A DNA stretch of 64,000 bases, taken from a virus. This document shows, in pieces, positions 1 through 64,000 of the stretch; the first letter of the stretch is position 1, and every line of letters begins with the position of its first letter. Below the pieces are notes generated by a model. It searched no databases. It was not told where the DNA came from and saw only the letters and a list, made by a program, of their open reading frames with translations. The DNA is taken from positions 7,275-71,274 of the IMG/VR virus record IMGVR_UViG_3300017971_000280. One strand, given 5' to 3'. The translations under genes were made by a program, and so were the position numbers.

Positions 1-221
1 GGCTCGGCTCTGAAGTAATGCTTGTGCTCAACACAATGTGGACATAAATCCCACTCTAGGAATGGGCTAAGTCCTCTGGTCTTGCAGAAGCATCTGCTCT
101 GCCGCATCCAACCTTCACCGTCATAGCGAATGTCGGCTACGTCTTGTGCTCCACGTGACGGACACACGTTATTGAAATAGAAGCCGTCACAGTGGAATGT
201 CTCTTGCTTCTTCCTAGCCAT
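1..221 (-). CDS. Cys-rich hypothetical protein, runs off the window edge (MARKKQETFHCDGFYFNNVCPSRG...CFC...CPHC...)
   Basis: Manual translation: ATG at 221 on the minus strand, GAAAGGAG SD upstream, no stop before base 1; lies downstream of the minus-strand promoter. Confidence 0.7.
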   Translation of the reverse strand, partial: MARKKQETFHCDGFYFNNVCPSRGAQDVADIRYDGEGWMRQSRCFCKTRGLSPFLEWDLCPHCVEHKHYFRAE

Positions 222-256
222 TCTGCTCTCCTTTCCATAGTATTCCCACTATTAAG

Positions 257-285
257 ATCTTAGCACAAGCCTAGAAATATGTCAA
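257..285 (-). promoter_or_regulatory. sigma70-type promoter, class A: TTGACA-17-TAAGAT with extended -10 TG
   Basis: Reverse complement AAAACACTTGACAtatttCTAGGCTTGTGCTAAGATCT is a near copy of the + strand promoter at 863. Confidence 0.8.
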
Positions 286-320
286 GTGTTTTGTTTGGCA
301 GAGATCAAGTGAAGTGGCTC

Positions 321-810
321 TGTTCTACAACACGGCATTGGCTCAGAATGGGTGGGTGTGCTTTGGTTTATAGTCTGTTATCTCACTATACTATATACAA
401 GGCACACACTATACTATTACTTGGACATTGGCTTCATAGAATACGCTAGGTGTAAACAGAGAATAGAACAAGGGTAGAGTCAAGAATGGCACGCAGAACA
501 CAGGTAGAACAGTAACGTTTCTCTCATGTTCAGCAAACTTTTCAAAGTTGCCGCCTTGTCATGTTCAGCATATGGCACAGAGTATGTTCAGCGTAATGGC
601 TTCCTTGTGTTTTGTATAGTATAGTAGTGGTATTATTGCCTAGCGGTAATACAAGAAAGGAATGCCACCACCCACCCTGCTGTTCAGCTTAACGGCTGTT
701 TTGCCATACTTAACGTTCTGTTCAGAAAAACGTGCCATGACCTGCTGTTCTATACTACGGCACTATTGCCATTATTTATTTGCGGCAATTTTGCCACTGG
801 CATTATTGCC
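321..810. repeat. Array of GGCA-N4-TGCC palindromes and TGTTC-N6-AYGGC units (operator- or iteron-like)
   Basis: Exact palindromes at 759, 784, 799; one-mismatch copies at 629, 694; TGTTC-N6-AYGGC at 321, 585, 681, 746. Confidence 0.7.
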
Positions 811-862
811 TCACATCTCTAAAGTACCGCACTACGGATTTTATTCCGCCATAAGAAAACAC

Positions 863-891
863 TTGACAAAATCCTAGGCTTGTGCTATGAT
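863..891 (+). promoter_or_regulatory. sigma70-type promoter, class A: TTGACA-17-TATGAT with extended -10
   Basis: TTGACA 863-868, TATGAT 886-891, GATC overlapping the -10. Confidence 0.85.
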
Positions 892-900
892 CTAGGTAGC

Positions 901-1233
901 ATGAATAAAGTAAATAATGATAACGCTCCAAGTGAAGTCTATATTCTACACTTCCAGTCACCCTACTGGACACGCTGTAGACACTATGTAGGGTATACCA
1001 CTAGAGACGTAGAGACTAGAGTCTCAGAGCATCGCTCTGGTAAAGGCTCGCTTTTAGTCAACTACGCTCACAACAAGAAGGGCATTGACTTTGTTGTGGG
1101 ACTTGTGGAGCAATTCGCAACACGTAAGCTTGCAAGGTGGCGTGAGAAACAACTCAAGAGAGAAGGACACTTATCACGCCATTGCAAAATATGTCAGGAA
1201 AGGAGAGCCGATGATGGAAATTGTCATGAGTAA
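901..1233 (+). CDS. GIY-YIG nuclease family protein
   Basis: VYILHF...HYVGYT...R..EH..GKGS and a C-terminal E..LK motif; ATG 901 preferred over TTG 880, which lies inside the promoter. Confidence 0.75.
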   Translation: MNKVNNDNAPSEVYILHFQSPYWTRCRHYVGYTTRDVETRVSEHRSGKGSLLVNYAHNKKGIDFVVGLVEQFATRKLARWREKQLKREGHLSRHCKICQERRADDGNCHE

Positions 1234-1363
1234 GGACAAAGAGACGCCAGGTGCGGTAAGGTACAGTGATGGCGAAAACCATAACATTTACCTCCGCAAA
1301 TCAGAAGCGGCTGAGATGGGTAATCCCGAATCGGTCAAGGTAACCATCGAACCTGAGAAGTAG
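1211..1363 (+). CDS. Small hypothetical protein (50 aa)
   Basis: GAAAGGAG SD before ATG 1211. Confidence 0.65.
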   Translation: MMEIVMSKDKETPGAVRYSDGENHNIYLRKSEAAEMGNPESVKVTIEPEK

Positions 1364-1399
1364 CTCAGGCAAAAATAAACGAAAGGAGTTAAAAAGCCG

Positions 1400-1669
1400 A
1401 TGAGCAGGGCGAAAGACCGAGCCAGAGCAGAGTCGGGACTAATCTTCAGAGATGGGCATTTAGTCAACAAAGAAGATTGGTACAAGGCACATCCAACCAG
1501 AGCACAACTTCAGGCACAGGTTGATGAAGCTGTCCACGCTGAGATGGCGAGGAAGGAAAAGGCAAAGAATATCCCTTCTCGCTATTATTGTACTGCCTGT
1601 AGGAAGCACCACATCAAAACTTCAAAGGTCGGCACTGAGCACATGAATTTTTATCTTGAGGAGGCATAA
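1400..1669 (+). CDS. Hypothetical protein with C-terminal CxxC/His zinc-finger-like motif
   Basis: GAAAGGAG SD; YYCTACRKHH...H. Confidence 0.65.
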   Translation: MSRAKDRARAESGLIFRDGHLVNKEDWYKAHPTRAQLQAQVDEAVHAEMARKEKAKNIPSRYYCTACRKHHIKTSKVGTEHMNFYLEEA

Positions 1670-1671
1670 TC

Positions 1672-1917
1672 TTGTTTACCAACGAATTGAAAAAAGGCGA
1701 CAAAGTTAGACTCCGCAATGGATGGGATGCCAAGCTTGAGGATAACATGAAAGGCAACACCAGACTTTGCACAGTCTACGGCTTCTGCACTGAGATGGGT
1801 AGTGTGTATTCCCATGACATCATGTGGAAGCAAAATGAAGACGGCTCAACAACTCCGATAGAACACACGCCAGCACAGCTCAAGCTCAAGGAACGTTGTG
1901 CGGCGATGGGGTTTTAG
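1672..1917 (+). CDS. Hypothetical protein
   Basis: GAGGAGG SD before TTG start; directly follows the upstream ORF. Confidence 0.65.
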   Translation: MFTNELKKGDKVRLRNGWDAKLEDNMKGNTRLCTVYGFCTEMGSVYSHDIMWKQNEDGSTTPIEHTPAQLKLKERCAAMGF

Positions 1918-1918
1918 T

Positions 1919-2002
1919 GTGGAGGCATTGGCATTTGCAATATTTATCGGAGTCTTTATCGGCGTTGTAGTAGTTGAGTCAAAGAGGCGGAACAAGTGGT
2001 AG
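1919..2002 (+). CDS. Possible 27-aa single-pass membrane peptide (MEALAFAIFIGVFIGVVVVESKRRNKW)
   Basis: Manual translation; hydrophobic stretch followed by basic tail; GTG begins 2 nt after the upstream stop. Confidence 0.4.
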   Translation: MEALAFAIFIGVFIGVVVVESKRRNKW

Positions 2003-2105
2003 GTGACCGTTCAGCAAGACGGCACGCAGAAAGGGGGTGATTAACGGCTACAAGTAAAAGCTGAAGAGCAGAACTGATTGGCTTTATTAAATTATTAGAC
2101 ATAGG

Positions 2106-2138
2106 AGAAAGCGGGCATGGCTCGCTTTCTTCTGTTCT
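2106..2138 (+). terminator. Probable intrinsic terminator
   Basis: AGAAAGCGGGC-atg-GCTCGCTTTCT stem followed by TCTGTTCT. Confidence 0.5.
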
Positions 2139-2323
2139 GTATTATGGCTACTTTGCCAGAAAGGCAACTTCTGTTCAGTTTATTTTGCCATAATTTTTAT
2201 TTACGGCATTTTTGCCCAAGATCTGAGGCTCTTGGCGGTTCAGCATATTCTGCCACTATTGCACTTTACATAACGGCGATTTTGCCTACTTTACATAACG
2301 TTGCCGATTACGGCACTATTGCC
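2133..2323. repeat. Second array of GGCA-N4-TGCC palindromes plus ACTTTACATAACG direct repeat
   Basis: Exact palindromes at 2205, 2312; one-mismatch copies at 2146, 2275; ACTTTACATAACG at 2263 and 2288. Confidence 0.7.
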
Positions 2324-2395
2324 GCATATGTAGGAAAGCGTAAGCATAGGACTAAAGTACCATGTAAAATAATGTAAAAAAAGTGATAAAAACAC

Positions 2396-2424
2396 TTGAC
2401 AAACATAAAATAATCCTTTATGAT
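2396..2424 (+). promoter_or_regulatory. sigma70-type promoter, class A: TTGACA-17-TATGAT
   Basis: AAAACACTTGACA...TATGATCTAG, same flanks as the promoter at 863. Confidence 0.85.
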
Positions 2425-2481
2425 CTAGATGTAAGCTAAAATAAAATATAAGGTTAGGATATGAATTGAATAAAAAAGCTA

Positions 2482-2598
2482 GGTGTAAAGCAAAAAGTAA
2501 GCACCATAAATCAGAGCTAGAATAACTAGCAATGCTGGAAGTGAGGTAACCAGCAAGGGATATTGAGACAATACCCTAAAAAGCACTAACAAAAGTGT
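2482..2598 (+). ncRNA. Putative structured leader or small RNA with five consecutive hairpins
   Basis: Stems GGTGT/GCACC, GCTAG/CTAGC, TGCTGG/CCAGCA, AGGG-TATTG/CAATA-CCCT, GCACT/AGTGT in a ~200-nt untranslated stretch. Confidence 0.35.
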
Positions 2599-2631
2599 AA
2601 CAGTCTTAAAATAAAATTGTGAGGTAATAAC

Positions 2632-3261
2632 GTGGTAGACAACAATACCAAAACTGGAATATCACCATCAACACTAGGTCGTGAGCGTAAACGGTATTTT
2701 GAGATGTCACAGCTTGACGGTGTGACTAAAAAGCAAGTGGAAGCACAAATGCGACTTGACGCTAAACGCTACGCTAAAAAGCTGAATAAACCAATCAGCT
2801 TTGAGGATTACAAAGCTGATATTGAGACACTCCCACAGCGTAGCAATAGCGGAAAGCGTGAAGCTGACAAGCTAACACGTGACACGCTTATACTTGAGAC
2901 GCAAGAGCTAAACGCTGTCAATAACCTTGCTATACTCTCACATCGTGGTGAGGTAACCTTGACGGATGCTGACAAAGTGAAAGCTTTTGACGCAATGGGT
3001 GAGCGTGGAGACACGTTAGCAAGTCACATGAATACCGCTTTTGATGGTGTGAAAGCACTAACCATGATACACGCACCAGATAACTTGCTTTGTGTCCACA
3101 TTGCAGGTTGGGAAGATGGTAGCAAAAATTACCGCTTTCAATACGCACCTCGTAAACTTCCCATAACCAAACGCTCAGGATACCGTGACGATAGCTTTAC
3201 CGCACCAGTGTATAACGTCAATCCTACTCCAGAGACGGAAGCACCACCAGCGGAAAGCTAA
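2632..3261 (+). CDS. Hypothetical protein (209 aa)
   Basis: Long ORF, GAGGT SD before GTG. Confidence 0.75.
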   Translation: MVDNNTKTGISPSTLGRERKRYFEMSQLDGVTKKQVEAQMRLDAKRYAKKLNKPISFEDYKADIETLPQRSNSGKREADKLTRDTLILETQELNAVNNLAILSHRGEVTLTDADKVKAFDAMGERGDTLASHMNTAFDGVKALTMIHAPDNLLCVHIAGWEDGSKNYRFQYAPRKLPITKRSGYRDDSFTAPVYNVNPTPETEAPPAES

Positions 3262-3344
3262 CCAGCTTGTCAATATTCTGCTAGTCTTTAAGACGTTAAA
3301 ATTAAGACTAGCACAATAAAATAAAATTGGAGGTACTTAACATA

Positions 3345-3485
3345 ATGTGTGAGAAGTGCGGGCGAAAGAATTGTCCTATACTAAACAAAACGGAATGCCC
3401 TATATATCAATTATGGGCAGAGGCAGAAGAGCTAGACAATAGCAAGGCAAGGCTACTGGCTGAGGCGGAGGCGATAGTAAAATGA
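3345..3485 (+). CDS. Small Cys-rich protein (46 aa, MCEKCGRKNCPILNKTECPIYQ...)
   Basis: Manual translation; GGAGGT SD; ATGA overlap with the next ORF. Confidence 0.6.
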   Translation: MCEKCGRKNCPILNKTECPIYQLWAEAEELDNSKARLLAEAEAIVK

Positions 3486-3751
3486 TACATAATATAATGA
3501 GTATGAACGAACTAGAAAAAACACTAGCACACAAGCCGAAGCCTACAAGTGAGACAACCAAAAAAGCAATTTTATTTTTACGTGGGCTTGATAGTGAGCA
3601 CGCCCATAAATTCACACTAGATAACTACATTGAAGCCGATGCCTTGACGGCTCACTATAGGTCAATAGCATATAGGTATAATGTACCCGCCAAAGTTAGC
3701 AAGCGTGATAATGTTGTATATGTATGGAAGCCTAGAGCCTATGAGTGCTAA
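3482..3751 (+). CDS. Hypothetical protein
   Basis: ORF track; ATGA translational coupling. Confidence 0.6.
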   Translation: MIHNIMSMNELEKTLAHKPKPTSETTKKAILFLRGLDSEHAHKFTLDNYIEADALTAHYRSIAYRYNVPAKVSKRDNVVYVWKPRAYEC

Positions 3752-3752
3752 C

Positions 3753-3837
3753 TTGACATAACATTGCAATCCCGTAGCCCCCGCCCACTTTACATAAAAA
3801 ACGGGCGTCCAAGCCACGAATTGCGATGTTGTGTTGG
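3753..3837 (+). other. Long imperfect RNA hairpin, possible processing site
   Basis: GACATAACATTGCAAT (3755-3770) pairs with ATTGCGATGTTGTGTT (3820-3835) using G.U pairs; inner CGCCC/GGGCG stem. Confidence 0.55.
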
Positions 3838-3939
3838 ATCTATTAGTCTAGAAGATTTTTGAAAGTTGCCTCCTGACTACGCTAAACACCTACTGGAAAA
3901 TGTAGAGCTAATACTCATCGAAATAGGTGTTTCACTGGA

Positions 3940-3968
3940 TAGACAACTATACATCTATATGGTATAAT
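3940..3968 (+). promoter_or_regulatory. sigma70-type promoter, class B: TAGACA-17-TATAAT with TG extension
   Basis: Direct consensus match. Confidence 0.7.
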
Positions 3969-4012
3969 TAAAGTAGAGGTGAGGAGAGGAACGTAACCCA
4001 GGAGGTGTGCTG

Positions 4013-4177
4013 ATGGATATTTTAATTATCATTGCTCTAGTTATTGCAATACCAGTTATTCTGTTTCCTGCGGCTTTTGTTTGGTACTTAAACATCAGTG
4101 GTATCTTGACCGTACTTAAACACAGCGTTATCAAACATAGAGTTAGGGAAGCTAGACGTAAAGCTGTACATGCGTAA
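4013..4177 (+). CDS. 54-aa single-pass membrane protein (MDILIIIALVIAIPVILFPAAFVWYLNISG...)
   Basis: Manual translation; AGGAGGTG SD; has its own promoter and terminator. Confidence 0.8.
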   Translation: MDILIIIALVIAIPVILFPAAFVWYLNISGILTVLKHSVIKHRVREARRKAVHA

Positions 4178-4183
4178 CAGCGT

Positions 4184-4220
4184 GGGGGCGGAGTATTTAT
4201 TTGCTTCGTCCCCTTTTTGT
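4184..4220 (+). terminator. Intrinsic terminator
   Basis: GGGGGCGGAGTA/TGCTTCGTCCCC stem followed by TTTTTGT. Confidence 0.8.
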
Positions 4221-4241
4221 TAAAAGACCTGTTAAAAAGGC

Positions 4242-4270
4242 TTGACAACTCCATGTTCATGTGGTATAAT
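4242..4270 (+). promoter_or_regulatory. sigma70-type promoter, class B: TTGACA-17-TATAAT, extended -10
   Basis: Perfect consensus. Confidence 0.9.
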
Positions 4271-4287
4271 ATATATAGAGGTGAGAA

Positions 4288-4473
4288 ATGGATAAATACC
4301 ATGTTCATATTTACATTGTTCAAGCTTTAGCTGAGGTGGGGGTTGATGCTTGTGACCCTGTTCAAGCTAAAGAGTTAGCTTTGGAGCAAGTTAAGAGTCT
4401 ACCATTTGGTAAACCTGATTGTCATTGCATCGCTATTGCTTTCAGAGAGGTTGAGGATGAAAACAATTTATAG
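4288..4473 (+). CDS. Hypothetical protein
   Basis: GAGGTGA SD; downstream of promoter. Confidence 0.65.
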   Translation: MDKYHVHIYIVQALAEVGVDACDPVQAKELALEQVKSLPFGKPDCHCIAIAFREVEDENNL

Positions 4474-4879
4474 TGAAGGTGCATTTGGAGAACCATATCG
4501 GATTGAAGTCAGTGATGACCTTCTTCATGAGGTTAGGTCTGCTCAACGTATGCTAAGAATGCTTCCTTGGAATGGTGAGATGTTCTTACCTGTTCCTATC
4601 ACTCCTCTAAGCGTAGATAAAAAGCTCAATGCTGAGATAGTGGTGGGGAAGAGGTTGGTGTCTATTTGTATTGAAGGTCCAGAAGGACGTGAGTCCTTAT
4701 TGGATGGTTTGGATAACTTACTTGAAATACCAGACATATATTTGAGCAGAGCGTTCGAATTTGACCTGAATGAGCATATGTTTAGTTTAATACCACGTGA
4801 CATAGACGTGATAGCTACTTGGAAGGAACTTAAACGTAAGAAATTAGAAAATTTCGAAGATAATTGCGATTTTTCCTAA
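4457..4879 (+). CDS. Hypothetical protein
   Basis: ORF track; ATG 4457 with GAGGT SD. Confidence 0.65.
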   Translation: MKTIYSEGAFGEPYRIEVSDDLLHEVRSAQRMLRMLPWNGEMFLPVPITPLSVDKKLNAEIVVGKRLVSICIEGPEGRESLLDGLDNLLEIPDIYLSRAFEFDLNEHMFSLIPRDIDVIATWKELKRKKLENFEDNCDFS

Positions 4880-4900
4880 TTTTATTGGTATTTAAACGGT

Positions 4901-4946
4901 AAAAAAGTGGTCTAATGTACCACAAAGCGTTAGTGATCGATCAGGG
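4901..4946 (+). promoter_or_regulatory. Bipartite element AAAAAAGTGGTCT-N14-CGTTAGTGATCGATCAGGG, candidate late promoter (copy 1)
   Basis: Identical blocks and spacing to 27573-27618; ends 16 nt before the tmRNA 5' end. Confidence 0.6.
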
Positions 4947-4962
4947 GATGTTCATAACGTTC

Positions 4963-5310
4963 GGGGGTGCGTGGATTCGACAGGGTGTTGAGTATAGATA
5001 TAAGCAGGTAGTTATGGTACAACTATAAAGACCGAAAAAAATAAGTGCAGAACTTAAATTATTCGTAGTCCTAGAAGAAGGATTACTCTTCTTAAACGAT
5101 GAAGCTGAGGTCGTTAAAGAAGACCGTTTCTCAGCAGAACCAGTTGAAGCTCTGGCAACTGTCTAGAGAAATCTAGAAAACCTTAGAGTTACACTCCTTA
5201 CCCTCTTTTCCATTCAGGTGAGTAAAGTGTATGCTTAGGAATGGAATAAACCTGTAGAAAATATTTATATAGATATTCTGGACAGGGAGTTCGACCCTCC
5301 CTCACCTCCA
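4963..5310 (+). ncRNA. ssrA: tmRNA; tag ORF 5047-5166 encodes AELKLFVVLEEGLLFLNDEAEVVKEDRFSAEPVEALATV
   Basis: 5' GGGGGTG..GGATTCGAC; 3' GAC-AGGGAG-TTCGACC-CTCCCT-CACCTCC-A; G3.U Ala identity pair; pk1 (GTAGTT/AACTAT plus GGT/ACC); ATAAGT-GCA resume context; CCA not encoded. Confidence 0.92.
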
Positions 5311-5373
5311 CAAAGGCAACGCTTGGTATAGTACGGTATGGTAATATGCTGTCGTTAACCTTCAATTACGGTA

Positions 5374-5571
5374 ATGGAGACGACCATGCGTAAGTTGTAT
5401 AAGATGCGTTGCAAAAACAAGAATTGTAAAGTCGAAGGTGGTTACCAGTATTACTATGAGGGAGAATCCTATGAATATGAGAGATGTCCCATATGCGGTT
5501 ACGGAGCACCTTTTTTAGAATTCGTGGAGAGGATAATACGTGAAATCAAGACAAGTTATAATACAAGATGA
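5374..5571 (+). CDS. Small zinc-ribbon protein
   Basis: CKNKNC...CPICG; start may be ATG 5386. Confidence 0.65.
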   Translation: METTMRKLYKMRCKNKNCKVEGGYQYYYEGESYEYERCPICGYGAPFLEFVERIIREIKTSYNTR

Positions 5572-5776
5572 TTGTGAAGAACCGCATGAGTCGTTCTGGT
5601 GTGACGCTACCAACTGTGATGATTGTGTACTGAGATTTCAGTGTTTTACATCTCGTTCTGAAACAATTATCGTTACCTTTCCATTAGAAACCATTGATGA
5701 AGAGATAAAAAAGGTTAACGCACAAAAATGGAGATTAAGGGATGGAAGCTCAAAGTATAGGCAAGCTCGTGTGTGA
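5540..5776 (+). CDS. Small Cys protein with CxxCxxRFQCFT motif
   Basis: ORF track; GGAGAGG SD. Confidence 0.65.
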   Translation: MKSRQVIIQDDCEEPHESFWCDATNCDDCVLRFQCFTSRSETIIVTFPLETIDEEIKKVNAQKWRLRDGSSKYRQARV

Positions 5777-5930
5777 TAAATGTCCGTTCAGGTTTCAATG
5801 TTATACTCAACGTGAGTGCTGTCAGCTTACGACTGATGTTTTTATGAATTTTACTCCTGAACAGCGAGAAGAGATGCACATACTTAAAGCGAAAAAACAG
5901 GGACGCTACTTCCCGAATAGAGCGGATTAG
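5742..5930 (+). CDS. Small Cys protein with CxxCxFRFQCYT motif
   Basis: ORF track; motif shared with the neighbouring ORF. Confidence 0.65.
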   Translation: MEAQSIGKLVCDKCPFRFQCYTQRECCQLTTDVFMNFTPEQREEMHILKAKKQGRYFPNRAD

Positions 5931-5975
5931 TCCGCTAGGTGTCGGGAGAATATATGGGCGGACCCGACTGGACCA

Positions 5976-6335
5976 ATGGACAAAATCGAGAGACGCTACC
6001 ATATTTACAAAAATGCACCAAAATGTCCTGACTGTGGAGTACCTATGGCATATTTATATACTCATATAGCTTCAAACAGAAGTGTTTGGAAATGTAGAAA
6101 ATGTAATGTCAGAGAAGAGGTTACTCACGGTTATCCAGAAGACGATGGTGACCCTAGTAAACGGACGATGATATTCGTAGTCACATTAGATTGCGAATAT
6201 ATTATTGTGCCTGGAGATAATTATGGAGATAGAAGAGTTAGAGAAAATTATCTCAGGTTTAAGGATAAACAAACCGAAATTTCGGGGAGAGGAAGTAGAG
6301 AACAAGTCTCTGCCGTTTATGCTCTCCACATTTAG
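5976..6335 (+). CDS. Zinc-ribbon protein
   Basis: CPDCG...WKCRKC; 3' end overlaps the next gene. Confidence 0.55.
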   Translation: MDKIERRYHIYKNAPKCPDCGVPMAYLYTHIASNRSVWKCRKCNVREEVTHGYPEDDGDPSKRTMIFVVTLDCEYIIVPGDNYGDRRVRENYLRFKDKQTEISGRGSREQVSAVYALHI

Positions 6336-6807
6336 AGAATTAATAAAAGATGAGATTCCACCAACCCAAGAGGAGTTTATTAATACTTTTAAAACTAAAT
6401 ATCCTGACCTGAAGCTTAGAGGAATAGTATCGAGATTGAAGAGAGCTTACTTGTCCTACATTCGGGAGTACCATTTAGGGTATCTATTAAAGAAGCACTT
6501 CAAGAAGGTTCTATATGACGAAAAGACTGATATAGCGGGTGTGGATTATGTAATCTATTATCGTGGTATCAAGTTTAATATTCATGCTTATGTTAACACT
6601 GAGAATGGTAAGTACTGGAGAGAAGTTAAGAATGGTAGACATAAGTTTCGTGGTGAACACTTAGATATACCTATGGATTTAGATAAGGGTAAACGTTGTG
6701 GCAAACTCATTCTTTATACAGATGACCACGTAAAAAAGCTGAAAGAAGAAATGGGAAAAATTGCTGATAAGAGATACCCTAAAAAGGAGAAAACCAGTGG
6801 TCTGTGA
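6223..6807 (+). CDS. Putative PD-(D/E)xK restriction-endonuclease-like protein (TaqI-like pattern)
   Basis: RLKRAYLSYIREYH...EKTDIAGVDYVI..YRG..FNIH; GGAG SD before ATG 6223. Confidence 0.5.
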   Translation: MEIEELEKIISGLRINKPKFRGEEVENKSLPFMLSTFRELIKDEIPPTQEEFINTFKTKYPDLKLRGIVSRLKRAYLSYIREYHLGYLLKKHFKKVLYDEKTDIAGVDYVIYYRGIKFNIHAYVNTENGKYWREVKNGRHKFRGEHLDIPMDLDKGKRCGKLILYTDDHVKKLKEEMGKIADKRYPKKEKTSGL

Positions 6808-6865
6808 CATTCTAACAAAAAATTTAGCTTCGGTTGTGACATTCCGAAAGACCATTGGCAAAAGT

Positions 6866-6928
6866 GATCTTAATAAGATCATAAGATCAGATCTAAACAT
6901 TGATCCTAACTGATCTATGATCTTGATC
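6866..6928. repeat. Cluster of eight GATC sites in 63 bp (origin-, pac- or methylation-switch-like)
   Basis: GATC at 6866, 6877, 6885, 6890, 6902, 6912, 6919, 6925 in an intergenic gap. Confidence 0.85.
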
Positions 6929-6942
6929 AGGCAGGGAAGGAC

Positions 6943-7164
6943 ATGGGCGAGGAAATTACCAAACAGGATATAATAAAAGCTTTAAAAAAGCATCGGAGAG
7001 AAATCACTTCAATTATCAACGGTTTAGAACAACTTGATGAGACTGATGACAGGAGTTTTAATCGAGTGGTTGTTCAAAAGATAATATTTACCCTGTTTGA
7101 GTTTGTTGATACGTTCGTTGGTACAGAAATTAATATCCACAATTTTATGAAGAGGAGAGGATAA
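6943..7164 (+). CDS. Hypothetical protein
   Basis: ORF track. Confidence 0.6.
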   Translation: MGEEITKQDIIKALKKHRREITSIINGLEQLDETDDRSFNRVVVQKIIFTLFEFVDTFVGTEINIHNFMKRRG

Positions 7165-7433
7165 TGGATTGTTATTTGAAGAAAGAATTACCAGAAGAGC
7201 ACGCAAGTATGCGAGACCCTAGATACGAAAATATTGTGTTCATGTGTCCAGTTTTTGAGCGTCAAATTTGTATGTGGTGTTGTCTCCATGTTCGTGATGT
7301 TTCAAACCCATTAAGTAGAAACTACGCTACTGACCACCACCCAACTTATGCTGTTAAAGCACCAGAAATTTCTGGAAGAAATCTTGATAGTATTTGGGAA
7401 ACTTGTGCTCGTTGTCATAACGTACAGGCTTGA
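7164..7433 (+). CDS. Cys-rich hypothetical protein
   Basis: CP..CxxC..CxxC; GGAGAGG SD. Confidence 0.65.
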   Translation: MDCYLKKELPEEHASMRDPRYENIVFMCPVFERQICMWCCLHVRDVSNPLSRNYATDHHPTYAVKAPEISGRNLDSIWETCARCHNVQA

Positions 7434-7458
7434 CAACTAAGGGTTTGTATGGTATAAT
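7430..7458 (+). promoter_or_regulatory. sigma70-type promoter, class B: TTGACA-17-TATAAT, extended -10
   Basis: Perfect consensus, upstream of the clpP-dut-nrdJ block. Confidence 0.85.
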
Positions 7459-7654
7459 GGAAGTAGACAGGTTAAAAAGACAAACCAAAGAACTGAGAGA
7501 GAAAACTGCTGAACTTTCGTCTCCTGGGTTCTCTTATTATGAACAGGAGCTTATTAGGAGAGTTATAAAAGCTGTTCTTCCTCAGATGACCGACAATACC
7601 GATATTAGTACAGCAAAAGAAATTCTTAAAAGGACGGAATGGTTGGATGGATGA
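7457..7654 (+). CDS. Hypothetical protein (start uncertain)
   Basis: ORF track; the ATG overlaps the promoter -10. Confidence 0.5.
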   Translation: MEVDRLKRQTKELREKTAELSSPGFSYYEQELIRRVIKAVLPQMTDNTDISTAKEILKRTEWLDG

Positions 7655-8225
7655 AGAGCTTTTAGTTGTAACAGAATTTGAGCGTAGAAAATTAAGAGAG
7701 AATAGAGTAGTAGTGGTTAGTGGGGATATTGATTCTGGTGGTGCTCATGAGTTTATAAACGATATTCATGTGTTACTGCAAGAAGAATCAAAAGAACCGA
7801 TTACAGTTATTATAGCATCACCTGGTGGAGAAGCGTTTTCAGGATTTGCAATGGTGAGAGCTATAAAATTGGCACAAAAGCAAGGAATCAGGGTTATTGG
7901 TAATGTTCATGGTTACGCATGTTCTATGGCTTTCTTCCTATTACAAGTCTGTGATGAGAGAATCATGGGTAAGTTAGATGTTTTGATGGCTCATGGTATT
8001 ACTACTGGTTTTACTGGCGACATGAAGAATATTGAGGCAGAGACAAAGTTACTAACATACTGGCACACCGAGTGGGCGGAGTTGGTTGCTAAGAGATGTG
8101 TTGGTGATTACACAGAATCAGGTTTCTGGTTTGAAATATTCAGAGACAACACTCCTCAGTGGTATACTGCTGGAGAATGTAAAGAAATGGGGTTAATTGA
8201 TAAGATTGATGACTCAGACAATTAA
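7647..8225 (+). CDS. clpP: ClpP-family (S14) serine peptidase, stand-alone
   Basis: IASPGGE, GYACSMA (catalytic Ser), LMAHG (His), WYTAGEC.EMGLIDKI. Confidence 0.85.
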   Translation: MDEELLVVTEFERRKLRENRVVVVSGDIDSGGAHEFINDIHVLLQEESKEPITVIIASPGGEAFSGFAMVRAIKLAQKQGIRVIGNVHGYACSMAFFLLQVCDERIMGKLDVLMAHGITTGFTGDMKNIEAETKLLTYWHTEWAELVAKRCVGDYTESGFWFEIFRDNTPQWYTAGECKEMGLIDKIDDSDN

Positions 8226-8643
8226 AATTAAGAAAATTCACCCAAAAGCAATTGTACCAAAGATAGCCACGAAGGACTCAGCTTGTTTTGACTTGTATTC
8301 TTGTGAGGAGTTTGTTCTTTATAATGGTTACTTCCATATGACAAAAACTGGAATAATTATGGAAATACCTCAAGGATTTCATGTGGAGGTTTACAGTAGA
8401 AGCGGCATGGCAAAGAAAGGTATCATCATACCTAACGCACCTGGAATTGTTGATTCTGATTACAGGGGTGAAGCTATGGTGATGTTATATGGACTTTTTA
8501 TGAAGAAGCATGAACTGTTCCAAGTGGGGAGTAGAGTTGCTCAATGTAGGCTTGTTAAGAATGTTGATACACACTTTCAAGTGGTCAGCAAACTTTCAGA
8601 GACTAAGCGTGGTTCTGGTGGATTCGGTTCTACTGGAAAATAG
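8209..8643 (+). CDS. dut: Trimeric dUTPase
   Basis: ACFDL, SRSG, GIVDSDYRGE, RVAQ, RGSGGFGSTG motifs. Confidence 0.95.
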   Translation: MTQTIKIKKIHPKAIVPKIATKDSACFDLYSCEEFVLYNGYFHMTKTGIIMEIPQGFHVEVYSRSGMAKKGIIIPNAPGIVDSDYRGEAMVMLYGLFMKKHELFQVGSRVAQCRLVKNVDTHFQVVSKLSETKRGSGGFGSTGK

Positions 8644-8652
8644 GAGAGGATT

Positions 8653-9129
8653 ATGGGAAAACAATATGAAGTCTATCTGGCGGGAAGGATAGCTAATCTT
8701 AGTTATGATGAAGCTATGGCAGACCGAGATGAGATGATTAACAAATTAAATAAAGTGGGGATTAAATGTCGGACTCCAATGCGGGGTAAACAACACCTTG
8801 TAGGTACTAAGAAGATTACTGGTGATGCGTTTAAGAATGGTTTATCAATACAAGAGGTAATCCAACGAGATTTGAGTGACCTTCGTGAAGTTGACGCAAT
8901 AGTTATCCTTACTGGTGATGATGCTAGTTGGGGAACTGCTGGTGAGTTCTACTATTGTACGTGGATTACCAATAAACCATCGGTAGTTATTGCAAAGAAT
9001 CATGTCGGTGGTTGGGTTGAGCATTATGCCACTAGGATTGTTCCCGACTTTGACGAAGCAGTAAAAGTACTGAAGCATTGGAAGAAATATTGGAATAGTA
9101 AAGGTTCGGGAATATACGATACGAGGTAG
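8653..9129 (+). CDS. Nucleoside 2-deoxyribosyltransferase-like protein
   Basis: VYLAG...RDLSDL.EVDAIV...SWGTAGE. Confidence 0.7.
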   Translation: MGKQYEVYLAGRIANLSYDEAMADRDEMINKLNKVGIKCRTPMRGKQHLVGTKKITGDAFKNGLSIQEVIQRDLSDLREVDAIVILTGDDASWGTAGEFYYCTWITNKPSVVIAKNHVGGWVEHYATRIVPDFDEAVKVLKHWKKYWNSKGSGIYDTR

Positions 9130-9137
9130 AAAAGCAA

Positions 9138-9449
9138 ATGGAAAATAGATTTGGATGGGGTTCAACTCCCCTGTTACACATATTAAGTGATACTGCTATT
9201 GACGCTCCAGGAACGGGCAAGAGAATATGGATTACTGATTTGTTTATAGAGTGTGCTGTTAATACTACTCTAGCTCTTAAAGAACCCGATGGTGGTGAAT
9301 TTATAACACCAGCAATTAATAAAATAGACCACACGTTTGATGCACCAATAAAGATAGCTGAGAACAAAGGTGTTGATATTAACAAAACTGGTGCTGGACT
9401 GGCTGTTATTATGATTGGTTATTACATTGAGGGGGCAGACCATAATTGA
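9138..9449 (+). CDS. Hypothetical protein
   Basis: ORF track; GAGG SD. Confidence 0.6.
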   Translation: MENRFGWGSTPLLHILSDTAIDAPGTGKRIWITDLFIECAVNTTLALKEPDGGEFITPAINKIDHTFDAPIKIAENKGVDINKTGAGLAVIMIGYYIEGADHN

Positions 9450-9450
9450 A

Positions 9451-11496
9451 ATGAGGGTAATTAAGAGAGATGGTAGGATTGTTAAATTCAATCCTGATAA
9501 GATAGTACTTGCCGTATCAAAAGCGATGAAGTCTATTAGTAAGATAGATGACGAAATTGCACAAAGTGTTGCAAACACCGTTACTGATAGCTTAAATGGC
9601 AATAAAGAAATATCTGTAGAAGAAATTCAGGACAAAGTTGAAGATGCCCTTATTAAATTAGGTGATGCCCAACTAGCTAAGACTTACATCTTATATAGAG
9701 CAAAGAGGGCAGAAGTTCGTGGTTTTAGAGAAGCCATAGGTATTGAAGAGGACACACTTAAATTAGGAGTCAATGCTCTAGCTCTATTAGATAAGAGATA
9801 CTTGAAAAGTTTCGATGGGAAGAAGGAATCACCATCACAAATGTTCCGTAGAGTAGCTAATCATGTAGCATCAGTAGAAAAAACTTTTGGTGGTAGCCCC
9901 GATTATTGGAGTAAAACTTTTTATAATCTAATGGCTAACCAAATATTTTTGCCGAATACACCGTGTCTAGCTAATTCTGGCAATCCAGACTTGAACTACC
10001 TGTTTGCTTGTTATGCGTTTGAAGTAGGTGACTCGATGGAAGAGATACTACAGACGGCGAAGGATTGTGGAATGGTTCAGAAGACAGGTGGTGGAGTTGG
10101 TTTAAACATATCAAAACTAAGACCCGCTGGTGACAAGGTAAAGACTACTGAAGGTGTTGCTAGTGGACCTATTGACTTTATGCGAATTTATGATACGGTG
10201 AGTGATGTTATCAAGCAAGGTGGTATTAGACGTGGTGGTAATTTGGGGTTACTACTAATCAATCACCCTGACATAATTGATTTTATAAAATGTAAGAATG
10301 ATGAAACCAGATTAAATAATTTTAATATTTCAGTCGCTATCACTGACGAGTTTATGCGTTGTGTAAAGAATGATAGCGATTTTCCTTTAATAAACCCCAA
10401 GAGTGGGGAAGTGGTTCAAAATGTTAATTCTAGGCATCTGTTTAGGTTTATCGCTGAATCTGCTTGGAGAAACGGAGAGCCTGGATTTGTATTTTGGGAC
10501 AAAATTGAACAAGACAACCCAACCCCAAAGCAAGGACACCTTATAAAGAACTTGTGCGGAGAGCAGGACTTACTACCATATGAGGCATGCGTTCTAGGTT
10601 CTATTAACCTAGTAAAGTTTGTTGAGGATGGTCAAATTGTATATAACTCACTGAGAAAGGTTGTTCATCACGCTGTCAGATTTCTTGATGATGTTATAAA
10701 TGCTTCAGATTATCCTCTGGTAACCATTCGTGATAAGGTCTTACAAAACAGAAAGATAGGTTTAGGTGTGATGGGATTCGCTAATTTGCTACTGGTACTT
10801 GGTGTTCCATACGATTCTGAAGAAGCTGAAAAGATAGCAGAGGAGGTGATGGACTTTGTTAATGTAGAAGCGAGAAAAGCTTCTGCACGTTTGGCTGAGG
10901 ATCGTGGTGACTTCCCAGGTATCGAAGATTCTATCATTTCATCACCGCAGAGAAATGCTACTATGACTACTATTGCTCCAACGGGAAGCATAAGCATTAT
11001 TGCAGAGACATCTAGTGGTATTGAACCTATTTTTGCTGTGGTTTATCAGAAGACTAACATTTTGGAGAATAACACATTTTTTGAGGTTAACCCTATTTTT
11101 GAAAGGGTTGGTAGACAAGAGGGGTGGTACTCTCAAGCATTGGTCAATAAGATTATCAGGAATGGTGGTAAGGTGTCAGGTATTCCCGAAGTACCAGAAA
11201 AATGGCAGAAAGTTTTCAGGACAGCGTTGGAGGTTTCTCCTGAGTGGCATGTTAGGATGCAAGCCGCATTTCAACGCCATGTCAATAACTCTATATCAAA
11301 GACTATAAATCTACCACACAATGCTACAATTGATGATGTCGAGCGAGTTATTAAGCTCGCATATGACATGAACCTCAAAGGGCTTACGGTGTTCCGTAAC
11401 CAAAGTAGGACTAAGCAAGTTCTCGAAACACTCTGTGTTGAGTGTGAAGATGATGTTTGTCCTATTCCTCAAGAATTAGTTTCTGAGCTAGAATAG
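9451..11496 (+). CDS. nrdJ: Class II (adenosylcobalamin-dependent) ribonucleotide reductase with N-terminal ATP cone
   Basis: VIKRDG ATP cone, PNTP, FAC, GGGVG, NLCGEQ, RKIGLG, TIAPTGSIS, C-terminal Cys cluster; no small subunit gene nearby. Confidence 0.9.
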   Translation: MRVIKRDGRIVKFNPDKIVLAVSKAMKSISKIDDEIAQSVANTVTDSLNGNKEISVEEIQDKVEDALIKLGDAQLAKTYILYRAKRAEVRGFREAIGIEEDTLKLGVNALALLDKRYLKSFDGKKESPSQMFRRVANHVASVEKTFGGSPDYWSKTFYNLMANQIFLPNTPCLANSGNPDLNYLFACYAFEVGDSMEEILQTAKDCGMVQKTGGGVGLNISKLRPAGDKVKTTEGVASGPIDFMRIYDTVSDVIKQGGIRRGGNLGLLLINHPDIIDFIKCKNDETRLNNFNISVAITDEFMRCVKNDSDFPLINPKSGEVVQNVNSRHLFRFIAESAWRNGEPGFVFWDKIEQDNPTPKQGHLIKNLCGEQDLLPYEACVLGSINLVKFVEDGQIVYNSLRKVVHHAVRFLDDVINASDYPLVTIRDKVLQNRKIGLGVMGFANLLLVLGVPYDSEEAEKIAEEVMDFVNVEARKASARLAEDRGDFPGIEDSIISSPQRNATMTTIAPTGSISIIAETSSGIEPIFAVVYQKTNILENNTFFEVNPIFERVGRQEGWYSQALVNKIIRNGGKVSGIPEVPEKWQKVFRTALEVSPEWHVRMQAAFQRHVNNSISKTINLPHNATIDDVERVIKLAYDMNLKGLTVFRNQSRTKQVLETLCVECEDDVCPIPQELVSELE

Positions 11497-11513
11497 CAAT
11501 AAAAGAAACGTTC

Positions 11514-11576
11514 TTTACTGTGTAACTTATACCTGTGTATGATGTTAGAAAATAGCTTAGAAATGGCAAAAATGCC
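11514..11576 (+). promoter_or_regulatory. Possible promoter (TTTACT-18-TATGAT) followed by a GGCAAAAATGCC palindrome
   Basis: Same GGCA-N4-TGCC palindrome as in the early arrays, at 11565-11576, ahead of the packaging genes. Confidence 0.45.
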
Positions 11577-11614
11577 ACTGGTCTTCGGGAAACCAATTAT
11601 ATTTGGTGTACTGT

Positions 11615-11899
11615 ATGATCTATAAATGTGCGATATGCGAAACTAGAATTTATCGTCCCATGCGTTATTTTTGTTGGAGTTGCTATAAACAATTTAGAGA
11701 TGACATTCGTGAGAAGAAAGAATGGACTAAATTTATGGTTAGCGAGGAATCGAAAAGACGGAGACGGGAGATTAATGCCCCCACGTTTGTTTACTTGGGG
11801 AATAAATGGGATATTGATATGGAAGGTAATCTAATTCGCAAGGACGGTTATCGTTATGGGCAGGAAAAGAAAAGGTCAAGAAGTTCAAGAGAAAATTGA
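11615..11899 (+). CDS. Zinc-finger hypothetical protein
   Basis: CAIC...CWSC. Confidence 0.6.
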   Translation: MIYKCAICETRIYRPMRYFCWSCYKQFRDDIREKKEWTKFMVSEESKRRRREINAPTFVYLGNKWDIDMEGNLIRKDGYRYGQEKKRSRSSREN

Positions 11900-12413
11900 A
11901 CGGTACTTAGAAGAATACGAGCTTGATGAACTTAATCAAGCTAACGATATGGCGGCTCTAACTCAAATGTGCCAAATAGAGGTTAATATAGAGCAGATTC
12001 AAAAAGCCCTTAGTGATATAAAAGACCCGCTAGAAGAATCAAAAAAGATTAGGGAACTTCAAAGCTCTTTACGTGATGCTAACCAGAGTTGGGTATCTTT
12101 GCAGACTGAATTAGGTATTAACAGAAAAAAGAGGCAGAGCGAGAGCGAGGAAAGTCCATTACAGTATATTGAAAGACTTCAAGACCTTGGTAAAAAATTT
12201 ATAAATGTTAGACTGAAGAAGCTAGTGTGTCCGAAATGTGGACAAGTTTTGGGTAAGTATTTTTTCTATGTGACTGATAAAGGTGAAAAAGGGTCAATAG
12301 AGAGTGAAACTAAACCAATCGAACCATATAAATATACCGTTCGTCACGAATGCTGGAAGTGTGGAGAGATGGCTGAAGAGTCTAATGAAGATTTCGTGGT
12401 TGTTCAAAGATGA
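11856..12413 (+). CDS. Probable terminase small subunit with C-terminal zinc ribbon
   Basis: Directly precedes terL; helical region ending LGINRKKR; CPKC..CWKC. Confidence 0.55.
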   Translation: MGRKRKGQEVQEKIERYLEEYELDELNQANDMAALTQMCQIEVNIEQIQKALSDIKDPLEESKKIRELQSSLRDANQSWVSLQTELGINRKKRQSESEESPLQYIERLQDLGKKFINVRLKKLVCPKCGQVLGKYFFYVTDKGEKGSIESETKPIEPYKYTVRHECWKCGEMAEESNEDFVVVQR

Positions 12414-14002
12414 AGGAAAAAGTAACACTTAGCGAGGGAGACCTAGCTGTATTAGAGATAATGGAAGACCCTGTTCTATTTAGTGAGTTCATCAGAACCA
12501 CTGATGAGGAGATAGACCAAGGTATGGGTTGGCATTATGACAACTACCAACGAAAAATGTTGATTGATAGCTCTAATTACATTAGTATAGCCACTGGTCG
12601 TACTACTGGTAAAACTGCCAGCATGGAGACCAAAATTGTTCATACTGCTGTTTCAAATATGTACAAGAAAGCTAGTGCTAATGAGATATTATTGGTAGTT
12701 CAGAACAAATCACAGCTAGAACCAGTGTTTTTGCGTCTTATTAACTTTTTCAGACGACATCATTTATTAAAACACTTTGTTGATAGATTTGGTGTTAACA
12801 TGTCAAGTCATGAGATAAGACTTTTGAATGGTGCTTTGATAAGGTGCAGAATTGTTGGTTCTACGGCAGATAGCAATGTTATTGGTCTTCACGTTCCATG
12901 TATATATGTTGATGAGGGTCAGGTGTTCAACTATACGGCATGGAATTCTCTAATGCAGTGTTTGACCACGTGGGATGAAGGGTTTAACTTGTGGGTTAGC
13001 GGTGTTCCGAATGGTCTTCGTGAGAAGAACGTTTTATTCGAATGTGACCAATTAGATGAAAAATTCTCACGTCATAACGTGTCAAGATTAAGTAGTGTTA
13101 GATACACGAAGGAACAGCACGCTTTTGACCTTAAACAGTATGGTGGAGAAAACGGTGATGACTACGTTCACTTAGTTCTTGGCGAACATGGCTCACCAGC
13201 TTTCTCAGTGTTTGATAGAAAATTGATGCTGATAGAGGATTATCCTGTAACGGTGTCTATTTTAAATAATGTCTCCTTAGAACAACACGGTGGACAGTAC
13301 AACGAACTTCTAAGAGCACCAGACCTGTCTGCTGATATACAGAAGAAGCACGATTTGATAATAGCTGGAATAGATGCTGGTTTTTCTAATGACCCCACTA
13401 TCATTACTATTTTGTGGAGAGATAGGGAATCTTTAGTATGGAGAGAATTTGTTCGGTTTGAATTGAGGAGAATTAAGTATCCAATACAAGCTAAGATAAT
13501 TGACTGGTTGGATACAATCTATAGATTCAATATGATAACTATTGATGCTGGACACTCTGGTTTAGCATTATGTCAAATTCTACAGGATGACACTGGAGAG
13601 TTTAAGGGTAAGAATTTTATTAAGAGATTAATTCCAGTTGACTTCCAAGCAAATGTTGTAACTGGATATGATGAAGATGAGAAAGAGATAAAAGATAGGG
13701 TAAGGAAGTTTACAATCCAGACATTACAGAAGTGGAGTCAAAACGACCAAATCATTGCTTTTAGTTCACAGGATGATGATGTTATTTCAGAACTTGAGAG
13801 AGTTGGGTTCACTAGAGACATGCTTGGTCAACCTAAGTTCTTTGTATATTCACCACAAGGTGGACAGAAAGGTGAAGACCACTTATTAGCTTCACTGCTA
13901 ACGTGGGTGTATGGATATTATTATAAGTATTACTCTCCTGAAAAACCAAATAGTAAGGGTAAATATAGTGATTTAGCCAAGGGTGGTTGGTTTGTTCGGT
14001 AG
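12410..14002 (+). CDS. terL: Terminase large subunit
   Basis: Walker A GRTTGKT, Walker B IYVDEGQ, SGVP coupling motif, nuclease AGIDAG and EDH. Confidence 0.88.
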   Translation: MKEKVTLSEGDLAVLEIMEDPVLFSEFIRTTDEEIDQGMGWHYDNYQRKMLIDSSNYISIATGRTTGKTASMETKIVHTAVSNMYKKASANEILLVVQNKSQLEPVFLRLINFFRRHHLLKHFVDRFGVNMSSHEIRLLNGALIRCRIVGSTADSNVIGLHVPCIYVDEGQVFNYTAWNSLMQCLTTWDEGFNLWVSGVPNGLREKNVLFECDQLDEKFSRHNVSRLSSVRYTKEQHAFDLKQYGGENGDDYVHLVLGEHGSPAFSVFDRKLMLIEDYPVTVSILNNVSLEQHGGQYNELLRAPDLSADIQKKHDLIIAGIDAGFSNDPTIITILWRDRESLVWREFVRFELRRIKYPIQAKIIDWLDTIYRFNMITIDAGHSGLALCQILQDDTGEFKGKNFIKRLIPVDFQANVVTGYDEDEKEIKDRVRKFTIQTLQKWSQNDQIIAFSSQDDDVISELERVGFTRDMLGQPKFFVYSPQGGQKGEDHLLASLLTWVYGYYYKYYSPEKPNSKGKYSDLAKGGWFVR

Positions 14003-14016
14003 AGTGGAGTTTTACA

Positions 14017-15528
14017 ATGGCAAAGAAGGATGAAGAAAAAACAACTAAAGTAGCTACTGGAGAGCTAAGTCCAGGTAAACTGGTTAAAGCGGCAGTTAAT
14101 GTTTTGACAGACCCAACTCAGACTGGCTTGTTGTTCACTGAAGAAGTGGACAAAATGGAGATACCTAAGCAGTATCACAAGTTGATAAAAACATGTAGGT
14201 TCTTTTACAAGCGTGACCCGATTGCTGGTACTGTTTTGAACAAGATGGTGGATTGTGCCATTACTCCTCTATCAAACAGGAAGTCGGAGTGTACTGATGA
14301 GGAGTACGAAGTATATAACGCCCTAACTGAGATGCTTCAGGAGTTCTTCAGAAATGTGTGTCTAGAATATTTGCTTTCTGGTTTGGTTATTCCTCATTAC
14401 GAGTGGGTAAGAATGAGAGGTAGTGACCTTTCTCAGAAGTTGAATTCTAGACGTAGGGTGACTGTTCCTGATAATATTTGGTTCAGAGACCCCGCAACGG
14501 TGACCGTCAAAAATTCAGTTATTCCGAATAAGAAATATTACTATGTTGATGTTGACGCAAGGACTATATCCTTTATCAAGAATAAGGGTAAATATCCTGA
14601 CGGTACGGTTGACAAGGAAACGTATGAGGAATTGTTAAGAAATTACCCCGCATTTGTAAAGGCAATTCAAGAACTAAAAGGTACTAAGATGCAGATTAAA
14701 CTGGAGGATATTAGACCGATTCTTGCGAAAACACTTCCAGAGGACGCATATCCAATACCTTACATGGAAAATGCTTTGGAGTCACTAATTCATAAGAGAA
14801 ATCTTAGGAAAATGGACTATGCGATTGCGTCTAGGGTGGTTTCATCTATCCAATTGATTAAGTTGGGTAGCGATGAGTTCCCATGTACTGATGAGGCTGA
14901 TTTTGACCATATAAAGAATCAGATGAACTATAGAACTTCTACAGGGTATCAAGAGCGTGTTTATCAATTGTTTGCAAACCATACTCTTAATATTGAGTGG
15001 GTATTTCCTGATACACAAGCAATGATTAACACTGAGAAATATCGTGCTGTAGAAGATGATATAATTGCGGCATTCGGATTTCCTAGAACATTGATTACTG
15101 GTGAAACTTTAAGGTCTAATGTTCAAGGTGGTTCTGATTTTGCGGCATTTTCTCCTATTGCTACTATGGAAACAATAAGAGACAGATTACTTGAGTGGAC
15201 TAAGGAATTATATAAGGAAATTAGAGATAAGAATGAGTATATCAAGAATTACCCTATGCCTCAGTTCACACCTATGAGACTTTACAGACTACTTGACCTT
15301 AATATTATTGGTCAATCTCTATACATGGAGGGTAATATTTCAAGGAAATCAAGACAGGAACTTGTTGGTCTTGACTTTGATACTGAAATTGAGAGAAAAG
15401 CCGAGGAAGAGAAGAGGATGAAGGAATTAGGTATACCAGAAGCACCCGAACTACCGTTCTCTTCACCGCAGATTGGTAATCCTAACCAAAGGAGAGGAAA
15501 TGAAAACAAGGATGAACCTACAGGATAA
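14017..15528 (+). CDS. Portal protein
   Basis: About 500 aa directly after terL; FFYKRDPIAGTV, LIKLGSDEFP, IIAAFGFP portal-like pattern. Confidence 0.75.
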   Translation: MAKKDEEKTTKVATGELSPGKLVKAAVNVLTDPTQTGLLFTEEVDKMEIPKQYHKLIKTCRFFYKRDPIAGTVLNKMVDCAITPLSNRKSECTDEEYEVYNALTEMLQEFFRNVCLEYLLSGLVIPHYEWVRMRGSDLSQKLNSRRRVTVPDNIWFRDPATVTVKNSVIPNKKYYYVDVDARTISFIKNKGKYPDGTVDKETYEELLRNYPAFVKAIQELKGTKMQIKLEDIRPILAKTLPEDAYPIPYMENALESLIHKRNLRKMDYAIASRVVSSIQLIKLGSDEFPCTDEADFDHIKNQMNYRTSTGYQERVYQLFANHTLNIEWVFPDTQAMINTEKYRAVEDDIIAAFGFPRTLITGETLRSNVQGGSDFAAFSPIATMETIRDRLLEWTKELYKEIRDKNEYIKNYPMPQFTPMRLYRLLDLNIIGQSLYMEGNISRKSRQELVGLDFDTEIERKAEEEKRMKELGIPEAPELPFSSPQIGNPNQRRGNENKDEPTG

Positions 15529-16453
15529 GAAAATTCTAGTCACTGGTGGTAAGGGTTTTTTGGGTCAATGGGTAATAAAAGAACTTATTGCTAATGGAGC
15601 AAAGGATATTACCATACCCGATTCTTCAAATTGTGACCTGAGAGACGAGAATAACTGCTATAGAGCTATGGTTGATGCAGATTTGTGCATCCACTTAGCG
15701 GCACGTGTTGGTGGTATTGGACTTAATAATGCCAAACCTGCCGACCTGTTCTTCGATAACATGAGTATGGGACTTAATATGATTCATCTCGCCAATATAC
15801 TAAAATTGGAGAAGATTCTTGTGGTCGGAACGATATGTGCCTATCCTAAGTTCACTCCCGTACCATTCAAAGAGGAAGACTTGTGGTGTGGTTATCCAGA
15901 AGAGACAAACGCACCTTACGGTATCGCAAAGAAATCATTATTAGTCTACCTGCAAGCTTGTCGTAAGCAGTATGGTCTTAATGGTATATTTTTACTACCA
16001 GTAAATCTATATGGACCTGGTGATGACTTTGACCCTGAAAGTTCTCATGTCATTCCTGCACTAATAAAGAAAGTGTACGATGCACGTGAAGCTAATGCAG
16101 ACCATATTGATGTATGGGGTACTGGCAAAGCCACTAGGGAATTTTTGTATGTTGAAGATTGTGCTGAAGGGATTGTTAAAGCCCTAATAAACTACGATAA
16201 ACCAGACCCAATCAATTTAGGTAAGGGTTTTGAAATATCCATAAAGGATTTAGTAGATAAAATAGTGTCATTGATGGAGTTCAAGGGTGAAGTTATTTGG
16301 GATACCTCTAAGCCAGATGGACAACCTAGAAGGATGTTAGACACAACAAAGGCAGAACAAGAGTTTGGATTTAAGGCAAAAACTTCATTCGATGAAGGAC
16401 TGTTAAAGACTATAAGGTGGTATGAGAGTGAAAAAAGAAGTAGTGCTATCTGA
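15500..16453 (+). CDS. fcl: GDP-L-fucose synthase (epimerase/reductase)
   Basis: VTGGKGFLG, HLAARVGGI, GTICAYPK, YGIAK, PVNLYGP, SHVIPAL, WGTG..REFL, KPDGQPRR. Confidence 0.93.
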   Translation: MKTRMNLQDKKILVTGGKGFLGQWVIKELIANGAKDITIPDSSNCDLRDENNCYRAMVDADLCIHLAARVGGIGLNNAKPADLFFDNMSMGLNMIHLANILKLEKILVVGTICAYPKFTPVPFKEEDLWCGYPEETNAPYGIAKKSLLVYLQACRKQYGLNGIFLLPVNLYGPGDDFDPESSHVIPALIKKVYDAREANADHIDVWGTGKATREFLYVEDCAEGIVKALINYDKPDPINLGKGFEISIKDLVDKIVSLMEFKGEVIWDTSKPDGQPRRMLDTTKAEQEFGFKAKTSFDEGLLKTIRWYESEKRSSAI

Positions 16454-17648
16454 GGATAACTTTATTAGTAGTAGTAAGCATGTCTTTAAGCTGGATGGTA
16501 AGATGTACAGGGGGTATGACAATGCTCATGCTCCAGACATTAGAAGTTTTATATTTAACTTGGAGAGACTATACGATTTAGGTCTAGTTCGTACTTCTAT
16601 AGCTCCACTTGTTTCTAAAGAATTTGGTCTGATTTTAGAGCACGAAACTATTGATTTTATTACGTATCGTGAAGAATGGACTAATAAAATGTTTTTGGAT
16701 GCGGCAATTATGATGATTGACCTGCAAACAGAGCTAGTTAAGAATGAGATGTGTTTGTATGATGGACACGCTTCTAATGTTCTGTATGATTACACCAGAC
16801 CAGTATTTATTGATTTGGATTCAATTATACCATTATCAGGTTCAATAGCGTGGTTTAATGGGTTTTATCCCCAATTTGTGAAGACACTCGCTCAACGTAG
16901 TAATCAAGACCCTAGTTATTGGTATGAGTTGATAGAGAAGACAATAAATTCCCCCAAGTCAAAAGGCAGTGCCTCAGCTTGGCAAGACGCATTTTTGGAT
17001 TTGCTGATAGAGACTCGTAGCTGGTTCTCCAGCATGAGTGTTAACGAAAAGATTACACCTTGGAGTACTTATACTCAACCCACAGCAGAGTTGACTAATA
17101 ATAAGCAGAAAGTAACAGCACAACTTCTTAACAGGATATATTCTGATGGTATGACACTATTTGACGTGGGTGCTAACGAGGGATGGTACTCAAACTTTGC
17201 TTGCAATATTGGGTATCGTGTTGTGGCAGTTGAGATAGATGAGCAATGTATGACCAAGTTATATCTACAAGCTAAAGAATCAAATGTAAAGATTTTACCA
17301 TTAGCATTTAATTTCTTACATCCTTGGCAAGCTCATCCTCCATACATGGATGCTATTGATAGATTGAAGTGCGAAGTGTGTCTAGGATTGGCTGTGGTTC
17401 ATCATATGGTATTTTCACAGAAGTCAACGTTTCCTGAGATTGCTTCCAAATTCAACGATTTCTCAAAGAAATATGCTATTGTTGAGTTTCCACCAGAAGA
17501 TGATATTTTTGTGCATAATTGGGTTACACCTGAAACTAACTGGTATAACTTAGATAACTTTATTGCTGAGATGTCAAAATATTTCCCCAAGCATGAGGTA
17601 TTTGACTCACACCCAAAACCAAGGACAATAATCTTATTTGAAAAGTAA
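16422..17648 (+). CDS. NoeA-like protein: kinase-like N-domain plus class I SAM methyltransferase
   Basis: LEHE.I.FITY.EEW, DGHASNVLY, PVFIDLDSI, DVGANEG, LAVVHH, VEFPPEDD. Confidence 0.7.
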   Translation: MRVKKEVVLSEDNFISSSKHVFKLDGKMYRGYDNAHAPDIRSFIFNLERLYDLGLVRTSIAPLVSKEFGLILEHETIDFITYREEWTNKMFLDAAIMMIDLQTELVKNEMCLYDGHASNVLYDYTRPVFIDLDSIIPLSGSIAWFNGFYPQFVKTLAQRSNQDPSYWYELIEKTINSPKSKGSASAWQDAFLDLLIETRSWFSSMSVNEKITPWSTYTQPTAELTNNKQKVTAQLLNRIYSDGMTLFDVGANEGWYSNFACNIGYRVVAVEIDEQCMTKLYLQAKESNVKILPLAFNFLHPWQAHPPYMDAIDRLKCEVCLGLAVVHHMVFSQKSTFPEIASKFNDFSKKYAIVEFPPEDDIFVHNWVTPETNWYNLDNFIAEMSKYFPKHEVFDSHPKPRTIILFEK

Positions 17649-17658
17649 AGGAGAGGAT

Positions 17659-18108
17659 ATGTACATTGAAGAAGAACTTTATAAGAAATTTGTGGATTTG
17701 ATGCCTATTGCATGTGTTGATGTTCTTATACATGATGATGATGGCAATATACTTCTTGTAAAGAGAAACCAAGAACCAGCTAAGGACAAGTGGTGGGTTA
17801 TCGGTGGTAGGTTATTAAAAGAAGAGACAATGCCAGAAGCGGCGGTACGGAAAGCTAAGGAAGAGGTTATGTTAGATGTTGAGGTTGAAAAGTTTATTGG
17901 TGTCTATGATGAATTCTTTGATACCAGTATTCAAGGATTCCCAACTCATACAGTCTGTGTCGCTTTTTTAGCTAAAGCAAACAACTTACTGATGGCTGAC
18001 GTTGACTACACTTGTGACGGCTTTAAAGTTGTCAATAGTGTTGACGACAGTTACGACCCATATGTTTTAAGGGTCATAAAAGATAGTGGAATTTTGGAGA
18101 GGAAGTAA
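17659..18108 (+). CDS. gmm: NUDIX hydrolase, GDP-mannose mannosyl hydrolase-like
   Basis: P.ACVDVLI, LLVKR..EPAK..WWVIGGR..K.E, THTV; adjacent to gmd. Confidence 0.75.
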   Translation: MYIEEELYKKFVDLMPIACVDVLIHDDDGNILLVKRNQEPAKDKWWVIGGRLLKEETMPEAAVRKAKEEVMLDVEVEKFIGVYDEFFDTSIQGFPTHTVCVAFLAKANNLLMADVDYTCDGFKVVNSVDDSYDPYVLRVIKDSGILERK

Positions 18109-19176
18109 ATGAAAAAAGCTTTAATTACAGGAATTACAGGACAAGATGGGTCATATCTTGCTGAGTTACTTTTGTCCAAAGGATATGAAGTTCATGGGAT
18201 AATAAGAAGGGCTAGTACCTTTAATACTGGTAGACTTGACAACATTTATGTTGACCCTCATACACCAGGTGCAAGGTTGTTCCTGCATTATGGTGACTTA
18301 ACAGATTGCGAACAGATTTCTAACATAATCTACAATGAGCATCCAGATGAGGTTTATCATCTAGGAGCACAGAGTCACGTTAGGGTAAGTTTTGATTGTC
18401 CAGAGTATACTACTAATGTTACTGCATTAGGTACTACTAGGATACTGGAAGCCATACGAAGAAGTAAGAGTGAAACAAAGTTCTATCAGGCTTCTAGTAG
18501 TGAAATGTTTGGTGCTTCTACCCCACCACAGAACGAAGATACAGCATTTAAACCTAGGAGTCCATATGCGTGTTCTAAGGCTTATGCGTACTGGATGGTT
18601 AAGAACTATCGAGAGGGGTATGATGTTTTTGCGTCTAATGGCATCCTATTTAACCATGAAAGTCCACGTAGAGGCGAAACTTTCGTAACTAGAAAGATTA
18701 CTAGAGCTATTGCTAATATCTTAAAAGGAACTCAGGATAAACTTTATCTTGGTAACCTTGAGGCAAAAAGAGATTGGGGATATTCTCCAGAGTATGTTGA
18801 GGGAATGTGGCGTATTTTACAACATGACAACCCTGATGATTTTGTTCTAGGTACTGGTGAAACGCACAGTGTTCAAGAGTTTGTTCAAGCGGCATTTGCA
18901 TACGCTGGACTCGATTGGAAGGACTATGTTGAGATTGACCCACGTTACTTTAGACCTACAGAAGTTGAAGCTCTGCAAGCTGATGCTTCTAAAGCAAAAG
19001 AGTTATTAGGATGGAAACCTAGAATTGCTTTTAAGGAAATAGTGTGGATTATGGTTGATTCTGATATGCAAGGAGTAGGTTTAAGCCCAATTGGTCAGGG
19101 AATCAAGGTTATAGAGAACAAATTTGATTGGCATGTATGGGACGGTGCAGGAAAGGTGGTTTTCTATGGAGATTAG
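18109..19176 (+). CDS. gmd: GDP-mannose 4,6-dehydratase
   Basis: [58 protein letters not shown]. Confidence 0.97.
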
Positions 19177-19606
19177 GCGTCTAGACTATGAGCACATTGA
19201 CGGATTAATTGACCTCTATGAATTTAACGAAAAAGAGTTTGGACGTTTCACACCTCATCCTTTCACTAGAGAGTCACTGACCAAAATCATAAAAGAGTCC
19301 GTTCTCGACTTGTTCTATGTGGCTGTGTTTAACTCAACAATTATAGGATACACCATGTTGAGGGGAATGGATGAGGGATATGCTGTCCCCCGACTTGGTA
19401 TAGCTGTTGATAAAGGTGTTTATGGTACTGGTGTAGCTACTACGTTAATGGAACATCTTGAAGCTACTTGTAGACTTCGTGGTTATAAGGAAATTAGTCT
19501 CAGAGTTTACAAAGACAATCCTAGAGCATATAATTTCTATATAAAATTAGGATATGACTATAGACCATACGATAATGAGTCAGTGTTGGGGTTTAAGGAG
19601 CTATAA
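19166..19606 (+). CDS. GNAT family N-acetyltransferase
   Basis: LGIAV....GTGVAT.LM, L.V...N..A..FY.KLGY. Confidence 0.85.
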
Positions 19607-19836
19607 TGGACATAAGCAAAAAGTCTATAAGCATGTTGATTGATGAATTGATTACTACTAATATTAAGTGTTGGTTTGCTCAGGAGAGGTTGATGTCAGC
19701 TACCAATGACCATGATGTGGCTGAAGCGGCAAGGGATGCACAATCGCTTAACGCACGAAGAAATGCTCTTATGAGGGCGATTGATGAAATGTTAGGTCAG
19801 GGTAGTATAACATTAACGGAGAAGTCGTATGGATAG
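19606..19836 (+). CDS. Small helical protein, DUF4254-like, in the glycan locus
   Basis: LIDEL...NIKCW..QE....LN..RN.L...ID. Confidence 0.6.
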   Translation: MDISKKSISMLIDELITTNIKCWFAQERLMSATNDHDVAEAARDAQSLNARRNALMRAIDEMLGQGSITLTEKSYG

Positions 19837-20857
19837 AAAGAAAATATTCATGTATGCCACACAGAGTAAGTTAGTTGAGGAAGAATCTTTTCTATTTCAC
19901 AAACTAGGTTTTGATGTTTATACAGCGGCGTGGGCAACTGACCAGACTACTCATTTTAGGGGATATAAGGACTATAACCCAAACCACTTCTATCAAGGTA
20001 AATGTGATTTTCTAACTGATGATGAGATTAATGTATTATCAAAGGTTGATGTTAGTTGGGACAAGCTACCAACAGTTTCAACAAGATATGTTCCCGAAGT
20101 TAGAGATGTCTTATTGGATAAGTTTGATATACTGTACGTAATAGCACCTACTCCTTGGTTGCTGTATGGTGAGGACTTTCTTAAAGCTGGTAAGAAGGTA
20201 GTATTCAGACCCTTTGGTTATGCTCCTTATACGTGGGGGAAATCAGTAGACATATCTGTATTGTCTAATTATGAAGATTTCCATGTGGTTACTTGTACTC
20301 CATATGATGTAAAGCATTACAAAAACGTGTCAACAGCGATAACTATGGTCAACAAAGACCTTATTTTAGACCCTGCACCACAGGGTGACCACATATTTAC
20401 CATTTTCCCGATTGTTAATGGTCAAATAAAGAACGACCTTGCAATCAAACTCAATGCTTTAAAAATTCCTTGGGTATTACATGAGTACCACTATGAGTGG
20501 AAGTCTAGTGTAGACATGGATAAGTTGTTTAGCTCTAGTGTTCTATATTTTGATTTGAACTCGATGGTCAGGTATCCCATCTTGGAAGCAATGGCACATG
20601 GCAAAGCTGTTGTTATGAGGGGGAGCTTATCTCCCAAAACACCACAAGCATTCGTTTTCTTGGTTGATGCTGGACTAGACCCAACTATACCGTGTTATTA
20701 TAAGGATTTTGGTAATGCTCCAAGTGTAGTAGCTAAATTATATGCAAGTTCTGAGCTTAGAGATAGAGTTGCTACTGTCCAAACAACGTGGTTAGATTCT
20801 ATGATAGATAAGGCGATTGAGGTATGGTCTAGAGTATTGGAGGTTAACAATGGGTAG
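19829..20857 (+). CDS. Divergent GT-B-like glycosyltransferase (putative)
   Basis: C-terminal YPILEAMAHGKAVV motif; gene context. Confidence 0.5.
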   Translation: MDRKKIFMYATQSKLVEEESFLFHKLGFDVYTAAWATDQTTHFRGYKDYNPNHFYQGKCDFLTDDEINVLSKVDVSWDKLPTVSTRYVPEVRDVLLDKFDILYVIAPTPWLLYGEDFLKAGKKVVFRPFGYAPYTWGKSVDISVLSNYEDFHVVTCTPYDVKHYKNVSTAITMVNKDLILDPAPQGDHIFTIFPIVNGQIKNDLAIKLNALKIPWVLHEYHYEWKSSVDMDKLFSSSVLYFDLNSMVRYPILEAMAHGKAVVMRGSLSPKTPQAFVFLVDAGLDPTIPCYYKDFGNAPSVVAKLYASSELRDRVATVQTTWLDSMIDKAIEVWSRVLEVNNG

Positions 20858-21554
20858 ATTTTATGGACAATGGAATCCACCAGTAGACAAGGTTCTTTAT
20901 GATAATTACTTCACTGATGTTAGAGATGGTTACTTCATAGACTGTGGAGCGGCTGAAGGGGCTTTATATAGTAATACTAAATTCTTCGATGAAACTATGG
21001 GTTGGAATGGTATTTGCATAGAGCCATCAGTGGCATTTGAGCAACTTGTTGTTAATAGACCAAGAGCAATTAACTTGAATATCGCCCTGTCCGATAAGAA
21101 TGGTGTCATTGGTTTCACTGAGGCAGTACACGCAAAGGGACACAACGTTCCAGGTTTACCACCAGGTGGCTCAATTCATTATAACGATATTCCATTGCTT
21201 AAAAATGAAATTGGACGTTGGGGATATATCTTCACTGAGCGTGAAGTTGAGACATTAACTTACAAGTCATTAATTGATAAGTATAGTGTAGATAAGGTTG
21301 ACCTTTTAGTTATTGATGTAGAGGGTCACGAAATGGCGGTTATTAGGGGGATAGAAGGAGCATTAGTAATGCCTAGCGTTGTTTGTGTCGAATACCCTAT
21401 AACTGGTATAAACAAAATAACAAGAGCTTTGCTTGAATTTGGGTATCGGTTTGATTTCATGAGTTTTAATAACGCTTTCTTTTCAATCGGATTTCCTGAG
21501 AAGGAATGGACTGGTACTACAGATAAGTGGGGAACTTGTTATCAGGAGGATTAG
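20850..21554 (+). CDS. FkbM family methyltransferase
   Basis: FIDCGAAEG, SNT..F, GWNGICIEP, VIDVEGHE. Confidence 0.88.
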   Translation: MGRFYGQWNPPVDKVLYDNYFTDVRDGYFIDCGAAEGALYSNTKFFDETMGWNGICIEPSVAFEQLVVNRPRAINLNIALSDKNGVIGFTEAVHAKGHNVPGLPPGGSIHYNDIPLLKNEIGRWGYIFTEREVETLTYKSLIDKYSVDKVDLLVIDVEGHEMAVIRGIEGALVMPSVVCVEYPITGINKITRALLEFGYRFDFMSFNNAFFSIGFPEKEWTGTTDKWGTCYQED

Positions 21555-21555
21555 T

Positions 21556-22638
21556 GTGATACCATACGCAAAACCTTTTTTGAGTGGTAAGGAAGTAGAA
21601 TATGTGGCTGATGCTGTAGCATCTACTTGGATTTCTGGTGGTAAGTATCTTAATAAACTAGAAGATGAATTATCTGATATTTTAGGTAAGCGTGTTCTAA
21701 CTACATCTAACGGTACTACTGCTATTCAACTAGCTTATTTAGTTGCGGGGCTTAAAGCTGGTGATGAGATAATAGTTCCAGGATTCACTTTTATGGCTGT
21801 GGCAAATTTGGCATTGCATGTTGGTATAAAACCAATTTTTGCCGATGTTGATTTTCATACTTGGTGTGTTACTGCTAAGAACATAGAGAAGAAGCTAACC
21901 AATAAGACCAAAGCTATTGTTCCTGTTCACACTTATGGGAATGTGTGTGATATGGATGAGATAGTAAAACTAGCGTCCCGTAATAATATTATAGTGATAG
22001 AGGATGGTGCTGAGGCTTTGTTCTCCAAGTATAAAAATAACTATTGTGGTACTTTCGGAGAGATAGGTACTTTCAGTATGCACGCTACTAAAACTATAAC
22101 TACTGGAGAGGGTGGTTTTGTGGTTTGTGATGACTCATTAACTGAAGTGATGTCTTTATATAGGAGTCATGGGTTATTGGAACGTGGTTCGTATGACCAC
22201 CTAGTAGCAGGACATAATTTTAGGTTAACTAATATACAAGCGGCTTTGGGGTGTGCTCAGTTAGAGAATATAACTACTATACTTGCAGAGAAGAATAGAA
22301 TTCTTAGTGTCTACAGGTCTCGTTTAGAAAATATAGATGGGATATACTTGCAGGAGTACAGACCAGAAGTTGACCCCGTTGTGTGGGTAGTAGCAGTTAG
22401 ACTTGATGACTTAGCGTTTCCTCAGAGCAGGGATGGGGTGCTCAAGCAACTTAAAGCGGCAGGTGTAGAGGCTAGACCAGGTTTTGTAGCGTCCAGTAAG
22501 CTTAAATATTTCGCACCACATAAATTACCAGTGTCGGAGGAGTTGAGCAGAACTGTGCTTAGTCTCCCAACATACCCTGATTTAAAAAACGAAGAAATAC
22601 ATCAAATTTGTGATGTTTTAATCGAGGCAAGGAGTTAA
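21556..22638 (+). CDS. DegT/DnrJ/EryC1/StrS aminotransferase, GDP-perosamine synthase-like
   Basis: SNGTTA, VHTYG, IEDGAEA, FSMHATKTITTGEGG (PLP Lys), GHNFRLTNIQAA. Confidence 0.88.
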   Translation: MIPYAKPFLSGKEVEYVADAVASTWISGGKYLNKLEDELSDILGKRVLTTSNGTTAIQLAYLVAGLKAGDEIIVPGFTFMAVANLALHVGIKPIFADVDFHTWCVTAKNIEKKLTNKTKAIVPVHTYGNVCDMDEIVKLASRNNIIVIEDGAEALFSKYKNNYCGTFGEIGTFSMHATKTITTGEGGFVVCDDSLTEVMSLYRSHGLLERGSYDHLVAGHNFRLTNIQAALGCAQLENITTILAEKNRILSVYRSRLENIDGIYLQEYRPEVDPVVWVVAVRLDDLAFPQSRDGVLKQLKAAGVEARPGFVASSKLKYFAPHKLPVSEELSRTVLSLPTYPDLKNEEIHQICDVLIEARS

Positions 22639-22639
22639 T

Positions 22640-23908
22640 ATGAGAAAGTGTAGAATTTCTGGTGATGATTTAGTTCCCCTTTTTACATTGGGTGACTTGT
22701 ATGTATCAGACTTCATTCCCCAAAATGAAGAACCAAATAGAGATAAGTATGAATTGAAGCTCATGCTTTCTAGAACGTCAGGTTTGGTTCAGTTGGAACA
22801 TGCACCACCTTTAGATTTAATGTATGGCAAATATTGGTATAGGTCAGGAATAAGCAATACAATGAGAGCGGAGCTTAAAAATATAGCTGATTCTTGTATT
22901 GATGCTATTCATCCTGAAGATGGTGATGTATTCTTGGACATTGCTAGTAATGATGGTACATTATTAAGCTTTGTTCCTGCTAATATAATTAAAATAGGAA
23001 TTGACCCTGTAGAGGGTTCGTTTCAGGACGATGCTAAGAAGTATGCTGATGAGGCTATTCAAGATTACTTTACAGCAGACGTTTACAAAGCTGGTAGGTA
23101 TGGTGGTAAGAAAGCTAAAATAATTACCGTTATTGCTATGTTCTATGACCTTGAGGATTCAGCATCATTCTTAGACGATATTGATGAGATAATGGACGAT
23201 GATGGTTTACTTGTTCTACAACTTAGTTACACTCCTCTAATGCTTCAACAGTTAGCTTTTGATAACCTTTGTCATGAACACATTTGTTATTATTCTTTGT
23301 CTTCTATGAAATACTTATTAGACCGTAAGGGTTTTAAGATATTAGACTGTCAACTGAACGATACTAATGGTGGTAGCTTCAGAGTCTACATTATGAAGGA
23401 CAAGGGAGATGAGACTAAATTTAGGACACACCCCTACAGAGATGTTGCTAAATTTAGAGTTGAGTCAATATTGGAATATGAACGTAAGTTAAAGTTGAAT
23501 GAACCAGAAATCTACCTTAATTTCTATAAAAAGGTGTGCGAGCTAAAGGATAATACTGTATCATTTATTAAACAGGAAAAGGATAGAGGTAAATCCATTT
23601 GGGGTTATGGGGCGTCTACTAAAGGTAATACTCTACTACAGTGGTATGGACTAAATGAGACACACATAGACGCTATCGCTGAAAGGTCTACGTTCAAATA
23701 CGGATTAAAAACAATAGGTAGTAACATTCCTATTGTTTCTGAAGCAGAGATGAGAGAGGCACAACCTGATTACTTGCTTGTTCTCCCTTGGCACTTTGTT
23801 AAAGAGTTTAAACAGCGAGAATGCGAATATTTGAACAGGGGTGGTAAATTTATTATTCCTTGTCCAGCTTTTTATGTCATGTCTGATAAAGGGGTGGAGT
23901 ATGACTAA
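22640..23908 (+). CDS. NDP-sugar C-methyltransferase family protein
   Basis: YWYRSG, DIASNDGTLL, FDNLCHEH..YYS, GYGASTKGNTLL, PDYLLVLPWHF. Confidence 0.85.
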   Translation: MRKCRISGDDLVPLFTLGDLYVSDFIPQNEEPNRDKYELKLMLSRTSGLVQLEHAPPLDLMYGKYWYRSGISNTMRAELKNIADSCIDAIHPEDGDVFLDIASNDGTLLSFVPANIIKIGIDPVEGSFQDDAKKYADEAIQDYFTADVYKAGRYGGKKAKIITVIAMFYDLEDSASFLDDIDEIMDDDGLLVLQLSYTPLMLQQLAFDNLCHEHICYYSLSSMKYLLDRKGFKILDCQLNDTNGGSFRVYIMKDKGDETKFRTHPYRDVAKFRVESILEYERKLKLNEPEIYLNFYKKVCELKDNTVSFIKQEKDRGKSIWGYGASTKGNTLLQWYGLNETHIDAIAERSTFKYGLKTIGSNIPIVSEAEMREAQPDYLLVLPWHFVKEFKQRECEYLNRGGKFIIPCPAFYVMSDKGVEYD

Positions 23909-24791
23909 TAGATTAATCTTCTATAATCACTATGGTAATGGTGACCTGTTTATAGCTAGGGAATTTGTCAGAGAGATGATGCGAATAATTCCAGCTAAGG
24001 AGTATTATTACTCTCATGGCAAAAATATTAGAATGTTTGCTGATTTTCCTGAACTGAAGTTTACTCCGATTACAGACAACCACATTATGAGAAAGCATGG
24101 GTATCGTTTAGATGATGATATATACATAAATACGTGGTTAGGTGTTGATTCTAACTATGTTACACCCGCAAACTCTTGTTCAATAGATAATTCTTTTAGA
24201 ATGTACAACGATATTTTACGTGACTTGGGATTTCCTCTGTTGTCACAATCACTTGAAGAATATCTTCCACGTATTGATTACAGTTTCTTTGACACCGCTC
24301 CAGTGGACAAGTTCATAAGAGATAATAAGGATAGGCAAATGGTATTCATCGCTAATTGTTTGGTTCAGTCTAACCAAGCGGAGAATTTTGAGTTTGCACC
24401 AATTATAACTAGATTATGTGAAGAGCATCCTGATATACTCTTTATTATTTCAGACCCAATTAATGAAGTGTTCGATAATTTAGTCACTACGAAGGAGATT
24501 ACTCAAAGTAAAGATGGATTTGACCTTAATGAACTTTCATATCTTAGTCTTTTTATCAACCTCTTGGTTGGACGAAGTTCAGGACCACAAATATTTTCTA
24601 TGGTTTCGGAGAATTGCATGAATCCTCAAAAAGCTTTCTTATCCTTCACTTACCGTCCAGAAAGTGCTCATATAGTTAGTGGTAAACCACCTATAAAGTC
24701 TAAGATTTACTGGAGCAATTTAACAAGTGACTCAGAGGTATACGCTGTGATATGCAAGGTTTTATGCGATACGGAATTGGAGGTAAAATGA
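23901..24791 (+). CDS. Hypothetical protein, possible GT9-like glycosyltransferase
   Basis: N-terminal HYGNGD, C-terminal LVGRSSGP; gene context. Confidence 0.5.
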   Translation: MTNRLIFYNHYGNGDLFIAREFVREMMRIIPAKEYYYSHGKNIRMFADFPELKFTPITDNHIMRKHGYRLDDDIYINTWLGVDSNYVTPANSCSIDNSFRMYNDILRDLGFPLLSQSLEEYLPRIDYSFFDTAPVDKFIRDNKDRQMVFIANCLVQSNQAENFEFAPIITRLCEEHPDILFIISDPINEVFDNLVTTKEITQSKDGFDLNELSYLSLFINLLVGRSSGPQIFSMVSENCMNPQKAFLSFTYRPESAHIVSGKPPIKSKIYWSNLTSDSEVYAVICKVLCDTELEVK

Positions 24792-25720
24792 GTAAAACAT
24801 TGTTAGGTATGGTGACGTTTGGGAATTTGATGTTTAGTAGACTAACAATAGAGTCCATATTAAACACGACTACTAAGCCTCTTGACCTTTTTGTAGTTGT
24901 TGGTAAACCTGGTGATACAGAGACTATAGAATGGTTAGAGAGTAAGGGTATTCCTCATATTATTCACCCTGAGAACTATGGGTTTCCTTGGGGGCTGAAT
25001 GACATCTATGATCGTGGATGGAAGGAAGGTTCTTATGATAACATCATTATTGCTGGTAATGATATTATAGCATACCCAAACGCAATAGATTCACTTATTG
25101 AGGTTGCAGATACAACCAAGTATGAGTGGATTTCAGCTTGTCAGTATGATGTAAAAGCACTACTTAAAGACTTTCCAGAGTGTAGTGACTTTTTCAAAGG
25201 TGGTACGTGCCAAATTGATGATGCTGGATTGGAAAGTAAGTGTTGGGACAAGTTTAAGGGTTATGAAGGTCGTTCTGTTCAAGTTTCTCAACCTGGACTA
25301 AGTGACATCCATAACTTGGCACTTTATAAGAGAGCAGTTTATGAGAAGGTCGGCTATATTGATGTAAACTTTTATCCAGCATATTATTCAGATAATGACT
25401 ATGCAAGACGTGGAGTCAATCTAGGTATGGCTGACGTAGCTGGTACTTTGTTGAGTGCGGTTTATTTCCATTTTTGGAGTAGAACGATTCATCAAGGTGA
25501 AAACATAGTGATGGACAAGCATCACGCTTATTTTCGTAACAACGCACAATTTTACAATGTCAAATGGGGTGGAGGGTTTGGTCAGGAATCTTATAATATA
25601 CCATTTGGTGGCAAACATTTTATGTTAGCTCCAGGTATTACATTAGACCCTACTCTCAATATACAATCAAGAAATAATGAAGAGAGCATTGTAAGATTCT
25701 GGAGAAACTTAGCCACTTAA
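24788..25720 (+). CDS. Glycosyltransferase family 2
   Basis: ENYGFP.GLN, GNDII, VGYIDVNFYPAYYSDNDY..R, HFWSRT. Confidence 0.8.
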   Translation: MSKTLLGMVTFGNLMFSRLTIESILNTTTKPLDLFVVVGKPGDTETIEWLESKGIPHIIHPENYGFPWGLNDIYDRGWKEGSYDNIIIAGNDIIAYPNAIDSLIEVADTTKYEWISACQYDVKALLKDFPECSDFFKGGTCQIDDAGLESKCWDKFKGYEGRSVQVSQPGLSDIHNLALYKRAVYEKVGYIDVNFYPAYYSDNDYARRGVNLGMADVAGTLLSAVYFHFWSRTIHQGENIVMDKHHAYFRNNAQFYNVKWGGGFGQESYNIPFGGKHFMLAPGITLDPTLNIQSRNNEESIVRFWRNLAT

Positions 25721-25730
25721 CGAGGCTGAA

Positions 25731-25838
25731 GTGAAAGTATGTACGAAATGTAAAAGAGTAGTTGATAATAAAACAGAGAAATGTCCAACATGTGGGAATG
25801 ATGAATTTCAGACCCTTATGTTCTTGGAAGGACAGTAG
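25731..25838 (+). CDS. 35-aa zinc-ribbon peptide (MKVCTKCKRVVDNKTEKCPTCGNDEF...)
   Basis: Manual translation; GAGG SD before GTG; fills the intergenic gap. Confidence 0.55.
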   Translation: MKVCTKCKRVVDNKTEKCPTCGNDEFQTLMFLEGQ

Positions 25839-25849
25839 AGGTGAGTTAA

Positions 25850-26362
25850 ATGCCTTATGGAATAAAAAACGAAACTCCTGAACAGACTAAGTGGATGGAG
25901 AAGTGTGTTGATAGTATAAGTGGTACTAATAAGAGAACTGGTAAACCTTATACAAAAGGTGAGAAAATAGCCATCTGTAAGGTTCAGTTAAAAAAGACTG
26001 GAGCTTCTGAAGACGCTATTAGCGAAGAGAGTATGAGGGAGCAGTTCTATGAGTTTGAGGACAAAATAAGAGAAGCTCTCTCTCCAATGCGTGACATGGT
26101 GCAACCGTCATATGGTCCTTACGTGGCTGATATTTTTGATGACTATGTTATCGTAGAGAAAGATAATGATTTGTATAAAGTACCTTATACCATGAAGGGT
26201 GACGATGTTTCTTTTGATTGGAGCAAAGCTATTGAAGTGAAGAGAACAACCGTTTATGAACCAGTTGGGGAGGCTGAAAGAGAGATTGTAACTAAAGTAC
26301 CTTACATACCTAGTAGAGAAGGTGGAAGAGTTGTTACCTATGGTGGCAGAACTGTAAATTAA
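25850..26362 (+). CDS. Hypothetical head-module protein
   Basis: ORF track; GAGGTGA SD. Confidence 0.7.
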   Translation: MPYGIKNETPEQTKWMEKCVDSISGTNKRTGKPYTKGEKIAICKVQLKKTGASEDAISEESMREQFYEFEDKIREALSPMRDMVQPSYGPYVADIFDDYVIVEKDNDLYKVPYTMKGDDVSFDWSKAIEVKRTTVYEPVGEAEREIVTKVPYIPSREGGRVVTYGGRTVN

Positions 26363-26380
26363 GCTGAAAGGAGTGGATTT

Positions 26381-27535
26381 ATGAAAGTACTTTGGATAGG
26401 AGATGCCATAGTTAACAGTGGGTTCTCAGTGGTTACTCATGGTATCTGTAATGAGTTAGCTGAAAAGTGTGACTTGGTAGTGTATGGTGTTCGTTATGAT
26501 GGTAGATTAAGACATAAGTGTAGCTATCATGTATATCCTGGGCAACGTGATGGAGACATGTACGGCTTTGAATTTGCCGCACAAGTTGCACTTCAAGAAG
26601 ACCCCGATGTTATAGTAGTATTCAATGATGACCACATTGTTAATTTGTATATTGATGCCCTTCGTGTATCAGGGGAGAGACATGGTTCTAGGGCTAGAAT
26701 AGTTCCTCTTTTTCCTGTTAATTTGCTTCCTCTTAATAAAGATATAATGTTTTACTTTTCAGTTAAGGGAGTCGAGCAGATTATGACTTATACCAATTTT
26801 TCTAAACACAAAATTGAGGAAATCAACCCAAATCTAAAGATTAGTCCTATTTATCATGGTGTGGACAGTAGTTTGTATTTCCCTATAATTAATGCTAAAC
26901 ATGAGTTGGGGGTTAAAAATGATTTTATCGTTGGTAATGTCAACTCTAATACTTACAGAAAACGTCTCGACTTGTTTTTAGAAGGATTTGCTAAATTTGC
27001 TAAAGGTAAAACTGATGTAAAGTGTCTCATTCATGCAAGTACCCACGAAAAAGCATACGATTTACCATCTTTAGCAAGTGACTTTGGGATTGTGGATAAG
27101 GTTATATTAAGTACTGGTAACCTAACTGTAGATAAGTTAAATGTCCTTTATAATGTAATGGATGTTAATACCAACACGTCACTTGGTGAAGGATTCGGTC
27201 TTTCCCTTGTAGAAGGAGCGGCTTGTGGTATTCCTATCCTATGTGCTGAACATGGTAATCTAAAAGATATTTGGGGTAAAAATGCTGACTATATTAAGAT
27301 AGAGCGTTCTGAGTATATCGCTGGAACTATGTGGAAAGGTGATGTAATAAGCACTGATGACTTTGCTGAGAAGTTGAATAGGTTCTACGAAGACCGTTCT
27401 TATTTGGCGGAGCGTAAAGAAGCTATTCTTGAGGTTAGCAAAGACACTAAATTCCAGTGGTCAACCATATCAGATAAGGTAATGAAGGTACTTATTAGTG
27501 CAAACAAAGGAAGATTGAGCTTTGTCTCTCAATAA
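26381..27535 (+). CDS. Glycosyltransferase family 4 (GT-B)
   Basis: LWIGD..SGF, N.N..RKRLD, SLGEGFGLSLVEGAACG. Confidence 0.88.
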   Translation: MKVLWIGDAIVNSGFSVVTHGICNELAEKCDLVVYGVRYDGRLRHKCSYHVYPGQRDGDMYGFEFAAQVALQEDPDVIVVFNDDHIVNLYIDALRVSGERHGSRARIVPLFPVNLLPLNKDIMFYFSVKGVEQIMTYTNFSKHKIEEINPNLKISPIYHGVDSSLYFPIINAKHELGVKNDFIVGNVNSNTYRKRLDLFLEGFAKFAKGKTDVKCLIHASTHEKAYDLPSLASDFGIVDKVILSTGNLTVDKLNVLYNVMDVNTNTSLGEGFGLSLVEGAACGIPILCAEHGNLKDIWGKNADYIKIERSEYIAGTMWKGDVISTDDFAEKLNRFYEDRSYLAERKEAILEVSKDTKFQWSTISDKVMKVLISANKGRLSFVSQ

Positions 27536-27572
27536 TCATGATTTATTTTAGATTATTTTTAAAATTCTTGCC

Positions 27573-27618
27573 AAAAAAGTGGTCTGATGGCGTACTTTTC
27601 GTTAGTGATCGATCAGGG
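27573..27618 (+). promoter_or_regulatory. Bipartite element, candidate late promoter (copy 2)
   Basis: AAAAAAGTGGTCT-N14-CGTTAGTGATCGATCAGGG upstream of the head genes. Confidence 0.6.
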
Positions 27619-27667
27619 AAGCCTAACACTTGTATGCCCGTTTGGGCAAGTTAAACGGAGTATTAGT

Positions 27668-28264
27668 ATGGATGAAAAAGAAACTAAGTTTACAATAAGT
27701 CTTAACTTCATCGAAGATGGTGATTTAGCCCAAGCTGGTATTCCTGATGAGTATAAGAACCCTTTGTTGACGTGGGTGCGGTTCATCTTCACGGATGACC
27801 AACCAAACGCAAACAATCAAGGAATTGGGCAAGATGAGTTCGGAAATCTCATTAAGTCCATGTCTTATATGCCAATCAAAGCTAACTTCGATTCTGAATT
27901 CGGACTTGAGGGACACTCTGATGCTCTTATAATTGGATGTATTAAACAAGGACAACAACAGGGAAATACGGTGGTTGCTATTGGTGCAGTCTACCATGAT
28001 GAGTTCCCTGATATTGTTGACTTCTTTAAGAAAGAAATGAATGAGGGCGGAAGTGTTGATTTCTCTTGGGAAATAAGATATAAAGATTCAGAAGAAAGAG
28101 ATGGTGTCGAGTGGCTAAAGGAAATAACAACTAAAGCTGTGACGGCTGTTCAACACCCTGCTTACCAAGGTAGGACACCGTTAGTTTCTATCAGTGCAAA
28201 GGATTTAATCCAATTGATAGATGAAGAGCTAAAGGATAGAAAAGAAACTGAGGTGGTTAAATGA
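27668..28264 (+). CDS. Probable prohead (capsid maturation) protease
   Basis: PNANNQGI, GH...IG, FSWEI, AV..PAY pattern; precedes scaffold and capsid genes. Confidence 0.65.
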   Translation: MDEKETKFTISLNFIEDGDLAQAGIPDEYKNPLLTWVRFIFTDDQPNANNQGIGQDEFGNLIKSMSYMPIKANFDSEFGLEGHSDALIIGCIKQGQQQGNTVVAIGAVYHDEFPDIVDFFKKEMNEGGSVDFSWEIRYKDSEERDGVEWLKEITTKAVTAVQHPAYQGRTPLVSISAKDLIQLIDEELKDRKETEVVK

Positions 28265-29229
28265 ATAGATTGTTAGACCTAAGTGGTGTATCTACTCCTC
28301 AGTTATTGGAGATTAAGAAGGTATTGAGTGCTGGCGTTCCTGCTCAGGCAGAAGATACTAGCACAGTAGCTCAGGATTATCTTTGTCATAAAAGTCCTCC
28401 AAAGGGTTATCCCAAGGAGAAAGGACAATACGGTGACCCCGAATGTTACAGATACCCACTTAACACAAAAGCTAGATGTTTAGCCGCTTGGAGATACGTT
28501 CACCAAGAGCAAAATAAATCCATCTTGGGTGGTAAGTTCAAGAAGGTAGAAAGCAAAATTAAAAGTTATGCCAAACGGCATTTCAACCTGGATCTTCAGG
28601 TTGGCGAGTCAGAAGAGTTCGATTGGGAAAAGGCATTCATGGAGTTCTATGATGCAGAGACAATGGGCGAGCGTTGCGAGCTTATTGAGCTTGAACCAGA
28701 AGACTCTGAAGAGGCATCAAACCGTGAGGGAGTAGAAATTATGGACTACACAAAAGAACAGATAGAAGCTCTTGAACAGGAGAATAAGTCTTTGAAGGGC
28801 GACAATGAGACCTTGACGAAAGAAAAGGAAACTTGGGCTACTGAAAAGGCTGAGTTAGAGGAAAAAGCTTCTCAGGTTGAGACTCTTACAACAGAGATTA
28901 AAACCATGACGGACGAGCTTGAGACTCTACGCACGTTCAAGAAAGAAACTGATGAAGCCGCAGAAAGAGCGGAAAAAATTAAGGGTATCAAGGCTAAGTT
29001 AGACGAAGCCGAGCTTGATGCTGACGTGGAAACGGACGCTGATTACTGGTTGAGTATGACTGATGAGACTCTTGAGAAGACAATCGCAAAAATGAGCGAT
29101 TTGAAAAAGGGGACACAGGCTTCAGCAAGTATGAAAGTTCCCCCTGTTAATAGCGGAGACGAGTCTGATGCAAGATCTATTGTTTCAGATGGTCTGAAAG
29201 AACTAAAACAGGCGAAGGACAAGAAATAG
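28261..29229 (+). CDS. Scaffold-like coiled-coil protein with N-terminal YGDP..YRYPL domain
   Basis: Acidic coiled-coil C-terminal half; gene position; internal SD and ATG at 28741. Confidence 0.65.
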   Translation: MNRLLDLSGVSTPQLLEIKKVLSAGVPAQAEDTSTVAQDYLCHKSPPKGYPKEKGQYGDPECYRYPLNTKARCLAAWRYVHQEQNKSILGGKFKKVESKIKSYAKRHFNLDLQVGESEEFDWEKAFMEFYDAETMGERCELIELEPEDSEEASNREGVEIMDYTKEQIEALEQENKSLKGDNETLTKEKETWATEKAELEEKASQVETLTTEIKTMTDELETLRTFKKETDEAAERAEKIKGIKAKLDEAELDADVETDADYWLSMTDETLEKTIAKMSDLKKGTQASASMKVPPVNSGDESDARSIVSDGLKELKQAKDKK

Positions 29230-29247
29230 TCTTAGAGAGGTATTCTA

Positions 29248-29847
29248 ATGGGAGTAGAAATTAGATTAAGAGGTACAGCTATCGCTTGTATAGCACAAGA
29301 AGACATTCAGGCAGGACTTGCTGTTAAACTTGGAGCCGCTAGTAACGCACCTAGAGTGTTGGCTGGAAATGCAGACCCAGATCCAAGACTACAGGGCGGA
29401 ATCTACAACGTTTTGCAGGGTGCTTCAAAGCCTACATCAGATGATGATGCAACGGCTAAGTATGTAGCCGCATTCCGTGTATACAATGAGAAACCTCCAC
29501 TTTACCAGTCTCTACCTACACAGGATATTGGCAATAGCACAGTACCATATACGTTGAGAGAGTTCATTGCGGGTCAAGAAAACTTACCTGCCGATGTTAA
29601 CCTAAAAATGGTCGTTCCAAGATTGAAGGAAGATGCCACAATTCCTTCTGGTGCATTGATGTTGGCATATGACGAAGGTATTTACACCGTAACAAGTGGA
29701 TGCTTCGTTGCTGGCACATACACAATTGGAAATGCTATAAGTGTGAAGAGTGGTGGTCAGTGGTACGAAGGTGCTGGTGGTCAGGTTGGTATTGTTTTCG
29801 AACAAAATACAACCAAGAACACACTAACAATCAAGACTTCACAATAA
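29248..29847 (+). CDS. Probable head decoration/cement protein
   Basis: Lies between scaffold and major capsid genes; IAQEDIQAGLAV pattern. Confidence 0.55.
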   Translation: MGVEIRLRGTAIACIAQEDIQAGLAVKLGAASNAPRVLAGNADPDPRLQGGIYNVLQGASKPTSDDDATAKYVAAFRVYNEKPPLYQSLPTQDIGNSTVPYTLREFIAGQENLPADVNLKMVVPRLKEDATIPSGALMLAYDEGIYTVTSGCFVAGTYTIGNAISVKSGGQWYEGAGGQVGIVFEQNTTKNTLTIKTSQ

Positions 29848-29863
29848 GTGGGAAGCTAAATAT

Positions 29864-29885
29864 GGGGAGGGTTAATCCCCTCCCC
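29864..29885 (+). other. GGGGAG/CTCCCC hairpin upstream of the capsid gene
   Basis: GGGGAGGG-ttaatc-CCCTCCCC. Confidence 0.6.
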
Positions 29886-29903
29886 GAATAGGTGAAAATA
29901 AAA

Positions 29904-30824
29904 ATGGACGAACAAAAGTTTAAAGAAGCTGTTGCTCAGATAGCAAAAAGTGATAAGAGAGCACTGGCTGAACTTATTGTCGAATACGTTGACCCTAAGC
30001 ATGTTACTCAGGACATCGTAGGTATGTTCCTAAATACTAGGAGCTTAAATCCTGGTGATGCTCTAGTAAAGAAAGTTAGAAGGGGTATTGAAGTTCGTCA
30101 GTTAGTTCCTGGTCAGGATACTCTTGCTAGCCAAATCACAGTGAAAGAAGTTGTAACTTACAACTTGGACACAGCTTACGCAGAAGTTGCCCACAATGAG
30201 TGGGAGGTAGAGTCAGGTGAAATTGGCACTGTTGACGAAATAAGACGTGAGATGATGGCGAAACTGTCAGACTTTTACGTTGTTAAGGTTATGAATGCGT
30301 TATATACGTTAGCTACGATTAACGATAGCACAAACTTCTGGTATGTTACCGCTCCTATAACAAGAAGCACACTAGAAGATGCTATTGATAGCATTGCTGA
30401 TATAGCTGGAAATGTCAAGGCTGTGGTTGGTAGAAGGACTGCTTTAGCTCCTATCACAAAGTTCGCTGGATATAGGGTTGGCGTTGGTGCTACCGAGGCG
30501 GCTGGTTCAGCCGTACCTGTATCAAGTGCTCTGGAAGAGATTAGGAGAACTGGTTGGTTTGGCATCTACTACGGTGCAAACTTCATCAGCTTAGAGCAAG
30601 TCTATGACAACCCATATGACAGAAACGGATTAATCAAGGATAACCTAATAACCGTGATTGGTGATAATTGTGGTGAGTTTATTACTTACGGAGACGTAAG
30701 GGAAGACCAGTGGACCGATATGGTTACTGCTCCTCCAACTTGGCACATTAGAATCTATCAACAGTTCGGTCTCCTATTTGACCGTATGGAAAATGTGGGC
30801 ATCATAAGAACTGACTCACCGTAA
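29904..30824 (+). CDS. Major capsid protein
   Basis: About 306 aa at the expected position; G.Y.G..I..L pattern; AGGTGA SD before ATG 29904. Confidence 0.7.
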   Translation: MDEQKFKEAVAQIAKSDKRALAELIVEYVDPKHVTQDIVGMFLNTRSLNPGDALVKKVRRGIEVRQLVPGQDTLASQITVKEVVTYNLDTAYAEVAHNEWEVESGEIGTVDEIRREMMAKLSDFYVVKVMNALYTLATINDSTNFWYVTAPITRSTLEDAIDSIADIAGNVKAVVGRRTALAPITKFAGYRVGVGATEAAGSAVPVSSALEEIRRTGWFGIYYGANFISLEQVYDNPYDRNGLIKDNLITVIGDNCGEFITYGDVREDQWTDMVTAPPTWHIRIYQQFGLLFDRMENVGIIRTDSP

Positions 30825-30841
30825 ACGATGAGTAAATAGTG

Positions 30842-30863
30842 GGGGGAGCTAAATTACTCCCCC
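30842..30863 (+). other. GGGGAG/CTCCCC hairpin downstream of the capsid gene
   Basis: GGGGGAG-ctaaatta-CTCCCCC, no U-tract. Confidence 0.6.
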
Positions 30864-30928
30864 CTATTAGAAACTGGATGGAAGAGAGGTTCAGAAGTTC
30901 AGTATAAAAATCATAAAGGAGATATACA

Positions 30929-31432
30929 ATGGAAGACAAAAAGTATCCAAGAATTTTCAAGAAAGCTATTAAGGGTTCAGTGGGTGGTACATTTATCAAC
31001 ACAAGAGGAGAAGTAGAAGAGTTTCTTCTAAAAGGTGACCCAAATACGAAAGATGTTGAGCAGATAACTGTAGAAGTTCAAGATGCGGAAGCTGAGAAGT
31101 TCTTTATAAAGAACAACAAAATCGCAATAGTCAATGGCTATTTAGTCGAGGTAACCGAAGGTTATGAAATGACTTTGGATGAAGTAAATGCGGTTAGTGA
31201 TGGATTTTTGAAGGACTTATTAAGGTCACCTTACGCAAAAATGAAGAAAAGAGTAGAAGAATTTACGTCACCTGTCCCTGTGGATAGATTGCTCACCTTT
31301 GCTTTAGAGGCTAATAAGCCGTTCAAGACTATCGAGTTCTTGAAGGCATCCTTGAATAAGTTTAATGAAAGAGGTGGAGTACCCAACGTAGCTGAAATTG
31401 GTGGTGTGAAGATTGGTGGTTCTACACAATAG
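30929..31432 (+). CDS. Hypothetical protein
   Basis: AAGGAG SD; ORF track. Confidence 0.75.
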   Translation: MEDKKYPRIFKKAIKGSVGGTFINTRGEVEEFLLKGDPNTKDVEQITVEVQDAEAEKFFIKNNKIAIVNGYLVEVTEGYEMTLDEVNAVSDGFLKDLLRSPYAKMKKRVEEFTSPVPVDRLLTFALEANKPFKTIEFLKASLNKFNERGGVPNVAEIGGVKIGGSTQ

Positions 31433-31465
31433 AATAAATTACACACAACCTCAAGAAAAAATAGC

Positions 31466-31484
31466 GGGGGAGAAAACCTCCCCC
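31466..31484 (+). other. GGGGAG/CTCCCC hairpin
   Basis: GGGGGAG-aaaac-CTCCCCC. Confidence 0.55.
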
Positions 31485-31500
31485 AATCGGAGCAGAGCGG

Positions 31501-31989
31501 ATGCCAGAGACGACAACGTTAGCATATTTAATACCTCAATTTAGGAGACATCTATCAGACTATACGTCTCCTTACACCTATGATGATGCCACGTTATCTG
31601 GTTTTCTATTCGACTCTATTAAAGCATTAGGACACAGATGGAATAATAAGTATTACGTTGCCACTGTAGCTGGTGTTTCTGATTTGATTGTCAGAAACGA
31701 GAATTTCAACTTATTTGATTTTTCCGAACCTCCAGTTATCCAGACTCAAGATGAGCGAGCTATCATTTTACAAGCTTCTGTTATTATAAAGAGTAGCACG
31801 AAGTGGAGTGAATCTGGTAGTGCTGTTAATTGGAGAGACGATGAAATCTCATACTCTAATGTTCAGTCAGCAAGACAAAGAAGCTCAACATTAGAGGATG
31901 ATATAAAAGAATTGAATGAATTATTCCCTGTTAAGTTAGCCCAATCTAAGTATGGTAGATTGTATGGCTGGACTAGAGACTGGCAATAA
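31501..31989 (+). CDS. Probable head-tail adaptor
   Basis: LI...R..L.D....Y.D..L pattern; position after capsid gene. Confidence 0.55.
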   Translation: MPETTTLAYLIPQFRRHLSDYTSPYTYDDATLSGFLFDSIKALGHRWNNKYYVATVAGVSDLIVRNENFNLFDFSEPPVIQTQDERAIILQASVIIKSSTKWSESGSAVNWRDDEISYSNVQSARQRSSTLEDDIKELNELFPVKLAQSKYGRLYGWTRDWQ

Positions 31990-32125
31990 TTTATTAGCGG
32001 TATTAAGTGGATGTCCTTAATGCCAGATGTCGGATGATAAATCTATGTTCACGGTATCAAGTACTGACTTTGACACCGTTTAATATATTTAAAATAGTTA
32101 CGTTGAGTTAAAAAGGAGAGGAATT

Positions 32126-32842
32126 GTGGAAGAAAAGGAAAAGGACGGGCAGAAGATTACTTTAAAGATTATCCAGATTTCAGACCTACACATTACATCT
32201 TTTCGAAATCTATTGACCCCGATGATTGACGCTATAAACCGTGAACCAGTGGACTTGGTTGTTGTAACTGGTGACACTGTTCATGATTCTTGTGATATGA
32301 AGTTGTTTAAGGAAGCTTCCGACACTTTAAACAAGATTAAGCACAGAGTAGTTGTCATTCCTGGGGATTATGATGGCGGAAATTTGTGGAAAGAATATTT
32401 TGGGGAGAGTCGTCTGAGGGCTTTTAACCTTAATGGCTTTTGTTTAGATTTTCTGGATACCTCATTTATGAGGCATAGGTATGGAGTTGGTTGGGGAGAT
32501 GTTCTGAAGGAAGACCCTGAACAAGATGAATGGTTAAAGAAGCAGTTAAAAACTGATAAATACCATATCATATTTTCCCATCATCCATTTTGGACACAAC
32601 CAACGAAAGAGGGAGATGAGTACTTAACTGATAATGTAAGGGCTGTATATTCAGGACACCTACATGAACCAGTAAAGTTTTACTTTAAGTATGACAAACC
32701 GAAATCTCATTTTCCAAATGGGTTTACATGTGTTCCAATGAAATTTCACGGTAATGCGTGTTACATGGTTATCTTGGTTAAGCAAAACGGTGAGATGGTT
32801 AATTTCCCTAGAGTCGTTACTGCAAAGCGGACGGCATGGTAA
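32126..32842 (+). CDS. Calcineurin-like metallophosphoesterase with atypical GNH motif
   Basis: ISDLH, TGD, PGDYD, SHHP, SGHLH. Confidence 0.8.
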   Translation: MEEKEKDGQKITLKIIQISDLHITSFRNLLTPMIDAINREPVDLVVVTGDTVHDSCDMKLFKEASDTLNKIKHRVVVIPGDYDGGNLWKEYFGESRLRAFNLNGFCLDFLDTSFMRHRYGVGWGDVLKEDPEQDEWLKKQLKTDKYHIIFSHHPFWTQPTKEGDEYLTDNVRAVYSGHLHEPVKFYFKYDKPKSHFPNGFTCVPMKFHGNACYMVILVKQNGEMVNFPRVVTAKRTAW

Positions 32843-32857
32843 GAAAAGGAGTGGATA

Positions 32858-34168
32858 ATGAACGGTAAGATAAGACTTTTATGGATTGGAGATTCACCAG
32901 CAGTTAGCACAGGTTTCGGACGTGTGTCGCAGGGAATTTTAGAAGGATTGTATCAAACTGGAAAATATGATGTAGCAGTTCTTGGTATCAATCATCAAAT
33001 AGGTGACCCTCATCGTTACGAGGGTATGTTTAGAATCTATCCCGCTAGAGCGAGGGGGAATGTTTACGGGTTCAATAGGGTTCAGGAAGTTATCGCAAAG
33101 GAGAGACCTGATTTAATCCTTATTAACAATGATTTGTGGATAACTTCAGAGTATGTTAAAGAAATTCCTGAGAATAATAGAATTATAACTTACTCACCAG
33201 TAGATGCTTTACCAGTACAACCAGAGTGGATAGAGGTTCTAGATAAAGTTAATGCTAATGTTACAACTTACACGGAGTTTGCTAAACACGGTATACAGGG
33301 AGCAAAGGATATTAAGGTGAACGTTATCGGTCATGCTGTAGATACTGATGAGTTTTACCCTATAGAAGATGCTAGAAGTTTCATGGCAAACATCCCACCA
33401 GATTCTTTTATTGTACAGAACATAAATAGGAATCAACCAAGGAAGAGATTAGACCTATACTTGAAGGCAATGCAGTTGTGGTTGTCTCGTTTACCAAGAA
33501 GCGATAGAGAAAACATTAACTTCTACTATCATGGCACTTTAAGAGACGTTGGTTGGAATCTTGTTCAATTGGCTCAGAGATGGGGAATTGACGATAGATT
33601 CTTGATAACCGACCAAACACACATCAGTCCAGCACAAGGTGTCTCCATTCAAATGTTATGCAAGATTTACAATTGTGCTGATGTTCACGTTATGACCTCA
33701 ATGGGAGAAGGATTCGGGTTGAGTCCATTCGAGAGTGCGGCATGTGGTGTGGCACAGATTGTTCCAGACCACTCTGCTTGTAAAGAATTATGGGTAGGAA
33801 AAGCACCGTTAATCAATATTGACCATTGGGAGGTTCTTACTGGTGGTGTTAACACCGAAGGTGGGGTAATTGATGTTGAGCATTTGGTAAGTATCCTAGA
33901 CGATTTATACCACAATAGAGAAAAGGTTAAAGAATACGGAAAGTTAGCTTATGAATTTGTTCAACGTGAAGAGTTCACTTGGGGTTACATTTCTAATGAG
34001 TTTGATAAAATCATTACTGACATAATGGAGGCTGGTGATTCGTCATTATCTAAAAAGTTTTCCACAGAACCAACAACGTTTGTTGAAGCTCCCGAAGTAG
34101 AGAATAAGGAAGCCACCATAGCGGGAGAAAAAGAGAAGAAAGATGACGATAACGTTTCCAGCAACTAA
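32858..34168 (+). CDS. Glycosyltransferase family 4 (GT-B), paralog of 26381
   Basis: LWIGD..TGF, NRNQPRKRLD, SMGEGFGLSPFESAACG. Confidence 0.88.
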   Translation: MNGKIRLLWIGDSPAVSTGFGRVSQGILEGLYQTGKYDVAVLGINHQIGDPHRYEGMFRIYPARARGNVYGFNRVQEVIAKERPDLILINNDLWITSEYVKEIPENNRIITYSPVDALPVQPEWIEVLDKVNANVTTYTEFAKHGIQGAKDIKVNVIGHAVDTDEFYPIEDARSFMANIPPDSFIVQNINRNQPRKRLDLYLKAMQLWLSRLPRSDRENINFYYHGTLRDVGWNLVQLAQRWGIDDRFLITDQTHISPAQGVSIQMLCKIYNCADVHVMTSMGEGFGLSPFESAACGVAQIVPDHSACKELWVGKAPLINIDHWEVLTGGVNTEGGVIDVEHLVSILDDLYHNREKVKEYGKLAYEFVQREEFTWGYISNEFDKIITDIMEAGDSSLSKKFSTEPTTFVEAPEVENKEATIAGEKEKKDDDNVSSN

Positions 34169-34595
34169 ATCAACTAAGGATGCTATTAGGAATGCAATTG
34201 GTCAAGTAGTTACATTCATAATTCGTGGTGACCAATCAGCATGTCCAGTATGTAGCGGGTTAGATTTATATGATGAGGTTAATGAGGTTAGTCTTGACCC
34301 ATATTGCACGACATGTTCAGGTCAATACTGGATAACTGCCGATGTTTACTCTGGTGTGATGGCTCACGTAAGATGGAGAACACAAGACCAACCAGATATG
34401 GGAGTTGGTGGAGAAACTTTTGATGGTGACTGTATGATTACCATTGATATAAATGCTCTTTCAGAGGCTAATATTGTCAAGGTAAAAGAAGTAATAGCGG
34501 ATTCACGTAAGTTACAAATATACAGAGCTATACATAGAGGAGTCCCAACAAGGGATAGAATCAGATTTGTATGCAGAGAATTTGGGAAGGAGTAA
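34143..34595 (+). CDS. Probable head-closure/neck protein with zinc-binding insert
   Basis: CPVC...CTTCSG; gene position. Confidence 0.5.
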   Translation: MTITFPATKSTKDAIRNAIGQVVTFIIRGDQSACPVCSGLDLYDEVNEVSLDPYCTTCSGQYWITADVYSGVMAHVRWRTQDQPDMGVGGETFDGDCMITIDINALSEANIVKVKEVIADSRKLQIYRAIHRGVPTRDRIRFVCREFGKE

Positions 34596-34599
34596 AGGA

Positions 34600-34824
34600 A
34601 TGGGCAAAGAATTTCAAGGTTTGACGGAATTAGAAATCGTTAAACTAATAAATAAAAGGAAGAAAAGGTACTGTGCAATTGCACTAAATGACCTTGAGGA
34701 AGAAATCCAAGACCCTGAATTATTCAAGAGAGTAAGGAAGGTTGTTCTTGATAATATGAATAGCTTCACACGAAGCGTTTTTACGGTGGTTGGAATTAAC
34801 GTAGAAGGAATTGAGGATGAGTAG
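34600..34824 (+). CDS. Hypothetical protein
   Basis: ORF track; AAGGAG SD. Confidence 0.65.
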   Translation: MGKEFQGLTELEIVKLINKRKKRYCAIALNDLEEEIQDPELFKRVRKVVLDNMNSFTRSVFTVVGINVEGIEDE

Positions 34825-34827
34825 TAA

Positions 34828-35700
34828 ATGGAATTTCGCTTTTCACATAGGATATTCAACTTCAATCCTGTTGGAGTCCTAGGAGCTTTAGGAATAACTC
34901 CAAGAACATATCCATTCAGATACCAAGCTCTTATAAGTGAGGTTTATTTTGTAATAGAAACTCAAGTTAAGGTTTCGGCACAGAAATTAAATTTCTTAGT
35001 TAAAGAAGCGTACAGAAGGGATATGATGGACATTGAGGAATACATCAGGTTTCCTGGGTATATCTCAGTGATGGAACAAGCATTAAGCAATCCCGCTCAT
35101 GTTGATGTTTTTTGGGATGAGAAAAATGTAGTTCAAGCGAAATTTATTGATACTGATAGATTAGGTGATGTTGGTGACCTTCAAGCGATACAACAACTTG
35201 TGTATCCATTGAGAGGTACTCTGGACAGATGGAGAGGTTTGTATGTTGCTTGGTTAGAAGGAAGAAGTAACAGATATGCTGAGACAGTTGGACGTAGATT
35301 AGACTTAATGAGGACTTTTGGTGTAGCACCATTTTGGGAACTCATAGAATATGGAAATCAGCAATATCCAGCATACCCAACAAATGGTCCAAAGAGGACT
35401 CTTTCTAACTTCAAAGGCATATACAACCGAGAGATGACTATTACTTACCAAAAAGTACTAGGACTTGTTCGACAGCTAATTGGAGCACCAGACCTTATCT
35501 TTAGGGAATTTCAAGCCGCTACAGTTACATATCAAAACCAACCCCAATTTGGATATTCTTGGAAATCAAGGATGGGAAAGAATGTATTTGCACTGGCAGG
35601 GACAGAAAAATTAATTGGTGACCGTCTCACAGCTAGAGGTTTTTTGTTAGACCCACAAGGTGTGGTGATTAAGAAATGGAGCGGATGGTTGCCGAGATAA
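34828..35700 (+). CDS. Hypothetical neck-region protein
   Basis: APFWELIEYG resembles tail-completion proteins. Confidence 0.55.
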   Translation: MEFRFSHRIFNFNPVGVLGALGITPRTYPFRYQALISEVYFVIETQVKVSAQKLNFLVKEAYRRDMMDIEEYIRFPGYISVMEQALSNPAHVDVFWDEKNVVQAKFIDTDRLGDVGDLQAIQQLVYPLRGTLDRWRGLYVAWLEGRSNRYAETVGRRLDLMRTFGVAPFWELIEYGNQQYPAYPTNGPKRTLSNFKGIYNREMTITYQKVLGLVRQLIGAPDLIFREFQAATVTYQNQPQFGYSWKSRMGKNVFALAGTEKLIGDRLTARGFLLDPQGVVIKKWSGWLPR

Positions 35701-35712
35701 GGAGCTTACGCT

Positions 35713-35973
35713 ATGGATATGAATTCAAGAAATGGGATATTAGAAAGTGCGGTAAGACAAGCTGTCGAGAAACTAGCAGAAAAAGGAGTTGAAGGGTGTA
35801 CAACGAAAGATGTAATCCTGGCTTCCTTTGCTTCTCTGTCTCTAAATGGTGGTCTTGCATCATCTGTTGAGGTACGTTCTATAGCTACTGAAATTAAAAA
35901 GTTCGGGTGGAGAATAGCTAGTATGTGTTTTACCACTCTTATAGCAATTATACTTGTACTAATCTTTCTATAA
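35713..35973 (+). CDS. Small protein with C-terminal transmembrane helix
   Basis: Hydrophobic C-terminus; AAGGAG SD. Confidence 0.65.
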   Translation: MDMNSRNGILESAVRQAVEKLAEKGVEGCTTKDVILASFASLSLNGGLASSVEVRSIATEIKKFGWRIASMCFTTLIAIILVLIFL

Positions 35974-35985
35974 AGGTGAGGGTTA

Positions 35986-36489
35986 ATGGTAACAGGAAAG
36001 TTTCATAATGAGGATTTGAGTGTCTATTTCTTTATTAAGTTTCTCGATATTAATGGGACACCGTTAGGAGAGATTGCTCGGATTGTAGATGGTTACCCTT
36101 ACAACGAGATAGAGGAAGGTACGCTTACATTACCGACTATATCTATTGAGGCTAGTCTGACATCTGATGAAGGTGTTGGTGAGATGGGTGCTAGTTGGTT
36201 TAGACGTACTTGGGCTATAGACATCTTTGCACAAACTGATGTTCAGAGAGATGACTTGGCAGATAGAATCTTCCAAGCATTGGATGTTGCTGTCCCTATA
36301 AAAGACTACTCAGGTGGTTACAGAGCAGATACAGGAAAAAGCAGGGCAGGTACGGATTTACGCATCATAGAGTATATGAATGTGGATAATCGGACAATAC
36401 GACCTACTTATGCGTTTAATTTGTACGCCAAGATTAAGTATTGGAGGGCTACAGTAGGATTCGAAACTGTATCAACTCAGGCAAGCTAA
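35986..36489 (+). CDS. Probable tail terminator protein
   Basis: LPTISIE...IDIFA....RDDLA; upstream of the tail tube gene. Confidence 0.6.
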   Translation: MVTGKFHNEDLSVYFFIKFLDINGTPLGEIARIVDGYPYNEIEEGTLTLPTISIEASLTSDEGVGEMGASWFRRTWAIDIFAQTDVQRDDLADRIFQALDVAVPIKDYSGGYRADTGKSRAGTDLRIIEYMNVDNRTIRPTYAFNLYAKIKYWRATVGFETVSTQAS

Positions 36490-36911
36490 TGATTATTGAG
36501 GTAGATAAGAGGTTAATTGCTTGGTGTTTAGCATTAGAAGGTTCTATAATGTTAATAAAAAATCGTGGAGCGTATACTCCTTGTGTAGAGTTCATTAACA
36601 CCAATCCTGAGTTAATAACCAAATTTTCTAAACTTATTATTGATATTCCTCATCATATTAATCGTAAAGATTATAATGATAAACGTTCAACTAATTATCG
36701 CTGTAGGTGTAGAACTTTAGAATCGGCTAAGTGTATATTGGACACAGTGAAGGATTACTTACCAAGTAAGAATAAACAAGCTGAATTACTGCTTGAATTC
36801 ATAAACTCTAGATTGGATAATAAGTTCTCCATCACAACAGAAAGGGAACGGGAAATTCATAATGAAATTAAAGAGTTGAATAAACTAGGTAAAGGCAAAC
36901 GAGAAGGATAG
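36489..36911 (+). mobile_element. Free-standing single-motif LAGLIDADG homing endonuclease
   Basis: IAWCLALEGSI helix, F.NTN.ELI, YL..K.KQA.LLLEF. Confidence 0.75.
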
Positions 36912-37097
36912 GTTTGGAAAAAGGTGGGTAAGGAGCACAAAGGAAGGGATTGGATTTAGTTAAGAAACAAATGGAACATCTCTCTTAGGTTCGGTAGATA
37001 AAACATTCGGGTTGAATAAAGGTAAGGCATTGCTCGTGGTAGAAAACGGTCAATTGGTAAAAAGGTTGTTTGAGAGAGAGGTTGGAGGTATATTCTA

Positions 37098-38297
37098 GTG
37101 AGTAAAAGAATTGCTGTCCCTTACAAGGACGTAAAATTAAGGATAGTAGGACCAAAAGCTGACTTCTATGCCTACCGTGTTCAACGTCTAGATATACCTG
37201 TTACGCTACCTAACACTACAATTAACGAACTTGGTAACCCAGGTCACGCAGGAATTGTGACAGACCTTCCTGAAGTGACTGCAACTTTCCAAGCGTTCGA
37301 TGTTTCACACAAGATATTTGCTATCTTGGTTGGTGAAGATGTTGACGCATATCCTGCTTCTGGTGTGGATGTTGCAAATCTTGGTTACGTTGACTTGGTT
37401 GGTTATGTAAAAGAAGCAACTGTCGCTGAAATGTTGAAGTGTATCCATGCTAAGTATATGAGAATTACTGACTTCACGTTCACGTACACAGTTGATGGTG
37501 AAAGCACAGAGGAATATAGTTGTGCTGGTAGTGAAAAGAGGTATTTTGCTAATGATGTTGTAGTGGATTCTGGTTACTTGGATGCTAATGGACAGATGAC
37601 TCTTTCTTATAGTCCAAATCAATTGAAGAATTCTGATTACTTGTTAAGTTTCATTGTTGATGGAGACTGGAAAGAAGAGACTACGTTTGCGGCACTTGCA
37701 AGTGACAAGTATTACGTTAGCGGCACTACCGTAACATTGAGTGGTGGTACTGCGGCTGACTATGCTTTAGCTGTGTATCATACACAGAGTGGAGTTCTAG
37801 CATGGACTAACATCTCTGACAGTACTGTTCCAGCCGCTATTCGTGGTAAGAACATTCCTGTTACGATTGGTGTTGAGTCAATGTACAGAGTTCAGAGTGT
37901 AACAATTAGAGGTACGTTCCCTAATACTAAGGTTATGGAAATGGGTAACACCTCAGTTGTTGGTTACGTTGTAGACCCACCTGACATCAGTGGAGACATT
38001 ACCGTTCTTGATACAGATAATGAAATCGTTGCTCTGTTGACAACTGGTAATAAAGATGATGGTGATGGTTATGGTGAGTATGGTGTAGACGAGTATGAAG
38101 AGAGAACGTTAGCATTGGCAATCCAATTGAAAGACCCTGCTGACAATACCACAGTCCAGAAGACAGTTCAGATTCCATATATGAGAATTACTTCAGATGG
38201 AACAACTTCAAATGTTGGTGGTCAGTTAACACAAACATTCTCATTCATGTCTAATGATGCACAATGTATCGTGTACTCTGGTGGAATTCCAGCATAA
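37098..38297 (+). CDS. Major tail (tube) protein
   Basis: RVQ....ELGN motif occurs twice; precedes chaperones and tape measure; GGAGGT SD. Confidence 0.7.
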   Translation: MSKRIAVPYKDVKLRIVGPKADFYAYRVQRLDIPVTLPNTTINELGNPGHAGIVTDLPEVTATFQAFDVSHKIFAILVGEDVDAYPASGVDVANLGYVDLVGYVKEATVAEMLKCIHAKYMRITDFTFTYTVDGESTEEYSCAGSEKRYFANDVVVDSGYLDANGQMTLSYSPNQLKNSDYLLSFIVDGDWKEETTFAALASDKYYVSGTTVTLSGGTAADYALAVYHTQSGVLAWTNISDSTVPAAIRGKNIPVTIGVESMYRVQSVTIRGTFPNTKVMEMGNTSVVGYVVDPPDISGDITVLDTDNEIVALLTTGNKDDGDGYGEYGVDEYEERTLALAIQLKDPADNTTVQKTVQIPYMRITSDGTTSNVGGQLTQTFSFMSNDAQCIVYSGGIPA

Positions 38298-38370
38298 ACA
38301 GTAGAATAGGAAAAGTATAGGTCATCCTATCAAAAGATTAAAGGAATTTGATATACGTATCAGATTATTA

Positions 38371-38421
38371 GGGGAGTCTTTGATGGCGATTATTCAAAAT
38401 CGTTACATGGACTCCCCTTTA
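38371..38421 (+). terminator. Long hairpin GGGGAGTC...GACTCCCC followed by TTT
   Basis: Outer 8-bp stem plus inner ATGGCGATT/AATCGTTAC stem. Confidence 0.5.
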
Positions 38422-38444
38422 TTATTATAAGAGAGGAAAGGAAA

Positions 38445-39137
38445 ATGGGAAAATTATCAAAACTTTTTAGATGGCACAGAAAAGTAGAAATCAGAGAAGG
38501 AGACAAGGTTCTTGAGACAGTATATGTGAGACTTGTTGGAGATGCTGAGTTCCAAGAAGCTAAAATTGCGGCTTTAAAACGTAGTAAGCAATTGAGAACC
38601 CAATTAAGGAATAAGGATTCCAATGATTATCAGGCAAGTTTTTCTGACTTGGATTCTCTGACAAGAGATGAGTTAACTATGGGAATCACCTTTGGTGAAA
38701 TCCCTGACTATAGGGATGAAGGTTTGCTTACACTTCCAGAGAGAGAAGTACCAGAGCTACCCGATAATCCTACTCTAGAGCAACAAGAAGAGCACGAAAC
38801 CAAGTTAGAAGAGCTACAAGCTGAAAGAGCTAAAACTCTTACTGAGTTTATTGAGAAACGAGCGGAAGAAAGAAAAGAAGAGATTGGAAAAGTTGAGGAC
38901 ATAGATAAACTGCGTGAGATGTATGTACATTCTGTCATCAATATGAAATGTAGTGAAGAGTTTACTAGAGCGTTCAGAGAGTATCAGGTTTTCAAGGGAA
39001 CTTTTGCAGATAATAAGTTCAAAACTCTAGCTTTTGATGATTTTGATGATTTTGATGGGTGTGCTCCACAACTGAAAAGTCAATTGATTTCGGCATACGT
39101 CAGTCTAGAGATGACAGGGGAAGACTTAAAAAACTAG
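38445..39137 (+). CDS. Tail assembly chaperone (gpG-like)
   Basis: Between tube and tape measure genes; ends at a slippery site. Confidence 0.75.
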   Translation: MGKLSKLFRWHRKVEIREGDKVLETVYVRLVGDAEFQEAKIAALKRSKQLRTQLRNKDSNDYQASFSDLDSLTRDELTMGITFGEIPDYRDEGLLTLPEREVPELPDNPTLEQQEEHETKLEELQAERAKTLTEFIEKRAEERKEEIGKVEDIDKLREMYVHSVINMKCSEEFTRAFREYQVFKGTFADNKFKTLAFDDFDDFDGCAPQLKSQLISAYVSLEMTGEDLKN

Positions 39138-39430
39138 CTGAGGACAATGCGTTTGTGGGGGTTTGGCGTATTGTCAAAGAGTTAAATTATCCTCTTCATG
39201 AAAGTTTACGTGGTCTATCTGTATTCGAGTACCCCCACACTTTCAGTTACGTGATAAAGAGACGAATGCAGTTAGACTCCTACCTAGAACTACCCGAAGA
39301 GAAACGTCCTCCTCGTTCAATTTGGGACAAACCATCAGAACTTGACGAATGGTTCAACAGAATATTCTCTGATGGAGAAAAACAAACCGAGTTTAGTCTT
39401 CCTGTAAATGAAGATGAAATCGAGAGGTAA
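39128..39430 (+). CDS. -1 frameshift extension of the tail chaperone (gpGT-like)
   Basis: A-AAA-AAC heptamer at 39128-39134 just before TAG; -1 frame stays open to 39430. Confidence 0.8.
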   Translation, partial: KKLAEDNAFVGVWRIVKELNYPLHESLRGLSVFEYPHTFSYVIKRRMQLDSYLELPEEKRPPRSIWDKPSELDEWFNRIFSDGEKQTEFSLPVNEDEIER

Positions 39431-39435
39431 AGTAA

Positions 39436-42400
39436 ATGGCATTATTCCAGTTTGGTCAGTCAGCATTCAATGCTAAAGCACAACAGCAAGCGTTAGATGC
39501 GACAGCACTAAAATATGACAAGTTATCTATGGCGGCTGGAAGAGCGGCAACTGAAACCGCTTCATTCACTGATGCCACTGGTCGTGGTAGAATCACGATG
39601 GAGAACTTTGGTAGAACGTTTGATAACGCTACAAGAAAGGTTCTTATCTGGCAGTTTGCTATCATGGCTGTGTACGGAGCTATCCGTAAGATTGGTGAAA
39701 CAATCCAAACATGGAAAGACTTGGAAGTTACATTAGCTAGAATCAGTATTACAACGAGTGCTCTTGGTTCAAGACTACAGGCATATTTCAAAGAGGTTGC
39801 TGATGTTGCTATCAGCTTCGGTATGCCAATCGAGCAGACTTTAACTGGTATGGACTTAGCATTGAGAGCTACTGCTAGGTATTCAGAACAAGCGAATAGG
39901 GGTGCTATAGCTGTTAGTTTGTTGAGTTCTGCTTCTGCTCTTGCTAACATTACTGGTATGCAATATAGTCAGTCTATTGACATCTTGGTTGGTTCTTTGA
40001 GACAGTCAGGTATGGAACTAGACCAAGGTATTGACTTACTTGATAAGTGGGTAGCTGTAGCTAAGAATGCGGCTGTGTCTGTTAACGACCTTTCACAAGG
40101 TTTTGCTATTATGGCTGATGCTGGTAGAGCGGCTGGTCTTTCTGTTGACCAAATTAACGGTTTGATTGCGGCTTTGAGCGAAACTGTTACCTTGGGTCCA
40201 GTTGAGATTGGTAATGCTATTAGAGCTTTAATGTCAACCTTGTATAATCCAGGTTCTATTTCTTTACTACAAAAGTATGGTGTTGCGGTTAGAGATACCT
40301 CTGGTGAAGTTAGGAGCTTTTGGGAAGTCATGCAACAACTTTCATCTATGAGAGTAGCTAACGTAATGGATGAATCAGTTTGGTTAGAAATAGCTAAAGC
40401 GGCTGGTGCTGGTCAAAGACGTTACGCTCAGTTCTTGGCTTTACTTAACAACTTCTCAACTGCTATGCGTGTTGCGAAGATTAGTTCTAATGCTGAAGGG
40501 CAAGCAATGGAAGCTAACAGAAAGATTGTTGATACCTTGACTAACACATGGGATAAGTTCACAGCGGCACAACGTAAATTCCTGTTTACAATGGGTGAAC
40601 AAACAGGAGCAATTGAAGACCTAACAAGTGCTATACAGGGATTGGCTAACTTCTTTGACATGCTTTCTAATGCAAGTGATGGTGTGTATAAGCTTGGTAG
40701 GGCTGTTATGTTCTTGGTTGGTACTCTTGGTGCTTTAAAGATTGCAACTCTTGCTATGGGATGGATGGGAGTCGGTCCTAAAGTTGGAGCATTGATGGGT
40801 AGATTTGCTGGTGTACCTCCGACTGCTGTCGCTGGTTCTGCGGCATATGCTAGAGCAGTTCAAGCAGGTGGATTTACAAGTGCTCAACAAGCGGCACAAG
40901 CAGGTCTTGGAACAGTAGCTCCAGGATTATCTTCACAAGCTGGTTTATATGCTCTATCAGGATTACTTCCTTCATTCATGTTCAGAAAACTGTGGGGTGC
41001 TGGTCCTGCACCAACAGTACCAGGTGCGGAAAACGTATTTAGACCAGGTGGTGGACAATATGTTGGTGGAAAGTGGATGCCAGGTGGTGGACGTTGGACT
41101 GCTCCTACTGTTGCTCCCATGACGTGGGGTGGAGCGGCAAGAGGTGTTGGTGGATGGTTAACGAGACCTATGGGTGGAATGGGAAGAGCCGTAGGTGGAC
41201 TAGCTATGGGTGCGGCGGCATATGGTCTAACTGGTGAATGGCAGTCTGCTGTAGGTGCTGGTATTGGTTCAGCAATTGGAGCTTCATTCGGTCCTCTTGG
41301 TATGGTTATTGGCGGTGGTATCGGTACTTTAATAGGACATACGGCGGCAGATGCCTTCATTTCAAGAGAAGACAGACTAAGAGCAGTTTTTGAGAAGATG
41401 GCAGAAGACTTCACCCTAGACCTATCTGATGTGATGGATAGATATTTCGAACAAGCGGCAAAGGAGACAGGAGAAGATGCTAGACGTGCGGCGGCACTTG
41501 CCGCACCTAAGATGGCTGAAGCTAGAGCGGCAGAAGCACAACCATTCTGGAAAAGACTTCTAGCTGGTGTTCAACTTGGTGAAGCTAGATTAGGATGGTC
41601 ATTAAGTGGTGAAGCGGCATTTACTCCATTTGGTCGTACAGACGAAGAAGAGTGGAAGAGGGGTCTTGGTGGTCTTAATGAGTTAAACCAAGCTCTTGTT
41701 GATGGTGTTATCACAATTGATGAGTATAGGAGAGCTAAACAATCTGACCATATTGCTTGGCAAGAATTAACGGATGATGCCAAAGCATACATGACTGCCA
41801 TTCGTGGTACAAAAGTTGCTATTGGTGAAGAGCTTGCGGCATTTGAAGCTATAGCTACTGCTATACCAGAGCAAATAGCACAAAAAAGAGAATTAGCATC
41901 AATTACAAATAGATACAGTGAATCACAGTCTAGAATTAAGCAAATTATGCTAGAAACTGGTGCGGTTATTGATGGTATGTCTCTTAAAGAGTGGGAGCAA
42001 GCTAAAGTATCACAACTTCTTGCTGACCAGGTTAATAAAACTGCTGAGGATTTCCAAGCTTGGTATAACGTTCTGCTTGGTTCAGCTTATGGTTATGCTT
42101 CTCATGTGGAAGCTATCCAACAATTAAAACCACTTCTTGCAGAATATGGATTAGCTATTGATAGAATTCCAGAGGATAAGTGGTTAATGATTCAGAGATG
42201 GGACCCTCAGTTAGCTACCGATATTGTCCAAACTATAGGTACATTGTTAGAGCTTAATGACGCTATTGATAAGTTCCAAGTTACGTTCCCTGATATGTTA
42301 AGACTTGCTAATATTGAAGGAACAATTAGTGATATTGATAGGGTAAAGGAAGCACTTCTAAAACTTCATGAAGAGACTGGTGACGAGAAGTATGCTAATG

Positions 42401-43182
42401 CCCTTGAGCAAATAGACCAATATCTAGGAAATGTTCTCCAGAAAGAAATTGAAGCTAGGAGAGTAACAACCTATGCTGGTAGAGGTGCGGAGTTCCAAAG
42501 ACCTACACAGGTCAGGTTAGTTGATGCCGAAACCATTAAAGCATACAGAGAGAATCTTGGTAGATTACCAGCGTTCACTGATATGGCTAAGAGTCTAGGC
42601 AAGACTGCTGATTCTGTATTAACATTGGTTGACCCACTAACTGGTGAAATGCTTAGGTTAGAGGAAAATACTCTAGCTTTGGAGATGTTAGGTCGTATCG
42701 TTGGGGAAAATACTTCTGTTCAAGAGAAGAGACTAGAAGCAGAGTATAATCTACCAGGATGGTATCAGAGACCTAACAGATATATGGCTTTGAGACAAAC
42801 AGGTGGTGCTGGTGGTTTCGGTCCAGCACAAGAAGGTCTGTGGGGAACTTGGTTAGAGTTTGTGAGAAACAGAAGTATGCAGACTGGCGGTACTGTTCCC
42901 GAAACTGGACCTTATTATCTACACAGGAGAGAAGTTGTTGTTTCAGGTGAGACGTTAACAAGCACTAATGTTCTTTTGGGAAATTCTTATAGAGTGCTCC
43001 TATCATCACAGCAATATTTGTCAAATATTAACCTTGGAATCCTTGGGGTGAGACAAGAAATTCAGCAATTAAGACAGCAATTGCTGGCATCAAGGACGGC
43101 TGAAGAAGGTACTACAGATTTTGGTAGAATAACGAAGGCTGAATATCTTGGTGTGAGTTCTTTGGGAGTAAGGAGAAAGTAA
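39436..43182 (+). CDS. Tail tape measure protein
   Basis: 1248 aa, Ala/Gly-rich; TP901-like core (GNAIRALMS.L, IAKAAGAG.R). Confidence 0.9.
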   Translation: MALFQFGQSAFNAKAQQQALDATALKYDKLSMAAGRAATETASFTDATGRGRITMENFGRTFDNATRKVLIWQFAIMAVYGAIRKIGETIQTWKDLEVTLARISITTSALGSRLQAYFKEVADVAISFGMPIEQTLTGMDLALRATARYSEQANRGAIAVSLLSSASALANITGMQYSQSIDILVGSLRQSGMELDQGIDLLDKWVAVAKNAAVSVNDLSQGFAIMADAGRAAGLSVDQINGLIAALSETVTLGPVEIGNAIRALMSTLYNPGSISLLQKYGVAVRDTSGEVRSFWEVMQQLSSMRVANVMDESVWLEIAKAAGAGQRRYAQFLALLNNFSTAMRVAKISSNAEGQAMEANRKIVDTLTNTWDKFTAAQRKFLFTMGEQTGAIEDLTSAIQGLANFFDMLSNASDGVYKLGRAVMFLVGTLGALKIATLAMGWMGVGPKVGALMGRFAGVPPTAVAGSAAYARAVQAGGFTSAQQAAQAGLGTVAPGLSSQAGLYALSGLLPSFMFRKLWGAGPAPTVPGAENVFRPGGGQYVGGKWMPGGGRWTAPTVAPMTWGGAARGVGGWLTRPMGGMGRAVGGLAMGAAAYGLTGEWQSAVGAGIGSAIGASFGPLGMVIGGGIGTLIGHTAADAFISREDRLRAVFEKMAEDFTLDLSDVMDRYFEQAAKETGEDARRAAALAAPKMAEARAAEAQPFWKRLLAGVQLGEARLGWSLSGEAAFTPFGRTDEEEWKRGLGGLNELNQALVDGVITIDEYRRAKQSDHIAWQELTDDAKAYMTAIRGTKVAIGEELAAFEAIATAIPEQIAQKRELASITNRYSESQSRIKQIMLETGAVIDGMSLKEWEQAKVSQLLADQVNKTAEDFQAWYNVLLGSAYGYASHVEAIQQLKPLLAEYGLAIDRIPEDKWLMIQRWDPQLATDIVQTIGTLLELNDAIDKFQVTFPDMLRLANIEGTISDIDRVKEALLKLHEETGDEKYANALEQIDQYLGNVLQKEIEARRVTTYAGRGAEFQRPTQVRLVDAETIKAYRENLGRLPAFTDMAKSLGKTADSVLTLVDPLTGEMLRLEENTLALEMLGRIVGENTSVQEKRLEAEYNLPGWYQRPNRYMALRQTGGAGGFGPAQEGLWGTWLEFVRNRSMQTGGTVPETGPYYLHRREVVVSGETLTSTNVLLGNSYRVLLSSQQYLSNINLGILGVRQEIQQLRQQLLASRTAEEGTTDFGRITKAEYLGVSSLGVRRK

Positions 43183-43183
43183 G

Positions 43184-43591
43184 ATGGCTACAATAACTAG
43201 ATGGCAATTTGACATTGGTGGTTCGTATGAATATGCTTTTCCACGAAATCCAGATAGGTATGGTGGAGATAGTGGTTGGATATATGAACCTAGAATGGCT
43301 GAAATGGAAGTTGTTGGTTCTAACCAACCTTATCTTCAGATTGATGGGTTTTCTGGAGCAAGGAGAACTATACGATTTACTGCCATAACTGGTACAATGT
43401 CACGTAAATTACAGGACTTCTTTTTAAGAAAAACCATTATATATACTTGTAGAGACCATCTATATCCTACTCATGCTCAGTTCAATTGTTTCATCATCTC
43501 TTTTTCTCAACAGGTGCATCCAACTACAGGTAGTTTTCCTGGTTCTGGTGAAGATACTTATGACGTAGAGATGACGTTAGTTAAGATGTAA
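43184..43591 (+). CDS. Probable distal tail protein
   Basis: 135 aa directly after the tape measure; Y.F.RNP. Confidence 0.55.
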   Translation: MATITRWQFDIGGSYEYAFPRNPDRYGGDSGWIYEPRMAEMEVVGSNQPYLQIDGFSGARRTIRFTAITGTMSRKLQDFFLRKTIIYTCRDHLYPTHAQFNCFIISFSQQVHPTTGSFPGSGEDTYDVEMTLVKM

Positions 43592-43593
43592 TT

Positions 43594-45210
43594 ATGGGAA
43601 TAGCTGAAGAATATGCAAAAAGGGTAAAGACACCTATCATAAAGGTGACAGTTACCAAATTTATTGAGGGTGAGAAACCAGGTGTAGAGAATCAAGGGTA
43701 TGATTATTACCCTGAAGTAATTACTTGCGACATAACTTATGGATTTGACCAAGCAAGTACAACCTGTACACTGGAACTAAAAACTCCGCTTGATGAAAAT
43801 GGTGATTATGTTCGTTTTGCCCCGATGAATAGAGTTAAAGTCGAGCAGGGATGGAACAAACCATCAACATATAGAATTACGTTTTTTGGTTTCATTGATA
43901 AGGTAGAATATGCTAATCCACCCAAAACGGTTAGATTAGAATGCCGTGACATCCTGAAGTTGGCACAAGATAATTACTATATTCATGGTAATAGGAGAGT
44001 ATACTCAGCAATTCCAGCAGAGAGTGAGTTGGATGACAGTGGTAATCCTATGGGTGGGCAGGCTGTTGAAGACAGACAAGCTCAAGAGATTATTACTGAT
44101 TTTATGACAGATAGTGGTATTCCTGAAACCAGACTCCATCTTGATTTTGAGACATATCCCGCTTCTGGTGCGATTGTTATTGGTAACAACGCTGTAGCTG
44201 TATTTGTATATGAGTCCGCTATGGATGCTTGTACTCGTATTACTGACCTTATCGGATACCGTATATGGGCAGATAAAGGTGGTCACGTTCAAGCTAGGGA
44301 AATAAGACCAATCGGTTCATCAACCCCATCTTTGACGTATCGGAGTCAAGAGGAAGCATATGCTGGAGACGGTTCGTGGACGGTTACTCAATCAGGTAAT
44401 CTATTAGCTCTTAGTGCAAGTAGAGACGATGATTTAAGGAATTGGGTTACAGTTTATGGTTATGATGGAATAAACACTACAGTTGCGGGTGAATCTGATT
44501 ATGTACCTTCCCCACCTACATATAGAAGAACTGAGATTAGGTCATATTTATTAGACACTCCAGAGTTACTTGTTACTGTGGCTAGTGGAATTTATAATGA
44601 CTTGAACAGATTAAGATATACTGCTAGAGCAACCATTGAAGGTGACCCAAGACTTGAGATTGGACAAACAGTTCGTCTATATGACTCTCATGTGATGACG
44701 GACACCATTGACTATTTCTTATACGACTACACTAGCTCTTTAAGAGCAGGTGTGTGGACTATGGAAATGACCTTAGTTGGTGGTGTTGGTGCTGGTACAG
44801 AAGGTTCACCACCAATTGCTAATATTGCTCCTGTAGCCATGTTTATATACAGAGTTGAACAAGAATTTCTTGCAGATGGTTCAGCTTTGTTTGATGTTAC
44901 TGTAGATGCTACCCCCTCATACGACCCAAATGGTCCAGTTGAGGAGTTACTCTACACTTGGACATGTTCTGGTTTTGCTACTGCGAGTGGAATTATGCAC
45001 ACGTATTCTTTTACAGAAAGTGGAGTAGCTTATATCACACTTAATGTACAAGACCAAGGTACTCCTCAGTTAAGTAGTGAGATAACACTTCCAGTTACTT
45101 TAGACCCTGGTGAGGGGTTACAATGGAAAACAATTTTTGTCGCTTCAGGAAATTATGTCTACACTTCTGATAACAGTGGAGCAAGCTGGAGAGAACAAGA
45201 ATTATGGTAA
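43594..45210 (+). CDS. Probable baseplate hub / tail tip protein with C-terminal PKD-like domain
   Basis: F.GFID.V, L.CRD, GDPRLEIGQTV; PVA.F...DAT.SYDPNG...YTW. Confidence 0.65.
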   Translation: MGIAEEYAKRVKTPIIKVTVTKFIEGEKPGVENQGYDYYPEVITCDITYGFDQASTTCTLELKTPLDENGDYVRFAPMNRVKVEQGWNKPSTYRITFFGFIDKVEYANPPKTVRLECRDILKLAQDNYYIHGNRRVYSAIPAESELDDSGNPMGGQAVEDRQAQEIITDFMTDSGIPETRLHLDFETYPASGAIVIGNNAVAVFVYESAMDACTRITDLIGYRIWADKGGHVQAREIRPIGSSTPSLTYRSQEEAYAGDGSWTVTQSGNLLALSASRDDDLRNWVTVYGYDGINTTVAGESDYVPSPPTYRRTEIRSYLLDTPELLVTVASGIYNDLNRLRYTARATIEGDPRLEIGQTVRLYDSHVMTDTIDYFLYDYTSSLRAGVWTMEMTLVGGVGAGTEGSPPIANIAPVAMFIYRVEQEFLADGSALFDVTVDATPSYDPNGPVEELLYTWTCSGFATASGIMHTYSFTESGVAYITLNVQDQGTPQLSSEITLPVTLDPGEGLQWKTIFVASGNYVYTSDNSGASWREQELW

Positions 45211-45220
45211 GAGGTAAATA

Positions 45221-46414
45221 ATGCCAACATCAATATGGTGGGTTGACCCACCTAGAAGTTATACTGCGGGTGGATATATGACTTATAAGTACCACGATGA
45301 TGAGGTGGATACGGTATATGTTCACAATAACCGCTACTATTCTGGTTTTTGGTGTGTGAAGCAATGGTTCTTCCCACTAGATTTAATCTCTGACCACTAT
45401 GAGTGTTGGACATATCATTTCTTTACAAAATTTAAAGTTCCAACTACAGCAAGTGGTACGCTTGACAGTGCCGAACTTTACTTAATGCTTGGTGGTGCTG
45501 ACTTAGTTATGAATGTTCTTCCCGTATATATGGATATTGATGTTTATTATAAGTCTGTAGAAGATGCCAGTAGTTTCCCTTGGCAGACGCTGGATGAAGA
45601 TGATTATGCTTCACCAACTTGGACAAAAGAGACTTCTATAGAAGACTTTTGGGATATGTGGGGAGATTTCATGGTAGAAGGACCACATTGGTTAGACCCT
45701 GTTACTGTGACATCTGGAGTTCAAAAAGCTATAGATGAGGGGTGGGAATGGATTGCTTTTAGGTTTACTCCAAATTATCTTACACCTCTAGACTATGATT
45801 GGGACAACCGACCTACACCATATGACCAATTATGTTGGGTTGCCTTCTATGGTCCAGTTAATCCATATTGGGTAGAGTCACCATCTGGATTTCCAGAAGA
45901 TGCGTGCTCTCCTTGCCCTTGGTTGAAAATTACCTATGCTACTGCTTCTGGTGAAGACCCACCACCTGACCAATGGGTGCCAGGTGAAGATGTTACTACA
46001 TCAGGTGAGGGTTCTACTGTTAATTGCATAGCGGCAGACCCCAAAGCAAAGATGGCTATTGCTGGTACTGAAAGTGGTAACTTGTGGTATTGTTGGAGCG
46101 GTGGTGGAGTATGGGATAAGATAGTAGATGGGGACGAACCTATAACTGCTGTTCATATGGACTTTCTAAGAAACTTTCAAGATTACCCATACGACCAAAT
46201 TTCTTGGTATGGGACACAAAGCGGCAATTTGTATAAGAGTATAGATTCTCTCGGTAGCTTTGAGCTTATGAAAAACTTCTCAATCAAAGTAGTGGAGATT
46301 ATGTCAAGCGACCAAGATTCAGATAAAGTGGTGGTAGGAGTTCTAGATGGAATTTGGACTTCTGTGGATGGTGGAGTTACTTGGGTAGAATCTTTAGAAG
46401 CACCAACGGAGTAA
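45221..46414 (+). CDS. Virion tail protein with beta-propeller-like C-terminus
   Basis: S.D.G..W (BNR-like) repeats. Confidence 0.55.
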   Translation: MPTSIWWVDPPRSYTAGGYMTYKYHDDEVDTVYVHNNRYYSGFWCVKQWFFPLDLISDHYECWTYHFFTKFKVPTTASGTLDSAELYLMLGGADLVMNVLPVYMDIDVYYKSVEDASSFPWQTLDEDDYASPTWTKETSIEDFWDMWGDFMVEGPHWLDPVTVTSGVQKAIDEGWEWIAFRFTPNYLTPLDYDWDNRPTPYDQLCWVAFYGPVNPYWVESPSGFPEDACSPCPWLKITYATASGEDPPPDQWVPGEDVTTSGEGSTVNCIAADPKAKMAIAGTESGNLWYCWSGGGVWDKIVDGDEPITAVHMDFLRNFQDYPYDQISWYGTQSGNLYKSIDSLGSFELMKNFSIKVVEIMSSDQDSDKVVVGVLDGIWTSVDGGVTWVESLEAPTE

Positions 46415-46418
46415 TAAG

Positions 46419-48518
46419 ATGCCAACATTAATAATAGAAACTATACCAGAAGTTCCAGCGAATCGAAATTGGCAACTAAATTATACTATAAATCCTGGTG
46501 GCTCAATGGATTTGGTGAGAGATAATGCCACAGGTACAGAGGGTACAGGAATAGGAGTTGTTCAATGTGCTAAAGGTACTGCCGCATCACCACCATTTTA
46601 TTTTTGGACATTAGCACGTAGTATACTTTGGTTTGACTTATCTGCTTATCCAACACCCCCAGGGGTTGTACAATCAGTCAAGATAAGACTTATGAAAGCC
46701 ACTATTGGTGTATACTATGGTGCAGATTGGGCAAATGATAGTCTTTACGCATTGGATGATGAAGGTAAAGTTCCCACTCAAGCTGATTTAACAAGTGACG
46801 ATTACGGTAAATGGAAGAGTAATAATACTGTCTTAGGTACTATGGCTGGTGTTGATTATGGTGGTGCTGATGCAGGAGGCTACTACATCTACATAACGTT
46901 GAACTCTGCTGGTATAGCTCACTTGAATTGGGGTGGTTTAACCGCTTTTGTATTGAGAACAGCAAAGGATGTTAATAACCTACAAACTCCATTAGAAACG
47001 ACTGGTGAAGCTATGTATGGTTATGATGGACCTACTCATGCTGACCCTCCCGCATTGGTTATCGAGCATTCGGGGCAACCATATTCTGAGTTTAAAGGTC
47101 TATTCTGTCGTGGTGACGAAATTCAAGCAGTTTTTGCAGATGGAAGGGGTTATAGGAGTCCAGATTTTGGAGCAAATTGGTATGCTATGGAAGGTGAACC
47201 AATAACAACAAGAGATGTGGGATTCGATATTCTAAATGAAGAGGAGTCATTCCTTGGTGCTAGTGGACAACTATATCCATTTTTGAGTGCGGCGGGTGAG
47301 ATTTTTACCTATGCGGCAGGAGCTACAGTTAGTGGTGAGGTAACTAGGATTGATGTAGATTGGGATTCTAAGATTGCAGTTGTTGGTACAAGCGAAAAAT
47401 TATACAAGACTCCCGATTTTGGTACGACTGTTTATGAGTACTTGGATAAACCAGTTACCGATGTAGCTTTAGGTGGTAATGAGGTAGCTTTGTATGAAGA
47501 CCCACCAACGAGTGGTTATATCCTTTCGGTTAATGGGGACTGCGACATCTATTACAAGAGTGGCTTTTATGGTTGGAGAGGTCAACCCGACCAACCAACA
47601 GGTTCTTATTGGTTGAACGTTCGTTACAGGAACACAGAGTGGTATCCTAATACTTGGGGATATTTTGCTGGTACTTTCTTATGGAATGATATGAACTTGG
47701 TTACTATCCAAGCCACTTTCACAATGGAAAATCTACCTACAAGTGGATATGCTATTTGTAGTTCTCGTGGAATTGCTGAGGTTAGAGTTCTTAATTATTG
47801 TGGTAGGAGTGCTTATCCTTATGGTCATATGCAGTATGATGTTAAAACTCATGGTGTTCATTATGTGACCGATGAGGATAGTCTTCCTGCTAGTAAGATT
47901 GACCTTAGAGCGGCAGGTATGACTAAGAACCCTAACACTGGACTTGGTTGGACTGCGGACGAAGTTGATGCTATGTGTGCTGGTTGTTATGCTGGTGATG
48001 TGGCAAGCTTTGGTACAGCCGCTCTCGACCAAGTACTTGTTGAGGTTTATCCAGAAGGAGATGGTGTTGATATTGTTGGAGCAACTCCTATAGATAGATA
48101 CGAAGCTCTAGGTTTGGGTAATACACTTCTAAGTCTCGCTCACCCTGCTCCTGCTGATGGTTATGTTCGTAAAGTACAGATTTATCTATATACTGAATGT
48201 ACTAATATTAAAGTTGCTACCTTCTTTAATGTGAGTGGAAATAACTACTCAACGAGAAGTTGGCAAGCATTAACGGGAACATACAGTGCTGGATTCCATA
48301 CACTGAGTGTTAACTTGGAGTGTAGCACTGGAGATTTGATTGGTATTTTCAGCGATGGTATGATTGAAGCTGACGCTACTTGGAATGCCCTTAATATAGG
48401 AGCTTGGAAGGCAGTTGCAGGTGGAGACAAAATTCCTTGTACCAATGAGGAATTTGAAAATGCTAAAACTCAGTTGAACGATATGCTTATATCAATTAGA
48501 GGAATAATTTATCACTAA
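46419..48518 (+). CDS. Multi-domain virion tail / receptor-binding protein
   Basis: RS.L.FDLS pattern, SPDFG repeats, NPNTG.GWT. Confidence 0.55.
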   Translation: MPTLIIETIPEVPANRNWQLNYTINPGGSMDLVRDNATGTEGTGIGVVQCAKGTAASPPFYFWTLARSILWFDLSAYPTPPGVVQSVKIRLMKATIGVYYGADWANDSLYALDDEGKVPTQADLTSDDYGKWKSNNTVLGTMAGVDYGGADAGGYYIYITLNSAGIAHLNWGGLTAFVLRTAKDVNNLQTPLETTGEAMYGYDGPTHADPPALVIEHSGQPYSEFKGLFCRGDEIQAVFADGRGYRSPDFGANWYAMEGEPITTRDVGFDILNEEESFLGASGQLYPFLSAAGEIFTYAAGATVSGEVTRIDVDWDSKIAVVGTSEKLYKTPDFGTTVYEYLDKPVTDVALGGNEVALYEDPPTSGYILSVNGDCDIYYKSGFYGWRGQPDQPTGSYWLNVRYRNTEWYPNTWGYFAGTFLWNDMNLVTIQATFTMENLPTSGYAICSSRGIAEVRVLNYCGRSAYPYGHMQYDVKTHGVHYVTDEDSLPASKIDLRAAGMTKNPNTGLGWTADEVDAMCAGCYAGDVASFGTAALDQVLVEVYPEGDGVDIVGATPIDRYEALGLGNTLLSLAHPAPADGYVRKVQIYLYTECTNIKVATFFNVSGNNYSTRSWQALTGTYSAGFHTLSVNLECSTGDLIGIFSDGMIEADATWNALNIGAWKAVAGGDKIPCTNEEFENAKTQLNDMLISIRGIIYH

Positions 48519-50041
48519 TGGGAATTACAAGACGAGAAGCCAAAGAAATTGTTGATTGGGTTATCCAAGAGATAATGAGACGTAGGTTTCCCTATGTTAC
48601 TGATGGGAAATTAGATTTAAGTAAATCTCCTGTTGGAACTGTCTCTGGAACTCAAACTTCTGGTGGTCCTATTGCTGAAAGTGCAATATGGGACCGTCAT
48701 GTAGCTCCTGATGCCGATATTAGGGGAACTAAAATAAGAGTAGCCACAACCGCAGAACGTGGTACTGTTCAACTTGGGACTGAGGGTGAGGCTCTAGTTC
48801 CTACTATGTCTGGTTTACTCTCTACTGTTAGTGGTCTTGGTGCTAGTTTAGTTGGTATTTATGATGGTGAGGGAGAATTTGTTAGTGAAGACGTTGAATC
48901 AGCCTTACATGAATTATTTGCGATTATTGGAGCTTTAACATTTGTAGACTTAACAGATACGCCTAGCAATTATACAAATAGATACCCACAAGTTCCAACC
49001 ATCATTGCTAGTGAAGCTGGTTTAGAGTGGAGACCAGTAGATTACTATGATGGTGAGAGTGTTCTTACTACCGTCTCTGGTGCTGTTACTATAAGGCGTG
49101 AGAAAGCGATTGATGCTGAATCTGCTACGATGGACAACATTCTTGATGGTGGTCTTGCGACTGATGTTGATGAAATTGAGCATGTTAACGGTCTTGGTGG
49201 TGAGGTTACAATAGTTGGTGGTGGAATAAATGTTGTTAGTTTGGTTGGGCAGAGCATAGTAATAACTGCTACGGAAACTCCAGATGTATCATCTTTAAAT
49301 GGATTAGTGAATGATGTTCTAATATCTGGTCAAGGATTAGTAGGTGTTAGTGAGGTAGGTCAGACAATTGTTCTAAATGTTGATAATCTTCCTGATGTTG
49401 ATTCTCTTAATGGACTTACTGGAGTCGTAGTCTTGTCTGGTGAGGGAACAGTTCATATTAGTGAAGATGGACAAATCATAGTTATCTCTGGTTCAGATGA
49501 ACCTTATCGTTCTTATTGGGATGACCTTCGTACACCTGTTAATATGTTAAAGTTCAGTGATACCAAACCTCCAGTATGGACATCTTACAAAGGTGGTTAT
49601 GTTGCGGCTTTTGAAGACCAAGCTGTTAACTATCAATCATTATATTGGGCATGGCAGTTGCCCCACGAATGGGAAATAGGAACTGCTGTTGTTCCACATA
49701 TCCACATTGTCCCTGAAGACGGTGGTGCGGGAAATGTTCATTGGGAATTTACGTATTCTATCGCTAAAAAAGGTGCTACTTTCCCCGTAGAAAGTACTAT
49801 ACATATCACACAAGCGATGCCAGAACAAGCAGATGAGCACACCTACTTTGAACTTGTAACTATTAGTGGAGTAGAGCTTGGCACTGATCCAGAAGACATA
49901 TCAACTATGTTGTTGTGTAGTTTATCTCGTAGGTCAGACCAACCAGAAGATACGTACGCTGGTAAAGATGTGTATTTGCTTGAGGTGGATATGCACTATT
50001 TGAAAGATTCGTGGGGAAGTCGCTTAGAGTTAAGTAAGTAG
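48518..50041 (+). CDS. Tail fibre-like protein
   Basis: Repeated SLNGLTG.V and L.DTP fibre motifs. Confidence 0.65.
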   Translation: MGITRREAKEIVDWVIQEIMRRRFPYVTDGKLDLSKSPVGTVSGTQTSGGPIAESAIWDRHVAPDADIRGTKIRVATTAERGTVQLGTEGEALVPTMSGLLSTVSGLGASLVGIYDGEGEFVSEDVESALHELFAIIGALTFVDLTDTPSNYTNRYPQVPTIIASEAGLEWRPVDYYDGESVLTTVSGAVTIRREKAIDAESATMDNILDGGLATDVDEIEHVNGLGGEVTIVGGGINVVSLVGQSIVITATETPDVSSLNGLVNDVLISGQGLVGVSEVGQTIVLNVDNLPDVDSLNGLTGVVVLSGEGTVHISEDGQIIVISGSDEPYRSYWDDLRTPVNMLKFSDTKPPVWTSYKGGYVAAFEDQAVNYQSLYWAWQLPHEWEIGTAVVPHIHIVPEDGGAGNVHWEFTYSIAKKGATFPVESTIHITQAMPEQADEHTYFELVTISGVELGTDPEDISTMLLCSLSRRSDQPEDTYAGKDVYLLEVDMHYLKDSWGSRLELSK

Positions 50042-50049
50042 GTGAAATT

Positions 50050-50925
50050 ATGGCAACAAAAATATATTTAAGAAGAGGAACACGTACCGAGATTTTGGCT
50101 ATTGTTCCTGAAAGTGGTGAACCAGTTTGGGCTACAGATATTAAAAAGTTGTATATAGGTGATGATACAACCTCTGGTGGTATTTACGTTGGTGGTTTGG
50201 CAGGTCAAGTAGAATCTCTTAATGGGTTAACTGGTGTAGTTACAGTTTCGGGAATAAACGGTATAACTGTATATGAAGATGGACAAGTCATAGTTGTTTC
50301 AGGATATGATGAGTTTATTGAACTTTTGGATACGCCTGCCAGTTATGCGGGGGAAGGTGGAAAATTTGTTAGAGTAAATGCCACTGAAGATGGAGTAGAA
50401 TTTGTAGCCGAGACCAGTGCTTTTACTGGTTTAACAGACACACCAGCCAGTTTTTCTGGTTCATCAAGAAAAGTTGTTGCCGTTAATGCTGGTGAGTCCG
50501 CTTTAGAGTTTATCAAGAGAATAAATGTTGAGGAAGAATTAACATCAGACCATGACTATGCTGGTTTAGTATGTAGTGGTGTTGCGGGTGAAGAATTGGT
50601 ATTTGGTGAAGTAGCTTACTTTGCAAGTGATTTGACATGGTATAAAACAGATGCAGACGAATACAATAAAACTGCTGGTCATATAGCCATAGTTGGTTCA
50701 GGAGCGGGTGCGGCAGGCGTACTAGAGTTATTGTTACTTGGGTATATAAGAGATGATAGTTGGTCTTTCAATCCAGCAAGCGGTTTGTTTGTATCTACCA
50801 CTGCTGGAGATATGACAACAACTCCACCACCTGCGGCTGGTGATTTCATCAGGAGAGCAGGGTATGTCCACAAGGCAACTATTGTTTACTTCTGTCCTGA
50901 CGGTACGGTATTAGAGAGGAGTTAA
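50050..50925 (+). CDS. Fibre protein with Mtd-N-like amino terminus
   Basis: KIYLRRGT....P..GEP.W.TD.KKLYIGD; L.DTPAS repeats. Confidence 0.65.
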   Translation: MATKIYLRRGTRTEILAIVPESGEPVWATDIKKLYIGDDTTSGGIYVGGLAGQVESLNGLTGVVTVSGINGITVYEDGQVIVVSGYDEFIELLDTPASYAGEGGKFVRVNATEDGVEFVAETSAFTGLTDTPASFSGSSRKVVAVNAGESALEFIKRINVEEELTSDHDYAGLVCSGVAGEELVFGEVAYFASDLTWYKTDADEYNKTAGHIAIVGSGAGAAGVLELLLLGYIRDDSWSFNPASGLFVSTTAGDMTTTPPPAAGDFIRRAGYVHKATIVYFCPDGTVLERS

Positions 50926-50926
50926 A

Positions 50927-51946
50927 ATGCCTACAACTACATTCAATAAGTGTGTTGGACACGATGATAGACAAAATATAACTGCGGGTGTTACTGCTAA
51001 TGAGTGGCACACAGAGGATATGACTGCTTATGGTGTACCTGCGGGTGCGGCTGGTGCTATACTAGAATTTACGACTAGCTCTGGTTCTACCTCTAACTTA
51101 TGTGGTGTAAGACATCCAGATTCTAGCGGAAATTATAGAAATTATATTTACACTAATTCTCATGTCTGGCTTATTGCCCCTTTAGATGCTTCTGGTAATG
51201 CGGAGATTTGGAGGTCATCTGCTCTTAGTGTTTATGTACATGGTTATATTGCGGCAGATGGTGGTGTTACACTCACAGAAAGAGTTACTAAGTCAATGAC
51301 TGATGAGTATACTTGGGAAGACATTGATTGTTCTGCTCAAGCTCCTGGAGCAGTAGCACTTATCTTTGAAGCTGAGACCTCTTATCCAAATGCTGGTACT
51401 ATTGGTTATAGAAAGAAAGGGTCTACTGACACGTATACTGGTTCTCTTAGGTATCACATGGGATTTATTGTTGCTTGCGATAGCAACCAAATTTGCCAGA
51501 TTTATAGACAGAGTTCAGTGTCCGTTTATCTAATAGGTTATATTACAGAATCAGATGATACTCAGTTCAACATGCTTACAAATTGGTCTAACAAAACACC
51601 TCCTACTACTAATGAAACCGAGATGGATTGTTCAGATGTGAGTGTGGTAAATTCAACTTGGTTCTTTGTGTGTACACCAAGTGCTAATACTTTGGTTAGT
51701 GGAAGACCTGATTCGGATTATGGTTTTGATTACAAGGTTGCAAGCGGTCCTGAAGCACTCTATACTCCTTGTGCAGTTCTTAGAAGTTTCTTAGCAAGGA
51801 GAGCGGGTGGGGCGATATACTATGAAGGATGTGCGGCAGAACCACCAACAGGTCCAGGTATCACAAGCGTGGATGGTATAGTGGGAATTGCTAGTGTAGA
51901 CAATATTTCATGGGGTGGTTTGGCTACAATTGATGGTGTAGGATAG
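50927..51946 (+). CDS. Virion structural protein with two tandem related domains
   Basis: W...D....P.GA...I.E / G.R..(D/G)S occurs twice. Confidence 0.55.
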   Translation: MPTTTFNKCVGHDDRQNITAGVTANEWHTEDMTAYGVPAGAAGAILEFTTSSGSTSNLCGVRHPDSSGNYRNYIYTNSHVWLIAPLDASGNAEIWRSSALSVYVHGYIAADGGVTLTERVTKSMTDEYTWEDIDCSAQAPGAVALIFEAETSYPNAGTIGYRKKGSTDTYTGSLRYHMGFIVACDSNQICQIYRQSSVSVYLIGYITESDDTQFNMLTNWSNKTPPTTNETEMDCSDVSVVNSTWFFVCTPSANTLVSGRPDSDYGFDYKVASGPEALYTPCAVLRSFLARRAGGAIYYEGCAAEPPTGPGITSVDGIVGIASVDNISWGGLATIDGVG

Positions 51947-51961
51947 GGGAGGTAGAAAAAT

Positions 51962-52276
51962 ATGTTGAGGTTTTTGAGTTCGATGGCTAAACAAACAGAT
52001 ATTATTGACATTGTGGAGCTTACACCTGATGAGGTGATAGCAAAAATCAATTCCGCAACTGTTCCAGTAACTAGGGCTAATGCTATAGATGCTCAAACTA
52101 TCTTTGACTGGCAGGATGTCATCTTTGCATTGAGAGATGCTTGGAGGGGCAAACCTGAAAGGGATAGAGGAGTCATTTTTAGCGAACCTGTTAGTGGTCA
52201 AATGGTGGTAATTGATATACATAAGAGGGCAGATGGTCAATATGAATTTACTTATGATGATGAACCTATAGTGTAA
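51962..52276 (+). CDS. Hypothetical protein
   Basis: GGAGGT SD; ORF track. Confidence 0.65.
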   Translation: MLRFLSSMAKQTDIIDIVELTPDEVIAKINSATVPVTRANAIDAQTIFDWQDVIFALRDAWRGKPERDRGVIFSEPVSGQMVVIDIHKRADGQYEFTYDDEPIV

Positions 52277-52305
52277 ATTAATAACTTGACTTTCTTGGGG
52301 GCGAC

Positions 52306-52788
52306 ATGGCAAGGGACGTGTTAAATAACATTGATAAGGTACGTAGCCCCGAAGATGCTAGTAGTCATAAAGTCAGTGTAAAGTATGTCTTCAATCCAGA
52401 GACAGGGGAGTTTTATCCAGAGAGTAGTGACTTGTATTCTGGTACTCCAGTACTTCATAGGGAAAACGTCACTCAAGTGGATACTGGAAGTCCTGATATT
52501 ACTGCTGGATTAGACTGTTTAGGTTGGAAACGTTGTAGATTTGATGTCAGCGTTGTTGGAGAAAATATCACCCTGTTAAAAGTTGGAGTTCTAAGATGGA
52601 ATACTACTACTTCGGGTTGGTTTTATCCTAGTACAACGTTGGATTTAACTGATAGTGAATGTTTTACAATTAGTGGTGGAGATATATGCTTAATAGAGGA
52701 CGAGGCATTCGGGGCTACGATTTTCTTGAAGGTTTTTGATTTTCAGGGGTCAAACTTTTGCCTAAATTGTTGGGCAATTCTGTGCTAG
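52306..52788 (+). CDS. Hypothetical protein, probably structural
   Basis: ORF track. Confidence 0.65.
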   Translation: MARDVLNNIDKVRSPEDASSHKVSVKYVFNPETGEFYPESSDLYSGTPVLHRENVTQVDTGSPDITAGLDCLGWKRCRFDVSVVGENITLLKVGVLRWNTTTSGWFYPSTTLDLTDSECFTISGGDICLIEDEAFGATIFLKVFDFQGSNFCLNCWAILC

Positions 52789-52792
52789 GGGC

Positions 52793-52821
52793 TTGACAAC
52801 TCGGCTTTCGTATGGTATAAT
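52793..52821 (+). promoter_or_regulatory. sigma70-type promoter, class B
   Basis: TTGACA-17-TATAAT with TG extension. Confidence 0.88.
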
Positions 52822-52899
52822 GTTAGTAGAGGAATAAGAAAGGTTTGGTAAGGAATGGAAAAGACAATAGAAAACTTATTCCTAAGCCACAAAAAAGGC

Positions 52900-52928
52900 T
52901 TGACATCTAGCCGTTTGTGTGGTATAAT
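52900..52928 (+). promoter_or_regulatory. sigma70-type promoter, class B, tandem copy
   Basis: TTGACA-17-TATAAT with TG extension, upstream of the replication operon. Confidence 0.88.
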
Positions 52929-52960
52929 TAAAATAGAAAGTAAAAAAGGAGAGTCTTAAA

Positions 52961-53731
52961 ATGAGTGAATTTGGAAAAACACTAGATGAGAGTGAAAAGA
53001 GAACAACTACAAGAGCTAGGTATGGTTCTGACTTTGTGAAGATTACAAGCGACCATCAAACAGTAATTAGAGTGCTTGATGGTAAGCCAGAAGTGAATTG
53101 GTCTCACTTCGTACCAAAGGGACATCACGCCTTCCCTAATGCAAATGCGGGAAAGGGGATGTCTTTTATGTGCCCAGGATGGGATGATTGCCCTATATGT
53201 GCATGGAATAGAGCACAAAAGAAGGCTGACCCAAAGACCAAGGATACCTTGAATGCTAGAAAGCTATACACGTTCAATGTACTCGATAGAACCCCTGTTG
53301 TTTTTTGTCCTAGCTGTGAAGCTGAACATTACGAGGGTGGTGGTTCTTATCCAACCGAGTGTGAATGTGGAGCAGACTTGTCTGAGGTAGAAGCAAAACC
53401 TCGCAACAAAATCCAAATCATGCAAAAAGGTAAGAGAATTGTAGACCAATTCAAATCTTTTGAAGAAGAACCCGAATTGGGTGACCTGAAAGATTATGAC
53501 ATCAAACTAGACACAAGAGGAAAAGGTAGCGAGTCAATGACTACTTGTGTTCCTAAGCAGAAGACTGAGCTTAACATGGCTGAAGCTGTCGGTGAAGATT
53601 GGGAAGACAAGATGTATGACATTAAACAGGTTACTTCACCTCTACCTCCTGATGTTATTAAGAGAATTCTTGAAGGTGAAGACTACTATACCGTTTTAAG
53701 TTCCAAGAAAGACGAAGAAAAGACTTCATAG
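52961..53731 (+). CDS. Probable single-stranded DNA-binding protein (gp32-like) with zinc insert
   Basis: IRVLD...HF...CP..DCPIC...FNVLDR...YDIK; first gene of the replication module. Confidence 0.65.
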   Translation: MSEFGKTLDESEKRTTTRARYGSDFVKITSDHQTVIRVLDGKPEVNWSHFVPKGHHAFPNANAGKGMSFMCPGWDDCPICAWNRAQKKADPKTKDTLNARKLYTFNVLDRTPVVFCPSCEAEHYEGGGSYPTECECGADLSEVEAKPRNKIQIMQKGKRIVDQFKSFEEEPELGDLKDYDIKLDTRGKGSESMTTCVPKQKTELNMAEAVGEDWEDKMYDIKQVTSPLPPDVIKRILEGEDYYTVLSSKKDEEKTS

Positions 53732-53751
53732 TTTAACTGGAGATACCGAAT

Positions 53752-54273
53752 ATGAGCGATATTGAAGATAACGCTCGTAACCTAACATGGTGGTGGGTAC
53801 AGTTAGATTTGAGTAGGGATTGGAACTCAATGCCACGTAAGATGCGAGAAGAATTACGTGACAAGTTCCAGCAGGTCTTTCTTGCTCTCGCTGATTTTAA
53901 CATTACAAAGCAAGAGATAACGGACTTAATCATTGCAACTGACCCACCCACTGTGTGGGAAGCGATGCTGGCTTTACGTGGACTCCCAAATTTAAAGAAA
54001 AAGAATCGGTGGGAAATCCTTGCCTATTTGAATAAGGTAGTCACAAATATATGGAAGTTACAGCATCCGCTAGAGCAACCAACGTGGCAACCTGCACCCA
54101 AACCAGAGAAAAGAAAAAGACCTGCTTCTTTGGAGACTATTGAAAAGTGGGACTCAAGGAATTTTAAGAAGCGACATTGTGATGGTTGTGGAAAGTTGTT
54201 GCGTGGAGATAATGGAACAGGTTTGTGTAGAACCTGTCAGAGACAAAGGAATGGAAAGGACATTGAACATTAG
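53752..54273 (+). CDS. Hypothetical protein with C-terminal zinc finger
   Basis: CDGCG...GLCRTC. Confidence 0.65.
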   Translation: MSDIEDNARNLTWWWVQLDLSRDWNSMPRKMREELRDKFQQVFLALADFNITKQEITDLIIATDPPTVWEAMLALRGLPNLKKKNRWEILAYLNKVVTNIWKLQHPLEQPTWQPAPKPEKRKRPASLETIEKWDSRNFKKRHCDGCGKLLRGDNGTGLCRTCQRQRNGKDIEH

Positions 54274-55252
54274 TATTGCTTTAGTTGACGATTTAAAAAT
54301 ACGTCAACGTAGAGAGCATGAGATACTCGGAGTTTGTCCCGTCTGCGGGTGTGATGATGCTAACTTTAACACAGCTAAATTGATGTGGAGATGTTGGCAT
54401 TGTCCTGCTAAGGGTATAATAATCCCCGAAGAGGGTTATGAGGTGCAAGAGGTTGAGGTTGTACAGTTAGACGTTCCCAAGGTACGAGAACTCTATACAA
54501 ATATCTCTGATAAATACCACGATACCTTGACTCAACCAGCTTTGGATTACTTAAAAGCTAGAGGACTAACACAACAGACGATTGACGAGTTTAAATTGGG
54601 GTTCTGTTCTACAGAATTCTATGATGAGTATGCTAACAAACTAGCTGAAGATGCTGGACTTGTTTACCAAAATTATCCTGTGCTCTCAAATCGAATTACT
54701 ATCCCCTACATTGTTAATGGTGAAACCACAGACTTGAGAGGGAGAACACTTGAAACTGTTTTTAAGTATAAAGACAAGACTCCAACTTATATAAGTTTAG
54801 CTGGTAATCATTCTTCTAGGGGAGCAACTTTCCTTTTTAATCATGATGTAATAGATAAAAATGATACTATCATTTTAACTGAGGGAGAATTTAAGGCAAT
54901 CGTAGCACACCAACATGGTTTTGCCATTGTGGCAACTCCAGGTATTTTTGGATGGCAAAAAGAGTGGTCACAATTGTTACAGGACAAGAAAGTTATTTTA
55001 GCGGCTGACTTTGATAGAGTTGTGGGTCTTCGTTCTCCTGCATATTTGATGGCTAAAATGCTCTCAAAAGAGTTACCCAATCTGAAAGTAGCGTTACTAG
55101 GGGTTGCACGTCATACTACTAAAGGTAAAATTGATATTGACTCACTGATAACTAATGGACACTTGAAGACCTTTGAGAGAGCAATAAAGGGAGCTATAGA
55201 TGTTAAATGGTGGTTAAAGAGAGAGGGAACTATAGGATATGGTAGAAGATAA
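54251..55252 (+). CDS. DNA primase (zinc finger plus TOPRIM)
   Basis: CPVC..CWHC, YLKARGL, RITIP, LTEGEFKA, ADFD. Confidence 0.88.
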   Translation: MERTLNISIALVDDLKIRQRREHEILGVCPVCGCDDANFNTAKLMWRCWHCPAKGIIIPEEGYEVQEVEVVQLDVPKVRELYTNISDKYHDTLTQPALDYLKARGLTQQTIDEFKLGFCSTEFYDEYANKLAEDAGLVYQNYPVLSNRITIPYIVNGETTDLRGRTLETVFKYKDKTPTYISLAGNHSSRGATFLFNHDVIDKNDTIILTEGEFKAIVAHQHGFAIVATPGIFGWQKEWSQLLQDKKVILAADFDRVVGLRSPAYLMAKMLSKELPNLKVALLGVARHTTKGKIDIDSLITNGHLKTFERAIKGAIDVKWWLKREGTIGYGRR

Positions 55253-56792
55253 GACACCTCTAACTAAAGAGGAGATTGATGAGATTGACTTACGAGCAGA
55301 GAATGAGGATGACCTGTTCGGTGAGAGTAAACAGAATACAGTAGAAACAGAGGATGAGACTAGGATTCCTGTTTCATATGAGAATGCTGAAGAGGCTCTT
55401 CTTGCTATGTTTATTCAGGATGACGACATTGCAACATTAATTGCTCAAAGTGGGTTAAGAGACATTCATTTTCTCAAACGTAAAAATAAGATACTATTTC
55501 CTATCATTCTTAACGTCAGGTTTAATAAGGGAGTTTGCAATTTTGATTTAATAGCTGACCAACTTGAAAAAGAAACTATGCAAGATGGTCAATCAGTGCT
55601 TGATTTCATTGGTGGGCTTGAGGAACTAAATAAAATCATTGCTTGCACCCCTGCTGTGATGGACTTAAAGGTAGCTCAAGGATACATTGATATAGTTTTT
55701 GAGCAGTTCAAGTTGGCTAAAGTTAAGGAAGCGGCACGTTGGATAGTAAGTCAACGAAAGTTTGATGAAGCAAAGATTGTTGATAAAGTATCGGTGCTTC
55801 AACAAGCAATCTCTGATGATACTCTAGGTAAGTATGGGTTAGTTCCTCTTGATGTTCTTGCAGATGATTCATATGAGCGTTATAAGGATAGACGACTTAA
55901 TCCAGAGAAACATGTGGGGATTAAAACCGATTTTTACTGGATAGATAAATATAAAGCAATAGCTAAAAAGCATACATGTGTTATTGGTGCTAGGACAAGC
56001 GTTGGTAAAAGTGTATTTATTTCTAACATTGTAACCAGAATGCTACTTGGTGATTTTAAGGTTCTATTATTTACTCCTGAGCTTGATAGGAAGGAATATA
56101 TAGATAGGTTAATATGTGCATTGGCTCGTGTAGAAATAGACGCATACAAAAATGCTACAATTGATGATAGTGATGTGGATAAGATAGGTGTAGCAAAGTC
56201 AAAATTGCTAAAGAAGGCACATAACCTATACATAGAAGATAAAGGTTCTCAGAGTTGCGGGTTCATCTTAAACAGTGTCAGAAAGCATATGCTTAACCAT
56301 CAAGTTGATGTAGTTGTCATTGATTATCTACAAAAACTTCGTTATTATGGAGAGAATACAAAGAGAGCAATAACAGACATGATGGAAAAGTTCTGTTCCT
56401 TTGGCAAAGATAATAATATTGCGTTTATTATCGCAAGTCAGTTGAGACGTAGTATTGAGGCAGAACCAAAAATATCCGATTTGAAGGAAAGTGGTGATAT
56501 TGAAAACTTTGCGGATAGTGTTATATTGCTACATAGAAATAGCATAACAAAGCACGAAGAGAGAAGCAAGGGATGGTATAGAATAGATAAAAATAGACAG
56601 GGGCAAATTACAGATAATGTTGCACTCACCTTCAATGAGCACATCTTAAAATTTACCGAAAATGACATTCCAACGGATGGAGTAGATGAGCAAGGGACAC
56701 TCATTGGTGGTTATGATGATGTGGCTGATGAGGATAGACCAACAGAGCAGATAGTTGTAGAAAAGATTATAAAGGAGCAAGGTAAGCTGTAA
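55239..56792 (+). CDS. dnaB: DnaB-like replicative helicase
   Basis: GARTSVGKS, VIDYLQ, SQLRR, DLKESGDIE..AD, KNRQG. Confidence 0.92.
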   Translation: MVEDKTPLTKEEIDEIDLRAENEDDLFGESKQNTVETEDETRIPVSYENAEEALLAMFIQDDDIATLIAQSGLRDIHFLKRKNKILFPIILNVRFNKGVCNFDLIADQLEKETMQDGQSVLDFIGGLEELNKIIACTPAVMDLKVAQGYIDIVFEQFKLAKVKEAARWIVSQRKFDEAKIVDKVSVLQQAISDDTLGKYGLVPLDVLADDSYERYKDRRLNPEKHVGIKTDFYWIDKYKAIAKKHTCVIGARTSVGKSVFISNIVTRMLLGDFKVLLFTPELDRKEYIDRLICALARVEIDAYKNATIDDSDVDKIGVAKSKLLKKAHNLYIEDKGSQSCGFILNSVRKHMLNHQVDVVVIDYLQKLRYYGENTKRAITDMMEKFCSFGKDNNIAFIIASQLRRSIEAEPKISDLKESGDIENFADSVILLHRNSITKHEERSKGWYRIDKNRQGQITDNVALTFNEHILKFTENDIPTDGVDEQGTLIGGYDDVADEDRPTEQIVVEKIIKEQGKL

Positions 56793-57265
56793 TGTCAATT
56801 CAAAAAGGAAAAGTGTTTGAGAAGGAAACTGCGGCATTAGCTGGTGTTTCTCCACAAGGAAATCCCTATGGTAAAAGAATTCAAAAGTCTGGAGCAATTG
56901 GTACAACAGAGGGAATATCAGCACTAGCTGGAGATGCAAGATGGATATTACCCTGGCTTGATTCAGAGGTACATGTAGAATGTAAGCATGGATATAGTGA
57001 CAAAGGGCAAGAAAAGAAGTCAATGCGTATTGAACGTGAGTGGTTTGATAAGCATATGACGCAAGCTAAAGCTTTAGAGTTTTATCCAGCGTTTGCGTTC
57101 AAGTTCAAGTTTACTCAACAGAATGGTATGAGTAAAATGGTTGTAATTCCGTTTCCAGTTATGGAAAGAATCCTACATGCGGCTAATAATGTCTATGAAG
57201 AACTAGAAGAGAAGAAGAGAGAATTAGTTATGTGGGAACAAGGTATAAAGAGGTATGAGGAGTAG
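56792..57265 (+). CDS. Holliday junction resolvase-like PD-(D/E)xK nuclease
   Basis: KGKVFEKE, SGA, GD, VECK. Confidence 0.7.
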   Translation: MSIQKGKVFEKETAALAGVSPQGNPYGKRIQKSGAIGTTEGISALAGDARWILPWLDSEVHVECKHGYSDKGQEKKSMRIEREWFDKHMTQAKALEFYPAFAFKFKFTQQNGMSKMVVIPFPVMERILHAANNVYEELEEKKRELVMWEQGIKRYEE

Positions 57266-57267
57266 GT

Positions 57268-57885
57268 ATGGATATTATAGAACCCTCAGTTGAGATAATT
57301 GATGAGTTAGATGAGGATTACTTGGTTCGAAAGCTCGAACTCTGTGGTAGAACTGCTTATAAGTCTGAGGACAAAATAACAAAAGGTTCTGCGGAGAGAT
57401 TCATTCGTAGCATAATCAAATCGGGGCATGGCAGTGTTTTAGAACACGTTAATATTACCGTTAAATTCATCTGTGACAGAGGGGTAACACACGAACTTGT
57501 TCGTCATCGTATAGCTTCTTATACTCAAGAGTCTACTAGATATTGCAATTACAGTAAGAAAGGTGTCGTGTTTATTAACCCACCTTGGGGTTTTGATAAG
57601 TTAGATTTGATGTTCTTAGAAGCTGTTGAAGAACAGTATAATCGTAAGATTAGAGAAGGTCAGACACCACAACAAGCAAGAGCTTATTTACCTAATTGCT
57701 TGAAAACTGAAATAGCTACGACTATGAATGTAAGAGAGTGGAGGCATGTTCTTGGGTTGAGGACACAACCAGACTGTCATCCACAGATGCGTCAGATTAT
57801 GACCATACTCTTGTTGGAGTTCAGAAAAAAGTTACCCATCTTGTTTGAAGATGTGGGAGTATTAGATGACTACGGAAAAATGTAA
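57268..57885 (+). CDS. thyX: FAD-dependent thymidylate synthase
   Basis: GH.SVLEH, RHRIASYTQESTRY. Confidence 0.95.
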   Translation: MDIIEPSVEIIDELDEDYLVRKLELCGRTAYKSEDKITKGSAERFIRSIIKSGHGSVLEHVNITVKFICDRGVTHELVRHRIASYTQESTRYCNYSKKGVVFINPPWGFDKLDLMFLEAVEEQYNRKIREGQTPQQARAYLPNCLKTEIATTMNVREWRHVLGLRTQPDCHPQMRQIMTILLLEFRKKLPILFEDVGVLDDYGKM

Positions 57886-58084
57886 GTGGTTTTATACCTT
57901 CCTGCTTTTGATAATTACTATTGGTTGGGCAGTCTTTACTATCTTTATGGTTAAAGAAGCACTAAATGAACCAACTCCAGTTAATGTCATTGAGGCATCT
58001 GGAAGTGGTGTTTTACTAGGTGCTCTAATTACTTGGAATAATGATGTAAAGCAGTACTGGTTCAGAAAGAAGTTGGAAGACTAA
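57866..58084 (+). CDS. Small two-TM membrane protein (holin-like topology)
   Basis: Two hydrophobic segments, YWFRKK tail. Confidence 0.55.
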   Translation: MTTEKCKWFYTFLLLIITIGWAVFTIFMVKEALNEPTPVNVIEASGSGVLLGALITWNNDVKQYWFRKKLED

Positions 58085-58293
58085 TGCGAAAAAATCGCTT
58101 TTATGACTTGTTTACGGAAGTAGAAATACCTAATGAAGAAGAACGTAGGGCAGTTAATTGCTTTTATGCCGACCTAATTGTATGTGATAAGCGGGTTGCT
58201 GGCAAGTGTAGACAAGAATCATATCGGTTATGGCGGAAGTGTCCAAAACAAACTAAAAAAACATATAAACGTGAGGAGAAGGAAATTCTATGA
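58084..58293 (+). CDS. Hypothetical protein
   Basis: ORF track; overlapping start and stop codons. Confidence 0.55.
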   Translation: MRKNRFYDLFTEVEIPNEEERRAVNCFYADLIVCDKRVAGKCRQESYRLWRKCPKQTKKTYKREEKEIL

Positions 58294-59348
58294 TAGATTG
58301 GACTTTTGATAAGGCGGCAAGATTACAAGAGCTTGTATGCGACCCCGAAGGGTACAGTGAGAGTCAGATAGCTCGTATAATGACTCAAGAATTTGAAGAA
58401 GAGTTTAGTAGAGATGCCGTCCATAATAAGATTATTAGACTCGATTTGAGGTCGCTACTTAACAAGGCTGTTACAGATTTCATGCCATACTTTAATAAGT
58501 ATCGTGAGATTATTGAAGGAGAAGGCGAGGTTGAGAAGACTTTTCAGATTGAACAAAACCAAACAACAGTTGATATTCCTAGTGAAAGGTTAAAGATTCT
58601 ACACCTTGGTGATTTACACATACCGTTCCAAAATGATGAACAGGTTCAGGTGGCAGTAAATAGAAACAGAACAGCAGATATTGCCGTTGTTATTGAGATT
58701 TCAGACTGTTACTCAATATCAAGGTTCAACAAGAATTTGTCTGTACCTTTCCAGATAGAGATTGACAACATCCTGAGATACTTTGAGTATTTGAGCGAAA
58801 CCTTCCCATTGGTATTTGTAGCTGGTGGAAACCATGAGAAACGTGTTAATAAGACATTCACCAAAGGTGTTCCAGAAAGCTTACTGTTCTTGGTTAAATC
58901 TAATATGTTGCGGATGTTGGCTAGACCGTTTCCAAATATTATAGTATTTGACCAACCAATAATGCAAATAAATGACGCTATCTTTACACATGCTGAATAT
59001 TTCTCTAAGATAGACTTAAAGTCTGGAATTAATGTTTACCAGTTTTTGACAGAATGGAAGAAAGCATTAGACCTTTGCGACTATAGGTTAGTGGTTCAAT
59101 CTCATACTCATATGCTTGGTGCAACATACAGACAAGGTGGTGAATTGAAAGTGATTGAGAGTGGGTGTTTATGTAGGATTCCTGATTATGCTGTAGTTAA
59201 CTTCTACTCAAAACCACAGATAAATGGGTATGTTGTTGTTGTTCAAAAGAATGGTGAAACGGATTTTGATATGACAAGGGAGTTCTCATTCCCAACTTCC
59301 AAATATATTCCAGCTTGGAATCCGTTGGTGGGAGAAAAAGATGTATAG
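58290..59348 (+). CDS. Metallophosphoesterase with N-terminal HTH-like region
   Basis: GDLHIP, GNHE, THAE, SHTH, ESGCLC. Confidence 0.8.
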   Translation: MIDWTFDKAARLQELVCDPEGYSESQIARIMTQEFEEEFSRDAVHNKIIRLDLRSLLNKAVTDFMPYFNKYREIIEGEGEVEKTFQIEQNQTTVDIPSERLKILHLGDLHIPFQNDEQVQVAVNRNRTADIAVVIEISDCYSISRFNKNLSVPFQIEIDNILRYFEYLSETFPLVFVAGGNHEKRVNKTFTKGVPESLLFLVKSNMLRMLARPFPNIIVFDQPIMQINDAIFTHAEYFSKIDLKSGINVYQFLTEWKKALDLCDYRLVVQSHTHMLGATYRQGGELKVIESGCLCRIPDYAVVNFYSKPQINGYVVVVQKNGETDFDMTREFSFPTSKYIPAWNPLVGEKDV

Positions 59349-59754
59349 AATAGAAGGTGATGGTACTTATCAACGTACCATTATTTGGAGAGATAACGAG
59401 CAAATTTCTTATGAGTACTGTATGTTCAAGATTACTCCGAATGAATGTATAGCAGACGTAGATGGTATTGAGGGTAAGATTGACCGAATGGTTCTTAGTG
59501 GTATCTACTTAATAATTAGTGATGGAGACTTCACCAACTCTAAAGTTATTTTCTGTGATGAAATGTTGCGTGGTGTTCAGGCTTTGGTAGGACAGATAAA
59601 GGTGAATCATCATCCAGTGCTTGCTTTAGATATTATTATGCTACCGCACATAATTGAAGAAGAACCAGAAGTACCACCAATTAAAGTTGATAAGAGACTG
59701 GAAACTTTTGCAGAAGAAAAACCAAAGAGGATTAAGAAGAAGGAAAATGTATGA
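59341..59754 (+). CDS. Hypothetical protein
   Basis: ORF track. Confidence 0.6.
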   Translation: MYRIEGDGTYQRTIIWRDNEQISYEYCMFKITPNECIADVDGIEGKIDRMVLSGIYLIISDGDFTNSKVIFCDEMLRGVQALVGQIKVNHHPVLALDIIMLPHIIEEEPEVPPIKVDKRLETFAEEKPKRIKKKENV

Positions 59755-60184
59755 GGTGTGGGTTGACGGTTCTGTACGAAACGGTAATCCTGGTTTTGGT
59801 GGGGTTGGCGTTTATGTAGAGCACAATGGTGTCGAAGTTTGGAGATATTCCTCACTATGGGGTCAGGATGTCTCTAACAACCAAGTAGAATATGCGGCTA
59901 TGATAGATGCTCTAGAGTACTTAGAAAGTGCCAACACCGCAAAAGAAGATTGTATAATACATACGGATAGTGCTCTTGTTCACGGTCAACTGGTTAAGAA
60001 GTGGAAGTGCAACTTTACACATCTGAGACAACTAAGAGATGATGCTAAACGTGTACTGGACTCAGTACCGTTTAAAATAGAGATACTTTGGAGTAATAGG
60101 CTAACTAATGAGATTGCTAATGAGTTAGCTCAAGCAGTCACAGCAGAGGAAAAGGAGAGGATTAAATGGAGTTTGATGAAGTAA
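59747..60184 (+). CDS. rnhA: Ribonuclease HI family protein
   Basis: VDGS...NPG, NNQVEY, TDS.LV..Q, NEIANELA. Confidence 0.85.
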   Translation: MYEVWVDGSVRNGNPGFGGVGVYVEHNGVEVWRYSSLWGQDVSNNQVEYAAMIDALEYLESANTAKEDCIIHTDSALVHGQLVKKWKCNFTHLRQLRDDAKRVLDSVPFKIEILWSNRLTNEIANELAQAVTAEEKERIKWSLMK

Positions 60185-60555
60185 AAGATAGTGGTGAACG
60201 TCAAGAGTTTGAAACTGGTAGCAAGCGAGATACCAGAGACGGTAAGGGACGTTTTGACCTCATTCCCCCGTATGCTTTAACCAGACTTGCTAGGCATTAT
60301 GAAAATGGTGCTAAAAAATATGGTGATAGAAATTGGGAAAAGGGACAACCACTAGCTCGTTATCTGGATTCTATGATTCGACATGCTTACAAGTTTTTAG
60401 GTGGTAGTCGAGAAGAAGACCACTTAGCGGCTGTAGCTTGGAATGCTCTTGCTTATATTGAGACTGAGAATAGAATCAATCAGGGTATTTTACCTAAAGA
60501 GCTTGATGACATAGAACCAGTGAGGAAAATGTTAAATGGAGAAGCACAAGAATAA
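60166..60555 (+). CDS. dATP/dGTP diphosphohydrolase-domain protein (DUF5664-like)
   Basis: TGSKRD..GKGRFDLIP, GAKKY..RNWEKG, EDHLAAVAWN. Confidence 0.8.
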   Translation: MEFDEVKDSGERQEFETGSKRDTRDGKGRFDLIPPYALTRLARHYENGAKKYGDRNWEKGQPLARYLDSMIRHAYKFLGGSREEDHLAAVAWNALAYIETENRINQGILPKELDDIEPVRKMLNGEAQE

Positions 60556-60940
60556 AGCTTTAGAAAAAGATTGTCTCTGTTCTAAGTGTATATTTAGGTT
60601 TCAATGTTTCACTCAGGAGAGAGTATTCTCAGACCCTATCTACCAAGGGTTGTTTGAGGCATTGATGGCAAAAGGTAGGTCTAGAGAGGAAGCAATTGAC
60701 GAGGTTACTCAAGAGATAAAGAATAGAATTGGTGGTGGATACCATATTGAAATTGACCCACCTTCACCAAATTCTGCACCATACCCATATTATCAACCAA
60801 TTACAATACAACCTTGGACAATTATCTCAGACCATTGTCAAATGTCGGATAATATATCTATTCTACCAATGGAAAATGGTACTTTTCAGATTAGTTATAC
60901 GATGCTTGATGGAGAGGAAGTCAGTTGGCAATGCAAATAA
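60536..60940 (+). CDS. Hypothetical protein with CxxCxFRFQCFT motif
   Basis: ORF track. Confidence 0.6.
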   Translation: MEKHKNKALEKDCLCSKCIFRFQCFTQERVFSDPIYQGLFEALMAKGRSREEAIDEVTQEIKNRIGGGYHIEIDPPSPNSAPYPYYQPITIQPWTIISDHCQMSDNISILPMENGTFQISYTMLDGEEVSWQCK

Positions 60941-62922
60941 CAAAAGACAAATATGAGTTCATAGAAAAAGACGCAGAGATACCTTTGGTATTAGCGGAAG
61001 CAGAACAATGTAAATATATCGGTCTTGATACGGAAAATTCGGGTGGACTTGACATTCTCAAACCAGAAGTCAAGTTACTTCTTGTTCAACTTGAACTGAA
61101 TGGCAAAGCATATCTTATTGATGCTCGGAAAGTTAATATAGCTCTTCTTAGTGAATTGCTAACGAACAGGAAGCGGTGGATTAAAATTGTTCAGAATGGT
61201 ATTTACGATTATAAGATTTTGAAAGTCTTGTGTGGTATTCCTTTACGTGGTATTTTTGATACCATGATAGCAGAGTCATTACTGCATATGGGATTGAGTA
61301 AAGGGGGAAATTCTCTTGAGGCTCTTTCACTTAAATACTTAGAACACAGGATGGACAAAAATGTTAGGTTAACATTTGCTAATCATCCTTATGATGAACC
61401 ATTCACAGAAGAACAACTTGGTTATGCGGCAGGTGATGTTCTTGTTCTGCCAGGGATACGTAGACAGCAACAAATGTATTTAAACCAGTACACACTTAAC
61501 CCAATTGCTGAATTAGAGTTTGCTCTAGTAGAACCAGTTGCAGAGATGGAGCTTGCTGGTATTACACTTGATACTGAGATGTGGCGTAAGAGCTTGGCTA
61601 ACACGGAAAGAAAGCTGTTTAAGTTGAGTACTGAGTTGAGGCAGGTTCTACCAGACCCACCAGCACCTCCACCTAAACCACCAAGGTTGAAGAAAGATGG
61701 TACGCCATTTGCCAATAGTGCAAAAGTTAAACCACCTCCAGTTCTTAATCTTGATAGCTGGCAACAACTTGTGTGGTCTTTTAATGAGATTGGTGTGGAC
61801 TTACAGGAAGTCAACAAGAAGACGAAGAAAGGTCCAACCAATAGTGGAACTATAAAGGTTGCACAAAGTATTTACAGTGACGACCCTGTGAAAGTAGCTA
61901 CGCTCAGAAACTTGATAAAGTACAGGGAGTTTAATCAGGTCAAGAAAACTTTTGGTGAGAATCTTATTGAACACGTTAGAGAAGATGGTAGGATTCATGC
62001 TAAATTTCATCAGAATGGAACTGAAAGTGGGCGGTTCAGTAGCTCTGAACCTAATCTACAAAACATTCAGAAGAAGGGTGAAGAAGGTAAGATATTAAGG
62101 TCTTGCTTTGTTCCAGCACCAGGTCATAAATTTGTTATTGCTGATTATTCTCAGATTGAGTTGAGGATAGCGGCAGAGCTAAGTAATGACTTAGTAATGT
62201 TAGCTATGTTCCAAGACCCAAAGACAGACATTCATAGAATGACTGCTTCTCAAATGTACGGTGTTCCATATGATTTGGTTTCTTCAACATTGAGAAGAGC
62301 GGCTAAGACCCTGAACTTTGGTATCATCTATGGTATGATGGTAAAGACTCTATCAGAACGACTTAACTGTTCTTCAGAAGAAGCGGCAGAGCATTTACAG
62401 AAGTATAATGAGACATATCATGTTTTGATGGGGTGGTTGGAAGATGAGGGTAATAAAGCATACAATAGAGGTTGGACTAAGACAATAGGTGGCAGGATTA
62501 GGTGGTTTCCTACTTTAAATGAAAAAGACTTCGAGACAAAGCGAGAGTTTAATAACATGGTTGATTTCTACAAAAGAGTGGGAAGAAATCATCCTGTTCA
62601 GGGGACATCTGCTGATATGACCAAAACATCTATTGCTTTACTTTATTTTCCTTTGATAAAACTAATGTCCAAGTTTGTCAATACCATCCACGATGAGCTT
62701 TGTGTTGAGACACCAACTGAATGTGCTCTTGAAGTAGCTCGTACAGTTAAAGAGAAAATGATTCATGCAGGAGAACAATATTTACACAAAGTTCCTGTTC
62801 TGGTTGATGTGAAGATACGAGACTGTTGGTGGGCAAGTGATGATGTTCCTGATGATGAAAACTGTCAACAACTATGGTTGATGCCACCACAGTCTGGATT
62901 GGAAAATGGTAACGGCGACTAA
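60931..62922 (+). CDS. polA: Family A DNA polymerase with 3'-5' exonuclease
   Basis: LDTE, FDTMIA, YAAGDV; GRFSS.EPNLQNI, DYSQIELR, RAAKTLNFG..YG, IHDEL. Confidence 0.95.
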   Translation: MQITKDKYEFIEKDAEIPLVLAEAEQCKYIGLDTENSGGLDILKPEVKLLLVQLELNGKAYLIDARKVNIALLSELLTNRKRWIKIVQNGIYDYKILKVLCGIPLRGIFDTMIAESLLHMGLSKGGNSLEALSLKYLEHRMDKNVRLTFANHPYDEPFTEEQLGYAAGDVLVLPGIRRQQQMYLNQYTLNPIAELEFALVEPVAEMELAGITLDTEMWRKSLANTERKLFKLSTELRQVLPDPPAPPPKPPRLKKDGTPFANSAKVKPPPVLNLDSWQQLVWSFNEIGVDLQEVNKKTKKGPTNSGTIKVAQSIYSDDPVKVATLRNLIKYREFNQVKKTFGENLIEHVREDGRIHAKFHQNGTESGRFSSSEPNLQNIQKKGEEGKILRSCFVPAPGHKFVIADYSQIELRIAAELSNDLVMLAMFQDPKTDIHRMTASQMYGVPYDLVSSTLRRAAKTLNFGIIYGMMVKTLSERLNCSSEEAAEHLQKYNETYHVLMGWLEDEGNKAYNRGWTKTIGGRIRWFPTLNEKDFETKREFNNMVDFYKRVGRNHPVQGTSADMTKTSIALLYFPLIKLMSKFVNTIHDELCVETPTECALEVARTVKEKMIHAGEQYLHKVPVLVDVKIRDCWWASDDVPDDENCQQLWLMPPQSGLENGNGD

Positions 62923-63226
62923 GAATTGTACAATTTGTGTAGTGGCTATTTGTAAGGAATGTAGGCGAGGAGTAATCTTCAAATATTTAAAACCACTTTC
63001 TAATTTACCGACAGGAAGTGGTGGTGTGGTTCTTACTTCGGGAATGCCATTACGTAGCATGAAACCAGATATTGAATGGTGCGATTGTGGTTCTGATGAA
63101 CCTAGGCACTTATGTAAAGTTGATGAGGATGACACACCAGGTTTATTAGATAAGTGTGAAAAATGTGAGTTTAAGTTTGCATGTGCAACTTCAAGGATAG
63201 AAGTAATTTATAACGGATATAAGTAA
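62906..63226 (+). CDS. Cys-rich hypothetical protein with CxxCxFKFACAT motif
   Basis: ORF track. Confidence 0.55.
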   Translation: MVTATKNCTICVVAICKECRRGVIFKYLKPLSNLPTGSGGVVLTSGMPLRSMKPDIEWCDCGSDEPRHLCKVDEDDTPGLLDKCEKCEFKFACATSRIEVIYNGYK

Positions 63227-63236
63227 GGAGAGGAAA

Positions 63237-63836
63237 ATGGAAGAACATACAAGTCAACATACTAAAGATGTTCATTATATGAAAGTAGCCAAACTTTTTA
63301 TGGAAAGAAGTAAGTGCTTATCGAGAAAGATTGGTGCTGTTTTGGTAAAGGATGATTCTGTAATTGGTACAGGTTATAACGGTCCACCTAGAGGTATTCC
63401 TCATTGTGACCGTAGAGATGATACTGGTAGATACATGGAACATGGTGTTGTACTAGCTACAGCAGATGGTAAACATGTTGATAAGTGTCCAAGGCAGAGA
63501 ATGGGTTTTCCAAGTGGGGAGGGTATGGAATACTGCGTTGCTGTTCATGCGGAAGTGAATCCAATTATGCAAGCGGCAAGAGAAGGTCGTTCGACTATAG
63601 GTGCTACTCTTTATTGTTATTGTGGTACACCTTGTATCAATTGTATGAAGGAAATCATCCAAGCTGGCATTAAGAGAATAGTCTGTCTTGGCAAGAGTGG
63701 TAGTAGTTATGCACCGATTAAAGATGGAGACAACCCCGCAAAAAAAGAGTACAATTTCCCATTATCGGAGCAGTTGTGTAAATTAGCTGGTATCCAGCTT
63801 GATGTAATTACCGAAGAAGAGGTAAAGAATGGTTAA
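63237..63836 (+). CDS. dCMP deaminase
   Basis: RSKC..RKIGAV, GYNG, HAEVN, PCINC. Confidence 0.9.
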   Translation: MEEHTSQHTKDVHYMKVAKLFMERSKCLSRKIGAVLVKDDSVIGTGYNGPPRGIPHCDRRDDTGRYMEHGVVLATADGKHVDKCPRQRMGFPSGEGMEYCVAVHAEVNPIMQAAREGRSTIGATLYCYCGTPCINCMKEIIQAGIKRIVCLGKSGSSYAPIKDGDNPAKKEYNFPLSEQLCKLAGIQLDVITEEEVKNG

Positions 63837-64000
63837 GGACATAAAAGAATTAGTAGATGCAGTCTTAAAAAAGACGGATAAAATATTTGTTCCTGAAGGC
63901 AAAACAACTTGGAGACTACCTGTAGGTATTCCATCATTAGACCGTGTTCTAGGTGGAGGACTTCCAGGTGGAGCGATTGTTCAGATTTATGGTCCAGAGA
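63829..64000 (+). CDS. recA: RecA-family recombinase, 5' part (truncated by window end)
   Basis: Manual translation: MVKDIKELV...GIPSLDRVLGGGLPGGAIVQIYGPE. Confidence 0.8.
   Translation, partial: MVKDIKELVDAVLKKTDKIFVPEGKTTWRLPVGIPSLDRVLGGGLPGGAIVQIYGPE

Follow-up and report, generated by a model that had tools for sequence, protein, structure and literature searches.

A Ser-specific T-x-S-G motif enriched in the tail proteins of a group of large uncultured siphophages with GDP-sugar and glycosyltransferase genes

The analyzed window is a stretch of 64,000 nucleotides of viral DNA (IMG/VR record IMGVR_UViG_3300017971_000280, positions 7,275 to 71,274), and all features described here lie on its + strand. 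A GDP-sugar and glycan-tailoring cluster (15473..25720) encodes an Fcl-like epimerase/reductase, a NUDIX protein, Gmd, a GNAT protein, FkbM-type methyltransferases, a DegT-type aminotransferase, a C-methyltransferase, and a possible galactosyltransferase. Gmd scores 502 bits, above its curated cut-off of 415; the Fcl-like name is tentative because the score is 278 bits against a cut-off of 500. GT4a (26381..27535) is a group-1 (GT-B) glycosyltransferase (Pfam Glycos_transf_1, 48.4 bits, cut-off 26.4) that matches PDB 3OY2, the chlorovirus B736L protein, with E 5e-23. Its paralogue GT4b (32858..34168), 32-34% identical to it, lies within the head-tail module and matches PHROG 2170 (E 1.9e-40), the Pfam family (33.5 bits, cut-off 26.4), and 3OY2 (E 2.5e-23). 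The end of GT4b overlaps by 26 bases a gene for a 150-aa protein (34143..34595) with two CxxCSG knuckles, which may form a zinc ribbon or zinc knuckle. GT4b is syntenic in 23 of 23 clade-2 loci, and the 34143 gene co-occurs with it in all of them. The phage glycosylation genes on which the original prediction relied are thus present: the GDP-6-deoxyhexose pathway and the two B736L-like GT4 enzymes share a late structural operon with the tail genes. The candidate for the major capsid protein (29892..30824) matches YonB-like capsid clusters in its ESM Atlas features (0.98), with no Pfam match and no PDB sequence match.

The tail genes begin with a putative major tail (tube) protein of 399 aa (37098..38297), so labelled because its gene precedes those of the chaperone pair and the tape measure. 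It has no Pfam or PHROG match, and its AF2 model is poor (pLDDT 47.6). This protein contains 7 Ser-Gly (SG) dipeptides against 2.2 expected, including PASG88, TLSG215, and TQSG231. The 1248-aa tape measure protein (39436..43182), an internal control, lacks TxSG, and its 5 SG compare with 7.3 expected. Next comes a 135-aa tail protein (43184..43591; 3 SG, 0.8 expected, with PGSG), putatively the distal tail protein by position, which is kept in relatives at 41-81% identity. The 538-aa baseplate hub (43594..45210; PHROG 1887) belongs to the gp27/gp44/VgrG type and has a PKD-like domain at its C-terminus; its AF2 model (pLDDT 91.3) matches hub and VgrG proteins in Foldseek with E 1e-20 to 1e-9. 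It carries 10 SG (2.9 expected), five of them TxSG, and a PASG. Two tail-tip proteins follow. The first (45221..46414, 397 aa) has 9 SG (2.3 expected) with 5 TxSG and no Pfam or PHROG match. All its ESM Atlas structure rows are of the Sortilin-Vps10/BNR type, below the Atlas bar and useful as a lead only; its C-terminal part probably consists of BNR/Ycf48-type blades. The second (46419..48518, 699 aa) has 7 SG (4.1 expected), with a sub-threshold BNR_6 hit (E 0.14) as its sole family match.

Downstream lie a fibre protein of 507 aa (48518..50041; 9 SG, 4.1 expected, 5 TxSG) with copies of a fibre repeat of about 33 aa and a 291-aa fibre or receptor-binding protein (50050..50925; 8 SG, 2.6 expected) that combines this repeat with an Mtd_N-like N-terminus. 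The Pfam Mtd_N score of the latter is 25.7 bits, just below the cut-off of 26.3, and it has PHROG tail matches. Its 47 database homologues contain 450 SG against 177 expected, 147 GS, and 148 TxSG against 18.2. The conserved fibre repeat includes V-T-I-S-G, and among 105 copies from 57 proteins, 76 have T[ILV]SG as the four residues after its anchor. Beyond these, three ORFs of the tail region with no family matches (50927..52788; starts at 50927, 51962, and 52306) contain 5, 1, and 3 SG, respectively, and together carry TSSG, PVSG, TTSG, and TISG.

The original prediction was built on five proteins (37098, 43594, 45221, 48518, and 50050), and its counts were all reproduced. Direct counting gives 43 SG (7, 10, 9, 9, and 8), 11 GS (1, 4, 2, 2, and 2), 19 T-x-S-G, and four P-x-S-G (PASG three times and PESG). 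All ten T-x-S-G variants that it listed were found, as were the additional instances TLSG in 31501, TCSG in 34143, TVSG and two PTSG in 46419, and TTSG and TISG in 52306, and the SG numbers given for the tape measure and capsid proteins. In composition-preserving shuffles (5000 per test), the five proteins are expected to contain 14.07±3.46 SG (z 8.4) and 1.23 T.SG (z 16), and 0 of 5000 shuffles reached either observed value, so that composition does not explain the excess, as had been claimed. The expectation for GS is 14.03, and the four P.SG compare with 0.66 (27 of 5000 shuffles). For the ten tail ORFs, we observed 62 SG against 23.5, 23 T.SG against 2.1, and 8 P.SG against 1.09, with 0 of 5000 shuffles in each case. 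SG ranks first among dipeptides in the shuffles with z 7.95, the runner-up having z 2.8.

The Ser-Gly excess is restricted to tail proteins. The 26 non-tail proteins of the window show no excess (40 SG against 39.6 expected, 3 T.SG against 2.2), and all 85 other ORFs of at least 50 aa contain 77 SG against 59.2 and 8 TxSG against 3.3. The original prediction had spoken of exposed virion proteins, which holds for the tail but not for the capsid, the largest exposed surface: the capsid candidate, an exposed non-enriched control, has 1 SG against 0.9 expected and no TxSG. Nor are the carriers otherwise unrelated, as had been stated, since a 35-aa repeat module occurs in both 48518 and 50050 (63% identity, E 1e-9). 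This sharing, and the fact that tandem copies supply most SG counts in some fibre proteins of relatives, could suggest an artefact of repeat-copy counting, composition, or a DNA-level word. We consider such an artefact extremely improbable. In addition to the shuffle results, the enrichment remains in the eight tail proteins left without the two repeat-bearing fibre proteins (45 SG against 16.8, 16 T.SG against 1.5; 0 of 5000 shuffles each). The Ser codons within tail SG are AGT (25), TCT (23), AGC (6), TCA (5), and TCG (3); both Ser codon families are in use, placing the signal at the protein level rather than in a DNA word. T-ending codons before GGN are not generally favored, since TG is depleted. 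S-G, mostly as T/V/P-x-S-G, is a genuine motif under selection at the protein level. In tail tube, baseplate, and fibre proteins it is placed at strand ends, hairpin turns, and helix caps and in loops, and the phages that carry it are a single group of large uncultured siphophages (133-153 kb).

A natural explanation for such a motif is structural. A Thr at position i followed by Ser at i+2 and Gly at i+3 would suit a type I turn with a G1 bulge. T/V-x-S-G may simply end a strand and start a turn in beta-rich tail proteins with no modification involved. The source would be shared modules (the fibre repeat, PKD-like domains, and BNR-type blades) together with a lineage habit of using Ser for Asn or Asp. 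We regard this as a serious possibility, somewhat short of an even chance. Nine of the ten hub SG lie in loops or at strand or helix ends in the model, TISG falls within the fibre repeat consensus, and the PKD-like repeats aligned to hub residues 459-477 have the consensus T-x-[TS]-G. TxSG is also in excess among hub homologues far outside the lineage, by 2.6x to 4.3x in the first 100 representatives and by 1.2x in the last 50. Counted together, [S/D/N]-G reaches about 1.7x in the window tail, close to the roughly 1.6x of lambda; hence Ser may have replaced Asn or Asp at ordinary turns rather than made new sites. However, generic turns predict TxDG and TxNG as well, and in the window and its close relatives both occur as often as expected or less. 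The enrichment is Ser-specific: the eight non-repeat tail proteins have T.DG 3 against 1.6, T.NG 0 against 0.96, and T.TG 1 against 1.9 expected. Removal of the fibre proteins and the PKD-like domain still leaves 40 SG against 15.7 and 13 T.SG against 1.4. The hub sites include the first coil residue after a strand, the last strand residue, a helix C-cap, a mid-helix position, and long loops, and no single structural role covers contexts so heterogeneous. The observed-to-expected SG ratio of the hub, 3.4, exceeds those of all 150 family representatives (median 1.40, maximum 3.1).

In comparison with other phages, the motif is specific to the lineage of the window: 37 unrelated tail-fibre loci have just 1.28x SG and 1.2x TxSG, which speaks against a purely structural origin. 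As a contrast measure we used the Ser share of T-x-[SDNT]-G in tail proteins, which is 0.29 in these loci. GT4a is present in the relatives G001-G005 and G007 and missing from the complete genomes G008 and G009. With GT4a, the Ser share is 0.82 in the window, 0.75 in G001, G002, G003, and G005 combined, and 0.81 in G004. For G007 it is 0.47 overall; three of its proteins give 0.65, and its final three tail proteins are rich in DG despite GT4a. The fragment G006, 20% complete and with only the GT4b type found there, has 0.63. Without GT4a, the share is 0.38 in the non-fibre proteins of G008 and 0.35 in clade 2. Clade 2 shows the generic turn signature, which favors the structural explanation there (TxSG 31 against 10.8, TxDG 22 against 9.8, TxNG 22 against 6.3). 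The Ser-specific form therefore tracks GT4a and is not seen in relatives without it, a pattern resting on one or two phylogenetic contrasts. The expected difference between relatives with and without glycosyltransferases was thus borne out in direction for GT4a. S-CBS4, TJE1, G014, G016, and G017, with GT4b-like enzymes in structural modules, show no excess beyond baseline.

Individual sites turn over fast while the following Gly stays fixed. The mean conservation of SG serines in the window is 0.52 against 0.72 for other residues preceding Gly, with 0.82 for the Gly in both cases. Turns predict a conserved Gly after a variable Ser; they do not readily account for serines that are less conserved than other pre-Gly residues, yet far over-represented. 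In 14 relatives of the tube protein, S158, S215, S231, and S394 are invariant, and S88 and S208 vary with Gly fixed. Only 4 of the 10 hub SG sites are common to at least four of five orthologues, and the SG sites of 45221 also turn over. At variable sites before a conserved Gly in tail families, enrichment extends beyond S (OR 2.17) to D (OR 2.07) and G (OR 2.32). The interpretation given in the original prediction is sustained in part. The motif is real, protein-level, and tail-specific; several instances occupy consensus positions of structural modules, namely the fibre repeat, the PKD-like turns, and the CxxCSG knuckles of 34143. Gly is kept while Ser varies, as turns would predict.

Ser before Gly might also be favored for other reasons, such as avoidance of labile Asn-Gly and Asp-Gly in long-lived virions or another Ser modification (phosphorylation, phosphoglycosylation, or acylation); we judge this unlikely. 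NG is indeed under-represented in the window tail (9 against 12.5; 4 against 10.4 without fibres), TG is low (17 against 29.3), and a metallophosphoesterase gene (32126) adjoins GT4b in clade 1. However, DG is not depleted (30 against 24.0), and NG avoidance alone yields neither a 2.6x SG excess nor Thr at -2. The phosphoesterase is absent from clade 2, and no protein-acting kinase or acyltransferase was identified within the window.

The reading that we tentatively prefer, by a slim margin over the structural one and likewise short of an even chance, is that the T-x-S-G serines are putative acceptor sites for the phage's own glycosyltransferases. The Ser-specific excess would then arise because tail proteins, folded or still folding, receive O-linked glycans in the cytoplasm; GT4a is the likely enzyme and would use GDP-sugars made by the cluster. 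The recognized element may be a short strand followed by a turn, with Ser at the turn start and Thr two residues before it on the same face, and the tail would end up covered with deoxyhexose glycans that are methylated or aminated. In favor of acceptor sites, we count the size and Ser specificity of the signal, the mixed codons, the heterogeneous hub contexts, site turnover, the GT4a contrast, the match of both GT4 enzymes to the GDP-mannose-binding B736L, Gmd, and the mycobacteriophage precedent. Against them, we count the non-enriched capsid candidate, the module-consensus positions, enrichment of D and G at variable pre-Gly sites, the lambda-like [S/D/N]-G total, the few GT4a contrasts, the DG-rich proteins of G007, the GT4b phages with no excess, and the mycobacteriophages, whose reported sites are C-terminal rather than a dispersed sequon.

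Several known systems offer partial parallels. Ser-Gly is the acceptor dipeptide of eukaryotic proteoglycan xylosylation. That system differs in its acidic flanks, enzyme family, and Golgi location, so the likeness is confined to the dipeptide; no homologue was seen in the window. Beta-turn and hairpin preferences and the PKD consensus likewise put Ser or Thr ahead of a conserved Gly where strands pass into turns, but turns in general draw on Asp and Asn too, as in clade 2 and lambda, whereas the lineage of the window uses almost exclusively Ser. Aah and TibC, acting on AIDA-I and TibA, perform cytoplasmic O-glycosylation of many Ser and Thr residues in beta-rich repeat proteins. Several motif serines of the hub occupy the kind of position described for that system. 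Aah and TibC transfer heptose, no sequence consensus is reported for Aah, and the phage enzymes, of the Glycos_transf_1/B736L-like type, fall outside their family. The mycobacteriophages Che8, Corndog, and Myrna resemble the window in having phage-encoded glycosyltransferases and a proposed virion glycan coat that includes the tail tube; their glycans are reported at the C-termini of capsid and tail tube subunits (Freeman 2023 via PMC12619734). Unlike these, the candidate sites of the window are dispersed internal turns, with no enrichment in the capsid, and in Che8 the tail proteins are not enriched in SG (51 against 41.1) and only a little in TxSG (6 against 3.3). The best solved relative of both phage GT4 enzymes is the chlorovirus B736L/A546L GT-B protein (E about 1e-23). 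B736L, encoded by the virus and active in the cytoplasm, binds GDP-mannose, and the glycans of the chlorovirus capsid are attached through N-linkages at atypical sequons (PMC9614988). GDP-mannose binding fits the GDP-sugar pathway of the window, and the N-linked capsid glycans differ from its candidate O-linked tail sites.

The Ser-Gly (SG) and Thr-x-Ser-Gly (TxSG) counts of the original prediction were all reproduced exactly, and the excess withstood composition-controlled shuffling. In the five proteins named there, each designated by the start of its ORF, namely the putative tail tube (37098), the baseplate hub (43594), a tail-tip protein (45221), and two fibre proteins (48518 and 50050), SG occurs 43 times versus 14.07±3.46 expected and TxSG 19 times versus 1.23, with 0 of 5000 composition-preserving shuffles reaching either count; the reversed dipeptide GS occurs 11 times versus 14.03. 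For the ten tail ORFs, which add the neighbors up to 52788, the values are 62 versus 23.5 for SG, 23 versus 2.1 for TxSG, and 8 versus 1.09 for PxSG. SG is the most over-represented dipeptide (z 7.95, the runner-up having z 2.8), and across the tail sets z is 7.4–8.5 for SG and 12–16 for TxSG. Threonine precedes 23 of the 62 SG sites at position −2, compared with 0–13% for all other X-Gly or Ser-X dipeptides examined.

The excess is limited to tail proteins, the putative substrates. The 26 larger non-tail proteins are flat (SG 40 versus 39.6, z 0.06; TxSG 3 versus 2.2, z 0.55), and all 85 other ORFs of at least 50 aa together give 77 versus 59.2 and 8 versus 3.3, respectively. The serines of SG are encoded by both codon families (AGT 25, TCT 23, AGC 6, TCA 5, TCG 3), and Thr-Gly, which shares a T-GGN junction, is depleted (17 versus 29.3). 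Hence selection acts on the protein and not on a DNA word, and a DNA-level motif is ruled out. Composition is ruled out as the cause by the shuffles, and the counting of repeat copies can account for only some of the fibre counts. Without the two fibre proteins, SG is still found 45 times versus 16.8 (z 7.4) and TxSG 16 times versus 1.5 (z 12); with the PKD-like and C-terminal part of the hub also removed, the values are 40 versus 15.7 and 13 versus 1.4. That the enrichment is an artefact is hardly credible, since the shuffles keep composition, the codons are mixed, and the excess remains without the repeat proteins.

Control sets are near baseline. Observed and expected counts for SG and TxSG, respectively, are 32/22.0 and 1/1.9 in the lambda tail, 90/71.6 and 15/7.3 in S-CBS4, 36/22.9 and 3/1.8 in TJE1, 51/41.1 and 6/3.3 in Che8, and 8/9.5 and 0/0.7 in SPP1. 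In 37 unrelated loci with Mtd_N fibres (82,722 aa, near-duplicates included), they are 643/503.5 and 55/46.2, with GS found 570 times. The hub family, sampled by 150 representatives, has a median SG observed-to-expected ratio of 1.40 and a maximum of 3.1, compared with 3.4 for the window hub; TxSG density per 1000 residues is 1.27 (median) and 7.5 (maximum), compared with 9.3.

A generic T-x-[S/D/N]-G turn would require Asp and Asn beside Ser. This is not the case in the window tail, where TxDG is found 4 times versus 2.1 and TxNG 0 times versus 1.1, nor without the fibres (TxDG 3 versus 1.6, TxNG 0 versus 0.96, TxTG 1 versus 1.9); a second group of related phages, clade 2, does show such a pattern. 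The total of [S/D/N]-Gly in the window tail (101 versus 60) is near that of lambda (72 versus 46), which could mean simply that Ser took the place of Asn and Asp at turns. Another Ser-related cause, either a different modification or avoidance of the labile Asn-Gly, seems improbable to us.

A purely structural origin of the motif is also a real possibility, in our judgment nearly as likely as a role of the serines as glycan acceptors. Many sites lie in recognizable modules. An example is provided by a 35-aa module common to 48518 and 50050 (63% identity), which in relatives forms long tandem arrays of the type ...SLNGLTGxV-TISG-xGxVxVSEDGQxIVV-SG-xD. Of 105 copies in 57 fibre proteins, 59 have TISG and 76 have T[ILV]SG directly after the anchor LNxLxGxV, and 47 database homologs of 50050 contain 450 SG and 147 GS versus 177 expected, and 148 TxSG versus 18.2. 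The tandem repeat of about 33 aa, SLNGLTGxVTISG...EDGQxIVVSG (window 48518–50925; L016:7946–9298; L027:335–1957), recurs in many environmental phage fibres, and 48 database proteins match it at E≤1e-5. Pfam has no family for the repeat, and by sequence it has no solved relative; a PDB sequence search with a repeat-rich fibre protein returned only spurious calmodulin matches (E 0.1 or worse). The N-terminus of 50050–50925 resembles Mtd_N of the Bordetella phage tropism determinant (25.7 bits, cut-off 26.3).

In the hub, residues ~430–505 align to PKD repeats. The window hub itself matches only REJ in Pfam (E 0.0091, below cut-off), and the proteins whose repeats align there are PKD_4 (E 0 to 1e-85). 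At the position of S465, T is found in 105 and S in 85 of 254 sequences, with G next in 76% and T at −2 in 128; judged by this alignment, T-x-[TS]-G is the consensus of the PKD-like family. The C-terminal part of 45221 (GTESGNLWY, GTQSGNLYK) probably forms BNR-type blades, as suggested by BNR/Ycf48-type ESM Atlas structure matches, all under its bar and so no more than a lead; there is no significant Pfam match. The TCSG of 34143, a small protein overlapping a glycosyltransferase gene, belongs to two CxxCSG knuckles, which we infer to be a zinc ribbon. The hub model (pLDDT 91.3) has the gp27/gp44/VgrG fold. Of its SG sites, 267 and 459 begin the coil that follows a strand, 465 and 518 end a strand, 476 is the final coil position ahead of a strand, 174 forms a helix C-cap, 149, 191, and 528 lie in longer loops, and 331 is inside a helix. 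By DSSP secondary structure, 9 of 10 sites thus occupy loops, strand ends or the helix cap. The AF2 model of the tube, built from a 14-sequence alignment, has pLDDT 47.6 and was used for residues 155–228 only. The fibre repeat, the PKD-like domain, the probable blades, the knuckles, and turn or loop positions hold many sites; against a purely structural role, the signal outlasts removal of the fibres and the PKD-like part of the hub, and TxDG and TxNG are not enriched in the window tail.

In alignments the Gly is conserved while the preceding Ser varies, which also favors the structural explanation. The window SG serines have a mean conservation of 0.52, compared with 0.72 for other pre-Gly residues, with Gly at 0.82 in both cases, and D and G are enriched too at the variable pre-Gly columns. 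Tube position 88 varies among S, T, A, G, D, and E, and position 208 among S, T, A, and D, with V-P and no G209 in one locus (L012). Two of the ten SG sites of the hub are present in 5/5 orthologs, two in 4/5, three in 2/5, and three in the window only. The motif is therefore strongly over-represented, positionally unstable, and found in several local structures, a combination that is hard to fit to one structural role.

The window covers bases 7275–71274 of a single virus record of 71,274 bases. Every long ORF of the window is on the + strand, G+C content is ~39%, and GC skew is positive throughout (0.18–0.25 beyond the first 4 kb). Because complete relatives are 133–153 kb, some with direct terminal repeats, the 71-kb record probably represents about half of the genome. 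The gene order on the + strand is ribonucleotide reductase (9415), terminase candidate (12410), portal (13987), a sugar cluster (15473–25720), the glycosyltransferase GT4a (26381) between the portal and capsid genes, capsid candidate (29892), metallophosphoesterase (32126), the paralogous glycosyltransferase GT4b (32858) between the capsid and tail genes, the small CxxCSG protein (34143), the tail tube, so labelled from its position (37098), tape measure (39436), baseplate hub (43594), and six or seven more tail-tip and fibre proteins up to 52788. The sugar cluster encodes an Fcl-like enzyme (278 bits, under its cut-off of 500), NUDIX, Gmd (502 bits, cut-off 415), GNAT, an FkbM methyltransferase, a DegT-type aminotransferase, a C-methyltransferase, and a possible galactosyltransferase. 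Immediately ahead of the tape measure (38445–39430), a 123-aa ORF overlaps the 230-aa ORF that precedes it, the typical layout of frameshifted tail assembly chaperones. The INPHARED collection contains no near-identical phage, and a terminase search matched a single distant record. Six tail or neighboring proteins gave no usable Pfam match at E up to 5, and the capsid candidate matched neither the S-CBS4 head protein nor the PDB.

By their sequence matches, both transferases are assigned to the GT-B group-1, B736L-like enzymes: GT4a scores 48.4 bits and GT4b 33.5 bits with Pfam Glycos_transf_1 (cut-off 26.4), and both match 3OY2 (GT4a, E 5e-23 over residues 2–368; GT4b, E 2.5e-23 over 6–386). 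The two are 32–34% identical. Chlorovirus B736L, the protein of 3OY2, binds GDP-mannose, and its acceptor is not known (PMC9614988). Both paralogs are present in all close relatives. The sugar cluster varies in otherwise syntenic relatives that retain both genes: GDP_Man_Dehyd-family matches are found in three of five (G001, G004, G005) and not in G002 or G003, which suggests different glycans on a common scaffold. In clade 2, where the tube is 43–48% identical, all 23 loci with sufficient sequence ahead of the tube gene (23 of 23) have GT4b and a 34143-like protein in syntenic position ~2 kb upstream of it. This pair (window 32858–34595; L090–L116) is strictly conserved between capsid and tail genes, in clade 1 (the window and its close relatives) too. 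The two genes overlap by 26 bases, a hint of translational coupling, and the 150-aa CxxCSG protein may therefore assist the transferase as a partner or adaptor.

The original prediction tied the motif to the phage glycosyltransferases, and comparison of relatives separates the two enzymes. GT4b-like genes are present in the structural regions of S-CBS4, TJE1, G014, G016, and G017, and the Ser-specific excess is absent from these phages as well as from the clade-2 loci; GT4b is thus not linked to the motif. For GT4a the comparison points to an association, on the strength of one or two contrasts. GT4a-type genes are found in the window, G001–G005, and G007; G008 and G009, both complete genomes, have none. 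Among genomes with GT4a, the Ser share (the TxSG fraction of T-x-[S/D/N/T]-G) is 0.82 in the window tail, 0.75 in G001, G002, G003, and G005 (TxSG 67/8.8), and 0.81 in G004 (17/1.6, excluding its hub ORF, which was removed by the overlap filter). G007 gives 0.47 for all tail proteins (14/3.2), 0.65 for the first three (13/2.3), and 0.10 for the last three (1/0.9). In G006, a 20%-complete fragment in which only the GT4b type was found, the share is 0.63 (17/2.6). Where GT4a is absent, it is 0.38 for the non-fibre tail proteins of G008 (3/1.3) and 0.35 in clade 2, in which TxSG (31/10.8), TxDG (22/9.8), and TxNG (22/6.3) all exceed expectation. The 37 unrelated loci, taken without regard to GT4a, give 0.29 (48/41.9, distinct proteins only). 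Such a distribution is consistent with a generic polar turn having given way to a Ser-only one in the GT4a lineage; it comprises, however, one or two evolutionary contrasts, and G007 is internally mixed.

The G007 tail (L042 77–15697) splits into an SG-rich set (SG 55 versus 25.9; TxSG 13 versus 2.3) and a DG-rich set (SG 6 versus 11.5; TxDG 6 versus 0.6), which may reflect a mosaic origin of tail-tip genes. The 45221 homolog is fused with further sequence in G004 (925 aa; L028, reverse strand, 2663–5440) and G006 (836 aa; L039:11636–14146); the extra sequence in the G004 fusion is 46419-like, and the window has 45221 and 46419, both tail-tip genes, apart.

That the motif serines are glycan acceptor sites is, in our judgment of the sequence data, a real possibility that falls short of probable. 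It is favored by the Ser specificity, the restriction to the tail, site turnover with net accumulation, the mixed contexts, the GT4a association, and the late-operon GDP-sugar machinery. Against it are the lack of enrichment in the capsid, the many sites at module consensus positions, the total of [S/D/N]-Gly near that of lambda, the enrichment of D and G at variable pre-Gly columns, and the thin phylogenetic sample. In the mechanism proposed, T-x-S-G would be an O-glycosylation sequon read by a cytoplasmic phage GT4 of the 26381 type. Through this enzyme, the tail tube, baseplate, and fibres would acquire a coat of 6-deoxyhexose glycans, GDP-derived and either methylated or aminated, and sites would be gained and lost fast, like the glycan shields of animal viruses. 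This stronger claim, a true sequon read by a GT4a-type enzyme that coats the tail with 6-deoxyhexose glycans, is one we regard as somewhat doubtful.

If true, bacteriophages would gain their first described case of sequon-directed protein glycosylation. If the serines are acceptors, virion glycosylation would extend past actinobacteriophages to large environmental siphophages, and a readable consensus would make glycosylated phage proteins predictable from sequence; the transferase could also be tried out for site-directed O-glycosylation. The speed at which sites come and go would then suggest that tail glycans act as a shield or in adhesion. If the motif is structural only, it represents a clear lineage-wide, residue-specific change in turn building of virion proteins, and a warning against reading a sequon into motif enrichment beside glycosyltransferase genes.

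A literature search for an acceptor consensus in phage protein glycosylation found none described; the site maps of the key mycobacteriophage study may bear on this point. Membership of the Aah/TibC autotransporter heptosyltransferases is ruled out, as both enzymes are group-1 GT-B by Pfam, PHROG, and PDB, and the likeness to that system is limited to how the enzyme would work. In mycobacteriophages, glycans are reported at the C-termini of capsid and tail tube subunits (PMC12619734, citing Freeman et al. 2023), and the major capsid protein and the major tail protein of Che8 are reported to carry C-terminal glycans. These two Che8 proteins (L034, 5051–5872 and 7613–8422) end in ...G-S (KTGS and SDGS), the reverse of the SG dipeptide. 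The window tube ends in ...VYSGGIPA, with S394-G395 invariant among 14 aligned tubes, and the capsid candidate in ...IIRTDSP. The feature shared with mycobacteriophage-type virion glycosylation is the location of phage glycosyltransferases, here GT4a and GT4b, in or next to the structural operon. The setting, phage-encoded virion glycosylation, is known; what is new is the proposed sequon, a directly testable hypothesis.
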